Shown here in pieces: positions 1-64,000 of a stretch of DNA of 64,000 nucleotides. A program made the translations under genes and the position numbers. The notes beneath the pieces are model-generated. The model saw only the letters and a list, made by a program, of their open reading frames with translations, did no database searches and had not been told where the DNA came from. The stretch spans positions 124,001 to 188,000 of the forward strand of contig RSEE01000041.1 in NCBI GenBank assembly GCA_003971905.1, read 5' to 3'. Each line of letters begins with the position of its first letter. Position 1 is the stretch's first letter. This DNA is from Moniliella sp. 'wahieum' (Eukaryota).

Positions 1-16
1 CCAAAGCCACGCAAAT

Positions 17-2787
17 TCATGTCTCCTTGCGGGTGGTAGGGTCCTGCCGCTGCTCTTGCAGACGCTCTTCCTCTGCCCGTTCGTCCTCCGAGTCGTCCAA
101 ACCAGACGAAGAGTGAGACGAGGTCTCTGTATCGTCAAACGGATTGTGCTCCAGCTGGAAGGGCAAACTTGTCGAGGGCTGAACCATGCCCACTTCATCT
201 CTCCTCCGAAAACCAAGAGCTGCCAGATCCATCCGACAAGTCTGCCTCCTCGTCGGACAAATCCACCTGATCGAAAAAGGCATCGTCATCGGTATCCCAC
301 TGATTAATGTCAGCAAGGCGGGCAAGCAAATCGGCCGACGAGTGGGACGTTCCCGATCCGGGGTGTGCACCGAAGGAGGTCCAGGCCGACGCCAGACCCA
401 GGAGCATAGACGTGGGTGGACGGGAGCGCCACCGGTCTCTCCAACGGGGTCCGGACAGAGTTGGCTCGCGACCTTGCTTCCTGGGGAGATGCCGAGGGAG
501 ACCACACACCGCCCTGACTTGGGAGCGAGAGGAGACATTGCGGAGCCCGCCGAGCCCGAGCGGCTGAGGCGGGTAGATCGGTCCTACGTTTGGTCGGGGA
601 ATACGGGGAGGGATCGGGATTGGCACCGCGCCTGGTCCGTCCTCTTTGGCCGGGGTAAGGCCAAGGGCGGGATCGGGTGCGCATCCAGACTCGGCCCAAA
701 GTCCCCTGACATCTCGGGACTCTCCGCAAACAAGTCCAATCCCGACTCGGGCGGGCGCCGCTGGGGGGGAAGAATGCGAGCGGGCACACGCTTCGAGGGC
801 GATCGGGTCTTGCGGGAGAGCGAGGCCGGAGGGGGAGGACGAGAGGCGTTTGGGCGGAGGGGATATAGCAGGAGGAAGCGCAAGGGCCGTCGGAATAGGG
901 GAGCAGCACTTCGACAAGCGTCGTGCTGCAACCTTGGTTGGACAGATAGGGCGGAGTTGGATGCGCACTTGACGTCGAACGCACTGGAAGCACGGGCTAT
1001 GCCTGTAGGTGCGACCTTTGCGCCTACTGGGAATGCGGGCAGAGCGGTCCAATACCGCACCGGCCACAGCCCGAGCAGTCGTCTGTGCTTCGGTCGCATG
1101 GCCAGCTTGGCGGGCAAGACGCTGCAGAGCGGTCAAAATCAGTCGGGAACGAGCGATCCAGCGTTGCTGTTGGGCGCCTACCAACACGTGGCGTACCGCC
1201 CTGTCGACATGGTCCAGGACAGGCTCCTCCAGGTCCTCCACCACATCGTCCGGCCACTCTCTCGTCCTCCTCCACGACTTCTGATACCATCGACAGAGAG
1301 ACATCCTCCTGTTGTTCGGGCGAGGCCCGAGGGTCCAACGGCGCTGCTCCCAATGGCTCCCCCAAAGCTGCAGCCAGCTCGGAGCCAAGGTCGTTGCCAT
1401 GACCATCGTTTCTACGCCCACGGGCGAATCATCGTCAGAAGCCATAGGCGAGTCGAGTTCAGGTTCTGGTGGAGCAGGTGGCTCCGTTTCCTGGTTGGGC
1501 AGTACCAAAGGCGGGGGGGTGGCTGCAAGGAGGGCCGTTCTCAGGGCACACTGGAGCAGTTTATGGGTTTTGCGCATGGCCTCAGCACGAGTAACGGGTC
1601 GGCGTTGTCGCTGTGGGGGTGAGGACCGATGCGAGGGGAGAGCAAGGTGTGATCGCGATCCAAAGTGGGGGCTGTCCGGCACGGGCCCGGTGGGGCTGGG
1701 CCCAGACGGCGGACAGGAGTAGCCAAGATGGCCGGAGTGGTATCGACTTCGAACACAGGTCGAACGGCAGGGGAAGTACGGGTGATGGCGACCGGTCCCG
1801 ACAGATCAAATGTGGGCGAGGGATGGAGGTGGGGCTGGAGGAAGAAGGGGTGGCAGCGGTAGAGGCAGTGGCGGTGACGCGTGCATGGTCCTGGGTCAGC
1901 TGGCGAAGCTTGGTACGCAGCTGAACCTGGGTTGCCAGAGCACGTTCCTCGGCCTGCGTGGCCATGGCTTGCTGGGCCTCGAGCTCGCTCTGGAGATGGG
2001 CCAAGAGCGTCCGCCTGTCGGCGCTGCCGTTCGGAGAGAGCGAGGCGGGTGGAAAGGCGTTCGGCACGCTCGTGGGCACTGGTGGCCGCCGCCTGGGTTG
2101 CGTCAGCACGAGCCAGAGCGTCTGCGACGGCGCGCTCAGACTGGCGGGCGGCATGTTCGGCAGCACTAGCCGAGTGAGAGGCAAGGCGAGCATTCTCTGC
2201 GTCGGTGTGGTAAGCGGCAAAGCTGGCCTCGAGTTCAGCTAGAGCGGCAGCCAGCGCATCTGCGCGCGACAGAGCAGCATCGCGGGAACTGTGCAGGAGA
2301 TCGATCATGGTCTTGCTCTGCCGAGGGCGGTAAGAAGGTCATCGCGAGGAACGCCGTCCAGCGCCTGGCGCAGATCCTCAATGGGGATGTCGTCATCGGG
2401 CGGCAGTTCGATGGGCGCAGGCGGCACGGGCGGGAGCGAGGGCGGACCCGGGCGGCGGCGGCGGCAGCGGTAGGCGCAAGCTGGAGGTCGGGGACCCATG
2501 CGGGGGGGAGGGTGCGGCGGGCGGCATGGTGGGGGCGTGGGCGGCGCTTGGGGAGGGAGCGGAGGGCGGGTGCCGCTGGCGGCGAGGGACGGGATGGGGG
2601 AGTGGGTGGAGGAGGCGGGGCTGCTGGTGCCGGGGGTGGGGGGGGGGCGCATACACGGTGCGCATGGCTGCGGCGGGTGGTGGGGGAGGGGTGGTGGTGG
2701 TGACGATGGTAGGATGGCGGGGTGACGATGGCGGTGGCGAGGGCGAGGGCGAGGGGGCAGCGGGTGGGCGGGGCGGAGGGCAGCCAT
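17..2787 (-). CDS. Uncharacterised coiled-coil / low-complexity protein (frameshifted, ends approximate)
   Basis: Consecutive minus-strand ORF pieces join: Pro-rich N-terminus from ATG 2787, then IPIEDLRQALDGVPRDDLLTALG, an Ala/Glu/Arg-rich heptad region (LAAALAELEASF...LLAHLQSELEAQQAMATQAEERALATQVQLRTKLRQL) and an acidic tail with a stop at 17-19. No family recognised. Confidence 0.5.
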
Positions 2788-3310
2788 GGGCTCAGCGGAC
2801 AGGGCGCATGGGCGGGTGTGAGTGAGGGGCGTGGAGTGTTGAGTTGGTTGGCGGGGCGGGTGCCGGTGACAGTCATCGATCAGCATCACCCATGCGTGCC
2901 AGCGCGCGCCCATCACCAGCACTAGTTACTAGTTACTAGTCACGGCCTGCGCACCGCGCCACTCTCGCCCCTGCAACTTTCAGTCCGCCCGCCGTGGCTT
3001 GGCTGCCTGGTCTTACCTCAGCACGTGCCCCTGGGTCACCTGACTGGTCAGCAGCCATCGCCACTAGTCAGCGCTCAGCCTCTCAGCCATGTCCCAGCGC
3101 CATACTCGCGTCTGGCATGTCCATCAGCATTCCATCTCAATCGCAATCTCAATCCGCCTGTAACATTCTATAGGTACAGCCTACTAAGGACACTACCCTA
3201 GTAGATGCATCTGCTCACGCACTCTCCGCATTGCCCACCATGCATCATTACGCACACATCAGAGCCATGAGTCGATCATGCATCAGTCAAGCACCCCCCT
3301 GGGAGCATGC

Positions 3311-6012
3311 TTACACGGCCGACATGGCCGGCGCGGCAGTCAAGTCTGCAATGTCAAAGTCTTCAATCTTGCGTTGGCGCGTGCGCTCCGCCAAGTCCGG
3401 CCGGCCCAGGAGCTCGAGGACGACGCGGAAGTTTCCCACAGGCTGCGCGAGCCAGCCTCGTCGTCGGCTGCGCCGGCTGGGGAGGAGGACTGGGAGTGTT
3501 GGATGCTAAGGGCGGTGTAGAGGTGTTCGGCGGCATCCTGGTAGAGCTTGAGGTTGAGACACGAGATGGCCAAAGTTAAAGTGGCAGCGGGCAAAGTTAG
3601 GTTGGAGGTCCAACGCGGCATGGTAGTAGCCCAGCGCACGTTCATGTTGTCCTCCATTGGACAAGGTGGCACCCAGACGGTTGTGCAAGCCAATCGCCCG
3701 GCCGTACCGCCAGTGCCGAGCCAAAACAGTCTGCTGCCTTTTCGTACTCGGCCGTGGTGTTGAACAAAACCCCCAAGGCCATCTGAATATCTGCGTCGAC
3801 GCCACCGGCCTCGACGCCCTGCGCCTCGCCCCGCGCCCCAGCACGGACCAGCGCCAGCAGCGTCTCGATCAAGGCCGGATGCAACGAGTCGGCCGGGACC
3901 GAGTCGGGAAGGTGAGCTGCCACGGCGCCTGCGTACGTGGGCGAGTGACGAAGCCACAGCGCCAACGCTGTCCGGGCCTGGAACCGGTCGCCCTCATTGG
4001 TGTAGCTGACAGCGAGAGCAAGCCATGCGGCGCGCAAGTTGGGATCCAACTCGAGTGCCTTACGGAGCGCAGCAATCGCTTGTCCCTCCCGCTCGTTTTC
4101 TTGTTGTTTGACACCGAGCTCGAGCCAGGCGTCGGCCGAGTTCGGGTAAGCTTGCACCCGGGCCTCGGAAACCAACAGGCTTTCAACGCGCTGGGCCAAC
4201 AGGCCATGCTCCTCTGTCATCCAGTCCATCGTATCCAAGTGGTGCGCGCCATGGGTACGTGTCGTGTTGATTGCGTACGGATTGGAGGTAGCAAAGTGGT
4301 AGGCGGGAGCAGGGCGAAGGTTGCTCTTAAGCGTCTCGGTGGAAGCGGCGGTAGCAGTCTCTTGACGTTCTTGGTCCCATTGCTCCCACTGGTCTTGCAT
4401 CGCGTTCCATTCGCTTTCCTGGGACCCCATCGGCCCCGGCCAGCTTGAGAAGAGGAGAAGCCACGACCGACAAAGTCGCCTGCATCTTGCTCTTGCTCTT
4501 GCTCTTGCGCCTGCTGATTCGCGTGCTGCGCGGCCGGATGGAGGGGAGGGAAACTTGTTATAGCCTCGCGTCCAGCAGGAGGCACGTAGCCTTCAGACCA
4601 GGCACTGGACGCGCCAGGGATTTGGGTGCCCAACGACTGATACTTGGCCCATTCGTCCGCTTCAGCTTGTTCATGAGAGATACCTGCCGCGTCGGCTGCG
4701 TGGGACCTGGCCTTGTCCAACAGGGCGGATTGTTGAGCAAACGCAGCATCATCTTCGCGCATCCGGCAGCAATGTCCCCGCCATCCCCAAACTCCCCCCT
4801 TCAGCAGCAGAAGCTTGTCGCTCAAAGCTTCTTTCTCAGCACCGCGAGCGTCCTCGGCGGCAAATAAATCGCCCAGCTCGTCCCGGGCGGCATCTTGCCG
4901 AGCCAGGAGGTTGGTCAAGTTGGCCTGGGCCCGAGATGGGCCGTTGACCTTGTGGTGTCAACAAAGATTCGGTGGGGAGGTACTTTTCGGCATCCAGGGT
5001 GTGCTTGGACGTGGACGCCTGAACGGAAGAGGCGTCAACAATTTCATCCCCTTGGATCGTTGCCTGTCGATCGGCCAACTTGCGCATCAATCCCAAAAAG
5101 CCCGATTGGCGGAACTTGTCCGAGCCGTCGTGGGAGACAGTGTGAACCAAGTGCTCCGCCGCGCGTGCCAGCGCATCCTGGTCCGCCACACCGCCCCGCA
5201 CGGGTGGCCTCAGCTGCCTCGGGCTCGGCTTGCCTGAGGTGAGCATTGATGCGTGCTGGAGCAAAAACAGGGTCCTGCTCCACCGCCTGCACGCATCCTT
5301 GGTCAAGAGGTGGCCTAGATGCTGGGCTGCCACTTCGGCATTGGACTGGCTCTTGTCCGACTGGGCTGCCTTGTCCACCACCTGGAACGCTTCGGCCCAT
5401 GCAGCAGAGGGGGCAGTATTTGTTGTTGGTGTTGTTGTTGTGCTGCTGCTGGGAAGGGTGTGCATGGCATGCTGCATCCCTCCCCCCAGCATACTGGACC
5501 GCAGAAGCGGGGCTCGTTGGGTCATGGGCATCATGCCCATTGGGCGGTGGGCCATGTGGGTGGTGGGCATGGCGAATGAGAAATGTGGCCGACGCAGTCG
5601 CGGGGGCGGGGAGGAGGAAAGACTGGCTGGGAGAGAAAGTCGCGTGCCCAGGCGGGCTGGGGCCTGCCGAGGCTGGGCCTGGGCCTGGGCTGGGCCCGCG
5701 GGAGCTGAGAACAAGGCGGGGTTGAGCGGGGCCAGATCGGGTGGGCGCCGGCGGGGAGTGTGTCTGCCAGGGGCGCAAGGTCAAAGGCATGGATGGCGGG
5801 CGGGTGTGGGGGCGCAAAGGAGGCAGCGGCCGGTGGGTGCCAGCAGGAGCGGCGGGAGTGCGGAGGGTGGAGGAGCGCATGGACGCATGGGATGGGCCGG
5901 CGCCGGGGACAAAGCGGTCGCCCTGGTGGGAGCGGTCGGCGCCAAGGCCCTTGCCGAGGGTGGAGAGTGCGTTGGACGGCCCGCAGGACGCATCGCCGAC
6001 GAGGAAGGACAT
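3311..6012 (-). CDS. PEX5: Peroxisomal PTS1 receptor PEX5 (TPR protein), frameshifted
   Basis: N-terminus MSFLVGDASCGPSNAL has the conserved Cys. WxxxF-type motif AWAEAF. TPR region AWLELGVKQQENEREGQAIAALRKALELDP, DADIQMALGVLFNTTAEYEKAADCF, HNRLGATLSNGGQHERALGYYHAALDLQPNFARCHFN. C-terminus SLWET..VVLELLGRPDL; stop at 3311-3313. Confidence 0.93.
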
Positions 6013-6897
6013 GGTGGGCGGGGCGGGGAGACGGTGGGGCGGAGAGAAGAGGCGGGGAGGGTTACTAGTTACTCCAAGGGGATCTGAAATGGCGCGGCGG
6101 CTGACGCTCCGCAACGCCCGTTTCAGCCAAACTTTCACGCCGCCCGTCGCACCCCGGCGCGGCGCCTGTCTCCCCGCATCCCGCCCGGCCTGCCTGGCCT
6201 GCTTTGCCACCTGGGCGTAGCCACCTTCCGGGCCATCCAGCACCCGCTCCCGTTCGCCGCCATCCGCATCACCCCAGCCACCACCCATCCCTGGCACCCC
6301 ACCGCACCTCGCACCTCGCACCTCCCACCACACAAAGCAACACCCAGCACCACGCTCGCCTGACTTGCCGTCCAGCCTGTCCATGGCCAGCTAGCCAGCT
6401 GGCCCGCTGGTACTGATCCAGCGCCCAGGTGCCTCTCCCGGCCTTCAAACTTTCGCCAGCCACGGTGCGTGACATGTAGTGCGAGCAGGGCCGGGTAGGA
6501 TGTGCTGACCTTCGGACGCCTGCAGCCGACCCACAGTCACTAGTCAGCCACGCCGGCGGCGGCGGCGGGTGCTGTCGGCCCACCGTAAGGCCTGAGGCAA
6601 GAAACCAGAAACGGCACCTGGCTCTCTGCAATGTCCCTGGCCTACTGGCCTACAAACGAAATCCTAAGGTCTAAGGATAGGCCCAAGGCGCCATGCCGTC
6701 GAACTGATCTCCCAGTTCAACATGACCTAGTTGCTTTGTACGACTGTCGTCACGGCTGTGCGATCCGACAGGAATCCTGTACGGAAAGATGGTATTGGCA
6801 TCAAGCAGTGGGCGGCGCGGCACCATGTGTCCAACCCGTACTCGGGCGCATGGGACGGGGAGAACAGTGGCGGTGGTAGCATGTACATGCATCACAT

Positions 6898-8670
6898 TTA
6901 CAGGCGGTAACGAAACGTTAGATCCCCGGTCCGTCTGGTTTGTGGATCGGCTTCGGAGCCCAAGCGATCGACGTGGGCGGTCAGCTTCGTCGGCTGCGAA
7001 CGACGCGAGAGCAGAGGGGGGCTTGCCATCGGAGGAGGAGGTATGCTTTGAGACGGCAGCCTCGGTCGGGGAAACCAAAGCGGGCGAGTCCGGGAGGGTG
7101 GAGGCTCCGGAGAAGACAGAGCCTGCGAGGCAAGTCGGTCACGCTGCGCGTTGCAATAAACAAGGTAGACGCGCATCACCATGCTCAAGACAAATGTGAT
7201 GGCATAGCAGACCATGACGGCGCAGAACGCGCCCTGGTAGTGCGGTGCTTGTTTGCCAATAAAGATATGTGGGCCGGCAAGTTGGAAGCCGAGTGAACAC
7301 AAAGATGATCGCGTTGACTTGAAGGTGCTGGACTTGGTGACGCCTCGGTTGTCGCTTGGCACAGACCCAGCAGGAGAGAAAAGTGGCTGGCCCGACAGCG
7401 AAGAAAGTACCCAAACAGCTGCACGCCCCGGCTGGTGCGCGGACGTACGTAGATCAACGACGCGCCAATGATACGATGCGAGCACAGCGCAATGCAATAG
7501 CATTTGAACCGGTCGTCTTACCCGTAAACCAACCCAGGCCGGCAATCGTCGTGGCGGCGATCACCGAGTAGGGGATATTGAGCAGCGTCGTCTATGGGGG
7601 GGGGCAAAACGAGGAGAGAGAGATGCGCCTCAAAAGTCAGAACCACTGGCGTCTGCCGCCATGCAACCAAAACCAGCCCGAGACAAGAACGAACCTGAAG
7701 AGAGGTGAAATCAAAGCTTTCCAAAACAATGTTGGAGAAGGATTGGAGAGCGGCATTGGGCAGTTGGCACGCCGTAGCGATGCCGATAGCAATCCAAGTT
7801 TCGGGTCGAGGAGACACTCGCGAATCTGGCGCGGTCCCACCGTTCCTTCTCCCGGTTCCCAGCTCCCCGTGCTTCGACCCGGCGGGCAATAAGGTACTTT
7901 TGGCGCTTGGTGAGAAAACGGGCCTGGCTGATCTTCAAGGGCAAAAGAACCGTGATGCCCAAGCCACTTGGAAAAGGGTCAGTTAAGGTAATGACAGACG
8001 GAGAGCGAGGCAAAAGAAAAGAGGTCTAGGGTGGTACAACGTACTAGAGCAGTTGGCAAATGCCCAAAATGATAAACGCCACCGCCAGGGGGAAAGGGGG
8101 TGTTTGATATGGCCAACGCCATAGGCATAAAGGGAAGAAGTCATACCACCAATGCTGTTGCCGGCGAACCAGGCGCCGACCTGCGCGGCATTCCTCGCGT
8201 GCGTAAAAGGACGAGGTGATAAACAAAAAGGAAGGGAAGGTCGATTCGCACAGACCCAGAAGGAGGCGACAGACGATCAAGCCGGCGTCGCGTAACTCGG
8301 CATGCGGCTGTGCACCCCACCACAACGGCACACAGCAGAACGGAGATGGGCAAGATGCGCGGTGCATAGGGAATCACCTCGCCAGTACAGATGACAAAAA
8401 GGTAGCCAAAGTAAAAGATGGACGAGACCCAGGAGTACTGCGCCGTGTTGAGGTGGGTGTCTTGCGCAGGCCCATACGAGAGAGAGAGAGAATGACCTTG
8501 TCGCTGAACGCAAGCGCATACCCAGCGTGCAGGAGCGGGATCAGGATCCAATCCACGCGCCGGACTGCCCGCTTGACCTCGGGCGTGTCGACGAGGCCAT
8601 CGTACTTCGTCGTCAGCGTCAGCAGAGAGGCGTGTGGAACCGTGGACGCTTCCCGTGCTGGGTCGGACAT
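6898..8670 (-). CDS. MFS transporter, allantoate/anion:cation symporter (Dal5-like) family
   Basis: VKRAVRRVDWILIPLL..YALAFSDK, QYSWVSSIFYFGYL, RLLLGLCES, LDPKLGLL/ETWI, NRGVTK, GPHIF..QAPHY..AF and C-terminal LTFRYRL-stop. Introns and frameshifts present. Confidence 0.88.
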
Positions 8671-10454
8671 GGCGGGTGCAGCAGACCAGCGCTGTGAAGA
8701 TGGTGGGGCGAGAGCAAAGCGTGTGCCCGGGCCGATGCAAACGGGGAAAATGTGTTGTCATGGGGGTGCGGTGAAGTAACAGGGACGGGGCCGTCGAGTA
8801 GGCCGGCCCGTCGAGCTGTCCGACAGCCTGGCTGCCCGCCGCCGTCGGCAGCAACGCTGCGACGCCCCCCGGCTATCTTTCCCACTTATCACCTGGCTCG
8901 ACCTAGGCTGCCGCTGCTGCCGCGTTCCCCCCACGGGGCCAGTCTCGACAGCCCCCCCGGCACAGGCACCAGCAGGCTCTCACTTGCACCTATCCAGAGG
9001 CAAGGTTGATGCGTGTAATGATTCCTGGCGCTGTCGCATGATCGACTTGATGAAGAAAGGTCACCGATTCGAATCCTTTTCTCCGACCCCTTCGTACCTC
9101 CTGTGGTCTTATTGGCCGGCCCTTTCCGTTCCCCCAGCGTATTTTTTCTGCACTGTAGTCCGGTTCTGCACTGTCGTCGTCTCTCTCAAGAAAAATAGTT
9201 GCTAGGCGCTGCAAAAGGCCGCAGGCACCAGAGCCGCCCCATCTGTGTACTAGTCACTAGTCACTAATCGTAGTAGCGTTTGCAAAACCTAAGACAGGGA
9301 CAAACTCTGAGCTTACCAGACAGCCTCGCCCAGCGCCCACAGCTTGCGTGTGCTGTCACATGTCAGTACTCATACGCAGTTTCTCAGTCAGTAGCTTGTG
9401 CCGAGAAAAGCCACAAGGGGTGGGTGTCGCCAATCGGTCCGCTATCCAACTTGCAAACTTTCCTGGAAAGACCAACAATAGAGAGAGAGAGAAGGCGGTT
9501 GAATTCAACGTTGATGGTGTATTGTATCGTGCATGGCCTAATACGGTTCCAGACTGCCACAGAAAGAGGTCATATTAGCGAGATGCCTGCCCTCTTCCAA
9601 AAAGATATCGAAGAAATGCACCGACAAGGGAAACAAGCTTGAAGCTTGAAGAGTTCAAGCTTGAGCCTGAACGTCCTGAACTACCGTCGACGGCTACTTT
9701 CAAAGGGCTTCTGGTTTGGCCAAATGAGACAGCCATCTCAAGAGGCAACGTTCAACACGGTCAACAGCGCTACCTGTTGAACTTCATCCAACCCAACGCA
9801 CTCTATCGCTGTTGCACGCTTAAGAGCGCCACGGTTGACATTGCTCTCGGCTTCTGGATTTAAACCAGCTCGACCTCTCGCAGGCTTTCCTCCCAACCCA
9901 AAAAGCCCACTCATCAATCAAGGTTGTGGACGGTGGGGGTGCACAGCTTCTGCCAACTCACTTATACGACCCGTGGGAGCTAGAATATGGTTTTAGAGGA
10001 TATGGTGTGGATGCAATGTGGTGAGAGGGGGGGGGGGGGAAGAAGAGGAATGTGTGTGCGTTTGCGAAAAAGTAAACAAAAGGGGGAGGGGGGAGCCAAA
10101 GTGCACTCCCCCAAGAGAGAGATGCATATCTGGCTCTCCTGGAGAGATGAAATCATACGAATGGCACGAGGTAGGGCCGGTTCAGGTGGAAATCGATAGA
10201 GGCAGTCTTGATGTGATCTCAGCCCATCAGACCGAAGTGGCGGAAACAGGGACATGTGATCCAGGTTGATTCGGTGTGCCTTTTGTCGTGTGTACGCTTT
10301 AGGTAGCGGTGCAGATGGAGACCAAAACGTCACACAGAATCAATGCCGTCCCAAAAGGTTTTATCTTTTCCAAAGCGGGTTCATGGCTGCACGCTTTCTT
10401 ACGAGAAGACCTGCTCGAAGCGATGTCAGTACTCAGTACACACACACAAATGAT

Positions 10455-11604
10455 CTAACAGGAGCTGCATACCTTCGGCAGAGAAGGAACGGGCGGTGCG
10501 GGATCAGCCCTAGCTGCCGGAGGCGGGCGTAGGTTAGCTCCCGACCGGGCCTGGCGTAGCTGAGGGTTGGACTTGGCCCCACGCAGAGAAGCAGACGAAG
10601 GCAAGACCCATGAATCGCCCAGCGTCGGATTCCGGTTGGTGTCATGCTTGTCCCCTGGTAATCGTCGCCTTCGTGAGCGTAGGAGAGCCAAGAACTCTCC
10701 GGGGGCGGGTGAGAGTCGTTCTCGTGTCGGTAGGCCAGCCATTTGTCCTTTTCGCCATTGATCTTGGGCGTGGAGACGAGAGCGGGGTGGACTTGAGACG
10801 AACAATGCCCCGTTCTTAGGGACTTGCTCCTCCGCGTCCGGCGTCAGACGTAAGACGTTCTTCTTCGTCGAGGGAGGGAGGGGATTGGCCTGCTGAGCCG
10901 AAGATTCAACTGCGTTTGCTGTGGGGACCGTTGCTGGTGGGGGACGCACCGTTGCGACGGGCGGGCCAGGCAGCCAGCGCACCGAATGCGGTGGCTACAG
11001 CAGCGACCGTAATGATGAATACGGCAGGCTTCTCCCCAAGCATGTCGACGAGAGGAGCTGGAGGAGGGGAATGTGGTGGGGAGAAGGGGAGGGGGATGGG
11101 GTGCAGGGAGGCCTGCTTCTGTCAGTAGAAAAGTGGGCACGATTGGACCCAGAACCAGACCTGGGCCAGGGGCGCCACACTGCCCCGGGGCGGGTGCGGG
11201 GCAGGGGGGCGGGGAAGGGGCGTAGTGGCAGGGGCGCCGCAGGCACAGCTGGAACACAGCAGTTGTGCTAGGGGCAGGTAGGGTTGGGCCGCAACGTACG
11301 TGTTCTGGATTAGATGGCCCTATAGGACGAGAGTCTAAGAGAGACCGGGTGCCGGTTAGACAAAGCGGGGAATCTCGGGCTGGCTGGGGGAGGCGTTGCT
11401 TGAGGCTGAAGCAGGGAGCCGGAAACGGCCGGGTGCAGCTGGAGCATAGCTGTCAACTGTCAACATGTCAACGCCCAGACAGACAGACAGACACTGACGT
11501 TGCGCCGAAGAGGCAGTCTGGGAACCCATCATCTCCTCCCCTCCCAACCCGGGAGAAGAAGCGAAGGCGGAACAGCCGTTGGATTCCGCGCAGACGACCG
11601 TCAT
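10455..11604 (-). CDS. Possible low-complexity hypothetical protein
   Basis: Ser/Pro/Ala-rich ORF fragments and a plausible short intron (GTCAGT...TTGACAG near 11456-11498). No domain recognised. Confidence 0.3.
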
Positions 11605-12023
11605 CGACCTGCTCAAGCAGCGGGGGGTAGGTAAGCGGCCGGTGATGCTGCTGGGTGAAGGGGTTGACGCGTGGCGTCTGGATCGGTGGTGAACGATGAG
11701 ATTCTGAGATTAGATAGGATGGATATGATGCTTCCCACAATGGCCTGCGGTGCACCCTGGGGCTGCCACGCTTCACCAAGGGAGGGAGGCGGATGACGTC
11801 AGCACGGGCCGCAGCCAGCGTCGTTTGAGCAACGCAGCAGCAGCCAGCGATCAGCGATCAACACACTAATCATCCACCCATCCGTGCCTTGGACTGGCTG
11901 GGGGCATGTGACATGTGACACCGCCCAAACATCAATCCATCAATCACACCACCGCATCTCCTGTAGCCACTCCGCACCCCACTCGCGGCCCCACCACCAC
12001 CGCCCCCCCCCCCGGCCGTCGCC

Positions 12024-14850
12024 ATGGCCGCCCCCCCAACGCCCCCCCGGCCACGTCCGCACCCCCCTCTGACCCCCTCGCCCTCACCCCCCTGCGCGCT
12101 CACTACTTGAAGAAGGAGCTCATCCGCCGCGCCATCTCGGCCGAGATCACCGCCCTCGCTCGCCCGACGCCCTCGCCCTCCTCGGCCCGCCCTTCCGTCC
12201 GCTCCGCCCACGCGCCTCCACCTACCACGAGAGACCTCCCCATCCTGCGCTTTGTCTTCCACCACTTCATCCTCACCTTCCCGTCCTCCGCCCCATGCCC
12301 CCACCCAGCTTCTACGCCGACAAGATCCAGTTGTTGCCGACCAGATGCTCGCCCGCAATCTGTCTTCCTCCCACGACCGCGAGGAGGATACGAAGCGCCA
12401 CCGTCTTGCATTGCGTCTGCAGCGCTACTTTCCCTCCTGCTCTCCTCGGCCATCGCTACCCAGCCGCCCGAGGAGGTGGTGCGTCTGTCTGCCGCCGACT
12501 CGCAGCGCCTGGCCGCGTCCGAGCTGCAGGCCGCCGACACAGCGGCGCGGGAGGGCCAGGCATTATTTGACGTGAACATTGTCGCTGTCCGTGTGGTTTC
12601 CGAAAGAGGAATTGTACCTCGCAAAAGGAGCCACGATCAATTCCTCGTCCGCACCCGCCGTGGCCTCACCCTCGACACGATTGAAGAGACCATTGTGGCG
12701 CGACGCTATGGTGACTTTGGTCGGCTGGCCGATACGTTGCGCACGCAGTTCCCGAGATTGATGTGCCCGTTCCGCCGAACAAGGATCGGAGCCAGACGCG
12801 CTACTACGATGACGAGGCCGATGCTGGTCCGGCAGGGCGGGGCGCTATGGAGGCCGGGGAACAAGAGATGACCAAACTGTCACGTGAAAAGAATCGGTTG
12901 ACGCTCCGAGCCTTTCTGCGTACCCTCCTATCCACCCTCAACTCGCCGATTCCGCCACGATGCGCGTCTTTCTTCTCGACAATCCGACCCAGCTGACGGC
13001 CGACGAGAAGCGTGACGCTGCCGCTCGGGAAGCGCTGGACCAATGCCGTCAAACCGAAGCCGCCCGCTTTGCCGCCGAGACGACGGCTCGGGTGGAGGCA
13101 CTTCAGTCCCACCTGGCTGCGTTTAAAGCAGACCTGGTACAGCCCGATGGTCTTGCGCGGTCTTTGCTACGATCAAGCGGATCCCCAAGATGCCCAGCTC
13201 CCGCCCTCCTACCGCGCCGTCATTGCCTGGGCGCGTATTTCGGCCGCCAGTACCCTGTTTCACATGTTCCGCGAAGGCGACCGATCGTCCGAGCTTCTGA
13301 CCCAGCTCAAGCATCTTCACTCCATGATGCCCTACCGCATGTTGCGCGGCATTCTCAAAATCTCCAACCCGGTCGCGATGATCCGTGCGGGGCTGGATCT
13401 GTTCCTAGCCCAGCCGTTTGGGCAAAAGTCGTTGATCCAGCGCATGTTTTTATCGGGCTTGAGCGAGGAGATTCGGGAACTGTACAATCCAAGAGGCGAT
13501 TGAGGACAAAATGCCGACCTAGACCTGGCCGAAGGGTGTACACGTACGTCGACCTTGAGCCTGCGGACCAAGAGCGGGTGCGGGCGCAGTCAGAGAAGCC
13601 AGGGTGGGACCTGATTACCGCCATTCTCCGTTCGCCGCTCTGTGGGCCTGCGCTGGCACGAGACCAGATTCATCGTTGTACCCTGGCTGCGGCATCTTAC
13701 TCACGGATATGCGCTACCGCGAGCATCTGGCCGCTCGAGGCCGTTTGGATGAAGATCCTGGACCGCCCGATGACTCGGCGTGGCTGTTTGAGGACCTTCA
13801 TGTACTGCTGCGTACCGCGATTCGATCGCGAGACAAGGAGCAGATGCTCGCCTTGCTCTCCGAGACCCTTACCGCGACCTTGCTTAAGGACGTAGTGACC
13901 ATCCTCTACACGCCCTTGGCGCAAGTGTACAAGGCGCCAACATTGCGGATCCTTGGGGACCTGCAAGTGTTCATCTCGGACCTCATCGCTACGGTGGAGG
14001 GGCTGGACCGGCACTATGCGTCTCTGCCCCGGGCGCGGTGGGGGCACAACATACGGTGCAGGTCTTATTGACCTGGTGGCGCGGCACGAGCAAGCGTTTT
14101 ATACGTTTGTGTACAATGTTCATTCGCGTGGGGCCGGGCTGTTTGATGGACTGATGGAATGGATCCAACGCTTCATCAATCTCGTCCGTGGTCCCGACGT
14201 GGTCACTTCGGACCAGGCCACCGACCAGCCTGGTACCGATCCTGCCCGAACCGGTGCACCCGTCCAATCGCGGCGGCGGACTGGGCACAATCTGGAAATC
14301 CTATTGCCCGTCGCGCCGGCTCAACGAGCGGTGCTGATGGCCGAGATGGACCAACTGGTGGACCATGCATACCGAACCAAGCTCGCAAGAGAAGCCAAGG
14401 TACGGAACAACTTGTGCGGCAAAAAGTGGCGTCGGAAGCAGAGCAACTGTTGTCCGGCCCTCAAGGAACTTCCCAAGACACGTGGAGCACGGTGGACGAT
14501 GCTCAGTTCTCAGAAGAGGTGATGAAGCACTTTGGGTTTGGTGGTGCGGTGCGGGACGAGGTGGTGGAAGCGACGTTGGATGGAGTGGCGGACTCCGAGT
14601 CGTCGACTCATCCGACGACGACTGGGACTGGGACGAGGACGAAGTGCCTCCTGCGCCAGGCCGACGATCGTAGATGCATGGGGGAACCACGTCGTGGCTG
14701 CGTCTGGCCCGCGACGCAAGAAGGAAGTGGCCAGGAGGGGGGACCCTGAACTACCCGAGTTGACAGCCATTCCCGAGCTGGTACCCATGTTTATTGAGCT
14801 GGTGCGTCCCTTGTCTACTGCTGTTGCGAACGACAACCAAGTACTAACTG
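12024..14850 (+). CDS. PXB-PX-DUF3818 protein (yeast YPR097W/Lec1-like); 3' end uncertain
   Basis: LTPLRAHYLKKELI (PX-associated N-terminus), VARRYGDFGRLADTLRTQFP (PX), LSREKNRLTLRAFLRTLL, HSMMPYRMLRGILKISNPVAMIRAGLDLFLAQPFGQKSLIQRM, LVARHEQAFYTFVYNVH and C-terminal PELTAIPELVPMF. Confidence 0.85.
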
Positions 14851-15646
14851 ACACGGACACCGATTCCCAATCTGCACAGCTGCGACCCATGCTGCGCAAC
14901 CCTGCCTTCCTCCTCTCCGCTCGTTCCCGTACTGGTACCGGTACTGGTACTGGTACACACTGGCGTCCCTCCCGCCCGAGGAGCCGGCACACGATCCGTG
15001 TCCACCCCCCAGTCACGACCTCTTTGACCTCTCAGACCTCGTCCACCTCGCCCGTCTCACCGGCGTCTTCCGCGACCTCCCCAACCTCCCCTTCTCAAGG
15101 ATGGGCCTCCTTCCTCGGCCTGGGCCGGGCCAGCTCGCCACCACCGCGTGTGCCCAGTCCACGACTGCGCGCCTCCCCGGCTCCCCTGGCCCAAGGGGCC
15201 GTGGCAACCTCCCACCGCGCCATGTCGGTCGGCCAAGCGACTAGTGCTTCGGCTGTGCCCCCACCGGTCCGCCCCAACCCCCACCCTCCTTCCTCGCCCG
15301 CCCGAGTCCATCTCACCCCACCCCTCCTTTGACTACCACGTTGCCCTTGGACGCCGCCCCTTCGTCCTCGTCCTCGTCGCCGTGTCAGCATCGGCATCGG
15401 CGTCGGTATCAGCTTCGGCATTGGCATCAGCGTCGGTCTCGGTCTCGCCATCCGTCTCGGCTTTGGCGTTGGCATCGGTCTCGTCCCCGTCACCGCCACC
15501 GCCACCGATCCGAGCTCCGCCGCCGCCGCCTCCGACCTATGCCCCCCCGCCGCTCCCGGGTCCGGCCGGCTGTGCCACCAAAGCTGTCGTACCAGCCGCG
15601 TGCGCGACAGGCCGGAGGAACTTAACCTTCTCCAACACTTAACTGA

Positions 15647-15724
15647 CTTTCCCGGTTGCCTTTCCCGGTTGTCTTTCCCGGTTGTCTTTCCCGGTTGTCT
15701 TTACCGATTGTCTTTACCGGTTGC
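15647..15724. repeat. 13-bp tandem repeat, about 6 copies of CTTTCCCGGTTGY
   Basis: Read directly. The last copies vary (CTTTACCGATTG, CTTTACCGGTTG). Confidence 0.9.
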
Positions 15725-16417
15725 CTAGTTCTTTCCCTTATCTTATGGACGGCGGTAGGGCGGATACGGTTGACGGAAGCGCAGCGCAATACGGACGCGC
15801 TCAGAGGCAAGTGAACAGTGGCAAGCCAAGCGGCACGCCTGTCGTGTGGATCGGGTCAATACTTGGTACAAATTCTTCCAACTCACGCCTTCACGTTCCA
15901 GGTGTCTAGTGTATACATGTAGGTAGGCAGGTGGGAGGGGAGGGGAGAGGAGGGGAAGGGTTGGGAGGGAAGGGAATCGACTAGCATCTGCACCAATCAA
16001 TATCCAATCCGCCTTGCTCGAGGGCTGCGCAAGACGAAGTGGGGCTGGAGTCGGAACAGTAGTGAGGAGCGAGGAGTGAGCCTCACCGCACGGGCAAGCC
16101 AGCACGGCCACGCGGCACCTGGGCAAGGCGAACGGGGCCTCACACCGATCTCACCTCAAGCGTCAAACTTCGCTTCAAGCTTCAAGGCAGAGCCTCAGCT
16201 GGACGAACAGGTAGCTGCCTTTACGCCATACCGCGCATCGGTCCCATCCGGCCGGGCCGAGCCTGGGCGGGTGTTGCACCCCGATACGGCCAGAGAGGAG
16301 AGAGGAGGAAAGGAGGAAGGGGAGGAAGGTAGACCGTACCCAACGTCCACGTGCACCGCGGACAAGAGGACGTGGGTCGGAATCTCATGCAGCCTGTCGC
16401 GTCCCTAGGCCATGGTC

Positions 16418-16522
16418 CCCTAGTTCCCTAGTTCCCTAGTTCCCTAGTTCCCTAGTTCCCTAGTTCCCTAGTTCCCTAGTTCCCTAGTTCCCTAGTTCCC
16501 TAGTTCCCTAGTTTCCCTAGTT
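16418..16522. repeat. 8-bp tandem repeat (CCCTAGTT)n, 12 perfect copies plus one offset copy
   Basis: Read directly. The array degenerates into CCCCTGTT/CCCTTGT at the right end. Confidence 0.97.
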
Positions 16523-16588
16523 CCCCTGTTCCCTTGTCCTGGTTGCCTGGTTGTCTGGCCGGGTCAGCGAAACGTGTACAACGCCGGA

Positions 16589-19369
16589 TCAAACACATCG
16601 ACCATTTCGCGGGGGACGGAGGAATCCCAGAGCGCCGTATCGCGATTTCAAGCTCTGGCGAATCAGGGCCTGGATGTCCGAGTCGAGGGCCAACGTGTCC
16701 TGCTGCGCCGGGGGAGGGGGGAAGGAGCTAGAGGGAGGTCGGGGCGGGTGAGAGAGGGGCGAGAGAGAAGTACGGCCGCGCTGGTTCGCAGTCGAAGTGG
16801 AAGTGGAGGTGGAAGTGGAATTGGAATTGGAATTGGGATTGGAAGTGGACGTGGACGTGGAAGGTGGCGGTGGGGGCGAGGCAGGGGAAGGAGGGTCGTT
16901 GGGCATAGGATCCACGAGAGCAACTCGGCGTACATTGTGTTAGCCATCATGGTGTTGGGTGGAGCTGTCCAGTCGTCCGTTTCCCCCCCGCCTTGGGCAG
17001 AGGAAGGCAAGGTGGCATCAGCAGCGGTTTCCGAGGTGGTCCGATGCAAACCAGACGGTGCGTCCGAGGTGGACGGTTCTTTGTTCTGGCTCGACTCCAT
17101 CCCTCCGGCGCGAAAAGGGACGGAGAGCCAGTTCGCCGCCAAACCCAAGAGGGGACGTGGCCTTGTGGTGCGCATGGTTGGTCGTGGGGGACGTTTGCGC
17201 TTGGATCCTGGCGGTTGGGGCGTAGGCGGCGGATTGGGAGCCGTCGGGCTGGCAGCATGGACCCCTGACTCGGAGAGGGACCGTGGTGGGTTAGGGATTG
17301 GTGGGCCCAAGTCAACGGGCAACTGAGCTGCGACTTCTTCGAGTGCGCGTTTGTGCTTTTCCGCAATGGGCCAGGTAATCGCCATCTCAGCGAGCCAGGT
17401 GAGGCAGCGTCGAACCCCATGCTTGCACTCGTGCACCATCACGGGCAAGAGCGAGTCGTGCGTCGAATACGGCAACAGGACCGACGCCGCAGTGAAGATG
17501 GCCAACGCATTGTTGCCCGCAATAAACCGCAGACCGGAATCGGCAATCGTCTCAAACAGCTGCACGATGGCCGAGGCCGAAGCAAGGCACGCCGTGGCGG
17601 CGACAGCCGAGATGGTATGAGGAATGCCAGCCGCTGCCGCTGCCGAGGCGGGCAACTCCTTCATCAGAATAAACGGACGAAAGTTGATAATCTTGCACAG
17701 ATGGAACCAGATCACGAGACACACGCCTGGCACTGCTGGTCGCCCATCGCGCGAAAGGCGGAACCGTTCGGGCCAGGACGAAGCTACCTCATTCAACTTT
17801 TGGTCCAGTTCGATGCACCGCGCCCACGATGCCACCTGCATCTCCGTTCCCCCGTGCTGGGGGGCGTGGGGCTGCTGCTGGTCGAAGGGGAAGAAAGGAG
17901 GGCGCTGGTGGCTTGCTGGGTCGCCATCTGGTTCAGCAGAATGAGCTCCAGGACCTGGTAAATGCGAGCGGTAAGATTGAGGCTGCTGGCCGCATGCAAC
18001 GGTCCGAGGGTTTGGGAGCGCGATGAGTCAGGCATGAGGACCGAAGAAGAAACAGGGGTTCAAACTCGTCCGACTCGATCTCTGACACGGGAGGGGCTTG
18101 GATCAGATCGTTGCGGAACAGGGGGGACGGTCAGTCTCGGCACACAAGACCTTCTCCAAGCAAAAGCAGCACCACAGTGCACGAAGCTGGGCTTGACGAA
18201 GAGAAGGACCGGGCTCGCCCTTGTTCGATGCCGGGGGTTGGGCACGGTAAAGACCCATGTCAACTGCCAGTTGACTGGCCGAGGAGCTAAAACGCCAGGC
18301 GCGGCGTAGGTCGCCCGCACCATAGAAACGGATCGAATGGAGCAAGAGGGCCTGCAGGACCGTAATGGGAGGCCGGGCACCGCCAGAGACGACAAGGTTT
18401 GCTGCGCCGAGTGCTCCGAGAGGCGAGCATAACACGATCCTGGGGCTTTCCTGGCGCTTGCGGCAAGGTAGCGCCGAGGCAGCGCCCGAGAAGAGCGGCT
18501 CCGGCACGTCCCGCTCCAAGTCTTGTTCGGGAATGAGCGAGATGGCGGGCCAGTAGAGAAATGACCAGTGGGAGTGCATTGTGGCGGCGGGTATATGTCA
18601 AAGTAGTGGCCAACAACCTTGGAAGAGAGCTTGTGGGGGTCAGGGCGGTTAGGCCGAGGGATGAGAGACGCATCCGCGGGTGCGCGTAGCCGCGGAAGCT
18701 ACCGACACGGGCTCGGTGGGAGACGAAGTGGAGCGCTGATCGTCCTCCTCGTCTGTGGTGTTGGGGAGCGAGGCCTCTGCGAGGTACTGGCTCTTCTCGC
18801 GGCTGCGCTCGTAGAGGTGTTGGCGTATGCGGCTGGCCTCGGCCATGGCAACGCTCACGGCCGACGTGGAGGGCGGAGAGCCAGGGTCGGGCGGAGAGTG
18901 CGGTGCGGGCGGGAGCGCGTCGTCGGCTGGAGCGGAGCGGGCAATGGTGTGGGCGCGCGGGCGCTTGGCAGGGCGCGGGCCGGGGCGGGTGTCGGAGGGG
19001 CCGGGCAGCCCGCCGAACTCGGCGCGCGGGATGGGCGCATCGGGGAGAGGCTCTGGGCGGTGGGACGCGCCCAGGCAGCGGAGGGTTCGGTGGCCGCAGC
19101 GGCGGCGGCAGCTTCAGCAGCAGCAGCAGCCGCGGCTCGCTCGGCGACCACCTTGGCGGTGGGGCGGCCGCGGCGGCGGCGCCCGAGTCGACGTAGAGGC
19201 ATTCGATTTGGCCGGCCTTGTTGCAGGGGGAGCAGCAGGGATAGAGGGCGCGCACTTCTTTTGATGCTGGCGCAGCGCACACACGCCTTGGCCGGCGCGG
19301 GGCGGGGCGGGTTTGGGGTCGGCGGGGGGCAGGGCCGGCGGAGGGGGCGCTGGCGGAGGGCGCCTCCAT
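16589..19369 (-). CDS. Zn(II)2Cys6 transcription factor with fungal-specific TF domain (frameshifted)
   Basis: KACVRC...KC..LYPCCSPCNKAGQIECLY cluster split across frames. HSHWSFLYWP, AWRFSSSASQLAVDMGLYR, LRALWCCFCLEKVLCAETDRPP, IWFHLCKIINFRPF, CLTWLAEMAITWPIA. Confidence 0.85.
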
Positions 19370-20614
19370 GGAGGCGAGGGGGCAGGCGGGGGGGGGGCAG
19401 AGAGGAGGAGGAGGCGGGGAGGAGGAGCGGAGGAGGAGGAGGAGGCGGACGCGGCAAGAGGCGAAGGCGCTGTGGAGGGTGGAGGCGTTGGCTTGAAATT
19501 GAAGGTTCTGCGCCTGCTATCGGTATTGAGTACGAGTCTCAGGCCTCATTAATCAAACCGGCCTGGCTGCCGCTGGGCGACGCTGGCTGCCTGCGCCCCC
19601 CTGCCGCCCCCGCCACTGGCCCCGTGCTGGCGGTGCGCGTGGCACGGGGGCAGCTGGCCCTGCTCGTTTCAAATTGCACGCGTGGCGGCGGGCAGCCCAG
19701 CGCTGTTGCATGCCACATGTCACACTCGCCAGCCAGATCCCAACAGATAGGAGCAACGCAGCAGAAGAACTGCGCCCCAGCGTGTCGCTTCCCTGCCTCC
19801 CTAGCCACTAGTCATTTCATTAATCACTGGCCTCAGCCACACCAACCCCTAGCACTACCTCTCCCCCCGCCCTCCCCCAGACGAAGATATATCCCTGGCC
19901 AGCCGCGTCAACTACCGTGCAAGTGACTCAAACTCAGCGTTCAAGTTCAACTCAAACAACACTCTTCTTCAACTTGGAGGTTTTGAGCACCTTGAGTATT
20001 ACTCAGTACGTCCACTACACACTGTCCCAGCCTGTCCCCCACTCCCGACAGTCCCGACTCTCCCTAGCACGCCTCGCCCCAAGAGAAGCCCTGAGAAGCC
20101 CCGCCCCCCCACCGCTGCGTCATGCATCGTACGTCACATGTCACGGGTCTTCCACATGCATCACCCTCCATCCTCATCCATCAGTCAGCAGCTGCGCCTG
20201 TGCCGATTGCATGTCGCTCGGTATCAGCATCACATACTTGCCACACAGCAGCGAGGTGTCTTTCGTTGCTGTGTCCTCGCTGCAATCCTTTCATTCTCTC
20301 TCCTTTTTTGTGCAGCAAGCGCAACAGCCACACATCCCAGGGCCCTCCTGGTGCCACGAGCGAGAGACGAAGGATATACGTCTCGTCTACTTGGCGTCAC
20401 GTTACAGCGACACAGGCCCCACTCACTGAGAGCAAAAGCGACCGTACCACCTCGAATACAACAGCATCAGTCAGGGAGAATATATAAACGCAGCTTCAAC
20501 CACAATCCTGTGCACTGTTGGTGGCCCTTCCAACAGAGCCGAGTACCAAGTACACCTCTCTCTTTCCCACCCCCACACACATACACCTTCTCTTCTCGCC
20601 AGCAGAGTATCATT

Positions 20615-23048
20615 ATGGCCACCTACCAACCCCGCGCTCCACTGGACTCCTACGATGAAGGATCCTACGATGCCTATACCTCCCAGCACGTTCTCTACCG
20701 TGACAGTCACCTACCGAATTGGGCAGCCACGGTGCCTCTTCCATCTACTCAGCCTCCAGCGCGGGCCCCGACGACGCTGTGCATCCACCCGCAATCGCAC
20801 TGGGTGGTCCAACACAGAAGCAGACAAAGATGTCGGTCCGGCACCATTGGTCAGGGCAGGGGCTAACTACCCTCCCGGAATGCTGGTATCGCGCCCCCGC
20901 CGGTCGGAGGGGTGGGGCGGGCTGGGTGACCCAGGCACTGGTATGCGGCTGCCCCTGGAGCGCCAGGCGTGAAGCGATGCAAATGCCAACGCCAATGACG
21001 TTTTCTCCAAGCGCTACTGTGGCCGCAGCCTCCGTGGGTGGGCGAAACCGCGTCATCCTCGGCAGCTGTTACAACCTCACGAGGTGGCGTTTTGAAGGAT
21101 CCCTCGACCGAACTTTCGGGGCTCTACTACACCGACATGGATGATCTGGACGATGAGCTGCATCGGTTTGGGCCGACGACTTTACTCACCAGAACAAGAA
21201 TGGTGGTGGACTCAGTACACGCGGGGTACTGAATATGACCACGTTGGTGGTGCTCATCCTTGCGTTACTAATGTTGTTTGCCGGGTATCCCATCTTGACC
21301 GCCGTGCGAGACAACACGACCACCTTGGTGGTTAGGACCCGGGGGTACCAATGGATCGGGCCAATCGTCCAGCATCCCGGGTGTTCGCACTACTCTCATT
21401 GACCCGGACACGCCCCAGGATGCATACACGCGCCCGTCGGGCGTTGACCAGAGTACAATGCACCTCGTCTTTTCCGACGAGTTTGAAACGCCCGGCCGGA
21501 GCTTTTACCCTGGCGACGAGTAAGTACTTTTGGGTAGAATTGCAGTGCCCTCGTTGTTCTCTTTGTCCATGATGGAGAATGCTGACCTCTCTCGACTCGG
21601 CAGCCCCTTTTGGGAGCCGTCGATCTGCACTAACTGGGCCCAACAACTACGAGTTGGTATGACCCGGCAGCTGTGACGACTGCCAATGGTGCGCTTCGAA
21701 TCACCATCAGCCGGCATCCCGACACAACCTCACTTCCTGGTGGGATGTCCAGTCGTGGAACAAGTTTTGCTTTACGGGAGGGGTACTGGTTGCTAGTGTG
21801 CGTCTCCCTGGCAAAGCCAAGGCCTCGGGCCTGTGGCCTGCCCATTTGGCTGATGGGCAACCTGGGTCGGGGAGGGTATGGCGCGACGTTGGAAGGTACC
21901 TGGCCGTACAGCTACGATGCGTGCGATATAGGCACTTTGCCCAACCAGCCAACCCGGTAACCAATGACCCCGACACATCCGCTTTGGGAAACTGTCCTTT
22001 AACCAAAAGCACAGCAGCAAGTCTCTCTCTTTTCTCCCCGGGACAACGCTTGTCGGCCTGCACCTGCCCTGGAGACGATCATCCGGGCCGCAGTTCCCCA
22101 ATGGTTCCTACCCTGGCAGGATGGCTCCGAGATTGATCTGTTTGAGGCCCAAGTCAACCAGCAAGAAGGGATGACGGTCTCTCAAAGCTGCCAGTTTGCC
22201 CCGTACAAGTACGTCCTTTCTCCTTTTCCATATCTGATCCACCCGCATTTTTACAAAACTGCTAGAAACTGCTAGTAGTGTAGTGCGTGCACTTTCCCAA
22301 TGGGATTGACGCTGACATATCTGTTTGCTCTGGCAGTGCCTACTACCGGCCGACCGCGAAACCCATGCTGTTGGACAACCGCACCATTGTCAACAGCTAC
22401 ACGGGCGAGCTAACGCAACAGAGTATGTCGGGGGTGACTCCCACAGACCAGCAGGGTATGCAGTACCTGCCAGATAATTCTACTGGTACCTTTACTGAGT
22501 ATGCGGTGGAGTACCAACCGGGCCAAGGGGGTCATGTGCAATGGTGGGCCAGTGGTACGCCCGCCTGGCGACTAACAGCGGACGAACTGGCTGCCGACCC
22601 CGTTTCTAAAATCTCTTCTCGTCCCGTGCCGCCGGAACCGCTGTACATCCTAGCCAACGTGGGCATCTCGCAAAACTTTGGCACACCCTCCTGGAACAAA
22701 CTCATTTGGCCCTCGTCGATGGAACTGGATTGGATCCGAGTGTACCAGCCTGCAGGCAAGACCAACGTGGGCTGCGACCCGCCCGATTATCCCACTGCTG
22801 CCTACATTTCCCGACACCTAGAGGCGTATACCAATCCCAACTATACAGTGTGGGGCGAAGGAGGTTATGGGGCGGATTGGCCGCGCAACCGTTTAAACCC
22901 AGATGGGTGCAATGCCGTTCCTGCCAAAACTGCTGGCAGCCCGTCCAAGCCGATCCCCAAGGCGAAAATTTACCCTTCCAACGTCATCGGCAACGGACAA
23001 CAACAGTGCCAGATCAACTCGTGGAACAAGGGGCAACAGCAGAACTGA
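20615..23048 (+). CDS. Beta-1,6-glucan synthesis-associated KRE6/SKN1-like GH16 membrane protein
   Basis: TM segment LVVLILALLMLFAGYPIL, LVFSDEF, GLWPA.WLMGNLGRGGYGATLEGTWPYSYDACDIGTLPNQ, PGQRLSACTCPGDDHPG, catalytic APEIDLFEAQV (near 22125) and NVGCDPPDYPT..YI..HLEAYTNPN. Confidence 0.93.
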
Positions 23049-23316
23049 TCAGCCCGCTTTCCTGTTTGCGTACAGGCCCATTTCTCTGAATACCTCTTTC
23101 CCTCTTACCTGCACATGCATGCTCTCTTTACAGAGGTCCCACAGCCTAAGCACTCAATGCTGGAGGAGAATGAAGGATGTGTTTCTGAGGAGAGGTAAGT
23201 ACAGGAAGGTATGAGAAGAGTACGGATATAGCCGAGGGTCCGGGAGCAGAGAGACGTCCCGGCAGTTAGATAATAAATGCATCTCCTGACCAAAAATGTG
23301 AAAGGTTAGTACGATC

Positions 23317-23400
23317 GGGCGGATAGCTCAGTTGGTAGAGCGCACGCTTCGCATTTCCGTTGCTTGTGTGAGGTCTGGGGTTCGATTCCCTATTCGTCCA
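23317..23400 (+). tRNA. tRNA-Ala(CGC) with about 11-nt intron (23354-23364)
   Basis: Acceptor stem GGGCGGA/TTCGTCC with G3:U70, D arm GCTCAGTTGGTAGAGC, anticodon stem CACGC/GTGTG, T arm GGTTCGATTCC and a downstream T6 Pol III terminator. Confidence 0.93.
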
Positions 23401-23781
23401 ACTTTTTAATATTTTGTCGTATCCCGGATTGGTGACAGCGTCCCACGCTTTCGTACTGCCCCAAGCACTGCTGCCCTTGATACCGTTTGCTCAACAAGAT
23501 CGGGAGGATCGACCTGAAGAGACAGACAAAACCCATAGAAGTATTATACCTCATCCTGGTCCCAACATAAGGCCTTGAGGCGTTCTTTTTTCCCTTTACA
23601 AGTTGGCAATGATAATTGTACGAGAGCCCGGTAGGCGTAGGGGAGTTGTGTACGGGTTTGCGGCTACCCGTTTCCATGATACTCGCTCAGCGAGCGCTGA
23701 ACTTCCAAAAACTGTGGGCCTGCTGATTGCGAGTCGCGTTTTTGAGAAAGGATTGACTGGCTCGTACAGATTACGTCAAAA

Positions 23782-23887
23782 GCACTCGTGATCAAGTGGT
23801 TAAGATGCAACTTTCCCATGCCTAGTGGGGTTCCATCACGAGGAGCTAACATAAGTTGTTGCCCGGGTTCGAATCCCGGCGAGTGCA
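23782..23887 (+). tRNA. tRNA-Gly(CCC) with about 34-nt intron (23819-23852)
   Basis: Acceptor GCACTCG/CGAGTGC, anticodon stem CAACT/AGTTG around TT-CCC-A, T arm CCGGGTTCGAATCCCGG and a following T-run. Confidence 0.88.
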
Positions 23888-24323
23888 CATTTTTTCGCTC
23901 AAAGTGAACCCTGTCGTTTTAATTTTACGGGTTGCACGGTAAAACGGCAAGTATAGCCCCAGTTTGCGCCAGCTCCTGCACTATCAGTCCCCCTCCCTTT
24001 TGTTATCTTCCAGCTCTCTCGAGCTTCCGCTAGAGCAATCGCAGTCGTCGGTACCAGGAGGTTGTTCCTGGCAGCTCGGATCTCTTTTTACCGACGGTGC
24101 TTACGGGCCCACAGATCCCTCCGCCAGTTGCCAAAGCACCCGTGTCGGCAACTGAAATGTCTCGTTTTGCGGAAGAGCGGAGGCGGAATTGGCGCTGGAA
24201 GGCACAATGAGATCATTTGGCGCGCGCGGCTGGCGCACCGCATTCGGGGCGAACCGCGTACGGAGCGAAATGTACAAGCCCATGTTCCAGTCCAGGTAGC
24301 CCCCCTTCCCACCACCTTTCCCC

Positions 24324-25355
24324 ATGGCCCGCAGCAAGCCCAGCCGCGCGTCGAAGGCAAGTGCGCCCGAGTCGAGCGCACCCTTCCCAAAGCAAGTAAG
24401 AAGAGCAAAGGCACTTGCTCGTGCACGAGCTGGGGCCTGCCTTCCTCGCTTTCTTGGGCGCGTTCGTCTTCGTTGCCATTCCATGGCTGGAACGCATCAA
24501 GGTATGTACCAGCGGCCCCTTCTCTCCGCTGTCACGCCCATGACCCTGATGCTAATACTGATACTGATGTACGCGAGCAGTCAAACCACTACGTGTTTGA
24601 CCACGAGGCCATTTACGCCATGACCAGCCGTGCCGTCAAGGAGCACGGCAACTCAACTGAGGCCATCTTTGACGCCATCATCACCGAGCTGCGTGCCGAC
24701 CCCAAGATTGGGCCCACGCTCAACAAAAATTCTTGGCGCCAGGAAGAGGAGTGGGTGTTCAACAATGCTGGCGGCGCAATGGGGTCGATGTTCATTATCC
24801 ACGCCAGCGTGACTGAGGTACGTCGATCGTCGATCGCCCATCTTTTGTTCTGCAACTCACATTTTCCTTCCCCCTTTCAGTACTTGATCTTCTTTGGAAC
24901 GCCGATCGGAACCGAGGGCCACACTGGTCGCCACACTGTACGTCCCTTCCCCAAATTTGGCAAGTGAAGCACACTAACTTGTTTCCGTCTCGCGCGCGCC
25001 AGGCTGATGATTACTTCAACATTCTCTGGGGTGAACAACGGGCCTACAAGGCTGGCGCGATCGAACCGGAGGTGTATCCCGCTGGATCTGTACACCACCT
25101 CCAGCGCGGCCAAGTCAACAGTACATGATGCCCGAGAGTGGCTGCTGGGCTTTGGAGTTGGCCCAGGGCTGGATCCCGCCCATGCTGCCATTTGGTTTTG
25201 CAGACGTGATCTCCTCTACGCTGGACTTCCCCTCTTTCTACTACACGGCTGTCATCACGGCCCGCGAGATGATTGGCAACTTGCTCCAGGGTACGTCATG
25301 CGCCTCGTTCTTTATCTGGTGCTTAGAATGCTGACCGATCGTAGGCAAATTCTGA
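24324..25355 (+). CDS. ERG2: C-8 sterol isomerase (sigma-1 receptor family), multi-intron
   Basis: [76 protein letters not shown] and [16 protein letters not shown], with GT...AG introns. Confidence 0.96.
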
Positions 25356-26156
25356 GTCCCCTTGGCGGCAAAGGGAGAGGGCTCACGCTCACCGACCCTT
25401 TACTCAAAAGCTACACTGCACGATCCATCTTTTTGGCAATTGCATTCGACTATGCTCAGCAAACCCATGTTCCCCCGCAATATTCGACTTGCCCAACAAC
25501 AGGATCAATGAAGGAGATACACAGGCCAGTATAGTCAGTCCATTTGCGGAACTTCAACGTACACAACGTATTTGCTAAACCCCCACGCCTCACCTCTCTC
25601 TGATGTTCTTTTCGCACTTGGATCAAAAGCCGACCCTTGCCTTGAATTAATCACCCCTGGGCAGTCAGTTGTGTTGGATGGCGTATGGCGCGAGATGAAT
25701 AAATACAGTCCGCATAGGATCGTTGCATGGGGCGCGCAGCGTGGCCTTTTTGTCCTTTCCTCTACGATCGACTCGGTCTCTCGCTTACTGCTCTGCTCTT
25801 CGATCCACTCGTAACTCGTTCCCGCTCACCATTGCGACGGGCGCCACTCGGACCTAGTCCGATCAAAGGAGTGGTGAAACGATACCCGTTGAAGAGAAGG
25901 GCGACGCGCGACGCGTCCAACGCGACGCCTCGACCCCCCACTCGACCGGTGACCGGTGTCCCTCGCAGGCAGCCAATCCTGGTGGCTCCATTGAAATGTT
26001 CATGCGTCGCGTCGCGCAGCTAGGGTTGGGGCGCTTGGACGCGTCTGAGCCGCGGGGGCACCATTCCCTCCATCCGAGTGCTTGCCACCAGATTCGATTC
26101 CACGCCATCCCAGCGCCCCATCCGGCTGCTGTCCTACACCTCCCCTCTCCCTCTCC

Positions 26157-29100
26157 ATGGCGCCCTCGGCTACCTCCATGCATTCTGGCCAGGTCGACGC
26201 GGTGCAGAGCGCCAAGCGCCGTCGTTTGCAGCGCCCAGCGCCTCCCAAAACCCATCATTTGCTGACCACCTCGTCGCGCTCGACACTGGCGGTGCGTTTT
26301 CCTTCCCCGGGTTGCGGTCCAATCGGTGCTTGTGCTGTTCTGACCCATCGCTCGCAGCCCAGACCTGGTCTCGCCCTGAGTTATCCAATTTTGACCCCGA
26401 CACAACTGCCCTAAGTACGTCGCCGACCTCCTATGTGAGCCGAGCTGATCCCTCCTCCCCCCCTGCCTCTCCACAGTCTTCCAACAGATCGACATTGAGG
26501 AGTACACTCAGCCCTCGTCCCCACCCAGCATCCGCATATACGGTGTAACCCAAGAGGGGCACTCGGTTCTCGTCCATGTCCACGGCTTCCTCCCCTACTT
26601 TTACGTCCATGCCCCGCGTGGGTTCCGGCAGGAGACCTGTGCTGCCTTCCGCAACCAACTCAATGTATGTCCCCTTCTTCCCTACATACCCCTTTGCATT
26701 GTGCGCACTGGCTAACTTCGTTCCCAGACTACCCTCGGCTTCGCTGGCGTGGTCTCGGTCGAGCTAACGTCGAAACGGTCATTGATGGGCTACCTCGGTT
26801 CGGAGCAAGTAGCCTTTCTCAAACTCACCATGGCCGACACGCGCTGCTTGCCCAAATTACGGAGCCACTTTGAGCGCGGCGAGGTTGCTTTCCGTGACCT
26901 CTTTTCCGCCGGGGATGAGGTGCTAACGTACGAGAATATTGCCTATCCACTGCGCTTCATGATCGACTGCCACATTGTTGGGATGAATTGGCTCGAGATC
27001 CTGCGGGCCGGTACACACTTCTCCCCGATCAAGAAAAGGCGTCGACTGTGCAGATCGAAGTTAGCTGTACTTTTGATGGTTATCTCGCATGCACCTGAAG
27101 GCGAGTGGTCTAAGATTGCGCCCTTGCGGATTATGAGCTTTGATATCGAGTGTGCCGGGCGCAAGGGAATTTTCCCCCAAGCTGAGTTGGACCCGGTAAT
27201 CCAGATTGCGGCAATGGTCACTCGCCAGGGAGAGCCGACACCGTTTGTCAAGAATATTTTCACGCTCAATGAGACGGCCAACATTGTTGGCTCGGATGTG
27301 CGCAGCTTTGATTCGGAGAAGGTCATGCTGGAGGAGTGGGCACACTTTGTGCAAGAGGTGGACCCTGACATGGTCATTGGCTACAACACGTCTAACTTTG
27401 ATTTCCCTTACCTTGTCGATCGGGCCAAAGCTATCAAGGCGACCCACTTCCCTTACCTTGGTAGGGAAAGGAACACTCGCACCGAGGTCAAAACCACCCA
27501 CTTTTCCTCCAAGGCTTATGGCACGAGGGACAACAAGCTGACTGAGCTCAAGGTCGCCTGCAATTGGATATGCTGCAGGTCATGCAACGGGACTACAAGT
27601 TGCGTTCCTACACCCTCAATTCAGTCTCCTTTGAATTTCTCAGTGAGCAAAAAGAAGATGTGCACCATTCGCTCATTACGGAACTTCAAAATGGAGGACC
27701 AGAAAGCCGTCGGCGCTTGGCCATTTACTGTTTGAAAGATGCGTATCTTCCCCAGAGGCTGATGGACAAGCTCATGTGCTTCATCAACTACATTGAGATG
27801 GCCCGTGTGACCGGTGTGTGCCGTTTAATTACCTTCTTTCTCGCGGGCAGCAGATCAAGGTTATCAGCCAGCTCTACCGCAAGGCGAATGCCTCAGGCTA
27901 CATCGTGCCCAGTCTCAAGTCAGCATCAAGCGATGAGCAGTATGAGGGCGCAACGGTGCTCGAACCCAAGCAGGGCTACTATGACCGCCCTATTGCAACA
28001 CTTGATTTTGCCTCGCTGTATCCTTCTATCATGATGGCACACAATCTGTGTTATACGACTCTCCTAACCAAGTCGACGATTGAGCGGCTGCACCTCCAAG
28101 AGGGGAAGGATTATGTTGTGACACCCAACAAGAACTGTTTTGCTACTTCGAGTCTCCGCAAGGGTCTCCTCCCGACGATTTTAGAGGACCTGCTTTCAGC
28201 CCGTAAGCGGGCCAAGGCCGACCTGAAAAAGGAGACGGACCCGTTCAAGCGGGCTGTGCTGGACGGACGACAACTGGCACTCAAAGTTTCGGCCAACTCC
28301 GTATATGGCTTTACCGGGGCGACGGTGGGCAAGCTACCGTGTCTGGAGATCTCCATGTCGGTTACCGCGTATGGACGACAAATGATTGATGCGACCAAAA
28401 AGGAGGTGGAGCAGCACTACACCATTGCTAATGGCTACGAACACGATGCCGAGGTTATATATGGCGATACCGACTCGGTCATGGTGAAGTTTGGTGTGCC
28501 AGACCTTGAAACGGCGATGCGGCTGGGGGCTGAGGCGGCAGAGCGGGTGAGTCAAACGTTCATCAACCCGATTAAGCTGGAGTTCGAGAAGGTCTACTTC
28601 CCCTACCTTTTAATCAACAAGAAGCGTTATGCGGGGCTCTACTGGACTCGCACTGATAGTACGACAAGATGGACACCAAAGGTATCGAAACGGTCCGCCG
28701 AGACAACTGTCGTTTGGTCCAGATTGTCATTGAAACTTGTCTGCGGAAGATGTTGATTGACCGGGACGTGGCAGCAGCCGAGGCCTATGTTAAACAGGTC
28801 ATTTCCGACCTGCTGCAAAACAAAATTGACCTCTCTCTGTTGATCATCTCCAAAGCATTGGCCAAAGCCGACTATGCTGCCAAGCAGGCCCATGTTGAGC
28901 TGGCTGAGCGGATGCGCAAGCGCGACCCGGGTTCTGCGCCCTCCTTGGGCGACCGTGTACCCTACGTGATCGTTAAGGGTGCAAAAGGTAGTATCCCCAC
29001 TTCACCTCCATTGGCCTCTCCTAACATACCTTCCTCAGGCGCGGCTGCGTACGAAAAATCGGAAGACCCGCTGTACGTCCTAGAGCACAGCATCCCCATC

Positions 29101-29621
29101 GACACACGCTACTACCTCGACAACCAGTTATCCAAGCCCCTGATGCGGATTTTCGAGCCGATCATGGGTAGTCGCTCGGGCTCCCTCTTGAGTGGGCACC
29201 ACACCCGAAACGTGCAACAAGTCACATCGAGTGTCGGAGCACTGATGAAGTTCGCCGTCAAGACGCGCAGTGTCTAGGCTGCCGCACGGCGCTGCCCAAA
29301 TCGGCAGGACAGTTTCCTGTCTGTCAAAACTGTCTTCCGCGGATCGATGAGATTTATGCGGAGCGATTGGATAAGCAAGCTCTGCTGGAAGTGGAGTTCG
29401 CTCGGCTGTGGACTTGCTGTCAACGCTGCCAGGGATCCGTGACCCAAGACGTGATTTGTACCAACAATGACTGCCCGATCTTCTTCAAGCGGTACGCCTC
29501 TCCCTCTCCGTGTTGCGCTCGAGCTTGGAACTAACCCCCCCCCCCCCTTAGGAAACGCGCTCAGAAGGACTGCGAGGAGGCGGCAAGCGTGATGAACCGG
29601 TTCGACCAGCATGCATGGTAA
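26157..29621 (+). CDS. POL3: DNA polymerase delta catalytic subunit
   Basis: Exonuclease motif [19 protein letters not shown], PolB motifs [36 protein letters not shown] and [11 protein letters not shown], plus C-terminal Cys motifs ([23 protein letters not shown]). Stop at 29619-29621. Confidence 0.97.
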
Positions 29622-29937
29622 AGCCAGTAAGGCCCCATCATCGATATCATCCCGACTGGCTTGTGATGGATGCGGTGAGCCCGCATTTTGTCTGCCACCC
29701 CCTGGGTCGCAAGTAAGAAGGGCTATTATCTCTTCCCCAACTACCATTGGCCCGTGCTTTGAAGCTGTACAGTCTGCTCGTGAAGCTATACAATCCTTTT
29801 AGTGTGAATATATAAGGAGCTTGTCCGGTAGTATTCACGAGCGTCGTGACGCGTGACGGGTGACGGGTGGTTGGGTGACGCGGGCTGCGTGCATTGCACG
29901 CGTTACGATAAGCTCCATGCCTTAACGTCAATCACAA

Positions 29938-30030
29938 GCTTCAATGGGTTAGTGGTACTACATCGTTGCCAGACAGCCCTAGTGCCTGTGAGACGTCGAT
30001 GTGACAGGGGTTCGATTCCTCTTTGAAGCA
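29938..30030 (+). tRNA. tRNA-Gly(GCC) with about 24-nt intron (29972-29995)
   Basis: Acceptor GCTTCAA/TTGAAGC, anticodon stem CATCG/CGATG around TT-GCC-A, T arm AGGGGTTCGATTCCTCT and a T6 terminator. The D loop looks short. Confidence 0.88.
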
Positions 30031-31320
30031 TATTTTTTGCAAGGTTCTTCGAAGTTAAGCCGGTACCCGTTTTGCTCACGACTGGAACACTGGCTCGAGC
30101 TTGACGTGCAATGAGGTATTCTTCCTTTGGAAACGAAAGTTGCCCTGGGCTCTCTCCGGTCATGCTCAGTGCCACCCATCATGAAGCTCACGAGTAATAG
30201 GCTGTTACGAGATCTTGGCGCCGGTTGCAGCCCATGTCAGTCATTATGATGACCGTCTGCGCAGCTCAATGCGAAAACTGATTTACTTTGAGACGGTTGC
30301 CTATGAAAACAGGGTGCACTTGACATGTTTTTTTGTCAATCTTCGTTCCTGCACTTCCGATCGCCAAAGCCCGCCGGCCTAGCGTCAGAGACGAGATATC
30401 CGCGGTTACAGTACAGCCACCCGCGCATTGTTGCTATGGTATCGCCCCTCCAACGTGGAAGAACGGTGGAACGGTGTGACTGCGGTGCCAGCGATGGTTG
30501 CCCCCAGCACCAAGCTGCGGAGAAGCCCCAGCTTACCGTGCCGTATTACGCCCGGTGGTCTCCTCGTTTTTTACATTGTCCCAGCCTTGAGCTCTGTCAA
30601 TGATATGGTTGTAGTATAGAAATGTATTCTCCATAGTTGCATGACAACCAAGTCAATGAAGGGGGGCCGTTTGTCCTGACCATCATGCACATCTTGACTG
30701 TTTTAGGTGTTGAACCAAAGAGATGCTCACTACCATCAGGCGGCCAAAGCCGCCAAAACTGTCTGCCACGATAAGGTGTGAGTATGGGTAGCCGCAGCGA
30801 AGTCATAGCTGAAGAGAACCAGCGAGATGAGGCGGAGAGTGGAGGGAGGGAAAGGGAGAAGGAGAAGGAGATATAGTATAGAACGTGTATCATTTGATAT
30901 ACCAATAAATTCTGAGAAAGCACATTTGTAGAGAAACGAGTTGGGAGAGAGAGGAATGAAGAGAGGCATCAAGTATGTGCAGGGAGGAAAAACAGTGAGA
31001 GGGGGCATCTGGTATTCTATACCCTGGGGTATAGACACCTTTTCGATGTATATATTGACTGGGGACAGCGTCAGAGTTACTAGAGGCCTCTATGGCATAG
31101 CGGTCGAGGGAGCACAGGTGAACTAGGTCTGAAGTAGTGCCCAGCCAATGTCCACAGGCCTCTCGACACAACAGAACTCGGATTCCGGTGGCGGAAATGT
31201 ATCCTACGTCAGAGCGTATTATGTCCCTTCTACCGGGTGTTAACAGGCGCACACGGGACCGTGAGGTCCAGTGCTCTCCCCCGCCATCGTCGGCGTGTGG
31301 TTCAAGAATAGAGGTATACC

Positions 31321-32790
31321 TGTAAGAGTCGGGCGATACGAGTAAGACCAAGTACCAAGGGAAGCAAAGAATGCACTGGTAGGAGAGGGAGGAGAACAGG
31401 ATCGGGGAAGAGCGGGGTGAGAAGATTTTCCTGATGATTCATAACTAAGAGGACGGTGACATTATCCTCATCCCTCCATGAGGGAGGAAAAAAGCCAGGC
31501 AGGAAAAAGGGGAAGGAGGGGAACGGGGACAAGGCAGAGACAAAAAGGGAGAAACCAGGAGGCCAGAATCAAGTTGGGGGGGAAGAAGGGGGGGCGTTCG
31601 GGCGGGGGGGGGGGCGAGCCAGGGAGCGGCGCATGTGGAGCAAGCGGGCTGCGGTGATAGGCTTCTCAGGGTAGGCGGAGTGGAAGCGAACCACCGGGGA
31701 CGTGGGGGACAAGCGGCCGGCCGGTAACCATTCCTGCTCCCCTGTGGGCGGTCTCGGTACTAACGGACGAAGAACTGATGCAATTGGCCCCCGCGCCCTG
31801 CTCGGCGGGCGTCAAGAATGGTTTCCACTTCCAGCGCCACCCGAGCGGGGTCCTCAACCGTAGCGGCCTGTTGCGGCGGGGGAGTAATCAAGCGGCCGGG
31901 CACGGCACCCTCTTGGTAAGCCTGCAGGCGGGAGACGTGGAAATCATCGTAGATATGCATAGAAGGGGGGAGGCGCAACTTGTAGGCCGCCGGTCCCACG
32001 GCTCGCTCCACTGGGAAGTGACCCAAAAAGCGGTGGTCCAGCGCACCAGAGGGGCGCGAGCTACCCAAAAACCCGTCTCGGCGCACAAGCACGGCCGTTC
32101 CAGGCTCATAGGTGGGGCCCTCCGAGCGGTGCCGGTCGGCCAGGCATTTGTAACGGGCCTGGCAGCGCGAAGCGATTCGCCCGCAGTCTCCCGCGGGCAT
32201 CTTGGAGGGAGCGAACGAAATCCTCGGCCCGTGGGAAAAGAGCCGACCGCGTGTATCTCCCCCCGCGGCTCCCTGCTGTTATCCAGATAGAAGGGGGAGA
32301 AGCCGGTGCCAGAGTGCGTGCTGGAATTGTAAGCCAATTGAGCCACCGGGAGAAGATGAGACCAATTGTCCTGGTCGTGATAGAGGTAGCAACGCAGGTA
32401 CTGTTCCAGGATCGGTTGACCCGCTCCGTCTGATCGTCGCGCTGGGGATGATAGGCGGAGCTGAGGCTAGGCCGTACGCCCATCTGTTGGCACACGACTG
32501 CTAGAAACGGCTGGTGAAAGTAGGACCGCGATCGCTGACGATGTCGACCCGCAGCCCGTGATAGCTGACGACGAAGCGAATGAATTGGCCCGCCAACAAC
32601 CTCGGCGTCGTCCGACGTATGAAGAGCGAGGACGAACAGGCAGTGTTGGTGAAGCGGTCGACCACCACGAGGATGGCGTCGTAGTCACCTGAGGGCAGCA
32701 CAGCTGGGTGAATGTGGTCCATGGACAGGTGGGACCATGGGGCGGACGGGACCGGGAGGGGCTGCAAAATGGGTACTAACACTCTCAACC
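31321..32790 (-). mobile_element. Degenerate Ty3/Gypsy (chromovirus) fragment: integrase, chromodomain, PPT and start of 3' LTR
   Basis: LQPLPVPSAPWSHLSMD, YDAILVVVDRFT, IVSDRGPTFTSRF, SAYHPQRDDQTERVN, AQLAYNSSTHSGTGFSPFY, GPAAYKLRLPPSMHIYDDFHVSRL and chromo-like VETILDARR. Purine tract GGAGGGATGAGGATAA (31477-31462) is followed directly by TGTCA at 31461. Left boundary uncertain. Confidence 0.9.
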
Positions 32791-33659
32791 ACAGAGAGAG
32801 GACTGGCGACCAGCCCTACAGGAGGGAAGGGTATCCAGGGCATCCCACCTCGAGGATCGCGCCCCATGACGACAGTAGACTGTTATCGCACAAGTTCTAC
32901 AAATTTACAGGAGAAAGGATCCGTGTGGTACCCAGGTTAGGAGTACATCGAATCCAGTGTGGAAGGACGGAAAAGTGAGACCCTCTGCCGTGTAGTATAC
33001 GTGGAAAACACGATGTACCCCGGAGGCACAATACGTGCGACGCGGGCAGCAGAATGTCCTTTGCAACAGTGTAAAAGTATATAGATGTGTCCGATGTAGG
33101 AGAGGTCCACCGCCTTCCACGTGTACTTCCTTCCGCTTGGCCATGCCTGCTTCCCTCTCGGTAGGTTTGATTGCAGCCTCTATATAGATCTACTCACTCA
33201 GGTCCTCTCAGCGCTCAGCCCTCTTTGCTGCATGGAGAGGATGCATTGCTTACTATGTATCAATTGGGTACACGGAGTCTCAGCCTGTCTCAGTACCATG
33301 TGTCAGAACTCAGACGATGAGGAGAGGAAAAGATTCTCGTTAGTTGAATGATTACTGAATCGGGGGGGATGTGGTCAATGTGCTTTTCTGATGCATGATG
33401 TTCGTATGAAGAGCAAGCGCGACGAGCTATACGAAAATTGTGAGGGAGGATCGTGAGGGCAGTAGGATTCGGGCTGTTGACTATAGGGGTCACGCGTGGG
33501 TTTAAAAAACAATGAGGAAGGGGAGGAGGGGTTTCCACTCCCAGTGTACTTACATCCAACAACCAGCGGGTGCAAGAGACTGGCATGGCTACATTGTATA
33601 CATGAAAAAGCAGAGCCCGCGCGGGGGTTACTCTAAAACCGGCATGGGGGCACACCGAA

Positions 33660-36600
33660 CGGGGTTACCGGTTACCGGTTACCGCAGTAAGCTTTTCTCA
33701 TCTACATCAACGGAGACACCGATGTAAATGTAAAAGTTGGTAGTTGCGAAGTGCCAAGGACAACCACACAAGCGCACTCTGAGTAACAGAGAGTATTGAG
33801 TACTGAGTGAGCAGTAGCACAAAGCCCAAAACGGAGAGAGGCGCTGCACGCGGAGAGCGCTGCAATATGTGGCTGAGTACTGAGTGTGATAATACACAGG
33901 AATACTGTGGGGTCACCGGATCATGTATGATGCATGATGCGGGAATGACCAAAAAAGTCAAAAGCTATAGTAGCCTTGCAAATCTATCGGATGCATGCAT
34001 GGCATGGGCCGTATGGCACCGATGCTGGGTTTCGCTAGCTATTCAGATATGAGATACCAACAGACCTTAGGGGGGGCCGGAGGCCTCCCCTGTCACGACG
34101 GCCAATTGTTAGCGATGCTGTGGCGATGGGGGGAAAAAGCGGGATATGGTATTTCAACAGAGAGCTATAAGAAAAGTTATACCTATGGGCCATGATAGGC
34201 TCCGGGACCGGAAGCCAGTGGAAGCTCGTGGAATTAAGGTCCGGGATGCACTGCCCCGATATGACTGTGTGTGTATCGGCCCACGTGTCACTAAAGGCCG
34301 ATGGGCTCTATTAGACCACACTGATGGTGGTCAACGCCTGCTTCTCTCATCTCACGATCATCATCGAGACATTGTTTTTCCACCTCTTTTTCCGCATTCT
34401 TCTATCGATCTCTTTTCTTCACTCGGCTCCACCGGGTGGCTATGAATATTGAATATTGAATACTGAGTTACTGAGAGCAGTGTGGCCTGCACACTATACG
34501 CCTACACTCCCATTCGAATTAACGTCGTCTCTCGTCTCCTGCTTGTCACCCCATCAGGTGGAAGAAGAAGCTTGGAAACTGGGAGCTTTTAGTGTGACAA
34601 GTGAGCATGTGAAAAATCTGAGAGAGGCTTTAAGCTTTATGTAGCCACGGTTCAGTCACGGTGAGCGGCTGTGCTCAGCTATCGTAACATTAACACAACA
34701 TTTATAACGTTTATCCTATTACAATCGCAAATGGCATGTGTGGAAGACGGGCGAATGTGTGGTGATCAATGGAAGTCGATGAACAATGCGATCGGGCTGG
34801 GCGCTGAAGCCAACTACGTGTGCTAGGGCGGAGTAATAAGTTTTGCTCCAGCGAATGTGTGAGCAAGACCACAGTGCGAGAGAACAGAGTGTGTTGGGTG
34901 TGTTGAAAACGGAGTGTGTTGGGTGTGTTAAACTGATTGTACGTATATCGTGGCAGCCAAGTCGTGTTTTGGGGGGAGGGGTCAAACAGTTCGATGCTCG
35001 TGCGATCTGTCCCGTTCTTTTGGCCATCAGTACTCAGTCCCCAGGGAGAAAGTGAAGCTACTGAGTACTGAAGCTTGAAGCTTCAAGCAGGAGGCTAGCT
35101 TGGAAACCGAAACAGTAAAGCCTGTACCCGGTAAAACCGTGGAAACACACCACAAGTATACTATAACCGCGGTTCCCGGTTACTAGGTACCCCTACGGCC
35201 TATATACTACTTGACTAGAAGCTTAAAGCTAAGCATAGCCTTCTTAAGACGCCAGTCACAACATCACTGGGCTCCTCAAGCATCACTTGCACCACTAGTC
35301 ACTAGCAGTAGCCACACTAGTCACTAGGCACTATAGTCACTATAGTCACTGTGGTCACTTCAAGCATTTTAATCGTTAGTACTTGGGGAATTATTAATTG
35401 ATCCTATAACTAGTGACACAGGTGACATGTGACAGTTACTAGTCACTAGTAGTCACTAGTCACTCTAGTCACTAGCTAGTCACTGTGGCTGACTTATATA
35501 CTGGCGTGAAGCGTATAAGCGTAAGTACGTGAGTGCCTGAGAAGCAGATCCGGTCACATGTCACATGTCACATGTCGCATGCTGCATATAAGGTGCATGA
35601 GGCCTGAGGATCTGAGAGATGTCGATGATTGAGGCCATGTCACGTTGCATGTGATAGCGGCGGGGAAGCTACGGCCTGCTACGACAGGGCGCAGCGGCTT
35701 GGGGATATAGAAAAAGCAAGAAAGCGTATATAATTTGCGCACCGTCCATTGTGGTAGTATATATCGATTGCGAATTATCGATTATCGATTATCGCGATTG
35801 CCATCATGCATGCCATCTGTCATTCTATCATGGATCATACCAGTTTCTACTAGCCGATATGTCATGATGCATGATGGGAAGATGTCCCCTGGTGTCCCAA
35901 TTGGTGCCAATGCTTCAATCTCTTATTCAAGTAAATATCTGAAAATGCTCTCCTGCCCCAGCGAGCTGCCTAGTATCCCAATGCATTGCAGTCTCGGTGG
36001 AAGCATATATATGGAGAGTAAGGCACTATAGTAACTGTAGTTCTAAGGTCCACTGAGCGCGGTGAGGCCGGTGAGGCTCTTAGCTTCATCGTTCGGCAGG
36101 CGCCCAACACGCTCGGTCTAATCTGATATCTGAGGAGGGAGAACGAGAGAAGTTTATTGGCGCATCAGCCGTCAACAGCGCGTCAGTACTCAGTGCATCA
36201 GTTGCATTAGCATCCTCTCAGCACCACAAGGTCCTCTGAGTTCTGAGAGGCTCACAGGCATGAGTCCATTTTGGTGGTTGGTGTCACATCGATGCCTTCA
36301 CATGTCAATACCATGTCAACTGTAAGTCAAGCATTCTGGTTCTAGCAGGTCCTATAGCCCCTCTCCGTGCTTCTCACCCTCTCGTAATCGTCAATGATCG
36401 ATTATCTCCCCATGCACCATGGGGGCATCATTCATCTGCGGCTTTGTGGGTCCACATGTGATGAATGTGACATCACATGTGGCCATTTCATCGATTTCAT
36501 CGACCATCATCGTATTTCCCAACCAACACACCCTACCGCACCCTACCGTACCCCTCAGGAGGCTTTTGGTTTTGTTGTGCAACCCGAAAGCCAAAAAGCC

Positions 36601-37000
36601 GGCCTTTGTTGCCACAACCAATACCCAACGGCTGATCGGCGCGGTACGTGCGTTACGCGTTACGCCGGATGTGTTACGTGTTCCTAGTTCCTATTAGTTC
36701 CTAGCTTTACTCCGCAGGTAACCGGTAACCGGTAACCGGACTGAAGAGAAGCTAGAAGGCTTGAAGCTTGAGGCGCTCACCGAGGCTCCAAGGACTAGGA
36801 GGACTGACAGTACTGAGTGACAGTACTGACATGTGACATGTGACTTGTTGTGTGACGCATGTGACGGGTGTGACTAGTGCCATCCTCCCTTCTAGCTTCT
36901 CCAGACATCCCACCACTCTGTCGAGAGAACTGTGCGGTATAATCGTAATCAATAATCGATAATCGATAATCCCATCTCACAGATCTCAGGCCCGCCTTTC
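33660..37000. repeat. Non-coding region dense in chained A...T palindromes with 1-nt spacers
   Basis: Examples: ACCGGT-T-ACCGGT 33667, AATATT-G-AATATT 34445, AGTACT-G-AAGCTT-G-AAGCTT 35064, ACATGT-C x3 35556, ATCGAT-T-ATCGAT 35777, ACCGGT-A-ACCGGT 36721. No convincing ORF. Confidence 0.85.
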
Positions 37001-37519
37001 TGTTTCTGCTGTGCCTCTCCACTTCTTTGTCCCGCAGTAGGGGCTAGTTCGCCGGGGTCTTTGCTCGAGCCCAGTATCCCGCAGAACGGGACTCAATATC
37101 GGACCTGTGCGACTACTGCATCCGGGGTGAAAAAGGCAATCGACTTTTGCCAAGTATTTTGAAGCGACACTGTGCCCCGATCTCTCTCGCACTGGGACCA
37201 TCAATGGTATATCGTAACTCTGCGCTCTTACAGATCCACACACTCTCACAGTAATACTCAGTTCAGACTCAGATTCAAGACCCAACAGAACTCAGACCGC
37301 AGACTGAGACTCAGACCCGCACTTTCTGTGCTTTAGGGGAGCCTCCGGCTAGCTGGTAGTACTCCACTTCTTTCAGTTGGTTCTGTACCATCGCTACTGC
37401 TGTCGCTGTGCTGTACGTCAGTTGGGTCCCTCTCGTCGTGGGTGTTGCCGTATACGCCGTTCCGTGCCTTCGTCGCTCTACGTTTTGATCTGCTCTTCGC
37501 AATATTTCTCCCTTTCATC

Positions 37520-40329
37520 ATGAATCATCAATCCTCCATGCTCAACAAAAACAACATTATGTCTCCCACTGTCGCGACCACTGCCCCTACCGGTATGACA
37601 TTAGCCTCCAGCTCTCCGACGTCGCCGCTGCTATCCCAACTGTCCTTATCGCCATCCCACTCTCTTCTCTGTCAGCCCCTCTCCCACTCGCACACTGGCC
37701 CCACTTCCGACTTGTCCCCCAACTCCAGCTCTGGAGAACCAAACGATTTGTTGGGCGGACGGAGTAGCCGGGTACGCACTCGGAGAGCCTGCGACTCTTG
37801 CCGGAGCAAAAAGACGCGTTGTTTGATGCTCGATGGAGAAGTGGTATGTGAGCAATGCAAGTTCTACTCGGCTGGTATGTCCCTGCACCCATCTCTCTCT
37901 TGCCTTCTATTGGTGCGTTTTGCATTTCATACCTAACCCATCTTTTGATAGAGTGTACATTCCATCTTCCCATTTCCGAGACCCGCTTGAAGCGCAAACG
38001 CGACCGTCGTCCCCACCCCAGGGAAGACCTGTACCGCGGCTGGCCTGCGAGTCAGGGCACCCCGACCAGTCTGTTTGCCCCCAACATGCTAGGTGGGGCG
38101 TATGACCCACTGTTGGATGATGTCTCCCTCTCTATCGGGACGTCGGCGTGGCAGTATGCTCCCATTGGTCACTCCCCAGACTTGGGTGGGTCGCCATCCC
38201 TTACAACATACCTACCTCCCAACAGGCATCCGCCACCCTCGGCTGCTAACTTGGCCCAACTCCAGTTGCCCATTCACGCTTCCATGCAGCTTCCCACCAG
38301 TATCATGCCGCCCCCTATTCACGCCCCCATTCCTATCTCAAACGCAGCCCGATTCCAACCTTCCGCCCTGCCTTCCGTCCAGTCTTCCGTGCTGTCTTCC
38401 GGCCCTTACTCCTCACGGCCTCTTCCCAAACCTCTGTTCATCCCTCTACCCAACCCTTTGTTCCGCCTCTCCAACATCCCTCCGTCCAGTCCCCGTTCTT
38501 ATCCCTGGACCTTGCCAACCTCAGCCCCCCATCTCCTCTGATGCTGAGCCAACAGAGGAAGGAGCAAGGATCAAGGAGACTACTGGGCTCGGTCCCACGC
38601 CCACGGACTTCCTCTTGTTCTCGTCTGCCCGCATGCCAGAACAAGCCCAATCCCTCCTTGACGATCCAACATACCAACTACTCTCTACAAACGTTAGTGG
38701 CGACGACAGTCGGGGGGGCATCGAACTGGTTCGTCCGCAAGTGCGAGACCACGCGGAGGAAGGTGTGCGTCACTCGGTGACGATGTCCTCTGTGGTGCAG
38801 AACCAGCTCTCACGCGACGTGCGGGAGAAGTTGATCGGCGGGTACTTTGAGCAAGTAGCTCCCCTGGTGCCAGTGCTGAGTAAGAGGGATTTATCCAACT
38901 TCACCCCTCGGCCTCGCTGTTGCTCGTCTCGAGCATCATGGCTGCTGGGGCACTACGGCGGACTGTACCCTACTCTGTTCTCTCCTCCTCTCGGACGGCA
39001 GTGAACGAGATGATACGGGAGTCGGATGTGCTGTCGAGTTGCCGGGTCGAGACACTCTATGCCATGCTAATCCTCTCGGCACATCCAGACTTGCATGGCT
39101 CGGTGGCAGCGCAATGCACCACACGGTGCTGGAACCGGGCGGGATTGGTAGTGCGCATGGCCCAAGGGTTGGGCCTTCACCGTCACGCCGTCGGACCAGC
39201 TAATACCCAGACCGAGAAGGTGGTCCAAGCACGCAAGCGACGGTTGTGGGGGGAAGTGGTGATGTACGATCGATGGATCTCGATCCAACTCGGTCGTCCA
39301 TTCGCGGTGGAATTGACAGATTTTGATGTACCGGACCCATCGGGGCAGGAGGATGGGCAGCAGAAACATACCGATACCCTCGCTACATTTTCCCGTGCAA
39401 TGCTGCAGGGAACGGTCTTGCTGGGCAGGGTGGTCAAAGCGGTCTACAGTCCTACGGGGGTGAGGAATTTGACGGATCAAGTACTGCACCAACTCGTCAC
39501 CGACCTGGACACTTGGAACAACTGTTTACCTCCTTGTCTGGTGTGGAGCGCACACCCACAGCGCAGGCAGGTATGCTGCACATGTTGCACGCCGCCGCGC
39601 AGATCTTGCTTCACCGTGTATTCTTGCGGCCGTCAGAGGTATGCCCTGCTGATTTGGGCTTTCGCCTGACGCCCGAGCGTAGTGCGCTGCTCCTGCACTG
39701 GGCCAAGAGCAGCGTCGCATTTGCCGACGCCAATGTGGCGCTCGACGTATCGGGAGCAGTGACGTACTCGTTGGTGATCTGTGCTACGATGCTCTACCAC
39801 ACCGTCCTCACCACCCGGGATGCAGAAGCGTTCCATGCCCTGCACGGGTTGCGGCAGACGTTTCAACGCATGGCCCGACCAGAATCGCAGTTGCAGTCGG
39901 TGCGAGACCGGGCTGTGCAAAGTGTGAGTATGCTCTGTGATCGGGCAACGCGCGCTGGACAAGTGGACCAACAGGAGACAGGGATGATACATGATGGCCC
40001 ACTCAATCCGCCTTTCGGTGTTCAAACCCGTACCGCCCCATCGTCCCAGAAGCACGAGGAACTCTACCCTGCTGCAAATAATGAAGCAAATGAAGAAGAG
40101 ATCTCACGGTTCCCTGCTTTCCCTTTCCTATCGCTGGAGCCTGGCTGGACTTTACCCACGGTCGATAAGCCGTTTGGTCTGCTGGACAAGTCCGTTGGAG
40201 TGTCCGAGTGGATCAGGAGCTGGGATCACCAACAGCGCCTACCTTGCCTACTTCCAGAGGGGGCGAGCGAGGTTTCTCTCCCCCTCCGTCCCGCTGGGCG
40301 GTGCGGCGCCGCCACATTATAAATCCTGA
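37520..40329 (+). CDS. Zn(II)2Cys6 transcription factor with fungal-specific TF domain
   Basis: RTRRACDSCRSKKTRC...CEQCKF, then an intron and ECTF. YFEQVAPLVPVL, VRMAQGLGLHR, RKRRLWGEVVMYDRWISIQLGRPFAV, LHMLHAAAQILLHRVF. Confidence 0.92.
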
Positions 40330-40549
40330 ACGCGATGCAAGAACCGACTCGCTGCCCACTGGTAGGCGGGGCGAGGACTTAGGCCGCCTAGGGCACAAGC
40401 ACCCGCCTTGACCCCTACTTTGACCCAGCATGCCGGGGGAAGCGTCCCAGGGTACCAGGTCGCGCCAAGGGATCCACAACACTTGACCCCATTACCGGTT
40501 AGTATATGAGTTGCTTACCACATTCAGTGTTCTTGAAATGCTAACCCTC

Positions 40550-43500
40550 AAATGCCTGTTCGCCATATTTCCAGATGCCATACCAATGTGATGATTAGGG
40601 CACCCTGGCCACGTTGGCAAACAAGGACCAAGTATCCCCCCCCCCCTATTAGTGGGCAAAAGACCCGTGCCCTTACTGTCTTTGTGCGGCACTTGTATGC
40701 TCTTCCCGTTTCTTCCCTTCTATCTTCCCCCCTATGCACCACTTGACGATCAGCAGCGCGCCTTGGGCGGGCAAACCACTGCAGGTACGTGCGCAGCACA
40801 ATACAAGGATGTAGATAAGGGTTGAACGTTGACGGCCGACAACGGAGGAGCAGCAGAGGCAAAGTAGGGTATGGAGCTGCCATGGCTTCTTTCTGTGAGG
40901 TAGGAAGCAAGTTAGGAAGAAGCAGCATAGGGCCGCAAGTAATCCCCAATCCACAGGTTGCCCCGTGCTGTGCCGAGACACAGGACCCCCTGTGCCTCGT
41001 CCAGACAAATCTCCGCCATGATATCCGAGCGGCTTGGCGGGCCGAAAGTGGACGAGGTGCGAGGACGACGGGGCGGGCCCAAAGGCGGGAGAAAGGAGAT
41101 GGTAGAAGGAAGCGAGCTAGCGGGGGCACTAGCCGTGGAGACGCTAGGGTAGAGAGGCGCAGGCAGCGAAGGTGGAGGCGGAGGGGCGAGGGGAAGAGAA
41201 GAGGGTAAACTAGCTGGGGTGGCAGGTACAGTAGCAGGGGGGACGGAAGAGGGAGAGAAGGCGAAGGGAGGGCGTCGGAGGAGGAAAACGTAGTTGGACT
41301 AGAAGGATGCCGTCCTGCCCCGCCCCCCCGGCTTCGAGGGGTGGGCGCGGCCGCGCAGGCGGGTCCGGGACGGTGAATCCGGTCCTGTGAGGAGCAGAGT
41401 CGCGCGCGCCTTCCCTGCGATGAAGAGGGAGTCGACTGGTGGGCCCGAGCAGGCGCTCGAGCCGCCTCAAGTCGGCAGAAGAGGCGAGGGTTTCGGCACT
41501 GGGCAGGCCGACGTCGGGCGTAGGACGAAGCGGAAGGAGGTGGGCGGCCGAAGCGGCGTGAAGGGCACGTGCCTGTGTGTGCAGCGAACCTTCCTCTCTG
41601 CGTTCCAGGTCGGGGAGGTAGGAGCTGAGGGAACCACTGACCGAAGCGACAGACATTGGGGTAGAGGCGCGGGTAGAAACAGGGTCGTCGACACTTTGGG
41701 AGCCCGCCGCACTTTCGTTCTCCCACCGTGCTGACTTCTCCTCTTCTGCCCAAGAGCGGCGAGTCAAAAGCTGAACACAGTACACAGGTGGAATACCTCC
41801 AATCATGGGTCCCATGATAACTGCCCGTCGTCCGGTCGCACCAATGCTCGTGCTGCTTACCCGATCCACCTCGGCGCGAGAAAGAAGGACAGGTGGCCAG
41901 TCGTACGGGAACAACAGGGGCTCTGACTCGTCTACTCCGTCGTGGACGTCGGTCCGATTCTGTTGTTCTGGCAAGCCACGCAAAGCGTACTGCGATACGG
42001 CGCGGCTGTCGGCAACTTGGATTACAATCTCCTGTGGCCGCGAGCGACGAAGCGACGGCGGGGACGGCGAAGAGATTGGTATGCGTATGACGGGCGGTGC
42101 TCCATTTCCTCCGAAAAGGTAGCAGTGAGGGGCCGGCTGGACTCAGCAAAGGGCAAGGGTACACAAGCTAAGAGCTGACCCGGTTCAGGGGGAGGGGATG
42201 TCCCTCCTCGTCCTCCAGGTCAAAGGGGAAACGCATGTCCTCCCCTCCCAAGGGGGGCCAAGGGGTAGAAGCAGGTGTGGGTAGAGGCACGCGAGAAGGA
42301 AGTGGATACCGACTCGGTATAGACCGAACGGCGACGGGCAGGAATCCCCCGCTCATCCCACCCAGTGTCGGAGGAACTTCGGCTTCGGTCGTCCAGGTCG
42401 GGCAAGAGGAAGACCTGGAGCAGTCCCGAATCCGAAACACAGACAACCGTATGTCCAGCAGCTTGAGCGCGTTGACTGCATGTCTCCTTCGTTGGGTGAT
42501 GGATGCGCTGCGCCCTGACGCCCACTCAAACACCTGCACATCGCCATTGTACACCGCCACCGCTGCACAGCGTCAGCATTACCCTCACATGAGAGGCGGG
42601 GGGAGTGAATGGGAAGGGGACGTACCGACTCGTGGTCCGCGGAGGAGATGGCACGTGCAATAAACCGGTCTCCATAGGGGTTGGACAAGGGGTAGTCCGC
42701 CACGCTGTGGCCATTGGCCACATCCACCACGTAGATCATGCAGCACATGCTTGACACACAGCTACCCACTGCAATCACCAGTCTATTGTCCTCGTTGAGC
42801 TCTGCGTCGAGGCACAGAATTTCCACGCCGGTATCAATGCCCGCCAAGAGGCGCCTTCCCTTCCACTCGTCGGTGGCGGAGCCTTGACGGGTGCGGAGGG
42901 GGGACGGGTGCTCACTGTCCTCGGCCCTACGGGAGCTGGAAGAGCGGAGCGAGCGGCGTGGCTGCGGCGATCGCTCACTGTGCAGCCGCAGTTCTGCCGC
43001 TTCGGTAGAATACAGCAGGGAGTCCGCCACAGCGACTGTGCGGCCTGGTCAGAGGAAGAGGGCGGTGCGGCCAGAGGAGCGGACAAGTCCCAGATCCGGA
43101 TCCAGTTGTCGACCGAGGCGGTGAGGACGAGCAGTCCCTGAGGGCCAGGCAGGAGCTTCATACAGGTGATGCGGTCGATGTGGGCGCGAATGCGTTGGAC
43201 GGCGAGTGGCTCAGATCCGTACATCTCCCAGCGGTGGGCAAGTTGCTGGGCCCGCAGCACTTGGACCATAAGCGCGTGCTGCAGTGGCGTGCGCGCGGGC
43301 AATGGGGTGGCCGTAGAGGTGGGTGGCGAGGGGGATGGCGAGGTTTTGGCGAAGTGACTGGCGAGGCGGTCGTGCCGGTAGCGTCTTCGGGAGGAAAAGG
43401 ACCTGAGCAGGGCGGGACGGGCACGCCAGAATCGACGAGCGTGTCGGCGAGAGACATCCAGAGATGGGCGTCGGAAGCAATGGAGTGCCAGTAACGACAG

Positions 43501-43604
43501 ACACCCTGGCATGTCAGCAGGTCTCGCGCGGGTAGGAGGACAAAAATGCTGGCGAGCAGCTCGACGGGGAGCGACGCGAAGGTGATGGTGGGCGCGGGGG
43601 CCAT
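40550..43604 (-). CDS. F-box protein with at least one WD40-like repeat (3' end approximate)
   Basis: F-box FASLPVELLASIFVLLPARDLLTCQGVCRYWHSIASDAHLW and WD repeat RAHIDRITCMKLL...VLTASVDNWIRIWDL. Downstream ORFs are frameshifted. Confidence 0.8.
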
Positions 43605-44048
43605 GGCGGGGCCATGCGAGAGCGTGCGCAGCAGCGGGAGGGACAGAGGGGTGGTGGTGGAGGTGGTCCGGCACTGCGAGTACAGCTCAACACACTCGAC
43701 CCAAAACCCATCGTCCCCAGCTACCTGCCAAGGCCTGTCCGTGCACGGCCACCGGCTAGGGTTGTGCCCTCTACACATCCAAGGCGCTACAAACCGACAC
43801 AATCTGTTATGCCTCCTCTGCCCGTCCTGCCGCATCGACCTCGCCGCTCATCGACCTCTCGCTTCCCCGATTCCCGACTCTCCAGCAACACTCATCTCCC
43901 CTGCGTGCGGGAACCAACCCAATCTGATTGCAACCCTGCGCCTCCCAAGCGCAGCGGCGAGACGCCTCCGCCTAAAACAAGATCCTCTCCCATCTCGTCA
44001 ATTGGCAATACTAGCGGCTGGAGGGCCCCTCAAGCGCCATGCGTGACC

Positions 44049-44598
44049 TTACGCCGACTTGACCAGGTTGCGGTGCAAGTGCGGGTCGACCTCCGTGACC
44101 TTGGAAAGGAGTTTGTCCAGGACGGCCTCCTTGTTGGCGTTGAAGAGCGACGTGATCTCAGCCAGCTGCACTTCCGTGTCCTTGTCCACCTTCGCCTGGA
44201 TCTCCGAAACAGAGCCTTGGTTCTGAGATATGTCAGTGCAACCTCCCTTGAGGCAAGCAGCGTTTCAGGGAATCCTCCCCCCTTCCTACACCCCCTGAAA
44301 ACGGGCCTGCAAGACGGTACCCCTCAACCACCAGAAAAAGGAAATAAAAAACGTACCTTCTTCTCGAACTCTTCGAACTCAGATTGCTTCTGCGCGCGAA
44401 TCTCTTCGATCTCCTTTGCGGCCTCGGTGCGGGCGTCCTTGAGCTTCTGTGTCCGGTCTGGCAGCGGGGTCAGTCATGGGCTGTTCGTGCGGCAGGAACG
44501 AGGGGGGACGTACAAGCACGGGCCTTCTGGACAATCTTGGCAGCCTCCTTCTCGGCCTCGAGGAGGGTGGAAATTCCCTGGGACTGCTGGGCGGCCAT
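44049..44598 (-). CDS. VMA10: V-type H+-ATPase subunit G, two introns
   Basis: MAAQQSQGISTLLEAEKEAAKIVQKARAY / RTQKLKDARTEAAKEIEEIRAQKQSEFEEFEKK / NQGSVSEIQAKVDKDTEVQL...VDPHLHRN. Confidence 0.95.
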
Positions 44599-45140
44599 CG
44601 TGGGGCAAGTGGAGGGCAGGGAGGACGGGGGTGGGGCGGTGGTGGTGGGGGGGCGGGCACTGGGCGCTGCTGTGCCTGCCCATCCGCCATGCTGCCGGAG
44701 CGAACTCGCTTACCTCATCCGCGGGCCGTATCACCCCAATGTGAAATTTGGGTGAGCACGTTGCACGTTGCGGCAGGAAACATTTCATTTGTCTGTCCTC
44801 TTCCCTTGCGGTGGCTATCAATTGGACAGGCCCCATCCCCTGCCACCCCACCAGATCGGCCTCAGCGCCACAGCAGGGGTAAACGAGTCCTCCGGTTACA
44901 GGTGGAAACCTACGCAAGCAAGCAGAACGCAGCCCTTGTCATCCGGCAGAATCAACCGTCAAGACGACTCGAAGAAGTGCGAGGAGCAAGAGTGGGGCGA
45001 GTCAATATATGAGAAGGTACAGGATCATGAGGAGCACAGGGAAAACGCAGAAGATGAGAGGAGAGAGAGCACAGCTCCTCACCACCAGACAAAGAGGTCA
45101 AGGAACGTGTGGTAGCAGAACAAAAAAATAGGGTCATCAA

Positions 45141-46590
45141 TTAAACGAACAAGGCTGCTGCGCCACCGAGCGCCGCGAGAGCCGCGCCACCCACCGCCTC
45201 AACAGGGAAGGCCGAGTCGGCAGGGCTTTTCTTGTTGTGGTCGCTTGCAGATTGGCTGCTGGCAGCAGCGCCCGAGGAGGCAGAGAGCGTAGCCTGGGAG
45301 GTAGAGGAGATCACACCAACCTGCAATGAGGCGGCGGAAGAGGCAGTGATGTCGGAAGCCGAGGGAATGCCACTGGGCATGACGTTGCCCCCCGTGTACT
45401 GGGCAAAGTTGGGGTAGACATACGTGTTTTCCCGGTACGGCTGTGTCTTGTTGCGGCACACGTCAACGGGCACAATATACTTGAAGTTTTGTGCGATGGT
45501 AGGGTACTCTGAAGGCGGAGCAAAACAATGAGGTCAGCGTCTGTCGCACAAAAGCATTCAAGCACGACAGCAAAATTAACCAGGCCAACGACGTACCGTT
45601 CATCATGAGCTGCATCGTGTCACCATTGATCTCGTGGGTGAGAACGAGAACACCACTGGGGTTGGTCTTGCCCTGGCTGATGATGGAGGCGTAGTTGGCT
45701 TGGATCTCGGACGAAGGAGCGGTGCCCTGGGGCTGGATGCTCCAGTCGTTGGTGTCGTCGGTCCAGATGACCGTGTCGAGGCCGAGGCCATAGGCAATCG
45801 CACGCACACGATCGTCCACATCGCCGTACGGCGGACGCCAGGAGGTAACGGTGACGCCGGTGACCCACTTGATTGCCTTAACAGTGTAGAAGAGCTCGGC
45901 AAAGACCTGGGTGCTGTTGAGAGAGTCATGTAGTGATGCGACAGGTGTGGGCGCCAAGTTGATGACCGTCGGTCAAACCACGCTGGGCCTGCAACGGCCA
46001 GTCCAATACGTTGGAGCCAATGTAAAAGAGGGTGGCCTTTTGATTCTTGGACTTGAGGAAGTCGTAGAAAGCATTGTGGGTGCAGTTGGGGCCATCGTCA
46101 AACGTCAGCCCCCACGTTTCGGGCTGGTTGCACGTGTACACGTCCGGCGGGACGCCGGGTGCCTTGGGGTGCACACACTTGGTCTCGGTCCACCAGCAGT
46201 CGGGGTCCTGAGCGGTGTTGTACTGGGTGCCCTGCTCGGAACCGGTGGGCTGGCCCTTGGGGGCGGTGTGGGCACCTGGACCTGCTTTTGCAAGCCCAGA
46301 CCGAGTTGGCTTCCTGGTCGGAAGGCATAATGTCGGCAATCTGCCAAATGGTAGGGAAGGCGGTCTTGAAGGATGAGGCGGGGGGTAGTTGTAGTAGGTG
46401 CACTCCTGGGTGGGGTGGTGACGGACTGCCAGGCCTGTCGTTGTAGGTGGCCTGGCGACGCTGCATGCCCCGCTTGGCGGCCTGCGCCTGGAGCTGGGGA
46501 CCCATGCGGCCGGGAAGCCGGCGCCAAGGTGCGGATGCATCGCTGGCGGCCATGAGCAGGCCTACAAGCGCGATGGAGATTATGGTGTGG
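45141..46590 (-). CDS. Chitin deacetylase (CE4), secreted and probably GPI-anchored
   Basis: Signal-like IISIALVGLLMAASDASA, DPDCWWT..KC, WGLTFDDGPNC, KATLFYIGSNVLDWP, AHT(W)SH, WRPPYGDVDDRVRAIA, VLTHE, then a Ser/Ala-rich tail with a hydrophobic C-terminus. Start codon not evident. Confidence 0.92.
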
Positions 46591-49500
46591 CAGACGCAGA
46601 AAGAGCAGGTGGGGGCGCAACGGGGGAGGGGATGGGAGAAAGCAAGAGCGGAAGCATATATACGCGCCTGCGGGCATGCATGATGCATGACGCGGCAGCT
46701 GCGCAGAGGCATACGTCTGGCCACTGCATGACGGCCTCCGTGCGTGTCGAGCATGCGCATTATGCACACTGGTACTGAGCATGGTGCGCCGTGCTCCACC
46801 GCACTGCGCGTGCCGGGGGCCGTGCGTCGCACTCGCGGCCACCGCGGCCGAAGCTCGCTCGGTCGCTCGCACAGCGCTCGCCCGGGCAGCGCCGACACTG
46901 GCGCCGTGGCTGCTCACACGAGCACCGCGAGCAGCTGGGGGAACGGCACAGGGCCAGTCGAGGATGGGAGCGGGGATCTCCCGCCGTCACGCATCACGCG
47001 TCCTGCCTTGCAGGGCACCTGCCCTGCCTGCGCAGTGCTGCCCCCGCAGGCCCCCGCCTGCTGCTGTCCTGGCCAAACCTCGCTCCGGTGCATCGCCACC
47101 CGGCAGGGCTCGGCACAACAGGCAGGCGCATGTGTGCCTGTCCAATGAGCGTCTAGTACAATCCACAACGTCTGCCGAGCCAACGTAATGGGAAGCAGCA
47201 ACCCTGTCCTGCGCGCACCCCAAAAGCAGAGAACGGAAGCAGCGGGCGCGCACCGCGCGCACAGTATCTGTTCGAAAAGTACCGCCAGATGCGAACAACC
47301 AAATGCCCATGGCGCATGGTTGCCAGCACAGTCGTTGTCAATTTCTCTCGCTCGTCTGTCCTGCTTAAGGCCTAAACGCTCAGACTCTGTTGCGGTGGAA
47401 CTGCCTCCCTTTCACGCCCTCACGCCTCACGCCTCACGCCCTCTTGTCAGGGCGAGTCCCAGTCGGGAAATCGCACATTGCCATGATTGCATGGTTGCAA
47501 CCGGGTCTCTTCGCGCCGATCTTCATGCATATCATCTCAAGCATATCACCCATACCAAAGAGAGTTACCCACAGGACGACAACACTCAATTCCAGCACAC
47601 AGCGTCCAACTAGACCTCTTTGCCACCCATCTCCTCCTCCATCTCCCGATGTACCCCAGGCAAAGCAACACCCCTCCCTCCAGCCAAACCACGATGGTCG
47701 AAAGGAGGTCCCCGGATCCTGGTCCAATCGTCACCACAGTGCTCCCCCTCATATCTGCAGGGGTGACCTGATAATTATGATCGAGGTGGAGGGAGGGACT
47801 GCCGTCGCACACCAAATCGCTATGCGCTGTCCGGCTGGGATCAATGAAAAAGTCTACAAGTGAGGAGGGTGGAGCTAAGCGTGGAGCGATAGTTTTTGCC
47901 TGGTCCGCCGATAAGGGCAGGGTGTGTATGACGAGACGTTGCGTCGATATGGTGGTGGAATGGGGAATGAACCGAAGTGGGTACTGTCGAATCAGAGAAG
48001 AGAATCAAGACGGCAAGCCGATAACAGCCGTGATTCTACTGCAAAATGGGAAGTCCGCAATCGTGTCATTCCAACAGGCAAACTATAGGTTCGCGCACAG
48101 GTATATACTTAGAGGGGAGACGGTACTAGTACTATAGGTCCGGGTGGCAGTTTCCCTTTTTCAACGCACACAGGATATGGCCAGCAGGTGACGTTTCTGA
48201 TACTGTGTAAGAAAGATGTAGTGTGCGTGTTCCATCAATTGATTCTTGTGGTATGAGCGAGTGCAATCGGCTGGCTGCCGTAGGCAATCGAAGGTTATGG
48301 AGAGAAGGCGTGAGGTAAGTCTTCCCCCGCAAAGCAGCGGAGACGTAAAGACGGATTGGCGAGTGACGGACTCGCGCACAGTGGGCAGTATCTTGGCGAT
48401 GACCACATCCTGATCACTGTCTCGTCCCCGCACAAGAAACACAAAGAAGAGGCACGGAAAAGCGAGTCGCGCAGGCCCGACGCGTCGTGTCAGCCATAGC
48501 GGTTCGTCAGGTCGCCACAGCCTCATAAAGAGCTCATACCCCCCCGGGGTTGTTGCACAGGGGCCCTTGGACACCGAGTTTTGGGCATGTTATCGTCAAA
48601 CCGCCTTGAGGCGGGTGAGTCCCTCGAAGGAGAACATGGGACGAGGCGTATAGGATCCTCTGCTCTTGTGTGACGGTAGAATGGAGGGGTTTTATCTAAG
48701 CAACAAAACAGGGGCCTAGTACGCGGTTGACACAGCAGCGTGTCTTGGTGTTGCTCCTGGTTGGTGAGCATGGTCACAGCCTTACTGCGCCGTTGATCCA
48801 CCTCACGTATAGTGTCCCTCTCCCCTGCGGCACTTATTGAGAGGCGCGACTCCAGGGATGCCAGAAGTGCTCTTCAGGGTCCATGGCGATGCTAGAGGAG
48901 TTCTTCTTGTGAGGACGGGTAACTCCGGTAACTACCACTGCCTGTACGCTGTCCTTGTATTTGCGAGCGCAGGCGGGGTATGGCCAGGAAGGATCAGGCT
49001 GATCCCCAGGAAGCCAACGTCCAACCCTGTCCACCCCCCGTCGGGATCGATGGCCAACGTGAAAGTTGCAAATGGGCGGGGCAAATGCGGCGACAGAAGG
49101 CGGGGGCTGCTCGGCCCCGCGCGGCGCCGCCAAGCAGAGAGCCGGGTGGAGCACTGGTGGGGCCCAATCCTCCTCGAATACAACGCCCCTTCTTTGCCGG
49201 CCCCATATCGTAATCGCCAATCATTAATCACAAATCCATTCATTCAAACCCATTAGCCTCGCCCCTCCCTGGCCTCATATCGATCGTAGTGGCAGGCGGC
49301 ATGTCTGACGCCTAATGTGGGGTCTGGCTTATCTATGTGCGCTGTCCATATGTGCCAAAAGCCACACATGTGCCGGCCTCCTACTTTTGGCTCCCCCGCC
49401 ATTATATAAAACCACTGGCCAACACACTGCAGTTCAGGATTCCCCCCCCGCCCTCCGCACCTACCATTCTCAAGTGACGCCAGTCATCGTCGTCAACGGC

Positions 49501-49647
49501 CATCCCTCCTCTGTTCTCTCTTCGGCTGCTTCTCCGGCATCTGTGCCAATACAACGTGCGCACTCCATCCGAGACCCATTGGTCAAAGCTACTTTCCCTC
49601 TATCTCTCCTCTCTCCGTTTCCCTCCTATTCTTCTTTGTCTCGCGTC

Positions 49648-50265
49648 ATGTGGGGGTGGAGGTACTTCTCGATCGTTCTGCTGGGCAACAGCTTGATCTT
49701 AAGCTGTGCCCGGCTCGCCCTGGCGGCCAATTGCACCTCGTCGTCCAGCACCTCAAACCACACCGCTTCCCCTTGCTCTGTATGGGGGAAAAGATCTTCG
49801 ACCCAGTCCAGGTGGAGCACGTGATGGACTTGGTGGTGACCTGCTCCGACCCGTCGTCCCCGGTCCGTCCAACCATAGCGCCGACGGGATTCGGGACGCC
49901 TACTGGCCCATTGTTGGTGGCCGCGCCGATGGGCCTAACTTTCATGCGAGCGTCGTGCCCGGGGGGCTGACTTACCTCTGGTCCGACCCGATGGTGTGTA
50001 CACAGTCAATGCGCTGTATCGACTCCTTACGGACGATGGACAACAAATTGTCATTCATGATCCTGGGATGGAGTACCCCACGGCCGATCCCAATGCGTTC
50101 AAGATGCGGGTCAGTCCAACGTTTATTGCGCCCGAGGGCAAGTATGCCTGGCTCAACCAAAACTTGTTTGTGGGCAACCTGATCATTCCTGCTCCCGAGG
50201 GTTACCGCCTGGCCAAGAATGAGCACGAGAACGACCGCTTGATCCAGATCTGGAGGGTGTATTGA
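49648..50265 (+). CDS. DUF3237/UPF0311-like protein with a predicted signal peptide
   Basis: IVGGRADGPNFHASVVPGG(A)DYLW..DGVYTVNALYRLLTDDG and PTFIAPEGKYAWLNQNLFVG fit my recollection of the DUF3237 pattern. Hydrophobic N-terminus MWGWRYFSIVLLGNSLILSCARLALA. Confidence 0.72.
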
Positions 50266-50505
50266 GAGAAAGGTGGACGTCTTTCAGTAATCTTGATGTT
50301 GAATGACATGTGTTCCCCAATCCGTTTGTAACTGGCGTGGCCCGAAGAGGGGGAGATATGTCTATAGTCTTAGTCACTAAGGTGGAATCCATGCACATGT
50401 AACAAGGTCGGGGGTGAGTATTATAGTAGGACAAGTAACAAAATGATAACCTGTAACAATAAGGGGCCTTATGCAAACAGACTCACTCTTACAAAGAGAA
50501 CAGCA

Positions 50506-50592
50506 GGCGAGATAGCGAAGTGGTTAACGCGCTGTTCAGGCTAATCTGAACCGCAGTCCTCCGGGGCGTGGGTTCGAATCCCACTCTCGTCA
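50506..50592 (+). tRNA. tRNA-Leu(CAG) with short intron; 5' anticodon stem appears 2 nt short
   Basis: Acceptor GGCGAGA/TCTCGTC, TT-CAG-G loop, 3' stem CGCAG, long variable arm TCCTCCGGGG, T arm GTGGGTTCGAATCCCAC and a T-run terminator. Confidence 0.8.
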
Positions 50593-51192
50593 GTTTTTTT
50601 GCTGGGCATATCCGAAACAGACAGACATCTAATGCACACTTCTTCAGGCTCCTCGTACACCTTTGCCTTGTACCAAGTTCTCGCCATTCCCCACCCCCTT
50701 TGTTTTGTTTTCCTTGGACCTGGTCCAAGGTGTTTTAAACTGCATGCCCACACTGCGTTCCCAAAACAGTTTGTGGCTCAACGCTATCAATGTGGAGCTT
50801 CTCACGGAGAGGGAGAACCGACAGCCCACGTGCCTAGTATGACGAAAAGGTATGCCCCGGGCTGTAGATGCTGAAGCCCGAACCTCAGGCCTCAGGCTAA
50901 GGCCCCAGGGCGTGATGTTTTAACTCCATGGTTTCTGCGCTCCCGTTCTCTCCCGGCTTTGCATAGTGAAACCCCAAAGCTAATAACCGCTTCTAAACCG
51001 TACCAGATAGATGTAAGCTATGAGGGAAGGTCGGTCGGGCATCACATAGACGTTTTTCTTTCCCTTTACACATCGTTCCCATTTGATGAGGTTTAGCGAT
51101 TATCAAGATCATCGCATCCATTGAAAATGGATTTTTGAGGATCTTAACGACCATACGACAAAGGTGGCTGGCAAGACTAGAACGGTGTGAAT

Positions 51193-51763
51193 TTACACCT
51201 TCTCAACCTTGAGGCCGTCCTTCCAGAAGATGAAGGTGGGCGTAACGCCGTCTTCCTTCCAGCCACCGAGGACAACCATGGCGTCGGGGTTCATCGAGGA
51301 ACCAGTGTAGAAGTCGTACTCCTTGAAGTTGCCAATGACCTTAGCAAATGCGGCAGCGCCCTTCTCGAAGGCAGGGACACGGTCCGGGTTGGTCTCCTGG
51401 AGCTTGGCCTTGATCTCCTTCATGTAGGACTTGAGGTAGCCGACGTAGCCCTTCTTGTCAAACGAAGTCTGCTGCAAGTCGGCAGCGTTGACAATGTTGA
51501 TGACCGTCTTGGCGCCGTCCTCGAGATCCTCGTCACCACCCTCAGCGGAGGGGTTGCCACCAATGTCGACCTCACCGTCCTTGATGGTGATCTGCTTACC
51601 CTCGAGGACGTAGACGACATCGTCGACCTCCTCCATGGGGTAGGAGTCCGAGAAGAGCTCGTCGCCACTGAGAATGTCGGTGTAAAGCTGAAGGAGGAGA
51701 ACATCAGTATGGCCATCCAGAAAAGAGTAGGTGAGCAGGAGTGAGAATGGGACACACCTTCAT
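51193..51763 (-). CDS. TMA19: Translationally controlled tumour protein (TCTP) homolog, one intron after MK
   Basis: MK/LYTDILSGDELFSDSYPM, VDIGGNPSAEGGDE, FDKKGYVGYLKSYMK, FYTGSSMNPDAMV, PTFIFWKDGLKVEKV. Confidence 0.97.
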
Positions 51764-51879
51764 TGTGAGGAGGGGGCCAGAGTGGTGGTGAGAAAGCGAG
51801 AAGGGGGCGAGAGCAGAAAATGCGAAAAAAACTGGCGCGCTCTCGCGGCCGAAAATGGCCCCTCCGCCCAGCCACTCTG

Positions 51880-51927
51880 GCACTGGTCCAGTGTCCACGC
51901 ACTGGGCCCGCACTGGAGCGGCACTGG
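51880..51927. promoter_or_regulatory. Cluster of GCACTGG motifs upstream of TCTP
   Basis: GCACTGG at 51880, 51899, 51910 and 51921, plus an inverted CCAGTG at 51888. The regulatory role is inferred from position only. Confidence 0.45.
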
Positions 51928-53014
51928 GGCGGCAGAGCTCGTATACTGGCGCTGTGCTGGAAGGATCTACTTACCTAATTTGTCTTCCAGCCCCACGGCT
52001 GCGTTGACATTTGAAGTTGAAAGTGAAGCTGGCATGGCCCGTGGCGCGTAGGATCACGTGGATACTGAAACGTTCAGCCTTTTCCCGACCAAGCCTGGCT
52101 CCACTAATAGGTTCCACTCCATATAATGCCCTGGCGTTGCACCTTTTCTCTCCGGTGGTTTGACAACCGGTAAATGAGCCCACGAAAGACCACAAGGCCA
52201 AGCGCACTGCACTCATTCCAATGCTAGCCCATCGACACAGCAGATCCGACACAGAAGCATTCCTACCAACGACCGAGCACGACTCGCAGCCGCGGCGTCC
52301 AATGCGAAATAAGCAACCTCTGACAGGAACAAAAGGCTGTTGATCCGGCCAAAGGTGGGATGCACAGCTGGTCCCTCACTCCTTCACAAAGGCTGCTAGT
52401 ACCACCAACTTGCCCCAGCCCAGCTCTGGCTCGAATTCGGAGCGGAACTAGGACTTACCGCCCGTACTTCTCTCTCGCTTTCATTATTCACGGGATGCGG
52501 AGATGAGAATGACTATTGCCTTAGGAGCCAACTCTGGCATGAAATAGAGGTCATTGACTTGCACTCTGGGCAGTTCTCACCGCACTCACCTCCTCTTCGG
52601 GAGTGGGATACTTAGCGGCAGGCATATTGTTGGTAGAAGCAGGTGCAGTTGAAGCAAACAGCTATGTCCAACCACACACTGAAAAGAAATGTGGTGGCGC
52701 CATCATTAGAAATCGGCGTGGAAAAATGAGTCGCCCTAGTCACGCACGTCTGCTCTGTCCATGTTGGAGACCGGGTGAAAGAAGCCAGTGGGAGCAACCG
52801 ATGGCCTCGCTGACGGGCTGGACTGGAGAGCGTTGGGACTGTTGTGCATGTGCTCTCGAACGTATTAGATAGCCGCCACAGAAATACAATCACTACCAAT
52901 CCATATCCGCAGCACGTGGAATTCCGCCTATCTCCGATCGAGGACTAATTATGTGCTACGCAGCGCCACTGCGGCCCCGTCGCTGCGATCGGCTGCCACC
53001 ATCTCCCGCCGACC

Positions 53015-56000
53015 ATGTCGAGTACCGGCTCGTCCGGCTCGTCCTATCCGAGCACCGCGGCGGGAAACTCCGGCGCTTCAGGCATCTCAGGGTCGACGTC
53101 GGTTGCGACGGGCGTGCCGCTTGTCGTCAAGTGTGCCGCGGCCGACGGACGCACCAAACGTCTGCATTTTGCCTCAGCCGGTACGGCTGGGTACTTGCCG
53201 GTGCGGCGGCGGATCGCAAGAAGCCTGCAGCTGTACGATGACTGGGCTGCGCAGACCTGGACCGCCACCCAAGGGTCGCGCTGTGTTCGACTTATCGTAC
53301 GTCGACGACGACGGCGAGGTGTGCGATGTGGCGTGCCAGGAGGATTGGGAGGATGCACTCTCCTTCTTCTGCCCTTCGTTTTTGTGGGATGCTCTTTGGA
53401 TCCGGGATTAGCCAGCGAGCTGGAAGGATCCCACGTCGTTGAATTCGCCTGTCTGCCAAGATGCGCACAAGTTTTTCTCTGAGTGATTGGGGTACCGAGA
53501 GCGAGTTGGGCGGAGGGTTGTCCCAACACACACTCTCTTCACATGCCATTGGCAGCTCTGTCCCCTCCAGCCGACATGGGGAATGGGAATCGGAGCATTC
53601 CTGGTACCGAACAGGAGGCGCCTTACGTATCTCAGCCTGATACCTTCAGTCCATTTCATCCCCCGAGTTCCCCCGACCCTGCCGACCTGGTAAGCCTTGA
53701 TGATCGGCGCAAGGTGCGATTCAGCAGCCAGATCATCCCCCCCTCAGTGATGGGAATGGGAGCACGCTGACCTTCACTCGAAGGTGTCCTCAGAGAGTGG
53801 AAGCAGACTCGACATGGATCGAGAGCCACCACGTCGTCCCTCTCACTTGGCGGGGCAGCGTCGTCAAACAATGGGTCCTTGGCATCCCTTGACCTAGGAC
53901 CCCGCCCTACCATCCAGCCGTCCCCGTGGGGAAAGTCACAAAGTAACAAGCCCCTTCCTCTATCGCCTGGTACAGCCGGAGCAACATCTTCTCGGAGCGG
54001 TTCTTCGTCCCCGGATGAATCCCCTCCCGTTTCGCAGCGCGTCAGTATGGAGTCTCCTACCGGGCCAGCACAGAGGGATTCGTCTTCGATGATGGGCTGT
54101 CCCAGTTGGGCATTCGTTCGGAGCTGGGTACTAGGAGTGTTACTGGGACGGATCTGTCCAGGGCGTTGCGGGTGGACGCGCGGGACGATATGTCGGATGT
54201 GATTGAGGGACAGCGACTTCCGCTTTCTTCGCTGCATGTGTCAGATGTGGATGCGCTCGGGCTGAGGCTCCGTCGGGACTTAGCAACATGCCTGATCTCC
54301 GAACCGCGTCATCTCAGCAGGCCGAGTCGGTCCTTTCCCTCACCCACTCTGTCATCTCCGAGGTCTCTGGCGGAGTCTACTACACTGGGGAGGATTTGCT
54401 CTCGGATCTGGCGTATAACCGCAACGCCCCATCAACTTCCCGAAAGTGGTGCCAGCGTTCCAGACCGCTCTCACCGCTTCGCCTCAACGGATGGGAAGAA
54501 AACCAAGTTCACTCGCTTTGGCGCAGCCGACGCTGTCTTTCTCGAAATTTGTCAGCGCTCCCCACCTCCTCCTGGAAGCGAGTCTGGCTCCTCCAGTACC
54601 GTCAAGGGAGGTGCCTCTTGTCGAGCGATCCAGTGGTACCCCCCATGAATACAGCTGCAGCCAATGCCGTTCCCCTTTGGGTGGGAGCGAAGGTATGGGC
54701 CTGCGATACGTGTGCGACATGTGTGGACCTCGACGTTTCGGGGGTGGACATTCCTCCTCTCAGCCACAGTCTAGCTCGGTCAAGGCGGATGGATTTGAGA
54801 CAGCATCGTCGATTACTTCGCCGGCATCGTCCGTGTTGGCTTCGCCCAAACAGAAAACGATGGGGTACGAATTGTGGCAGTATGCATCTCGGTGCACGGA
54901 GCAGAGCATGTGGCCCAAACCGCTCCCAATGGCCCCTCCACCCTTGCTCCACATCCTGATCGCCAACGATTACACGCTTTTACGAGCTCATGTGGAACGA
55001 GATGAAAAGGCCTGGTTCCCATTGAAGAGCAGGCGGATGGGAAATGCTCTGCTTGCTCTCGTAGCGAATGGAGAGGAGGTCATTACCGTTGCTCTCAGTG
55101 CGATGGGTTCCACCTCTGTGGTGTCTGCTTCATGGCTGTGGATCGATTGTAAGTACCCCACCCCCTTCCCCGCCTCCTTATTTTCACCCTTGCTAACTCA
55201 TCTACAGACATGCCTTGCATCTTTTCACGCGTCTCCCTACGCCGGCACCCTCTGCCTCTGCCTCTGCTGCAGTGCCGATTGCGAATAGCTCAGTCGTGCA
55301 AACTGGTAAGGACCCCACCGACGCTGTTCACGGCGGTGTCGCGTGTGCCTCGTGTGGACAATACCCGATTGTAGGGGTACGGGTCCACTGCATATCTTGC
55401 CCGGAGGAGAGACTTTTGTGCGGTGTGCGACGAACGTGGGCTGTCCCTACGACAGAATCGGAGACGAGGCCCTTTACTCCCGGACGGACAGCGCCGACAG
55501 AACCGCTCCCACCTCACTCGCAGCAGCACATTTGTCTCAAACTCACGACGCCGATCGATAAACGGAATGCACGGAGTGCGGCAGCAGCCTTGGAGCAAGC
55601 CGCAGACCGTCTCCTCCGGCGTGCTCTCCGCGGTCCTGTATATCCCTGGCAAGCACCTCCCCCACAGCTGCCTGTCCCCACCCTTGATCCGGGGAACCCC
55701 CCATTCGGTGCGCCAGACACGCACTCGGTGGTAGCGCACTCGGCCTCGTCCCATATGCAACGAGGACGAGGAGATGATCCCATTCTTCCCCCAGTGCAAC
55801 TCGTGTGGGAAATCGTTTGCGGGTGGGGTACGGTATCTCTGTTCGCGCTGCCCTGTCGAGGGGACGGGGGGTACAACCTTTGTTCATCGTGTGAGCCGTA
55901 CTCGCTTTTGGTTCACAATCCCACCCATATTTTCCTCAAGATCAACCGGTCTTACAGCATGGTTCCCACGCGGCAGGTACCTTTGTGCCGCCACTTTACT

Positions 56001-56656
56001 CAAAGGAGGCCGTCATTCCGAGGTTGATTCGCCCGCCGCCGAAAGGCTGTGGGACGCACTGCTCGATACTTCAGGGTTATCCACTATTGATGCACGACGA
56101 CGTTTAGCACCCTTGGCTGTGGATCCCTGCAGACCACCCTCTGCGGGAAAAGGTGCCACGGATCCTCACTCTCCGAGTGCAACTGCACCATGCCATGCTG
56201 GCAGCTGGTCCGGCCGCCGGTGCAGCCGAGTTGGGGCCCGTGTCGGCGGGTGGGGAAGAGAGCGAGGCAGAGACAGAGACTCCACTCTCTGTTTCAGAGC
56301 GCGCTCATCCCGCCCCCACACCCCTGGACGCGTACAGCAAGTGGTCCACTCGCTCCTATCCGAGCTGCATCTGGTGCCGGTCAATCAGCTGATGCACGTG
56401 TATATGTGTGCGACAGCTGCTTTGATGTGGTGGAAGGGGCATGGCTTCGATGCGCAAACTGCACCGAATCCGTGGACTTGTGCGCTCGCTGTGAGATGCG
56501 TGCTGACCACGACGCGTCGCATGTATTTGCTGTTTTAAGCAGTCCATTGATCCAGGGCTCTTCCGTTCTCTCGTCGATCACGCGCCCACCAACAATGCGT
56601 TGGGCCAAGCTTCGGGGCCGTATCGTGCCCTGTTGCCCTCGCTCTTGTTTGAATGA
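53015..56656 (+). CDS. PB1-like domain plus multiple ZZ zinc fingers (NBR1/p62-like architecture), frameshifted
   Basis: LVVKC...TKRLHF and the acidic motif LSYVDDDGEVCDV..QEDWEDAL. ZZ fingers: CSAC...YRCSQCDGFHLCGVC, HGGVACASCGQYPIVGVRVHCISC, CNSCGKSFAGGVRYLCSRC..YNLCSSCE...HNPTHIFLKI and CDSCFDVVEGAWLRCANC...DLCARCE...HDASHVF. Confidence 0.82.
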
Positions 56657-57061
56657 GCGCTTGGGTAGGGGTTGCGCACCGATTCCACGCGGGGCGGCAG
56701 CGAGCCATACGGGAGCAACGCTGTAATGGCACCAACTCTCCTATTTAAAACTGCCCGACCTGCCTGACTTCGTACCCAAATAGGAACCGGTTTACCATAT
56801 GTCACGGATTGCTTTCATGCTGGCCTTCGTGCCGCCCACCTCTACTCCATACCAGTGCAGGCACTATAACTACAGAAGATCGCCCCTTACCACGTCCAAC
56901 CTTAACTTCCTCAGTAGCGACAACCCGTCAATAGCAGTGAGCGGTCATGGGAGTGCATTGAAATGCAGGAGTAGCCATGGCGCGCCAAGGGCAAGGGCCA
57001 AGTCGGCCGAGCTTTTGGCAGTCGAAAAGGACAAGGGGGGTAGCCCCCCGCGATGCCCCCC

Positions 57062-57292
57062 TTAGCGGTACTTGGCAAAGCCAATCGCGGCCGCCTTCTC
57101 GCGGAAGCACTGGCGGCAGATGTCCAAGCCGTACTTGCGGATGATACCGCCCTGGTTGGCGCAGACGCGGCTACATCATGTGGGTCAGCATCGAGGCGGA
57201 GGGAAAAAAGCAAGTGGAAGAGACACATACCACTGGCGGCTGCCCTTGCCGTGCTTGCGGGGGTGAGAGAACCAAACGTTAGCGTGCGCCAT
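57062..57292 (-). CDS. RPS29: 40S ribosomal protein S29 (uS14), intron 57171-57230
   Basis: [56 protein letters not shown]. Confidence 0.98.
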
Positions 57293-58337
57293 GGTGAATG
57301 TAGTCTGAAGAAAACAGGGTCAGAGTCAATCTAGGCTGTGGGAACAGAATTCTCTCCGGCACAGGCGGCTGGGTGGGGATGCAGGCGATCGGTTCCAGCG
57401 GATGCGGCGTCCCCGCCGGGAACATCCATTGTGAGATGCGGTCTCCTAGCAAGGAGCTTCCATCCGGTAGCCCCACTGCAACGCCATTCTTCCCGCAATA
57501 GTCCAATTGCAGCGCCGCTCCATCGGTGCACCCGGCACACCACACACCCAGCCAGCAAGAGGGAGCGGAAACAGGGTGCCCACATACTGAGAGAGGGCGA
57601 CGAGTCGACGGGGAGGCTTGGTGTACGGTGGAGGACCAGAACGTCGGCGGATGCTGGTGGACAGCCGGACGACGAAATTAATTCACAGCACTAGACCTGT
57701 TCACTGCCGCAGTAGCCACTTATTGCGGGCGCAACCCTAAGGCCATCCGGGATTCCGACCTGCTATTTCAATATTGACACGACAGTCGCAGTATTACGTT
57801 TTTAGTGCCACGTGGCATGCGAATGCGATCACTAGCACCTTAAATTGCGACAGTGACCCCGTCGTTGTTAAGTCGTCTCTACTGCGCTCTGCGCTGCGAA
57901 ATTGCCAGTGCTCTCGATCCGGATAGCGGCGGGAATGTATTATGCCCCCGTTGCTCCCCCGACGATATGTACTCCTTCATCATCATCATTGTGCGATATG
58001 TAGAGCGGAGGTGTTCACGCTTGACCGGATTGGCATCCATCCCTCTCTCCACAGTTAGTGTGGTGCGAGACGTATGATTCTTGCTTTTCATCTATTCTAT
58101 GCCAATCCCTTGTCTCCATTCTCAGATCCCATCCCATCCCGTCGACGTCCAATGCTGCTACCATGGGTTGGCACTCTCGTGCCCAGTATTACGAACAATG
58201 GCTCGTGGTGAATTGGAAAGAGATAGGTCAAACGCTTTCAAACGAAGAGATGCAGACAGCCATCTCTGCTGACTGGTTATGGGGGCAAACCCAAAAGTAT
58301 AACAAGGGATTTTGAGAAGAACCAAAGGGCAGCTTGA

Positions 58338-59320
58338 TTAAAGGTAAGCCAGATCCACCCAGGTTTTGTAGTCCGCTCCGAGCACCGTGCCGATATCCAC
58401 AGCGCCTAAAAGAATGTGATCGAACGATACCCTGGGGCCACTCGTTCCGGCACCAGAATTTCCAAATTCGGCAAGCTGGCTTTGGGACGTGTCTTTGCCG
58501 GATGCCGAGTAACCGTCCTTGTTGACCACGTTTTCCAACACAGAGTTCTGGACTGTAACCCGGGCATAGGGCCCCATGGACCCAGGTAATAGCTGCCGCG
58601 GCAACGGATTGTCCGTCGGCTGGCCGGATGTGGGAGTCGGTGATAAGGTAGTAAGAAGGGTCTGACGCGTCCGGGCGTCCAGATGCTGTGATGTACCCCA
58701 AGGGCTGGTTCACCACTCCGATTTGGGACTTGGTGATGACGGCTTGGGCGTGTTGGCCAAAGATAAAGTCGGTTGCGCCAGTAATGTAGCTTTGCGCGTA
58801 AACTTGCCTGCCATTTTGGGCCAAGAGAGTGTCCTGGAAGCCCTGGATTGAGCATCCGTAGCAGCCAAACTGGTCCATTTCCGCTGATAAAGCAATGGCT
58901 TGAGACCCCTGCCCAAACGAGTTGATCACATCTACGTTGTACATTGAAACGCGGGGAGATAGTACGCGTACTGTTCCGGTTTCATCGTCGTTCAAGCCAT
59001 TCTTTTGGGAAAGGTTGTGGGTGATGGTTACCGTGTTTTGGGCATAAGAAGCGGTATCAGATGTGGAGCCAAAGATTGCCAAAGGGCCCTTGAGAGCAGG
59101 GATGACCACTTGCTCGTTGTACGTGCCTGCCCCAATGAAAATCGTCTGAGACCGGGTGGAGGTGGTGGACAGTGCATTTACCGCCGCTTGCACCGTCCAT
59201 ACTGTCCATTCGACGGCGATTTGGACACCACCAACGATCCGTGAGGGGGGAGACCCGGCGGTGCGCAGCCCCGTGGCGGCGCTCCCCAGAAGAGCAAGTA
59301 CAAGCGGGATGAGCTTAGTC
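58338..59320 (-). CDS. Pectin methylesterase (CE8), secreted
   Basis: VQAAVNAL....QTIFIGAGTYNEQV, GSQAIALS, GFQDTLLAQNGRQVY..SYITGATDFIFG, YITASGR, YYLG.PWGPYARV, AEFGNSGAG. Signal-like KLIPLVLALLGSAATG; start codon not evident. Confidence 0.93.
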
Positions 59321-61022
59321 GAGAAAGTGTCGGGTGAAGCTGCTGGGGATATGGCACGGATATTTTTGAGTCGCAGGTGAGAGAGGTCCGCTTTAAAAGG
59401 CGAAGGGGAGGGCCGCGACTATGGATACCCGCACTTTGGTTCTTGCTGTCCTAATGGGAGGGAGTCAGAGTGTCAATGATACTATAGTCAAGTGACTGGT
59501 GAGATCTGTGATCAAAAGCAGTATACATGTGGCTCGCCACTTTACCCCACCAACCCAGAAGCCTATCTGCACCTGCTCCACAGGGCCGCTGCGGCGCCGC
59601 ATCCTAGCTGCCCCCCTGCTGCCTCAGCCGGCCAGCGTTGGCTGCCACATGTCTCGTGGCACACATCTCACACAGCCGCCGTGGCCCAGTCGCAGAGACT
59701 GCAGTTTCAACCCACCGTCACACGTCACATGTCACAAATCATGCATCGTGACATCTGTCGTCCGTCGCACCCGTTCGTCCTATACTATTCCAATGAGCTT
59801 TACATGTTCGACTTCTCAGATCTCAGGCCTCAAGCGTCAAGCTTCTAGGCCCTCAAGGGATGAGGCACCCCTCATCGATGTTCAATCTCATCGACTTCAC
59901 CATCCAACCGTGCCTGAGCGAGATCGTGCATCTTTGGTTTGGGAACTGTGGGTTCAACAACTCTCAACGATTAACTCCCACACGTCTTCGAGCTTGGCGC
60001 GTTCCCTCAAGTTCATAAACGTGTTCAACTAATAACATGTTCATCATAACTGTCTCATCGATCATCTCTCTCAGCTATCGATTATCCACACCAACTGCGA
60101 TGGAGATCGGAGGCGCAATAAGAAGGGGGGTCAAAATGCATATGCTTTCCCACAAATTGATGGTTCCGAGGAATTATATGGGTAGGGTAAGAGGGATTGC
60201 ATAGTAATAGTTGGCCAGGCCAGGTACACACAATGTGTCAGTGAACCATGCACACACACACACAAAATGATCTGCATTCCACAGAAGAACTCATAAGGGA
60301 AGCTCCTCCCATCAATGAGACCACGTCATCATCTCCCCAGGGCTATACCAGCACCATCCAGCGGGGGGAGTGCGCCAACGGGGGGTGATGGGCATGGCTC
60401 AGCGCTCAAACACTATAGCTAGACATGTTATTCACACGCGTGCGTTTTCAGAAGGACTGCAATGAGTCTTGGAGGCGCAGACGTGGATGCGGTCAGGGCC
60501 AGTCAGGCCGAGGCATGGAAGGGCATGGCGCAGCAGCAGGGGAGGCCCCGGATAGCGTTTCATTGTTTCAGGAGTACATAGCACTGCCATCGGTGATTGT
60601 GGATCCCATCGATGACACGATGACGTGGGCCTGGAGCAGCGCTGCGCAAGACTGCTCCCCCGCGGGACCCGCGGGACGAGAGAGGGGCAGTGCGTTGCTG
60701 GGCTGGCAGCCCCACTGCTCACTGACGCCGTGCCGGCAGGGCGGAAGGCTCTCGTGGCGCCCCGCGCCCCGCAGCCCCCAGTGGGCCTCAGCGCCTCAGC
60801 AGGCCTCAGGCCTTGGGCCTCCAGCGCAAGCACGCCAGCCAGCCAAGCCCATTTTGCCGCGCTGCCTGTTCCACCGGTCAGCCTCGGCCTAGCGCCCAAC
60901 CAGCCCTCTGTCGTCCGGCGAAAACGCGTCGGTCTCTCGTTCGCACCCTCATCCCCCCATCGTCCTGCCTCCCACCCCTCCCTCTTGTCTTCTCCTGCCT
61001 GCCTGTCCACCCCTCCCCCGTC

Positions 61023-61585
61023 ATGTCGTCTGTCCAGCTCCCCTCAGCTCAAGTCGGTCCACGCTAAGATTGAGTACTACGTGGCTCAGATCGATAAGGA
61101 GGTGCGTCGTGCCCAACTGATCAAACACCGCGCTCTTGCTCTTTTGCACCATACTGACCGTCTGTCCACCTACCTCAGCTGGAGAAGTACCCGTTGCTCG
61201 TCAAGTGCGAGGCGACGACCCACGTGCCCAAGGCGTATGGCACGATTGGTATCTTCTTCCTCCTGGTCACTGCCATCTTTTTTAACATTGCCGCCAACTT
61301 CTTCACCACCGTTCTGGGATTTGCTCTGCCGGCCTACTTTTCTCTCCAGGCGATCGAGTCGCCGGCCAAGGACGACGATGTGCAGTGGCTTACCTACTGG
61401 GTCTCGTTTGGCTTCCTTACCATTCTCGAGTCCTTTTCTTCGCTGATCCTGCACTGGGTCCCATTCTACTACACTTTCATGGCCCTTATTCTCGTCTGGC
61501 TGATGCTTCCCCAGACCCAAGGGGCCAAGGTGCTGTACACCAAGGTACTGGTACCATCTTCTTCCACAAGAAGCCCGTCGCCTAA
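61023..61585 (+). CDS. YOP1: ER-shaping protein of the TB2/DP1/HVA22 (REEP) family
   Basis: YYVAQIDKE/LEKYPLL..E..THVPKAY, GFALPAYFSLQAIESPAKDDDVQWLTYWV..GFL, WVPFYY, WLMLPQTQGAKVLY. One intron at about 61102-61178. Confidence 0.94.
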
Positions 61586-62660
61586 GTTGACCGGGTCGTC
61601 AAAGATTTTTGTGGGGCCTCTTTGACCTGACTGTGGACTGGTCCGTTTCCGTCTCTCGAGCAGCGTCAGGTACAACCAGTGGGGTGTGTCACATGTCACC
61701 TGCGATGCCCTTTCGAGGACGAAGCGGTCTTGTGCGGCTCACTCTCATCCTGTCTCATGTCTGCTATATCGTCCCTCACGCTGGCGGCGGCTGCCGCGGG
61801 CAAATGCCACTCTTCTCTTCAACTTGCTTCTCTTTCTCCTCATCCTGATTCCCCTTCCGCTGCCTCGACTCCCCCTCAGCAATCGAGATATTGATCGGTT
61901 CTCTCCCTGGTTTACATGTAGCCGACCTGGGAGTGGTTCCGGCTGGGTCAGTTAGGTGTTGCACTGGAGGGCATAGGCTGGGCCCTGTTTTGAAAAGTGC
62001 CCAAGGATTGATTTCAGGGAGATATAACCCACAGCAGCACGTGACCGCGTGACCCCTGTTGCGACAAATCCGCTGCTATTCTTAAGGTTCAAGCTGGACG
62101 TTGAAGCTTGAAGCTAGTACGTTGAAGCTTGTAAAAGCTTTGAAATTTGAGGGCCCAGAGGCTGCAAACGTTAAACGTTAGATTTTAAATCCGCAACCCG
62201 CCTGCAGCGCCTGCAGCCACGGACACCCAGGAACAATTGAAATCGGTGGGGTCCAAGACACGGATTTAACCCGGTTGCACTTCTCCGCGCGAAGAGGCGC
62301 AGCAATTACTGCTGTTATTCGACGTCTTACGCGTTACGCCTTATAGAGGGCTCAACCGGAGATGAACTCAGTCTGAGATCTGAGTGTACTCTCCTCGAGT
62401 CACTATGGCTAGTCACTAGTCAAGAGGAAAGGGCTGAAAAAAGCCTGCCCGTGACGCGCGTGACGGGGCGACCGGCCTTGGTTGTTTAATGAGACCGGTC
62501 GGTGACCGAGTCGGTCCCCTAACATTTTTCGCCGGGCTTAGCAATGTCCGACGGTGTGACTGAGGTTGAAGGAGGTTTGAGGCAACCGAAAAAATCCATT
62601 CGCATCGGCCACCAACTTGTTGCTCCTTGCCCGCCGCTCCCCTCCTCATCCCTTCTGACC

Positions 62661-64000
62661 ATGAGCAACGGTGTGTCCCCCGCACACCCATCTGTGCCCC
62701 AACCACCCGTCATCCCTGCTGGCTCCGCAACGATTACTCCGCCCCAGTCGGACCCACGCCCCTCATCGTCGCAAGACAAGCGGCCCCGCAAACAGCGCAA
62801 ACCCATTTCATGCACCGAGTGCCGTCACCGTAAGCTCAAGTACGTGTGTCCCCTTCCTCTCTCCTCACCCTCGTCCCGTTTGTGCTGCTGACACCAAGGC
62901 AGGTGCGACCGACAGGTGCCTGGGTGTTCCGCATGCATTCGCCGCAAGATCCCCTTGAGCGGATGTAAGTTTGGCGATGAACGAGACCATGAGACACCCG
63001 AACAGCGGGAAAAACGCTTGCGCAAGATGGCCGAAGGAGAACAGCGGCGTGCACGGCGCAAGGCTCTCAAGGCAGCGCGGCAACGCGCTGCAGAGCATTT
63101 GCCCCCTGGTGTCTTGTTCTCTGGTGGGTCACAGTTTGGGTACGACGATTCGGGACAACAAGACGAAGATTCGGGCGAATGGGAGCAAAGCGAAGAGGAA
63201 GAGGAGGAAGATGAAAGCGCTCCCAAGCGCATTCGTCTGCCTCGTGAACCGAGTGCAGCGACCGCCTCGACGGCTTCCGTGGCCATTCCCACCACCTTTA
63301 CCCCACCTCCCCTTCCCGCAGCCGGCTCCACTCCTTCGGCCGCAACACATGCGCAGTTGGCCATGCAGGCACGCAACAATGCCGCTCGTTTGGTTGGCCG
63401 GATGGGCACCGCCTCTACATCCCTAGCTTCCCCATCTTTCCACCCCGGTGGTGCCTCCGCCGCGCTCTCGATCGCTACCAGTCCCACTTCCGGAACAACT
63501 TCTACCGGTCTCCATTCGCACGCCGCGGCGAAGAACACACTCTCGGTCCCTCCCCCGGCCCCACCTTCTCCACTACTCACTCTTCACCTACTAGCACGAC
63601 CGTTACCCCGCACTTGCCGCACCACCTGGCCCACGGTGGGTCCCAGATGGCCAGCAGCCCACGGCGAGCGTCGATGCCCGCGTTTGCGATTGTTGCGGAA
63701 GCGGCTGAGCTAAGGCGCAGCAGCACTACCATCTGCCCACCGCCGGAGACCCAAACGCATTTATATGCGTCCGGGAACCAAGATACGACGGAACTGCTGG
63801 ACACACTAGGGAACCAGGACACTACATCGGCCGTCTTGGGTCTTCAGCGTCTCTATGACGAGGGCAGGGACGTGAATGGTTCCGTCGAGGAGGTTGGGCA
63901 AGCGAGGACAAGGCAGGGAGATCAGATTCGTGGGCGGCCTGTCGAGCCAGGGGGGGACAAAGCCCCGGCCGCCGTGGAGGCAAGCCTGTGGACGTCCGGG
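62661..64000 (+). CDS. Zn(II)2Cys6 transcription factor, 5' part (likely runs past the window end)
   Basis: KRPRKQRKPISCTECRHRKLK, then an intron (62841-62902) and CDRQVPGCSACIRRKIPLSGCKF. Confidence 0.88.

Follow-up and report, generated by a model that had tools for sequence, protein, structure and literature searches.

Tandem palindromic units at duplicated T-N-A trinucleotides in non-coding DNA of Moniliella sp. 'wahieum', probably non-functional mutational scars

The window analysed here, a 64-kb stretch of DNA from a smut-related fungus, carries at 59 loci a 10-bp motif (TNA-pal4-TNA) in which a T-N-A trinucleotide, a 4-bp palindromic filler and a second T-N-A with the same N follow one another, the filler and its adjoining bases forming a 6-bp core of the A....T type. 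Motif density peaks in a gene-less hot spot of 3.8 kb (GC 48-52%; 7.75 matches per kb versus about 0.6 elsewhere), which holds 24 of the 59 loci, adjoins the remnant of a dead retrotransposon and is located 5' of a Zn2Cys6 transcription-factor gene (about 37.3-40.3 kb). No Rfam family was matched in the hot spot, the three Rfam matches of the window being tRNAs in other places. The window also contains an 8-bp repeat of 14.5 copies. In the list below, all features are unstranded except the remnant, and lines giving only a core and N are same-N TNA-pal4-TNA loci.

31763..32815, minus strand, dead Ty3/Tf2-like retrotransposon integrase remnant (SH3_Tf2-1, E=1.3e-12; rve, E=2e-4, below the Pfam cut-off)
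33207..36971, hot spot
2873..2882, ATCGAT, N=C
2921..2940, array of 3 x ACTAGT, N=T, 20 bp
3068..3079, AGCGCT, N=C
3275..3285, ATGCAT, N=C
6061..6073, ACTAGT, N=T
6535..6546, ACTAGT, N=C
9249..9266, ACTAGT, N=C, 2.6 copies
9354..9372, chain TCA-CATG-TCA-GTAC-TCA, two different cores, same N
9635..9651, AAGCTT, N=G
10426..10439, AGTACT, N=C
11905..11920, ACATGT, N=G
16172..16186, AAGCTT, N=C
19538..19555, chain TCA-GGCC-TCA-TTAA-TCA, two different cores, same N
19817..19826, ATTAAT, N=C
20133..20144, ACATGT, N=C
29845..29858, ACGCGT, N=G
33207..33219, AGCGCT, N=C
33389..33400, ATGCAT, N=G
33663..33684, ACCGGT, N=T, 3 copies
33797..33808, AGTACT, N=G
33873..33885, AGTACT, N=G
33927..33940, ATGCAT, N=G
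34443..34462, AATATT, N=G
34627..34639, AAGCTT, N=T
35027..35038, AGTACT, N=C
35059..35083, chain TGA-GTAC-TGA-AGCT-TGA-AGCT, different cores, same N
35422..35434, ACATGT, N=G
35450..35464, ACTAGT, N=C, within a degenerate ACTAGT-C tract (35293-35484)
35553..35576, ACATGT, N=C, 3.4 copies, longest perfect run (24 bp)
35598..35609, AGGCCT, N=G
35774..35794, ATCGAT, N=T, 3 copies
35863..35876, ATGCAT, N=G
36183..36194, AGTACT, N=C
36298..36307, ACATGT, N=C
36650..36665, ACGCGT, N=T
36717..36739, ACCGGT, N=A, 3 copies
36759..36771, AAGCTT, N=G
36827..36844, ACATGT, N=G
36952..36971, ATCGAT, N=A
40492..40501, ACCGGT, N=T, between convergent genes
40821..40832, AACGTT, N=G, between convergent genes
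46676..46690, ATGCAT, N=G
47366..47375, AGGCCT, N=A
49219..49230, ATTAAT, N=C
50883..50897, AGGCCT, N=C
59724..59736, ACATGT, N=C
59814..59832, chain TCA-GATC-TCA-GGCC-TCA, different cores, same N
60055..60066, ATCGAT, N=C
60397..60408, AGCGCT, N=C
61687..61699, ACATGT, N=C
62101..62115, AAGCTT, N=G
62139..62150, AAATTT, N=G
62327..62339, ACGCGT, N=T
62372..62384, AGATCT, N=G
62409..62422, ACTAGT, N=C
25944..25958, other phase CCGG-TGA-CCGG, a single TNA between two copies of a palindromic tetramer
35329..35350, 9-bp analogue, 8-bp palindrome ACTATAGT + C, 2.4 copies
60659..60677, 9-bp analogue, CCCGCGGG + A, not of the A....T type

A sequence-only reading of this DNA had described A....T palindromes chained through single-base T-N-A junctions, and all 21 of the hexamers it placed were found at their positions, while the core diversity it put at 14 of 16 proved to be 15 of 16, with ATTAAT overlooked and ATATAT the sole absentee. 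No core dominates (ACATGT 9, AGTACT 7, ACTAGT 6, AAGCTT 6, ATGCAT 5, AGGCCT 5, ATCGAT 4, the rest 1-3 each), and the first filler base is C at 21 loci, G at 17, T at 12 and A at 9. The junction that it had called constant holds as a 7-bp same-N layout, but N is not free, being C or G at 48 of the 59 loci (mostly T-S-A). Most runs are short, with 36 of 59 spanning 10-13 bp, less than two full copies. Eight further loci show the other phase and lack an outer TNA (starts 25944, 35220, 35295, 35317, 35439, 35465, 60802 and 62168), and a composite 17-mer, TGTCACATGTCAGTACT, occurs at 9354 and again, reverse-complemented, at 36812. As that reading had proposed, the pattern keeps to non-coding DNA, with 0 of 59 loci in exons predicted by a crude codon model and covering 25% of the window. 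An assembly or sequencing artefact seems extremely improbable, given that the runs are short (10-24 bp), unique, 59 in number, built on 15 cores and absent from predicted exons, and we know of no artefact that yields such runs.

Statistically, the same-N motif occurs 66 times in the 64-kb window versus 2.1 in shuffles (mean 2.0 and maximum 8 in 200 shuffles within 1-kb blocks), whereas the different-N form reaches 9 versus 5.2, and the C-, G- and T-type analogues 10 versus 6.6, 8 versus 7.4 and 0 versus 2.0. The T-N-A is thus directly duplicated, not mirrored, which tells against the fold-back origin suggested earlier as far as the fold-back takes in N, since such a mirror image needs complementary N on the two sides. 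Pairs of A....T palindromes separated by one base were enriched both with the same core (18 versus 0.02) and with different cores (6 versus 0.44), neither count being equalled in any of 100 shuffles, and spacers of 0 and 2-5 or other end bases gave no excess, which bears out the A....T ends and 1-base spacer noted earlier, the pattern as a whole being stronger than first described. Spacing between same-N T-N-A trinucleotides peaks sharply at 7 (111 versus 35, z=12.3), with perfect palindromes as filler in 66 of the 111 pairs, and the lack of excess at spacings 3, 4, 5, 8 and 10 makes the filler rigidly 4 nt long; total periods other than 7 were likewise not enriched for the TNA-palindrome-TNA layout. 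Among perfect tandem repeats of 15 bp or more, 30 have period 7, whereas 20 dinucleotide shuffles gave 1.05 (2 versus 0.25 for period 8, 6 versus 0.05 for period 9). Of these 30, 21 repeat a 6-bp palindrome followed by a single base (19 A....T, 2 C....G).

Functionally, the arrays could be cis-elements retained by selection, either as sites bound by dimeric factors or as structural signals of promoters or UTRs. The strand on which T-N-A reads TGA or TAA matches that of the nearest predicted exon 25:10 (p=0.017, clustering of loci ignored), and 14:4 where both neighbouring genes share a strand; a transcription-factor gene has the hot spot in its upstream region, the 17-mer recurs, and T-N-A is, from the sequence itself, always a stop codon on one strand. 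Against this, any of 15 cores is in use, and neither single-copy odd palindromes of the form xyTnAy'x' (117 versus 130 and 46 versus 54.5, as opposed to 51 versus 0.6 and 18 versus 0.1 in tandem) nor single 5-mers (GTSAC, CTSAG and similar) are enriched, so that there is no free-standing motif. Several cores cited in the sequence-only reading (AGATCT, AGCGCT, AAATTT, AGGCCT and AACGTT) are not enriched as single hexamers either. Decayed copies, in which one core pair is broken, amount to 32 versus 12.4 expected, an excess about 0.31 of that of perfect copies and near the 0.4 that we calculate for neutral birth and decay. Density is highest in gene-less DNA beside the dead retroelement, where Rfam is silent, and loci are found not only upstream but also in the 3' regions of convergent genes, which weakens the structural promoter code offered earlier as an alternative. 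Cis-elements of any kind are, in our judgement, quite improbable.

From an evolutionary perspective, the missing single-copy motif, the near-neutral decay and the 4 of 11 in-register neighbouring units that have unrelated cores but a common N (0.0 expected) lead us to read the arrays as non-functional mutational scars of some kind, with a probability of roughly 0.6-0.65. The absence from predicted exons and the crowding in gene-less DNA beside the dead retrotransposon agree with this. The mixed-core neighbours and the unenriched single copies also bear out the earlier view that plain slippage microsatellites or the site of one factor would not account for the pattern. The C/G preference at N and the 25:10 strand bias are not predicted by neutral scars.

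Hairpin-assisted heptamer microsatellites would be another source, in which slippage makes period-7 repeats, units of a palindrome plus one base expand best through fold-back of slipped strands, and T-N-A is a lineage quirk. Such slippage is consistent with the identical adjacent units (7 of 11), arrays of up to 3.4 copies, an excess of period 7 far above periods 8-15 over all units, the 9 of 30 arrays that are non-palindromic, and four contigs of other organisms from metagenomes (L063, L004/L005, L025, L060), in which palindrome-plus-one heptamer arrays are densely packed, reach about 6 copies and show every one of the four junction types. We nevertheless consider it unlikely: it leaves unexplained the same-N chains of unrelated cores, the first duplication, the 41 of 45 palindromic runs that are A....T and the loci shorter than two copies; run ends fall at fixed phases, directly after T-N-A or 2 nt further, and are not evenly spread; no array exceeds 24 bp, versus 14.5 copies of the 8-bp repeat; and arrays of period 5 or 6 are not biased towards palindromes.

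Mechanistically, a 3-bp target duplication, 2+2 nt of inverted filler and a second 3-bp duplication form the canonical excision footprint of a cut-and-paste transposon whose ends are left as short 3' overhangs, and T-N-A is the target duplication of the PHIS superfamily (PIF/Harbinger TWA; NuwaII C|TNA|G), here mostly as T-S-A. DNA transposon excision is reported to leave breaks with small 3' overhangs from inverted-repeat ends (PMC4423477), and 5'-C|TNA|G-3' duplications, with any N, are reported for NuwaII, a PHIS group in fungi (PMC4482050). On this footprint-like layout and target, we tentatively favour, at somewhat less than even odds, repeated insertion and excision of PHIS-type elements, or a nuclease derived from them, as the source of the scars. 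The PIF/Harbinger TWA target invoked in the sequence-only reading fits poorly with the T-S-A junctions (48 of 59), whereas TNA duplications with any N are reported for fungi; the iterative process that it guessed at a 3-nt T-N-A site agrees with the anatomy (same-N duplication, 4-bp self-complementary filler, period 7) and points to no particular enzyme. Several observations count against a footprint. Fifteen different fillers argue against a simple one, since one family should give one filler, and the mixed first filler bases contrast with PIF/Harbinger ends, which usually begin with A or G (PMC4482050). The outer flanks extend the palindrome by 2 nt on one side only at 35 loci, on both at 12 and on neither at 12, about half of sides versus the ~6% per side of a plain footprint. 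Footprints are usually variable in length, and the filler here is fixed. Within the window, 14 inverted-repeat pairs have equal 3-bp flanks versus 12.4 expected, the only T-N-A-flanked pair being made by two arrays, and no DNA transposase family was found among scanned ORFs of at least 120 aa (194 of 206 plus 7 more, the other five overlapping the polymerase delta gene).

Scars could also arise by break repair alone, with a host nuclease or recurrent lesion at T-N-A, T-S-A being preferred, and end joining that leaves two copies of the 3-nt overhang with a 4-nt self-complementary filler between them, 7 bp per cut, for instance through a hairpin or a short templated step copying the flanking dinucleotide and its complement. 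This shares the anatomy (same-N duplication, 4-nt filler, mixed-core chains) with the transposon source, is in keeping with the absence of a donor element in the window, makes 15 fillers natural if they are of local origin, and fits better than transposon ends the match of filler half to adjacent flank dinucleotide on about half of sides. However, neither flank is matched at 12 of the 59 loci or by the second core of chains such as 9354-9372. If a 3-nt overhang were simply filled in, TNATNA would result, which is not enriched (38 versus 35.6), and hairpin-opening models predict a variable filler length that is not observed. To our knowledge, no repair pathway adds a rigid 4-nt palindromic filler, and literature searches found none, which also counts against break repair; we rate it doubtful.

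We return to the transposon-related source, for which the elementary event would be a gain of exactly 7 bp at a T-N-A trinucleotide, duplicating it with the same N and leaving a 4-bp self-complementary filler between the two copies. Chains of unrelated cores with the same N are not products of point mutation or slippage, and successive events at the duplicated T-N-A would suffice for them. We infer that the units are insertions and neutral and, above all, infer the enzyme source. We could not find a description of the same process in literature searches. Further events at either T-N-A copy would build 2-3-unit arrays and mixed-core chains, ordinary slippage would add some units once two are present, and the scars would pile up where selection permits.

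Statistically, the enrichment of chained A....T palindromes in the window is overwhelming, and the observation is confirmed. All 21 hexamers that the sequence-only reading had listed are present at their positions, and counts of perfect tandem repeats, defined as at least two copies plus one base and compared with the mean of 20 dinucleotide shuffles, are as follows.

Perfect tandem repeats in the window, by period
Period 7: 30 observed, 1.05 expected
Period 8: 2 observed, 0.25 expected
Period 9: 6 observed, 0.05 expected

Of the 30 period-7 arrays, 21 have units made of a 6-bp palindrome and one further base, 19 of them with A....T palindromes, and by our own calculation about 11% of random heptamers would have this make-up. 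The period-5 and period-6 arrays of the window show no bias to palindromes, and two of the six period-9 arrays are built of an 8-bp palindrome plus one base. When end bases and spacer lengths were varied, a control that the sequence-only reading had called for, enrichment was limited to a spacer of one base with A....T palindromes on both sides, the two palindromes sharing their core in 18 pairs (0.02 expected) and differing in six (0.44 expected), numbers reached by none of 100 shuffles; pairs with spacers of 0 and 2–5, or with other end bases, occur at expectation. Even palindromes with arms of at least 5 are not enriched (66 versus 64). Apart from the arrays, window-wide hexamer biases include an excess of TATATA (14 versus 1.4 expected) and deficits of TCTAGA (0 versus 8.4), TCCGGA (5 versus 19), CCTAGG (4 versus 14) and GGGCCC (23 versus 41).

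Structurally, the signal can be stated more strictly as a 10-mer in which a 4-bp palindrome, here called the filler, lies between two T-N-A triplets with the same N. This motif occurs 66 times against 2.1 expected (mean 2.0 and maximum 8 among 200 shuffles in 1-kb blocks), its C-, G- and T-type analogues are not enriched, and T-N-A flanks with different N number 9 against 5.2 expected, on which count a mirror-image fold-back that includes N was rejected. The 66 matches merge into 59 loci, with period-7 runs of 10–24 bp (mode 12–13 bp) that reach at most 3.4 copies as direct repeats sharing N. Across the loci, N is C at 28, G at 20, T at 8 and A at 3, and the filler is 4 nt long and self-complementary, as 2 + 2 end nucleotides of an element would be, yet it is of 15 kinds, none of them dominant. 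A tally thus finds 15 of the 16 possible A....T hexamers, one more than the 14 of the sequence-only reading; some of the cores it had listed are not enriched as single hexamers, and part of its figure therefore rested on lone instances. Pairs of same-N T-N-A triplets peak sharply at a spacing of 7 (111 versus 35, z = 12.3), with no excess at 3, 4, 5, 8 or 10. A 5-bp duplication with hairpin P-nucleotides of variable length was rejected because the total period of 7 alone is enriched, and simple fill-in of a 3-nt overhang was rejected on the number of TNATNA sites (38 versus 35.6). The reverse assignment, with the palindromic tetramer as the duplication and T-N-A as the filler, is less supported, eight loci lacking an outer T-N-A against the 59 loci (66 matches) in the other phase. 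A minor peak of same-N pairs lies at a spacing of 9 (65 versus 35, z = 5.5; for example at 35414, 36853, 45852 and 62452); many of these are direct GTGAC or GGTGA repeats 4 nt apart, and only three have a fully palindromic 6-nt filler.

The window, with a G+C content of 58.3%, carries genes of ordinary fungal type with short introns.

Genes and other features of the window
15647–15723: 13-bp repeat CTTTCCCGGTTGT, 5.9 copies
16418–16534: 8-bp repeat CCCTAGTT, 14.5 copies
26.7–29.5 kb, plus strand: DNA polymerase delta
31763–32815, minus strand: dead Ty3/Tf2-like retrotransposon integrase remnant
Further genes: ERG2; SKN1/KRE6; PX-domain protein; F-box protein; polysaccharide deacetylase
Further genes: TCTP; HVA22; pectinesterase; two Zn2Cys6/Fungal_trans factors
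tRNAs: three

The arrays of CCCTAGTT and CTTTCCCGGTTGT far exceed every heptamer array of the window in length. Evolutionarily, an exon of polymerase delta shows 84% identity to Jaminaea rosea and 82% to Parajaminaea and Tilletia (two further protein matches stand at 95% and 91%), and the best named match of the pectinesterase is Acaromyces ingoldii (59%), so that, judged by these protein identities, the fungus is a member of the Ustilaginomycotina near the Exobasidiomycetes. The integrase remnant matches SH3_Tf2-1 (E = 1.3e-12) and, under the curated cut-off, rve (E = 2e-4); upstream of it neither a reverse transcriptase nor an RNase H can be detected, even when stops are read through as X.

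None of the 59 loci lies in a predicted exon, as called by a crude self-trained codon model that assigns 25% of the window to exons, on strands consistent with the Pfam-supported genes. The loci occur upstream of genes, between tandem genes, between convergent genes and in gene-less DNA, and 24 of them fall in a hot spot at 33.2–37.0 kb, where motif matches reach 7.75 per kb against about 0.6 elsewhere. This hot spot has a G+C content of 48–52%, no ORF of at least 150 aa and no Pfam match, and its neighbours are the integrase remnant (31.8–32.8 kb, minus strand) and a Zn2Cys6 factor gene whose start is near 37.3 kb. It is not recognisable as the rest of the retrotransposon: the minus strand, read through stops as X, shows the integrase part only, so no array can be demonstrated as an insertion in known coding sequence. 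Cores recur in roughly the same order (ACCGGT, AGTACT/AAGCTT, ACATGT, ATCGAT) at 33663–35794 and 36650–36971, and for three of these the N on one side is the complement of the N on the other (T/A, C/G, T/A); this recurrence fits neither a plain direct nor a plain inverted duplication, and it may be chance. A composite of two different cores in register, TGTCACATGTCAGTACT, stands at 9354–9380 and 36812–36838, unlinked and in opposite orientation. Outside the hot spot, the TGA/TAA strand of the arrays agrees with the strand of the nearest exon at a ratio of 25:10 (p = 0.017, uncorrected for clustering), and array orientation is uniform within 2873–10439 and within 59724–60408.

Do these units represent a motif in its own right, or scars left by repeated events? 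A cluster of transcription-factor sites should show an over-represented single site of defined sequence, whereas single-copy odd palindromes centred on T-N-A occur at expectation or a little under it (117 versus 130; 46 versus 54.5), 5-mers such as GTSAC are not enriched, and 15 cores are in use; we thus consider a regulatory role of the arrays quite improbable. The tandem form of these odd palindromes alone is enriched (51 versus 0.6; 18 versus 0.1). The idea that odd palindromes already present were the preferred targets is not supported, because single copies show neither enrichment nor clear depletion. Imperfect copies, with a single broken core pair, are also in excess (32 versus 12.4, compared with 66 versus 2.1 for perfect copies), giving an excess ratio of about 0.31, close to the 0.4 that we calculate, as an inferred expectation, for neutral birth and decay. 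Most telling are the 11 cases in which same-N units abut in register: the cores are identical in seven and unrelated in four, with 0.0 of the latter expected.

Unrelated cores in abutting units
CATG/GTAC
GGCC/TTAA
GTAC/AGCT
GATC/GGCC

Such chains are beyond slippage or point mutation, and could be obtained by successive independent 7-bp additions at the duplicated T-N-A. Taken together, the results point to scars over a motif. A slippage microsatellite or minisatellite should hold head-to-tail copies of one unit that differ by point changes only, with an arbitrary end phase and a long tail of copy numbers, whereas four of 11 adjacent units have unrelated cores, 36 of the 59 runs fall short of two full units, no run exceeds 24 bp, and array ends cluster 0 or 2 nt past T-N-A (successive counts 22, 8, 15, 8, 2, 3 and 1 on the left, and 18, 11, 18, 6, 3, 3 and 0 on the right). 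We regard hairpin-assisted slippage as an unlikely source, although metagenome contigs packed with palindrome-plus-one heptamers, described below, leave it open. The outer flanks extend the palindrome by two further bases on roughly half of all sides (on one side at 35 loci, on both at 12 and on neither at 12), which suggests templating from the flank and thereby speaks for break repair that involves no transposon, a process to which we give a similarly low probability. We classify the units as footprint-like micro-insertions. The iterative scars proposed by the sequence-only reading are partly supported, in that the anatomy fits.

Anatomically, each unit is a T-N-A repeated directly on either side of a self-complementary filler of 4 nt, and always totals 7 bp. 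Tc1/mariner elements leave a canonical footprint of TA, end nucleotides and TA, and the layout of our units matches that of a cut-and-paste footprint, in which a few inverted-repeat end nucleotides stand between two copies of the target duplication. Breaks left by excised DNA transposons carry short 3' overhangs that come from the inverted repeats (PMC4423477). Target duplications in the PHIS superfamily are TWA for PIF/Harbinger, C|TNA|G with any N for NuwaII, ANT for Pangu and CWG for NuwaI, and PHIS groups occur in fungi among other hosts (PMC4482050). Given this layout, together with the published TNA duplications and 3' overhangs, the possible source that we favour is a stacking of excision footprints from elements that duplicate T-N-A, or the action of a nuclease derived from such elements, with some slippage after the initial units building further copies. 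The arrays would share with excision footprints the doubled target site round few inverted nucleotides (same N 66 versus 2.1, different N 9 versus 5.2), the non-coding location and the possibility of stacking at one site, and with the PHIS superfamily, which is reported in fungi, the 3-bp T-N-A duplication with any N (PMC4482050).

Several features sit badly with excision footprints. Fifteen fillers without a dominant one are too many for transposon termini, the invariant filler length counts against such footprints, half of the flanks extend the palindrome, and up to three units per site would be unusual. No donor was seen in the window: pairs of inverted repeats between equal 3-bp flanks are about as many as expected (14 versus 12.4), and the single T-N-A-flanked pair consists of two arrays and is no real element. 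No DNA transposase Pfam family was found in a scan of 201 of the 206 window ORFs of at least 120 aa, the other five lying in the polymerase delta gene, and repeat and inverted-repeat searches of the window led us to reject the arrays as cargo of a dispersed repeat or MITE. The C...G flank preferred by NuwaII is present at only 17 of 59 loci (cores AG..CT), and N is mostly C or G, unlike the A or T of classical PIF/Harbinger elements. Our literature searches brought up no 4-nt palindromic footprint from the PHIS superfamily, and excision of mPing is described as often precise (PMC4423477). Owing to these weaknesses of fillers, donor, transposase, length, flanks and orientation, break repair, slippage and regulation are live rivals to excision footprints.

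Other known processes resemble the arrays in part. P nucleotides arise from hairpin-ended breaks, as at V(D)J coding joints and in hAT/Transib-type excision, and they resemble our units as zero-loop palindromes made beside a duplicated target, typically of about 2 nt; their length is variable, however, and their source is the duplicated target itself, whereas the window has a period fixed at 7 and no T-N-A-derived filler. Trapped topoisomerase II gives small de novo duplications of 2–4 bp, through fill-in of a staggered break and end joining into a short tandem duplication, but these need not be palindromic and have neither T-N-A nor a 7-bp period. The heptamer repeats of bacteria (cyanobacterial STRR and the G-rich tandem repeats of Xanthomonas and Nostoc, the latter reportedly treated by Rehm et al. 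2015) are likewise of period 7, intergenic and hairpin-capable. They form long single-unit arrays, often in inverted pairs, in prokaryotes, whereas the window runs hold 1.5–3.4 units of many cores in a fungal host, as direct repeats joined by an unvarying T-N-A. The bacterial pattern of long single-heptamer arrays, often in inverted pairs with long hairpins, is not matched, since copies stay at or below 3.4 in same-N direct repeats and long even palindromes are not enriched. We found no description of arrays of this kind in fungi or other eukaryotes in the literature searched, many subscription papers being outside its reach, and 'mysterious repeats' of Ustilago maydis were not confirmed there.

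In metagenomes, a scan for three ACTAGT units gave at least 122 loci. Among the matches listed, most loci are single arrays, several in clearly bacterial contexts, and the ORFs scanned at these loci include ordinary bacterial-type enzyme families in 6 of 16; none of the loci has the many-core pattern restricted to A....T, and no relative is among them. Dense period-7 arrays of a 6-bp palindrome plus one base occur at four loci, on three or four contigs of other organisms (G+C 36–50%), L063:1-8664, L004:1-11792 with L005 (one contig), L025:1-8540 and L060:1-10358, with all four junction types (A-N-T, T-N-A, C-N-G and G-N-C) and up to about six copies, so such heptamers are not unique to the window's fungus. 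N is A or T in all nine C-N-G junctions of L004. ORFs between these arrays match no Pfam family, and for a 1132-aa ORF of L025 language-model features alone suggest a eukaryotic, transposon-like protein. The metagenome arrays keep open both slippage and a reading in which several PHIS families are involved.

Tentatively, and with a probability of roughly 0.3, we posit an undescribed and possibly still active mutational process in an exobasidiomycete-like fungus, with an exact 7-bp signature in which T-S-A (N = C or G) is duplicated round a fresh 4-bp palindrome. Such a process would leave roughly one signature per kb of non-coding DNA, and several per kb in junk DNA, its agent would be an uncharacterised enzyme, for example a domesticated PHIS-type transposase or a hairpin-forming nuclease, and sister enzymes would account for the A-N-T, C-W-G and G-N-C heptamer arrays on unrelated, eukaryote-like contigs from metagenomes. 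Microsatellite surveys usually end at 6-bp units, so period-7 structures are missed, a blind spot that these arrays expose. If the arrays were functional, they would be a new kind of signal, defined by symmetry and independent of sequence. If the units are scars, extrapolation from about one locus per kb implies that the genome logs a single, very specific reaction, of break-and-repair or transposon type, thousands of times over. This record would be natural material for studying how targets are chosen and what repair leaves behind in a fungal group where few transposons are known, and the reaction would be a source of 7-bp indels reshaping promoters and UTRs. Should the undescribed process and its sister enzymes prove true, they would represent a general, overlooked class of eukaryotic indel signature.
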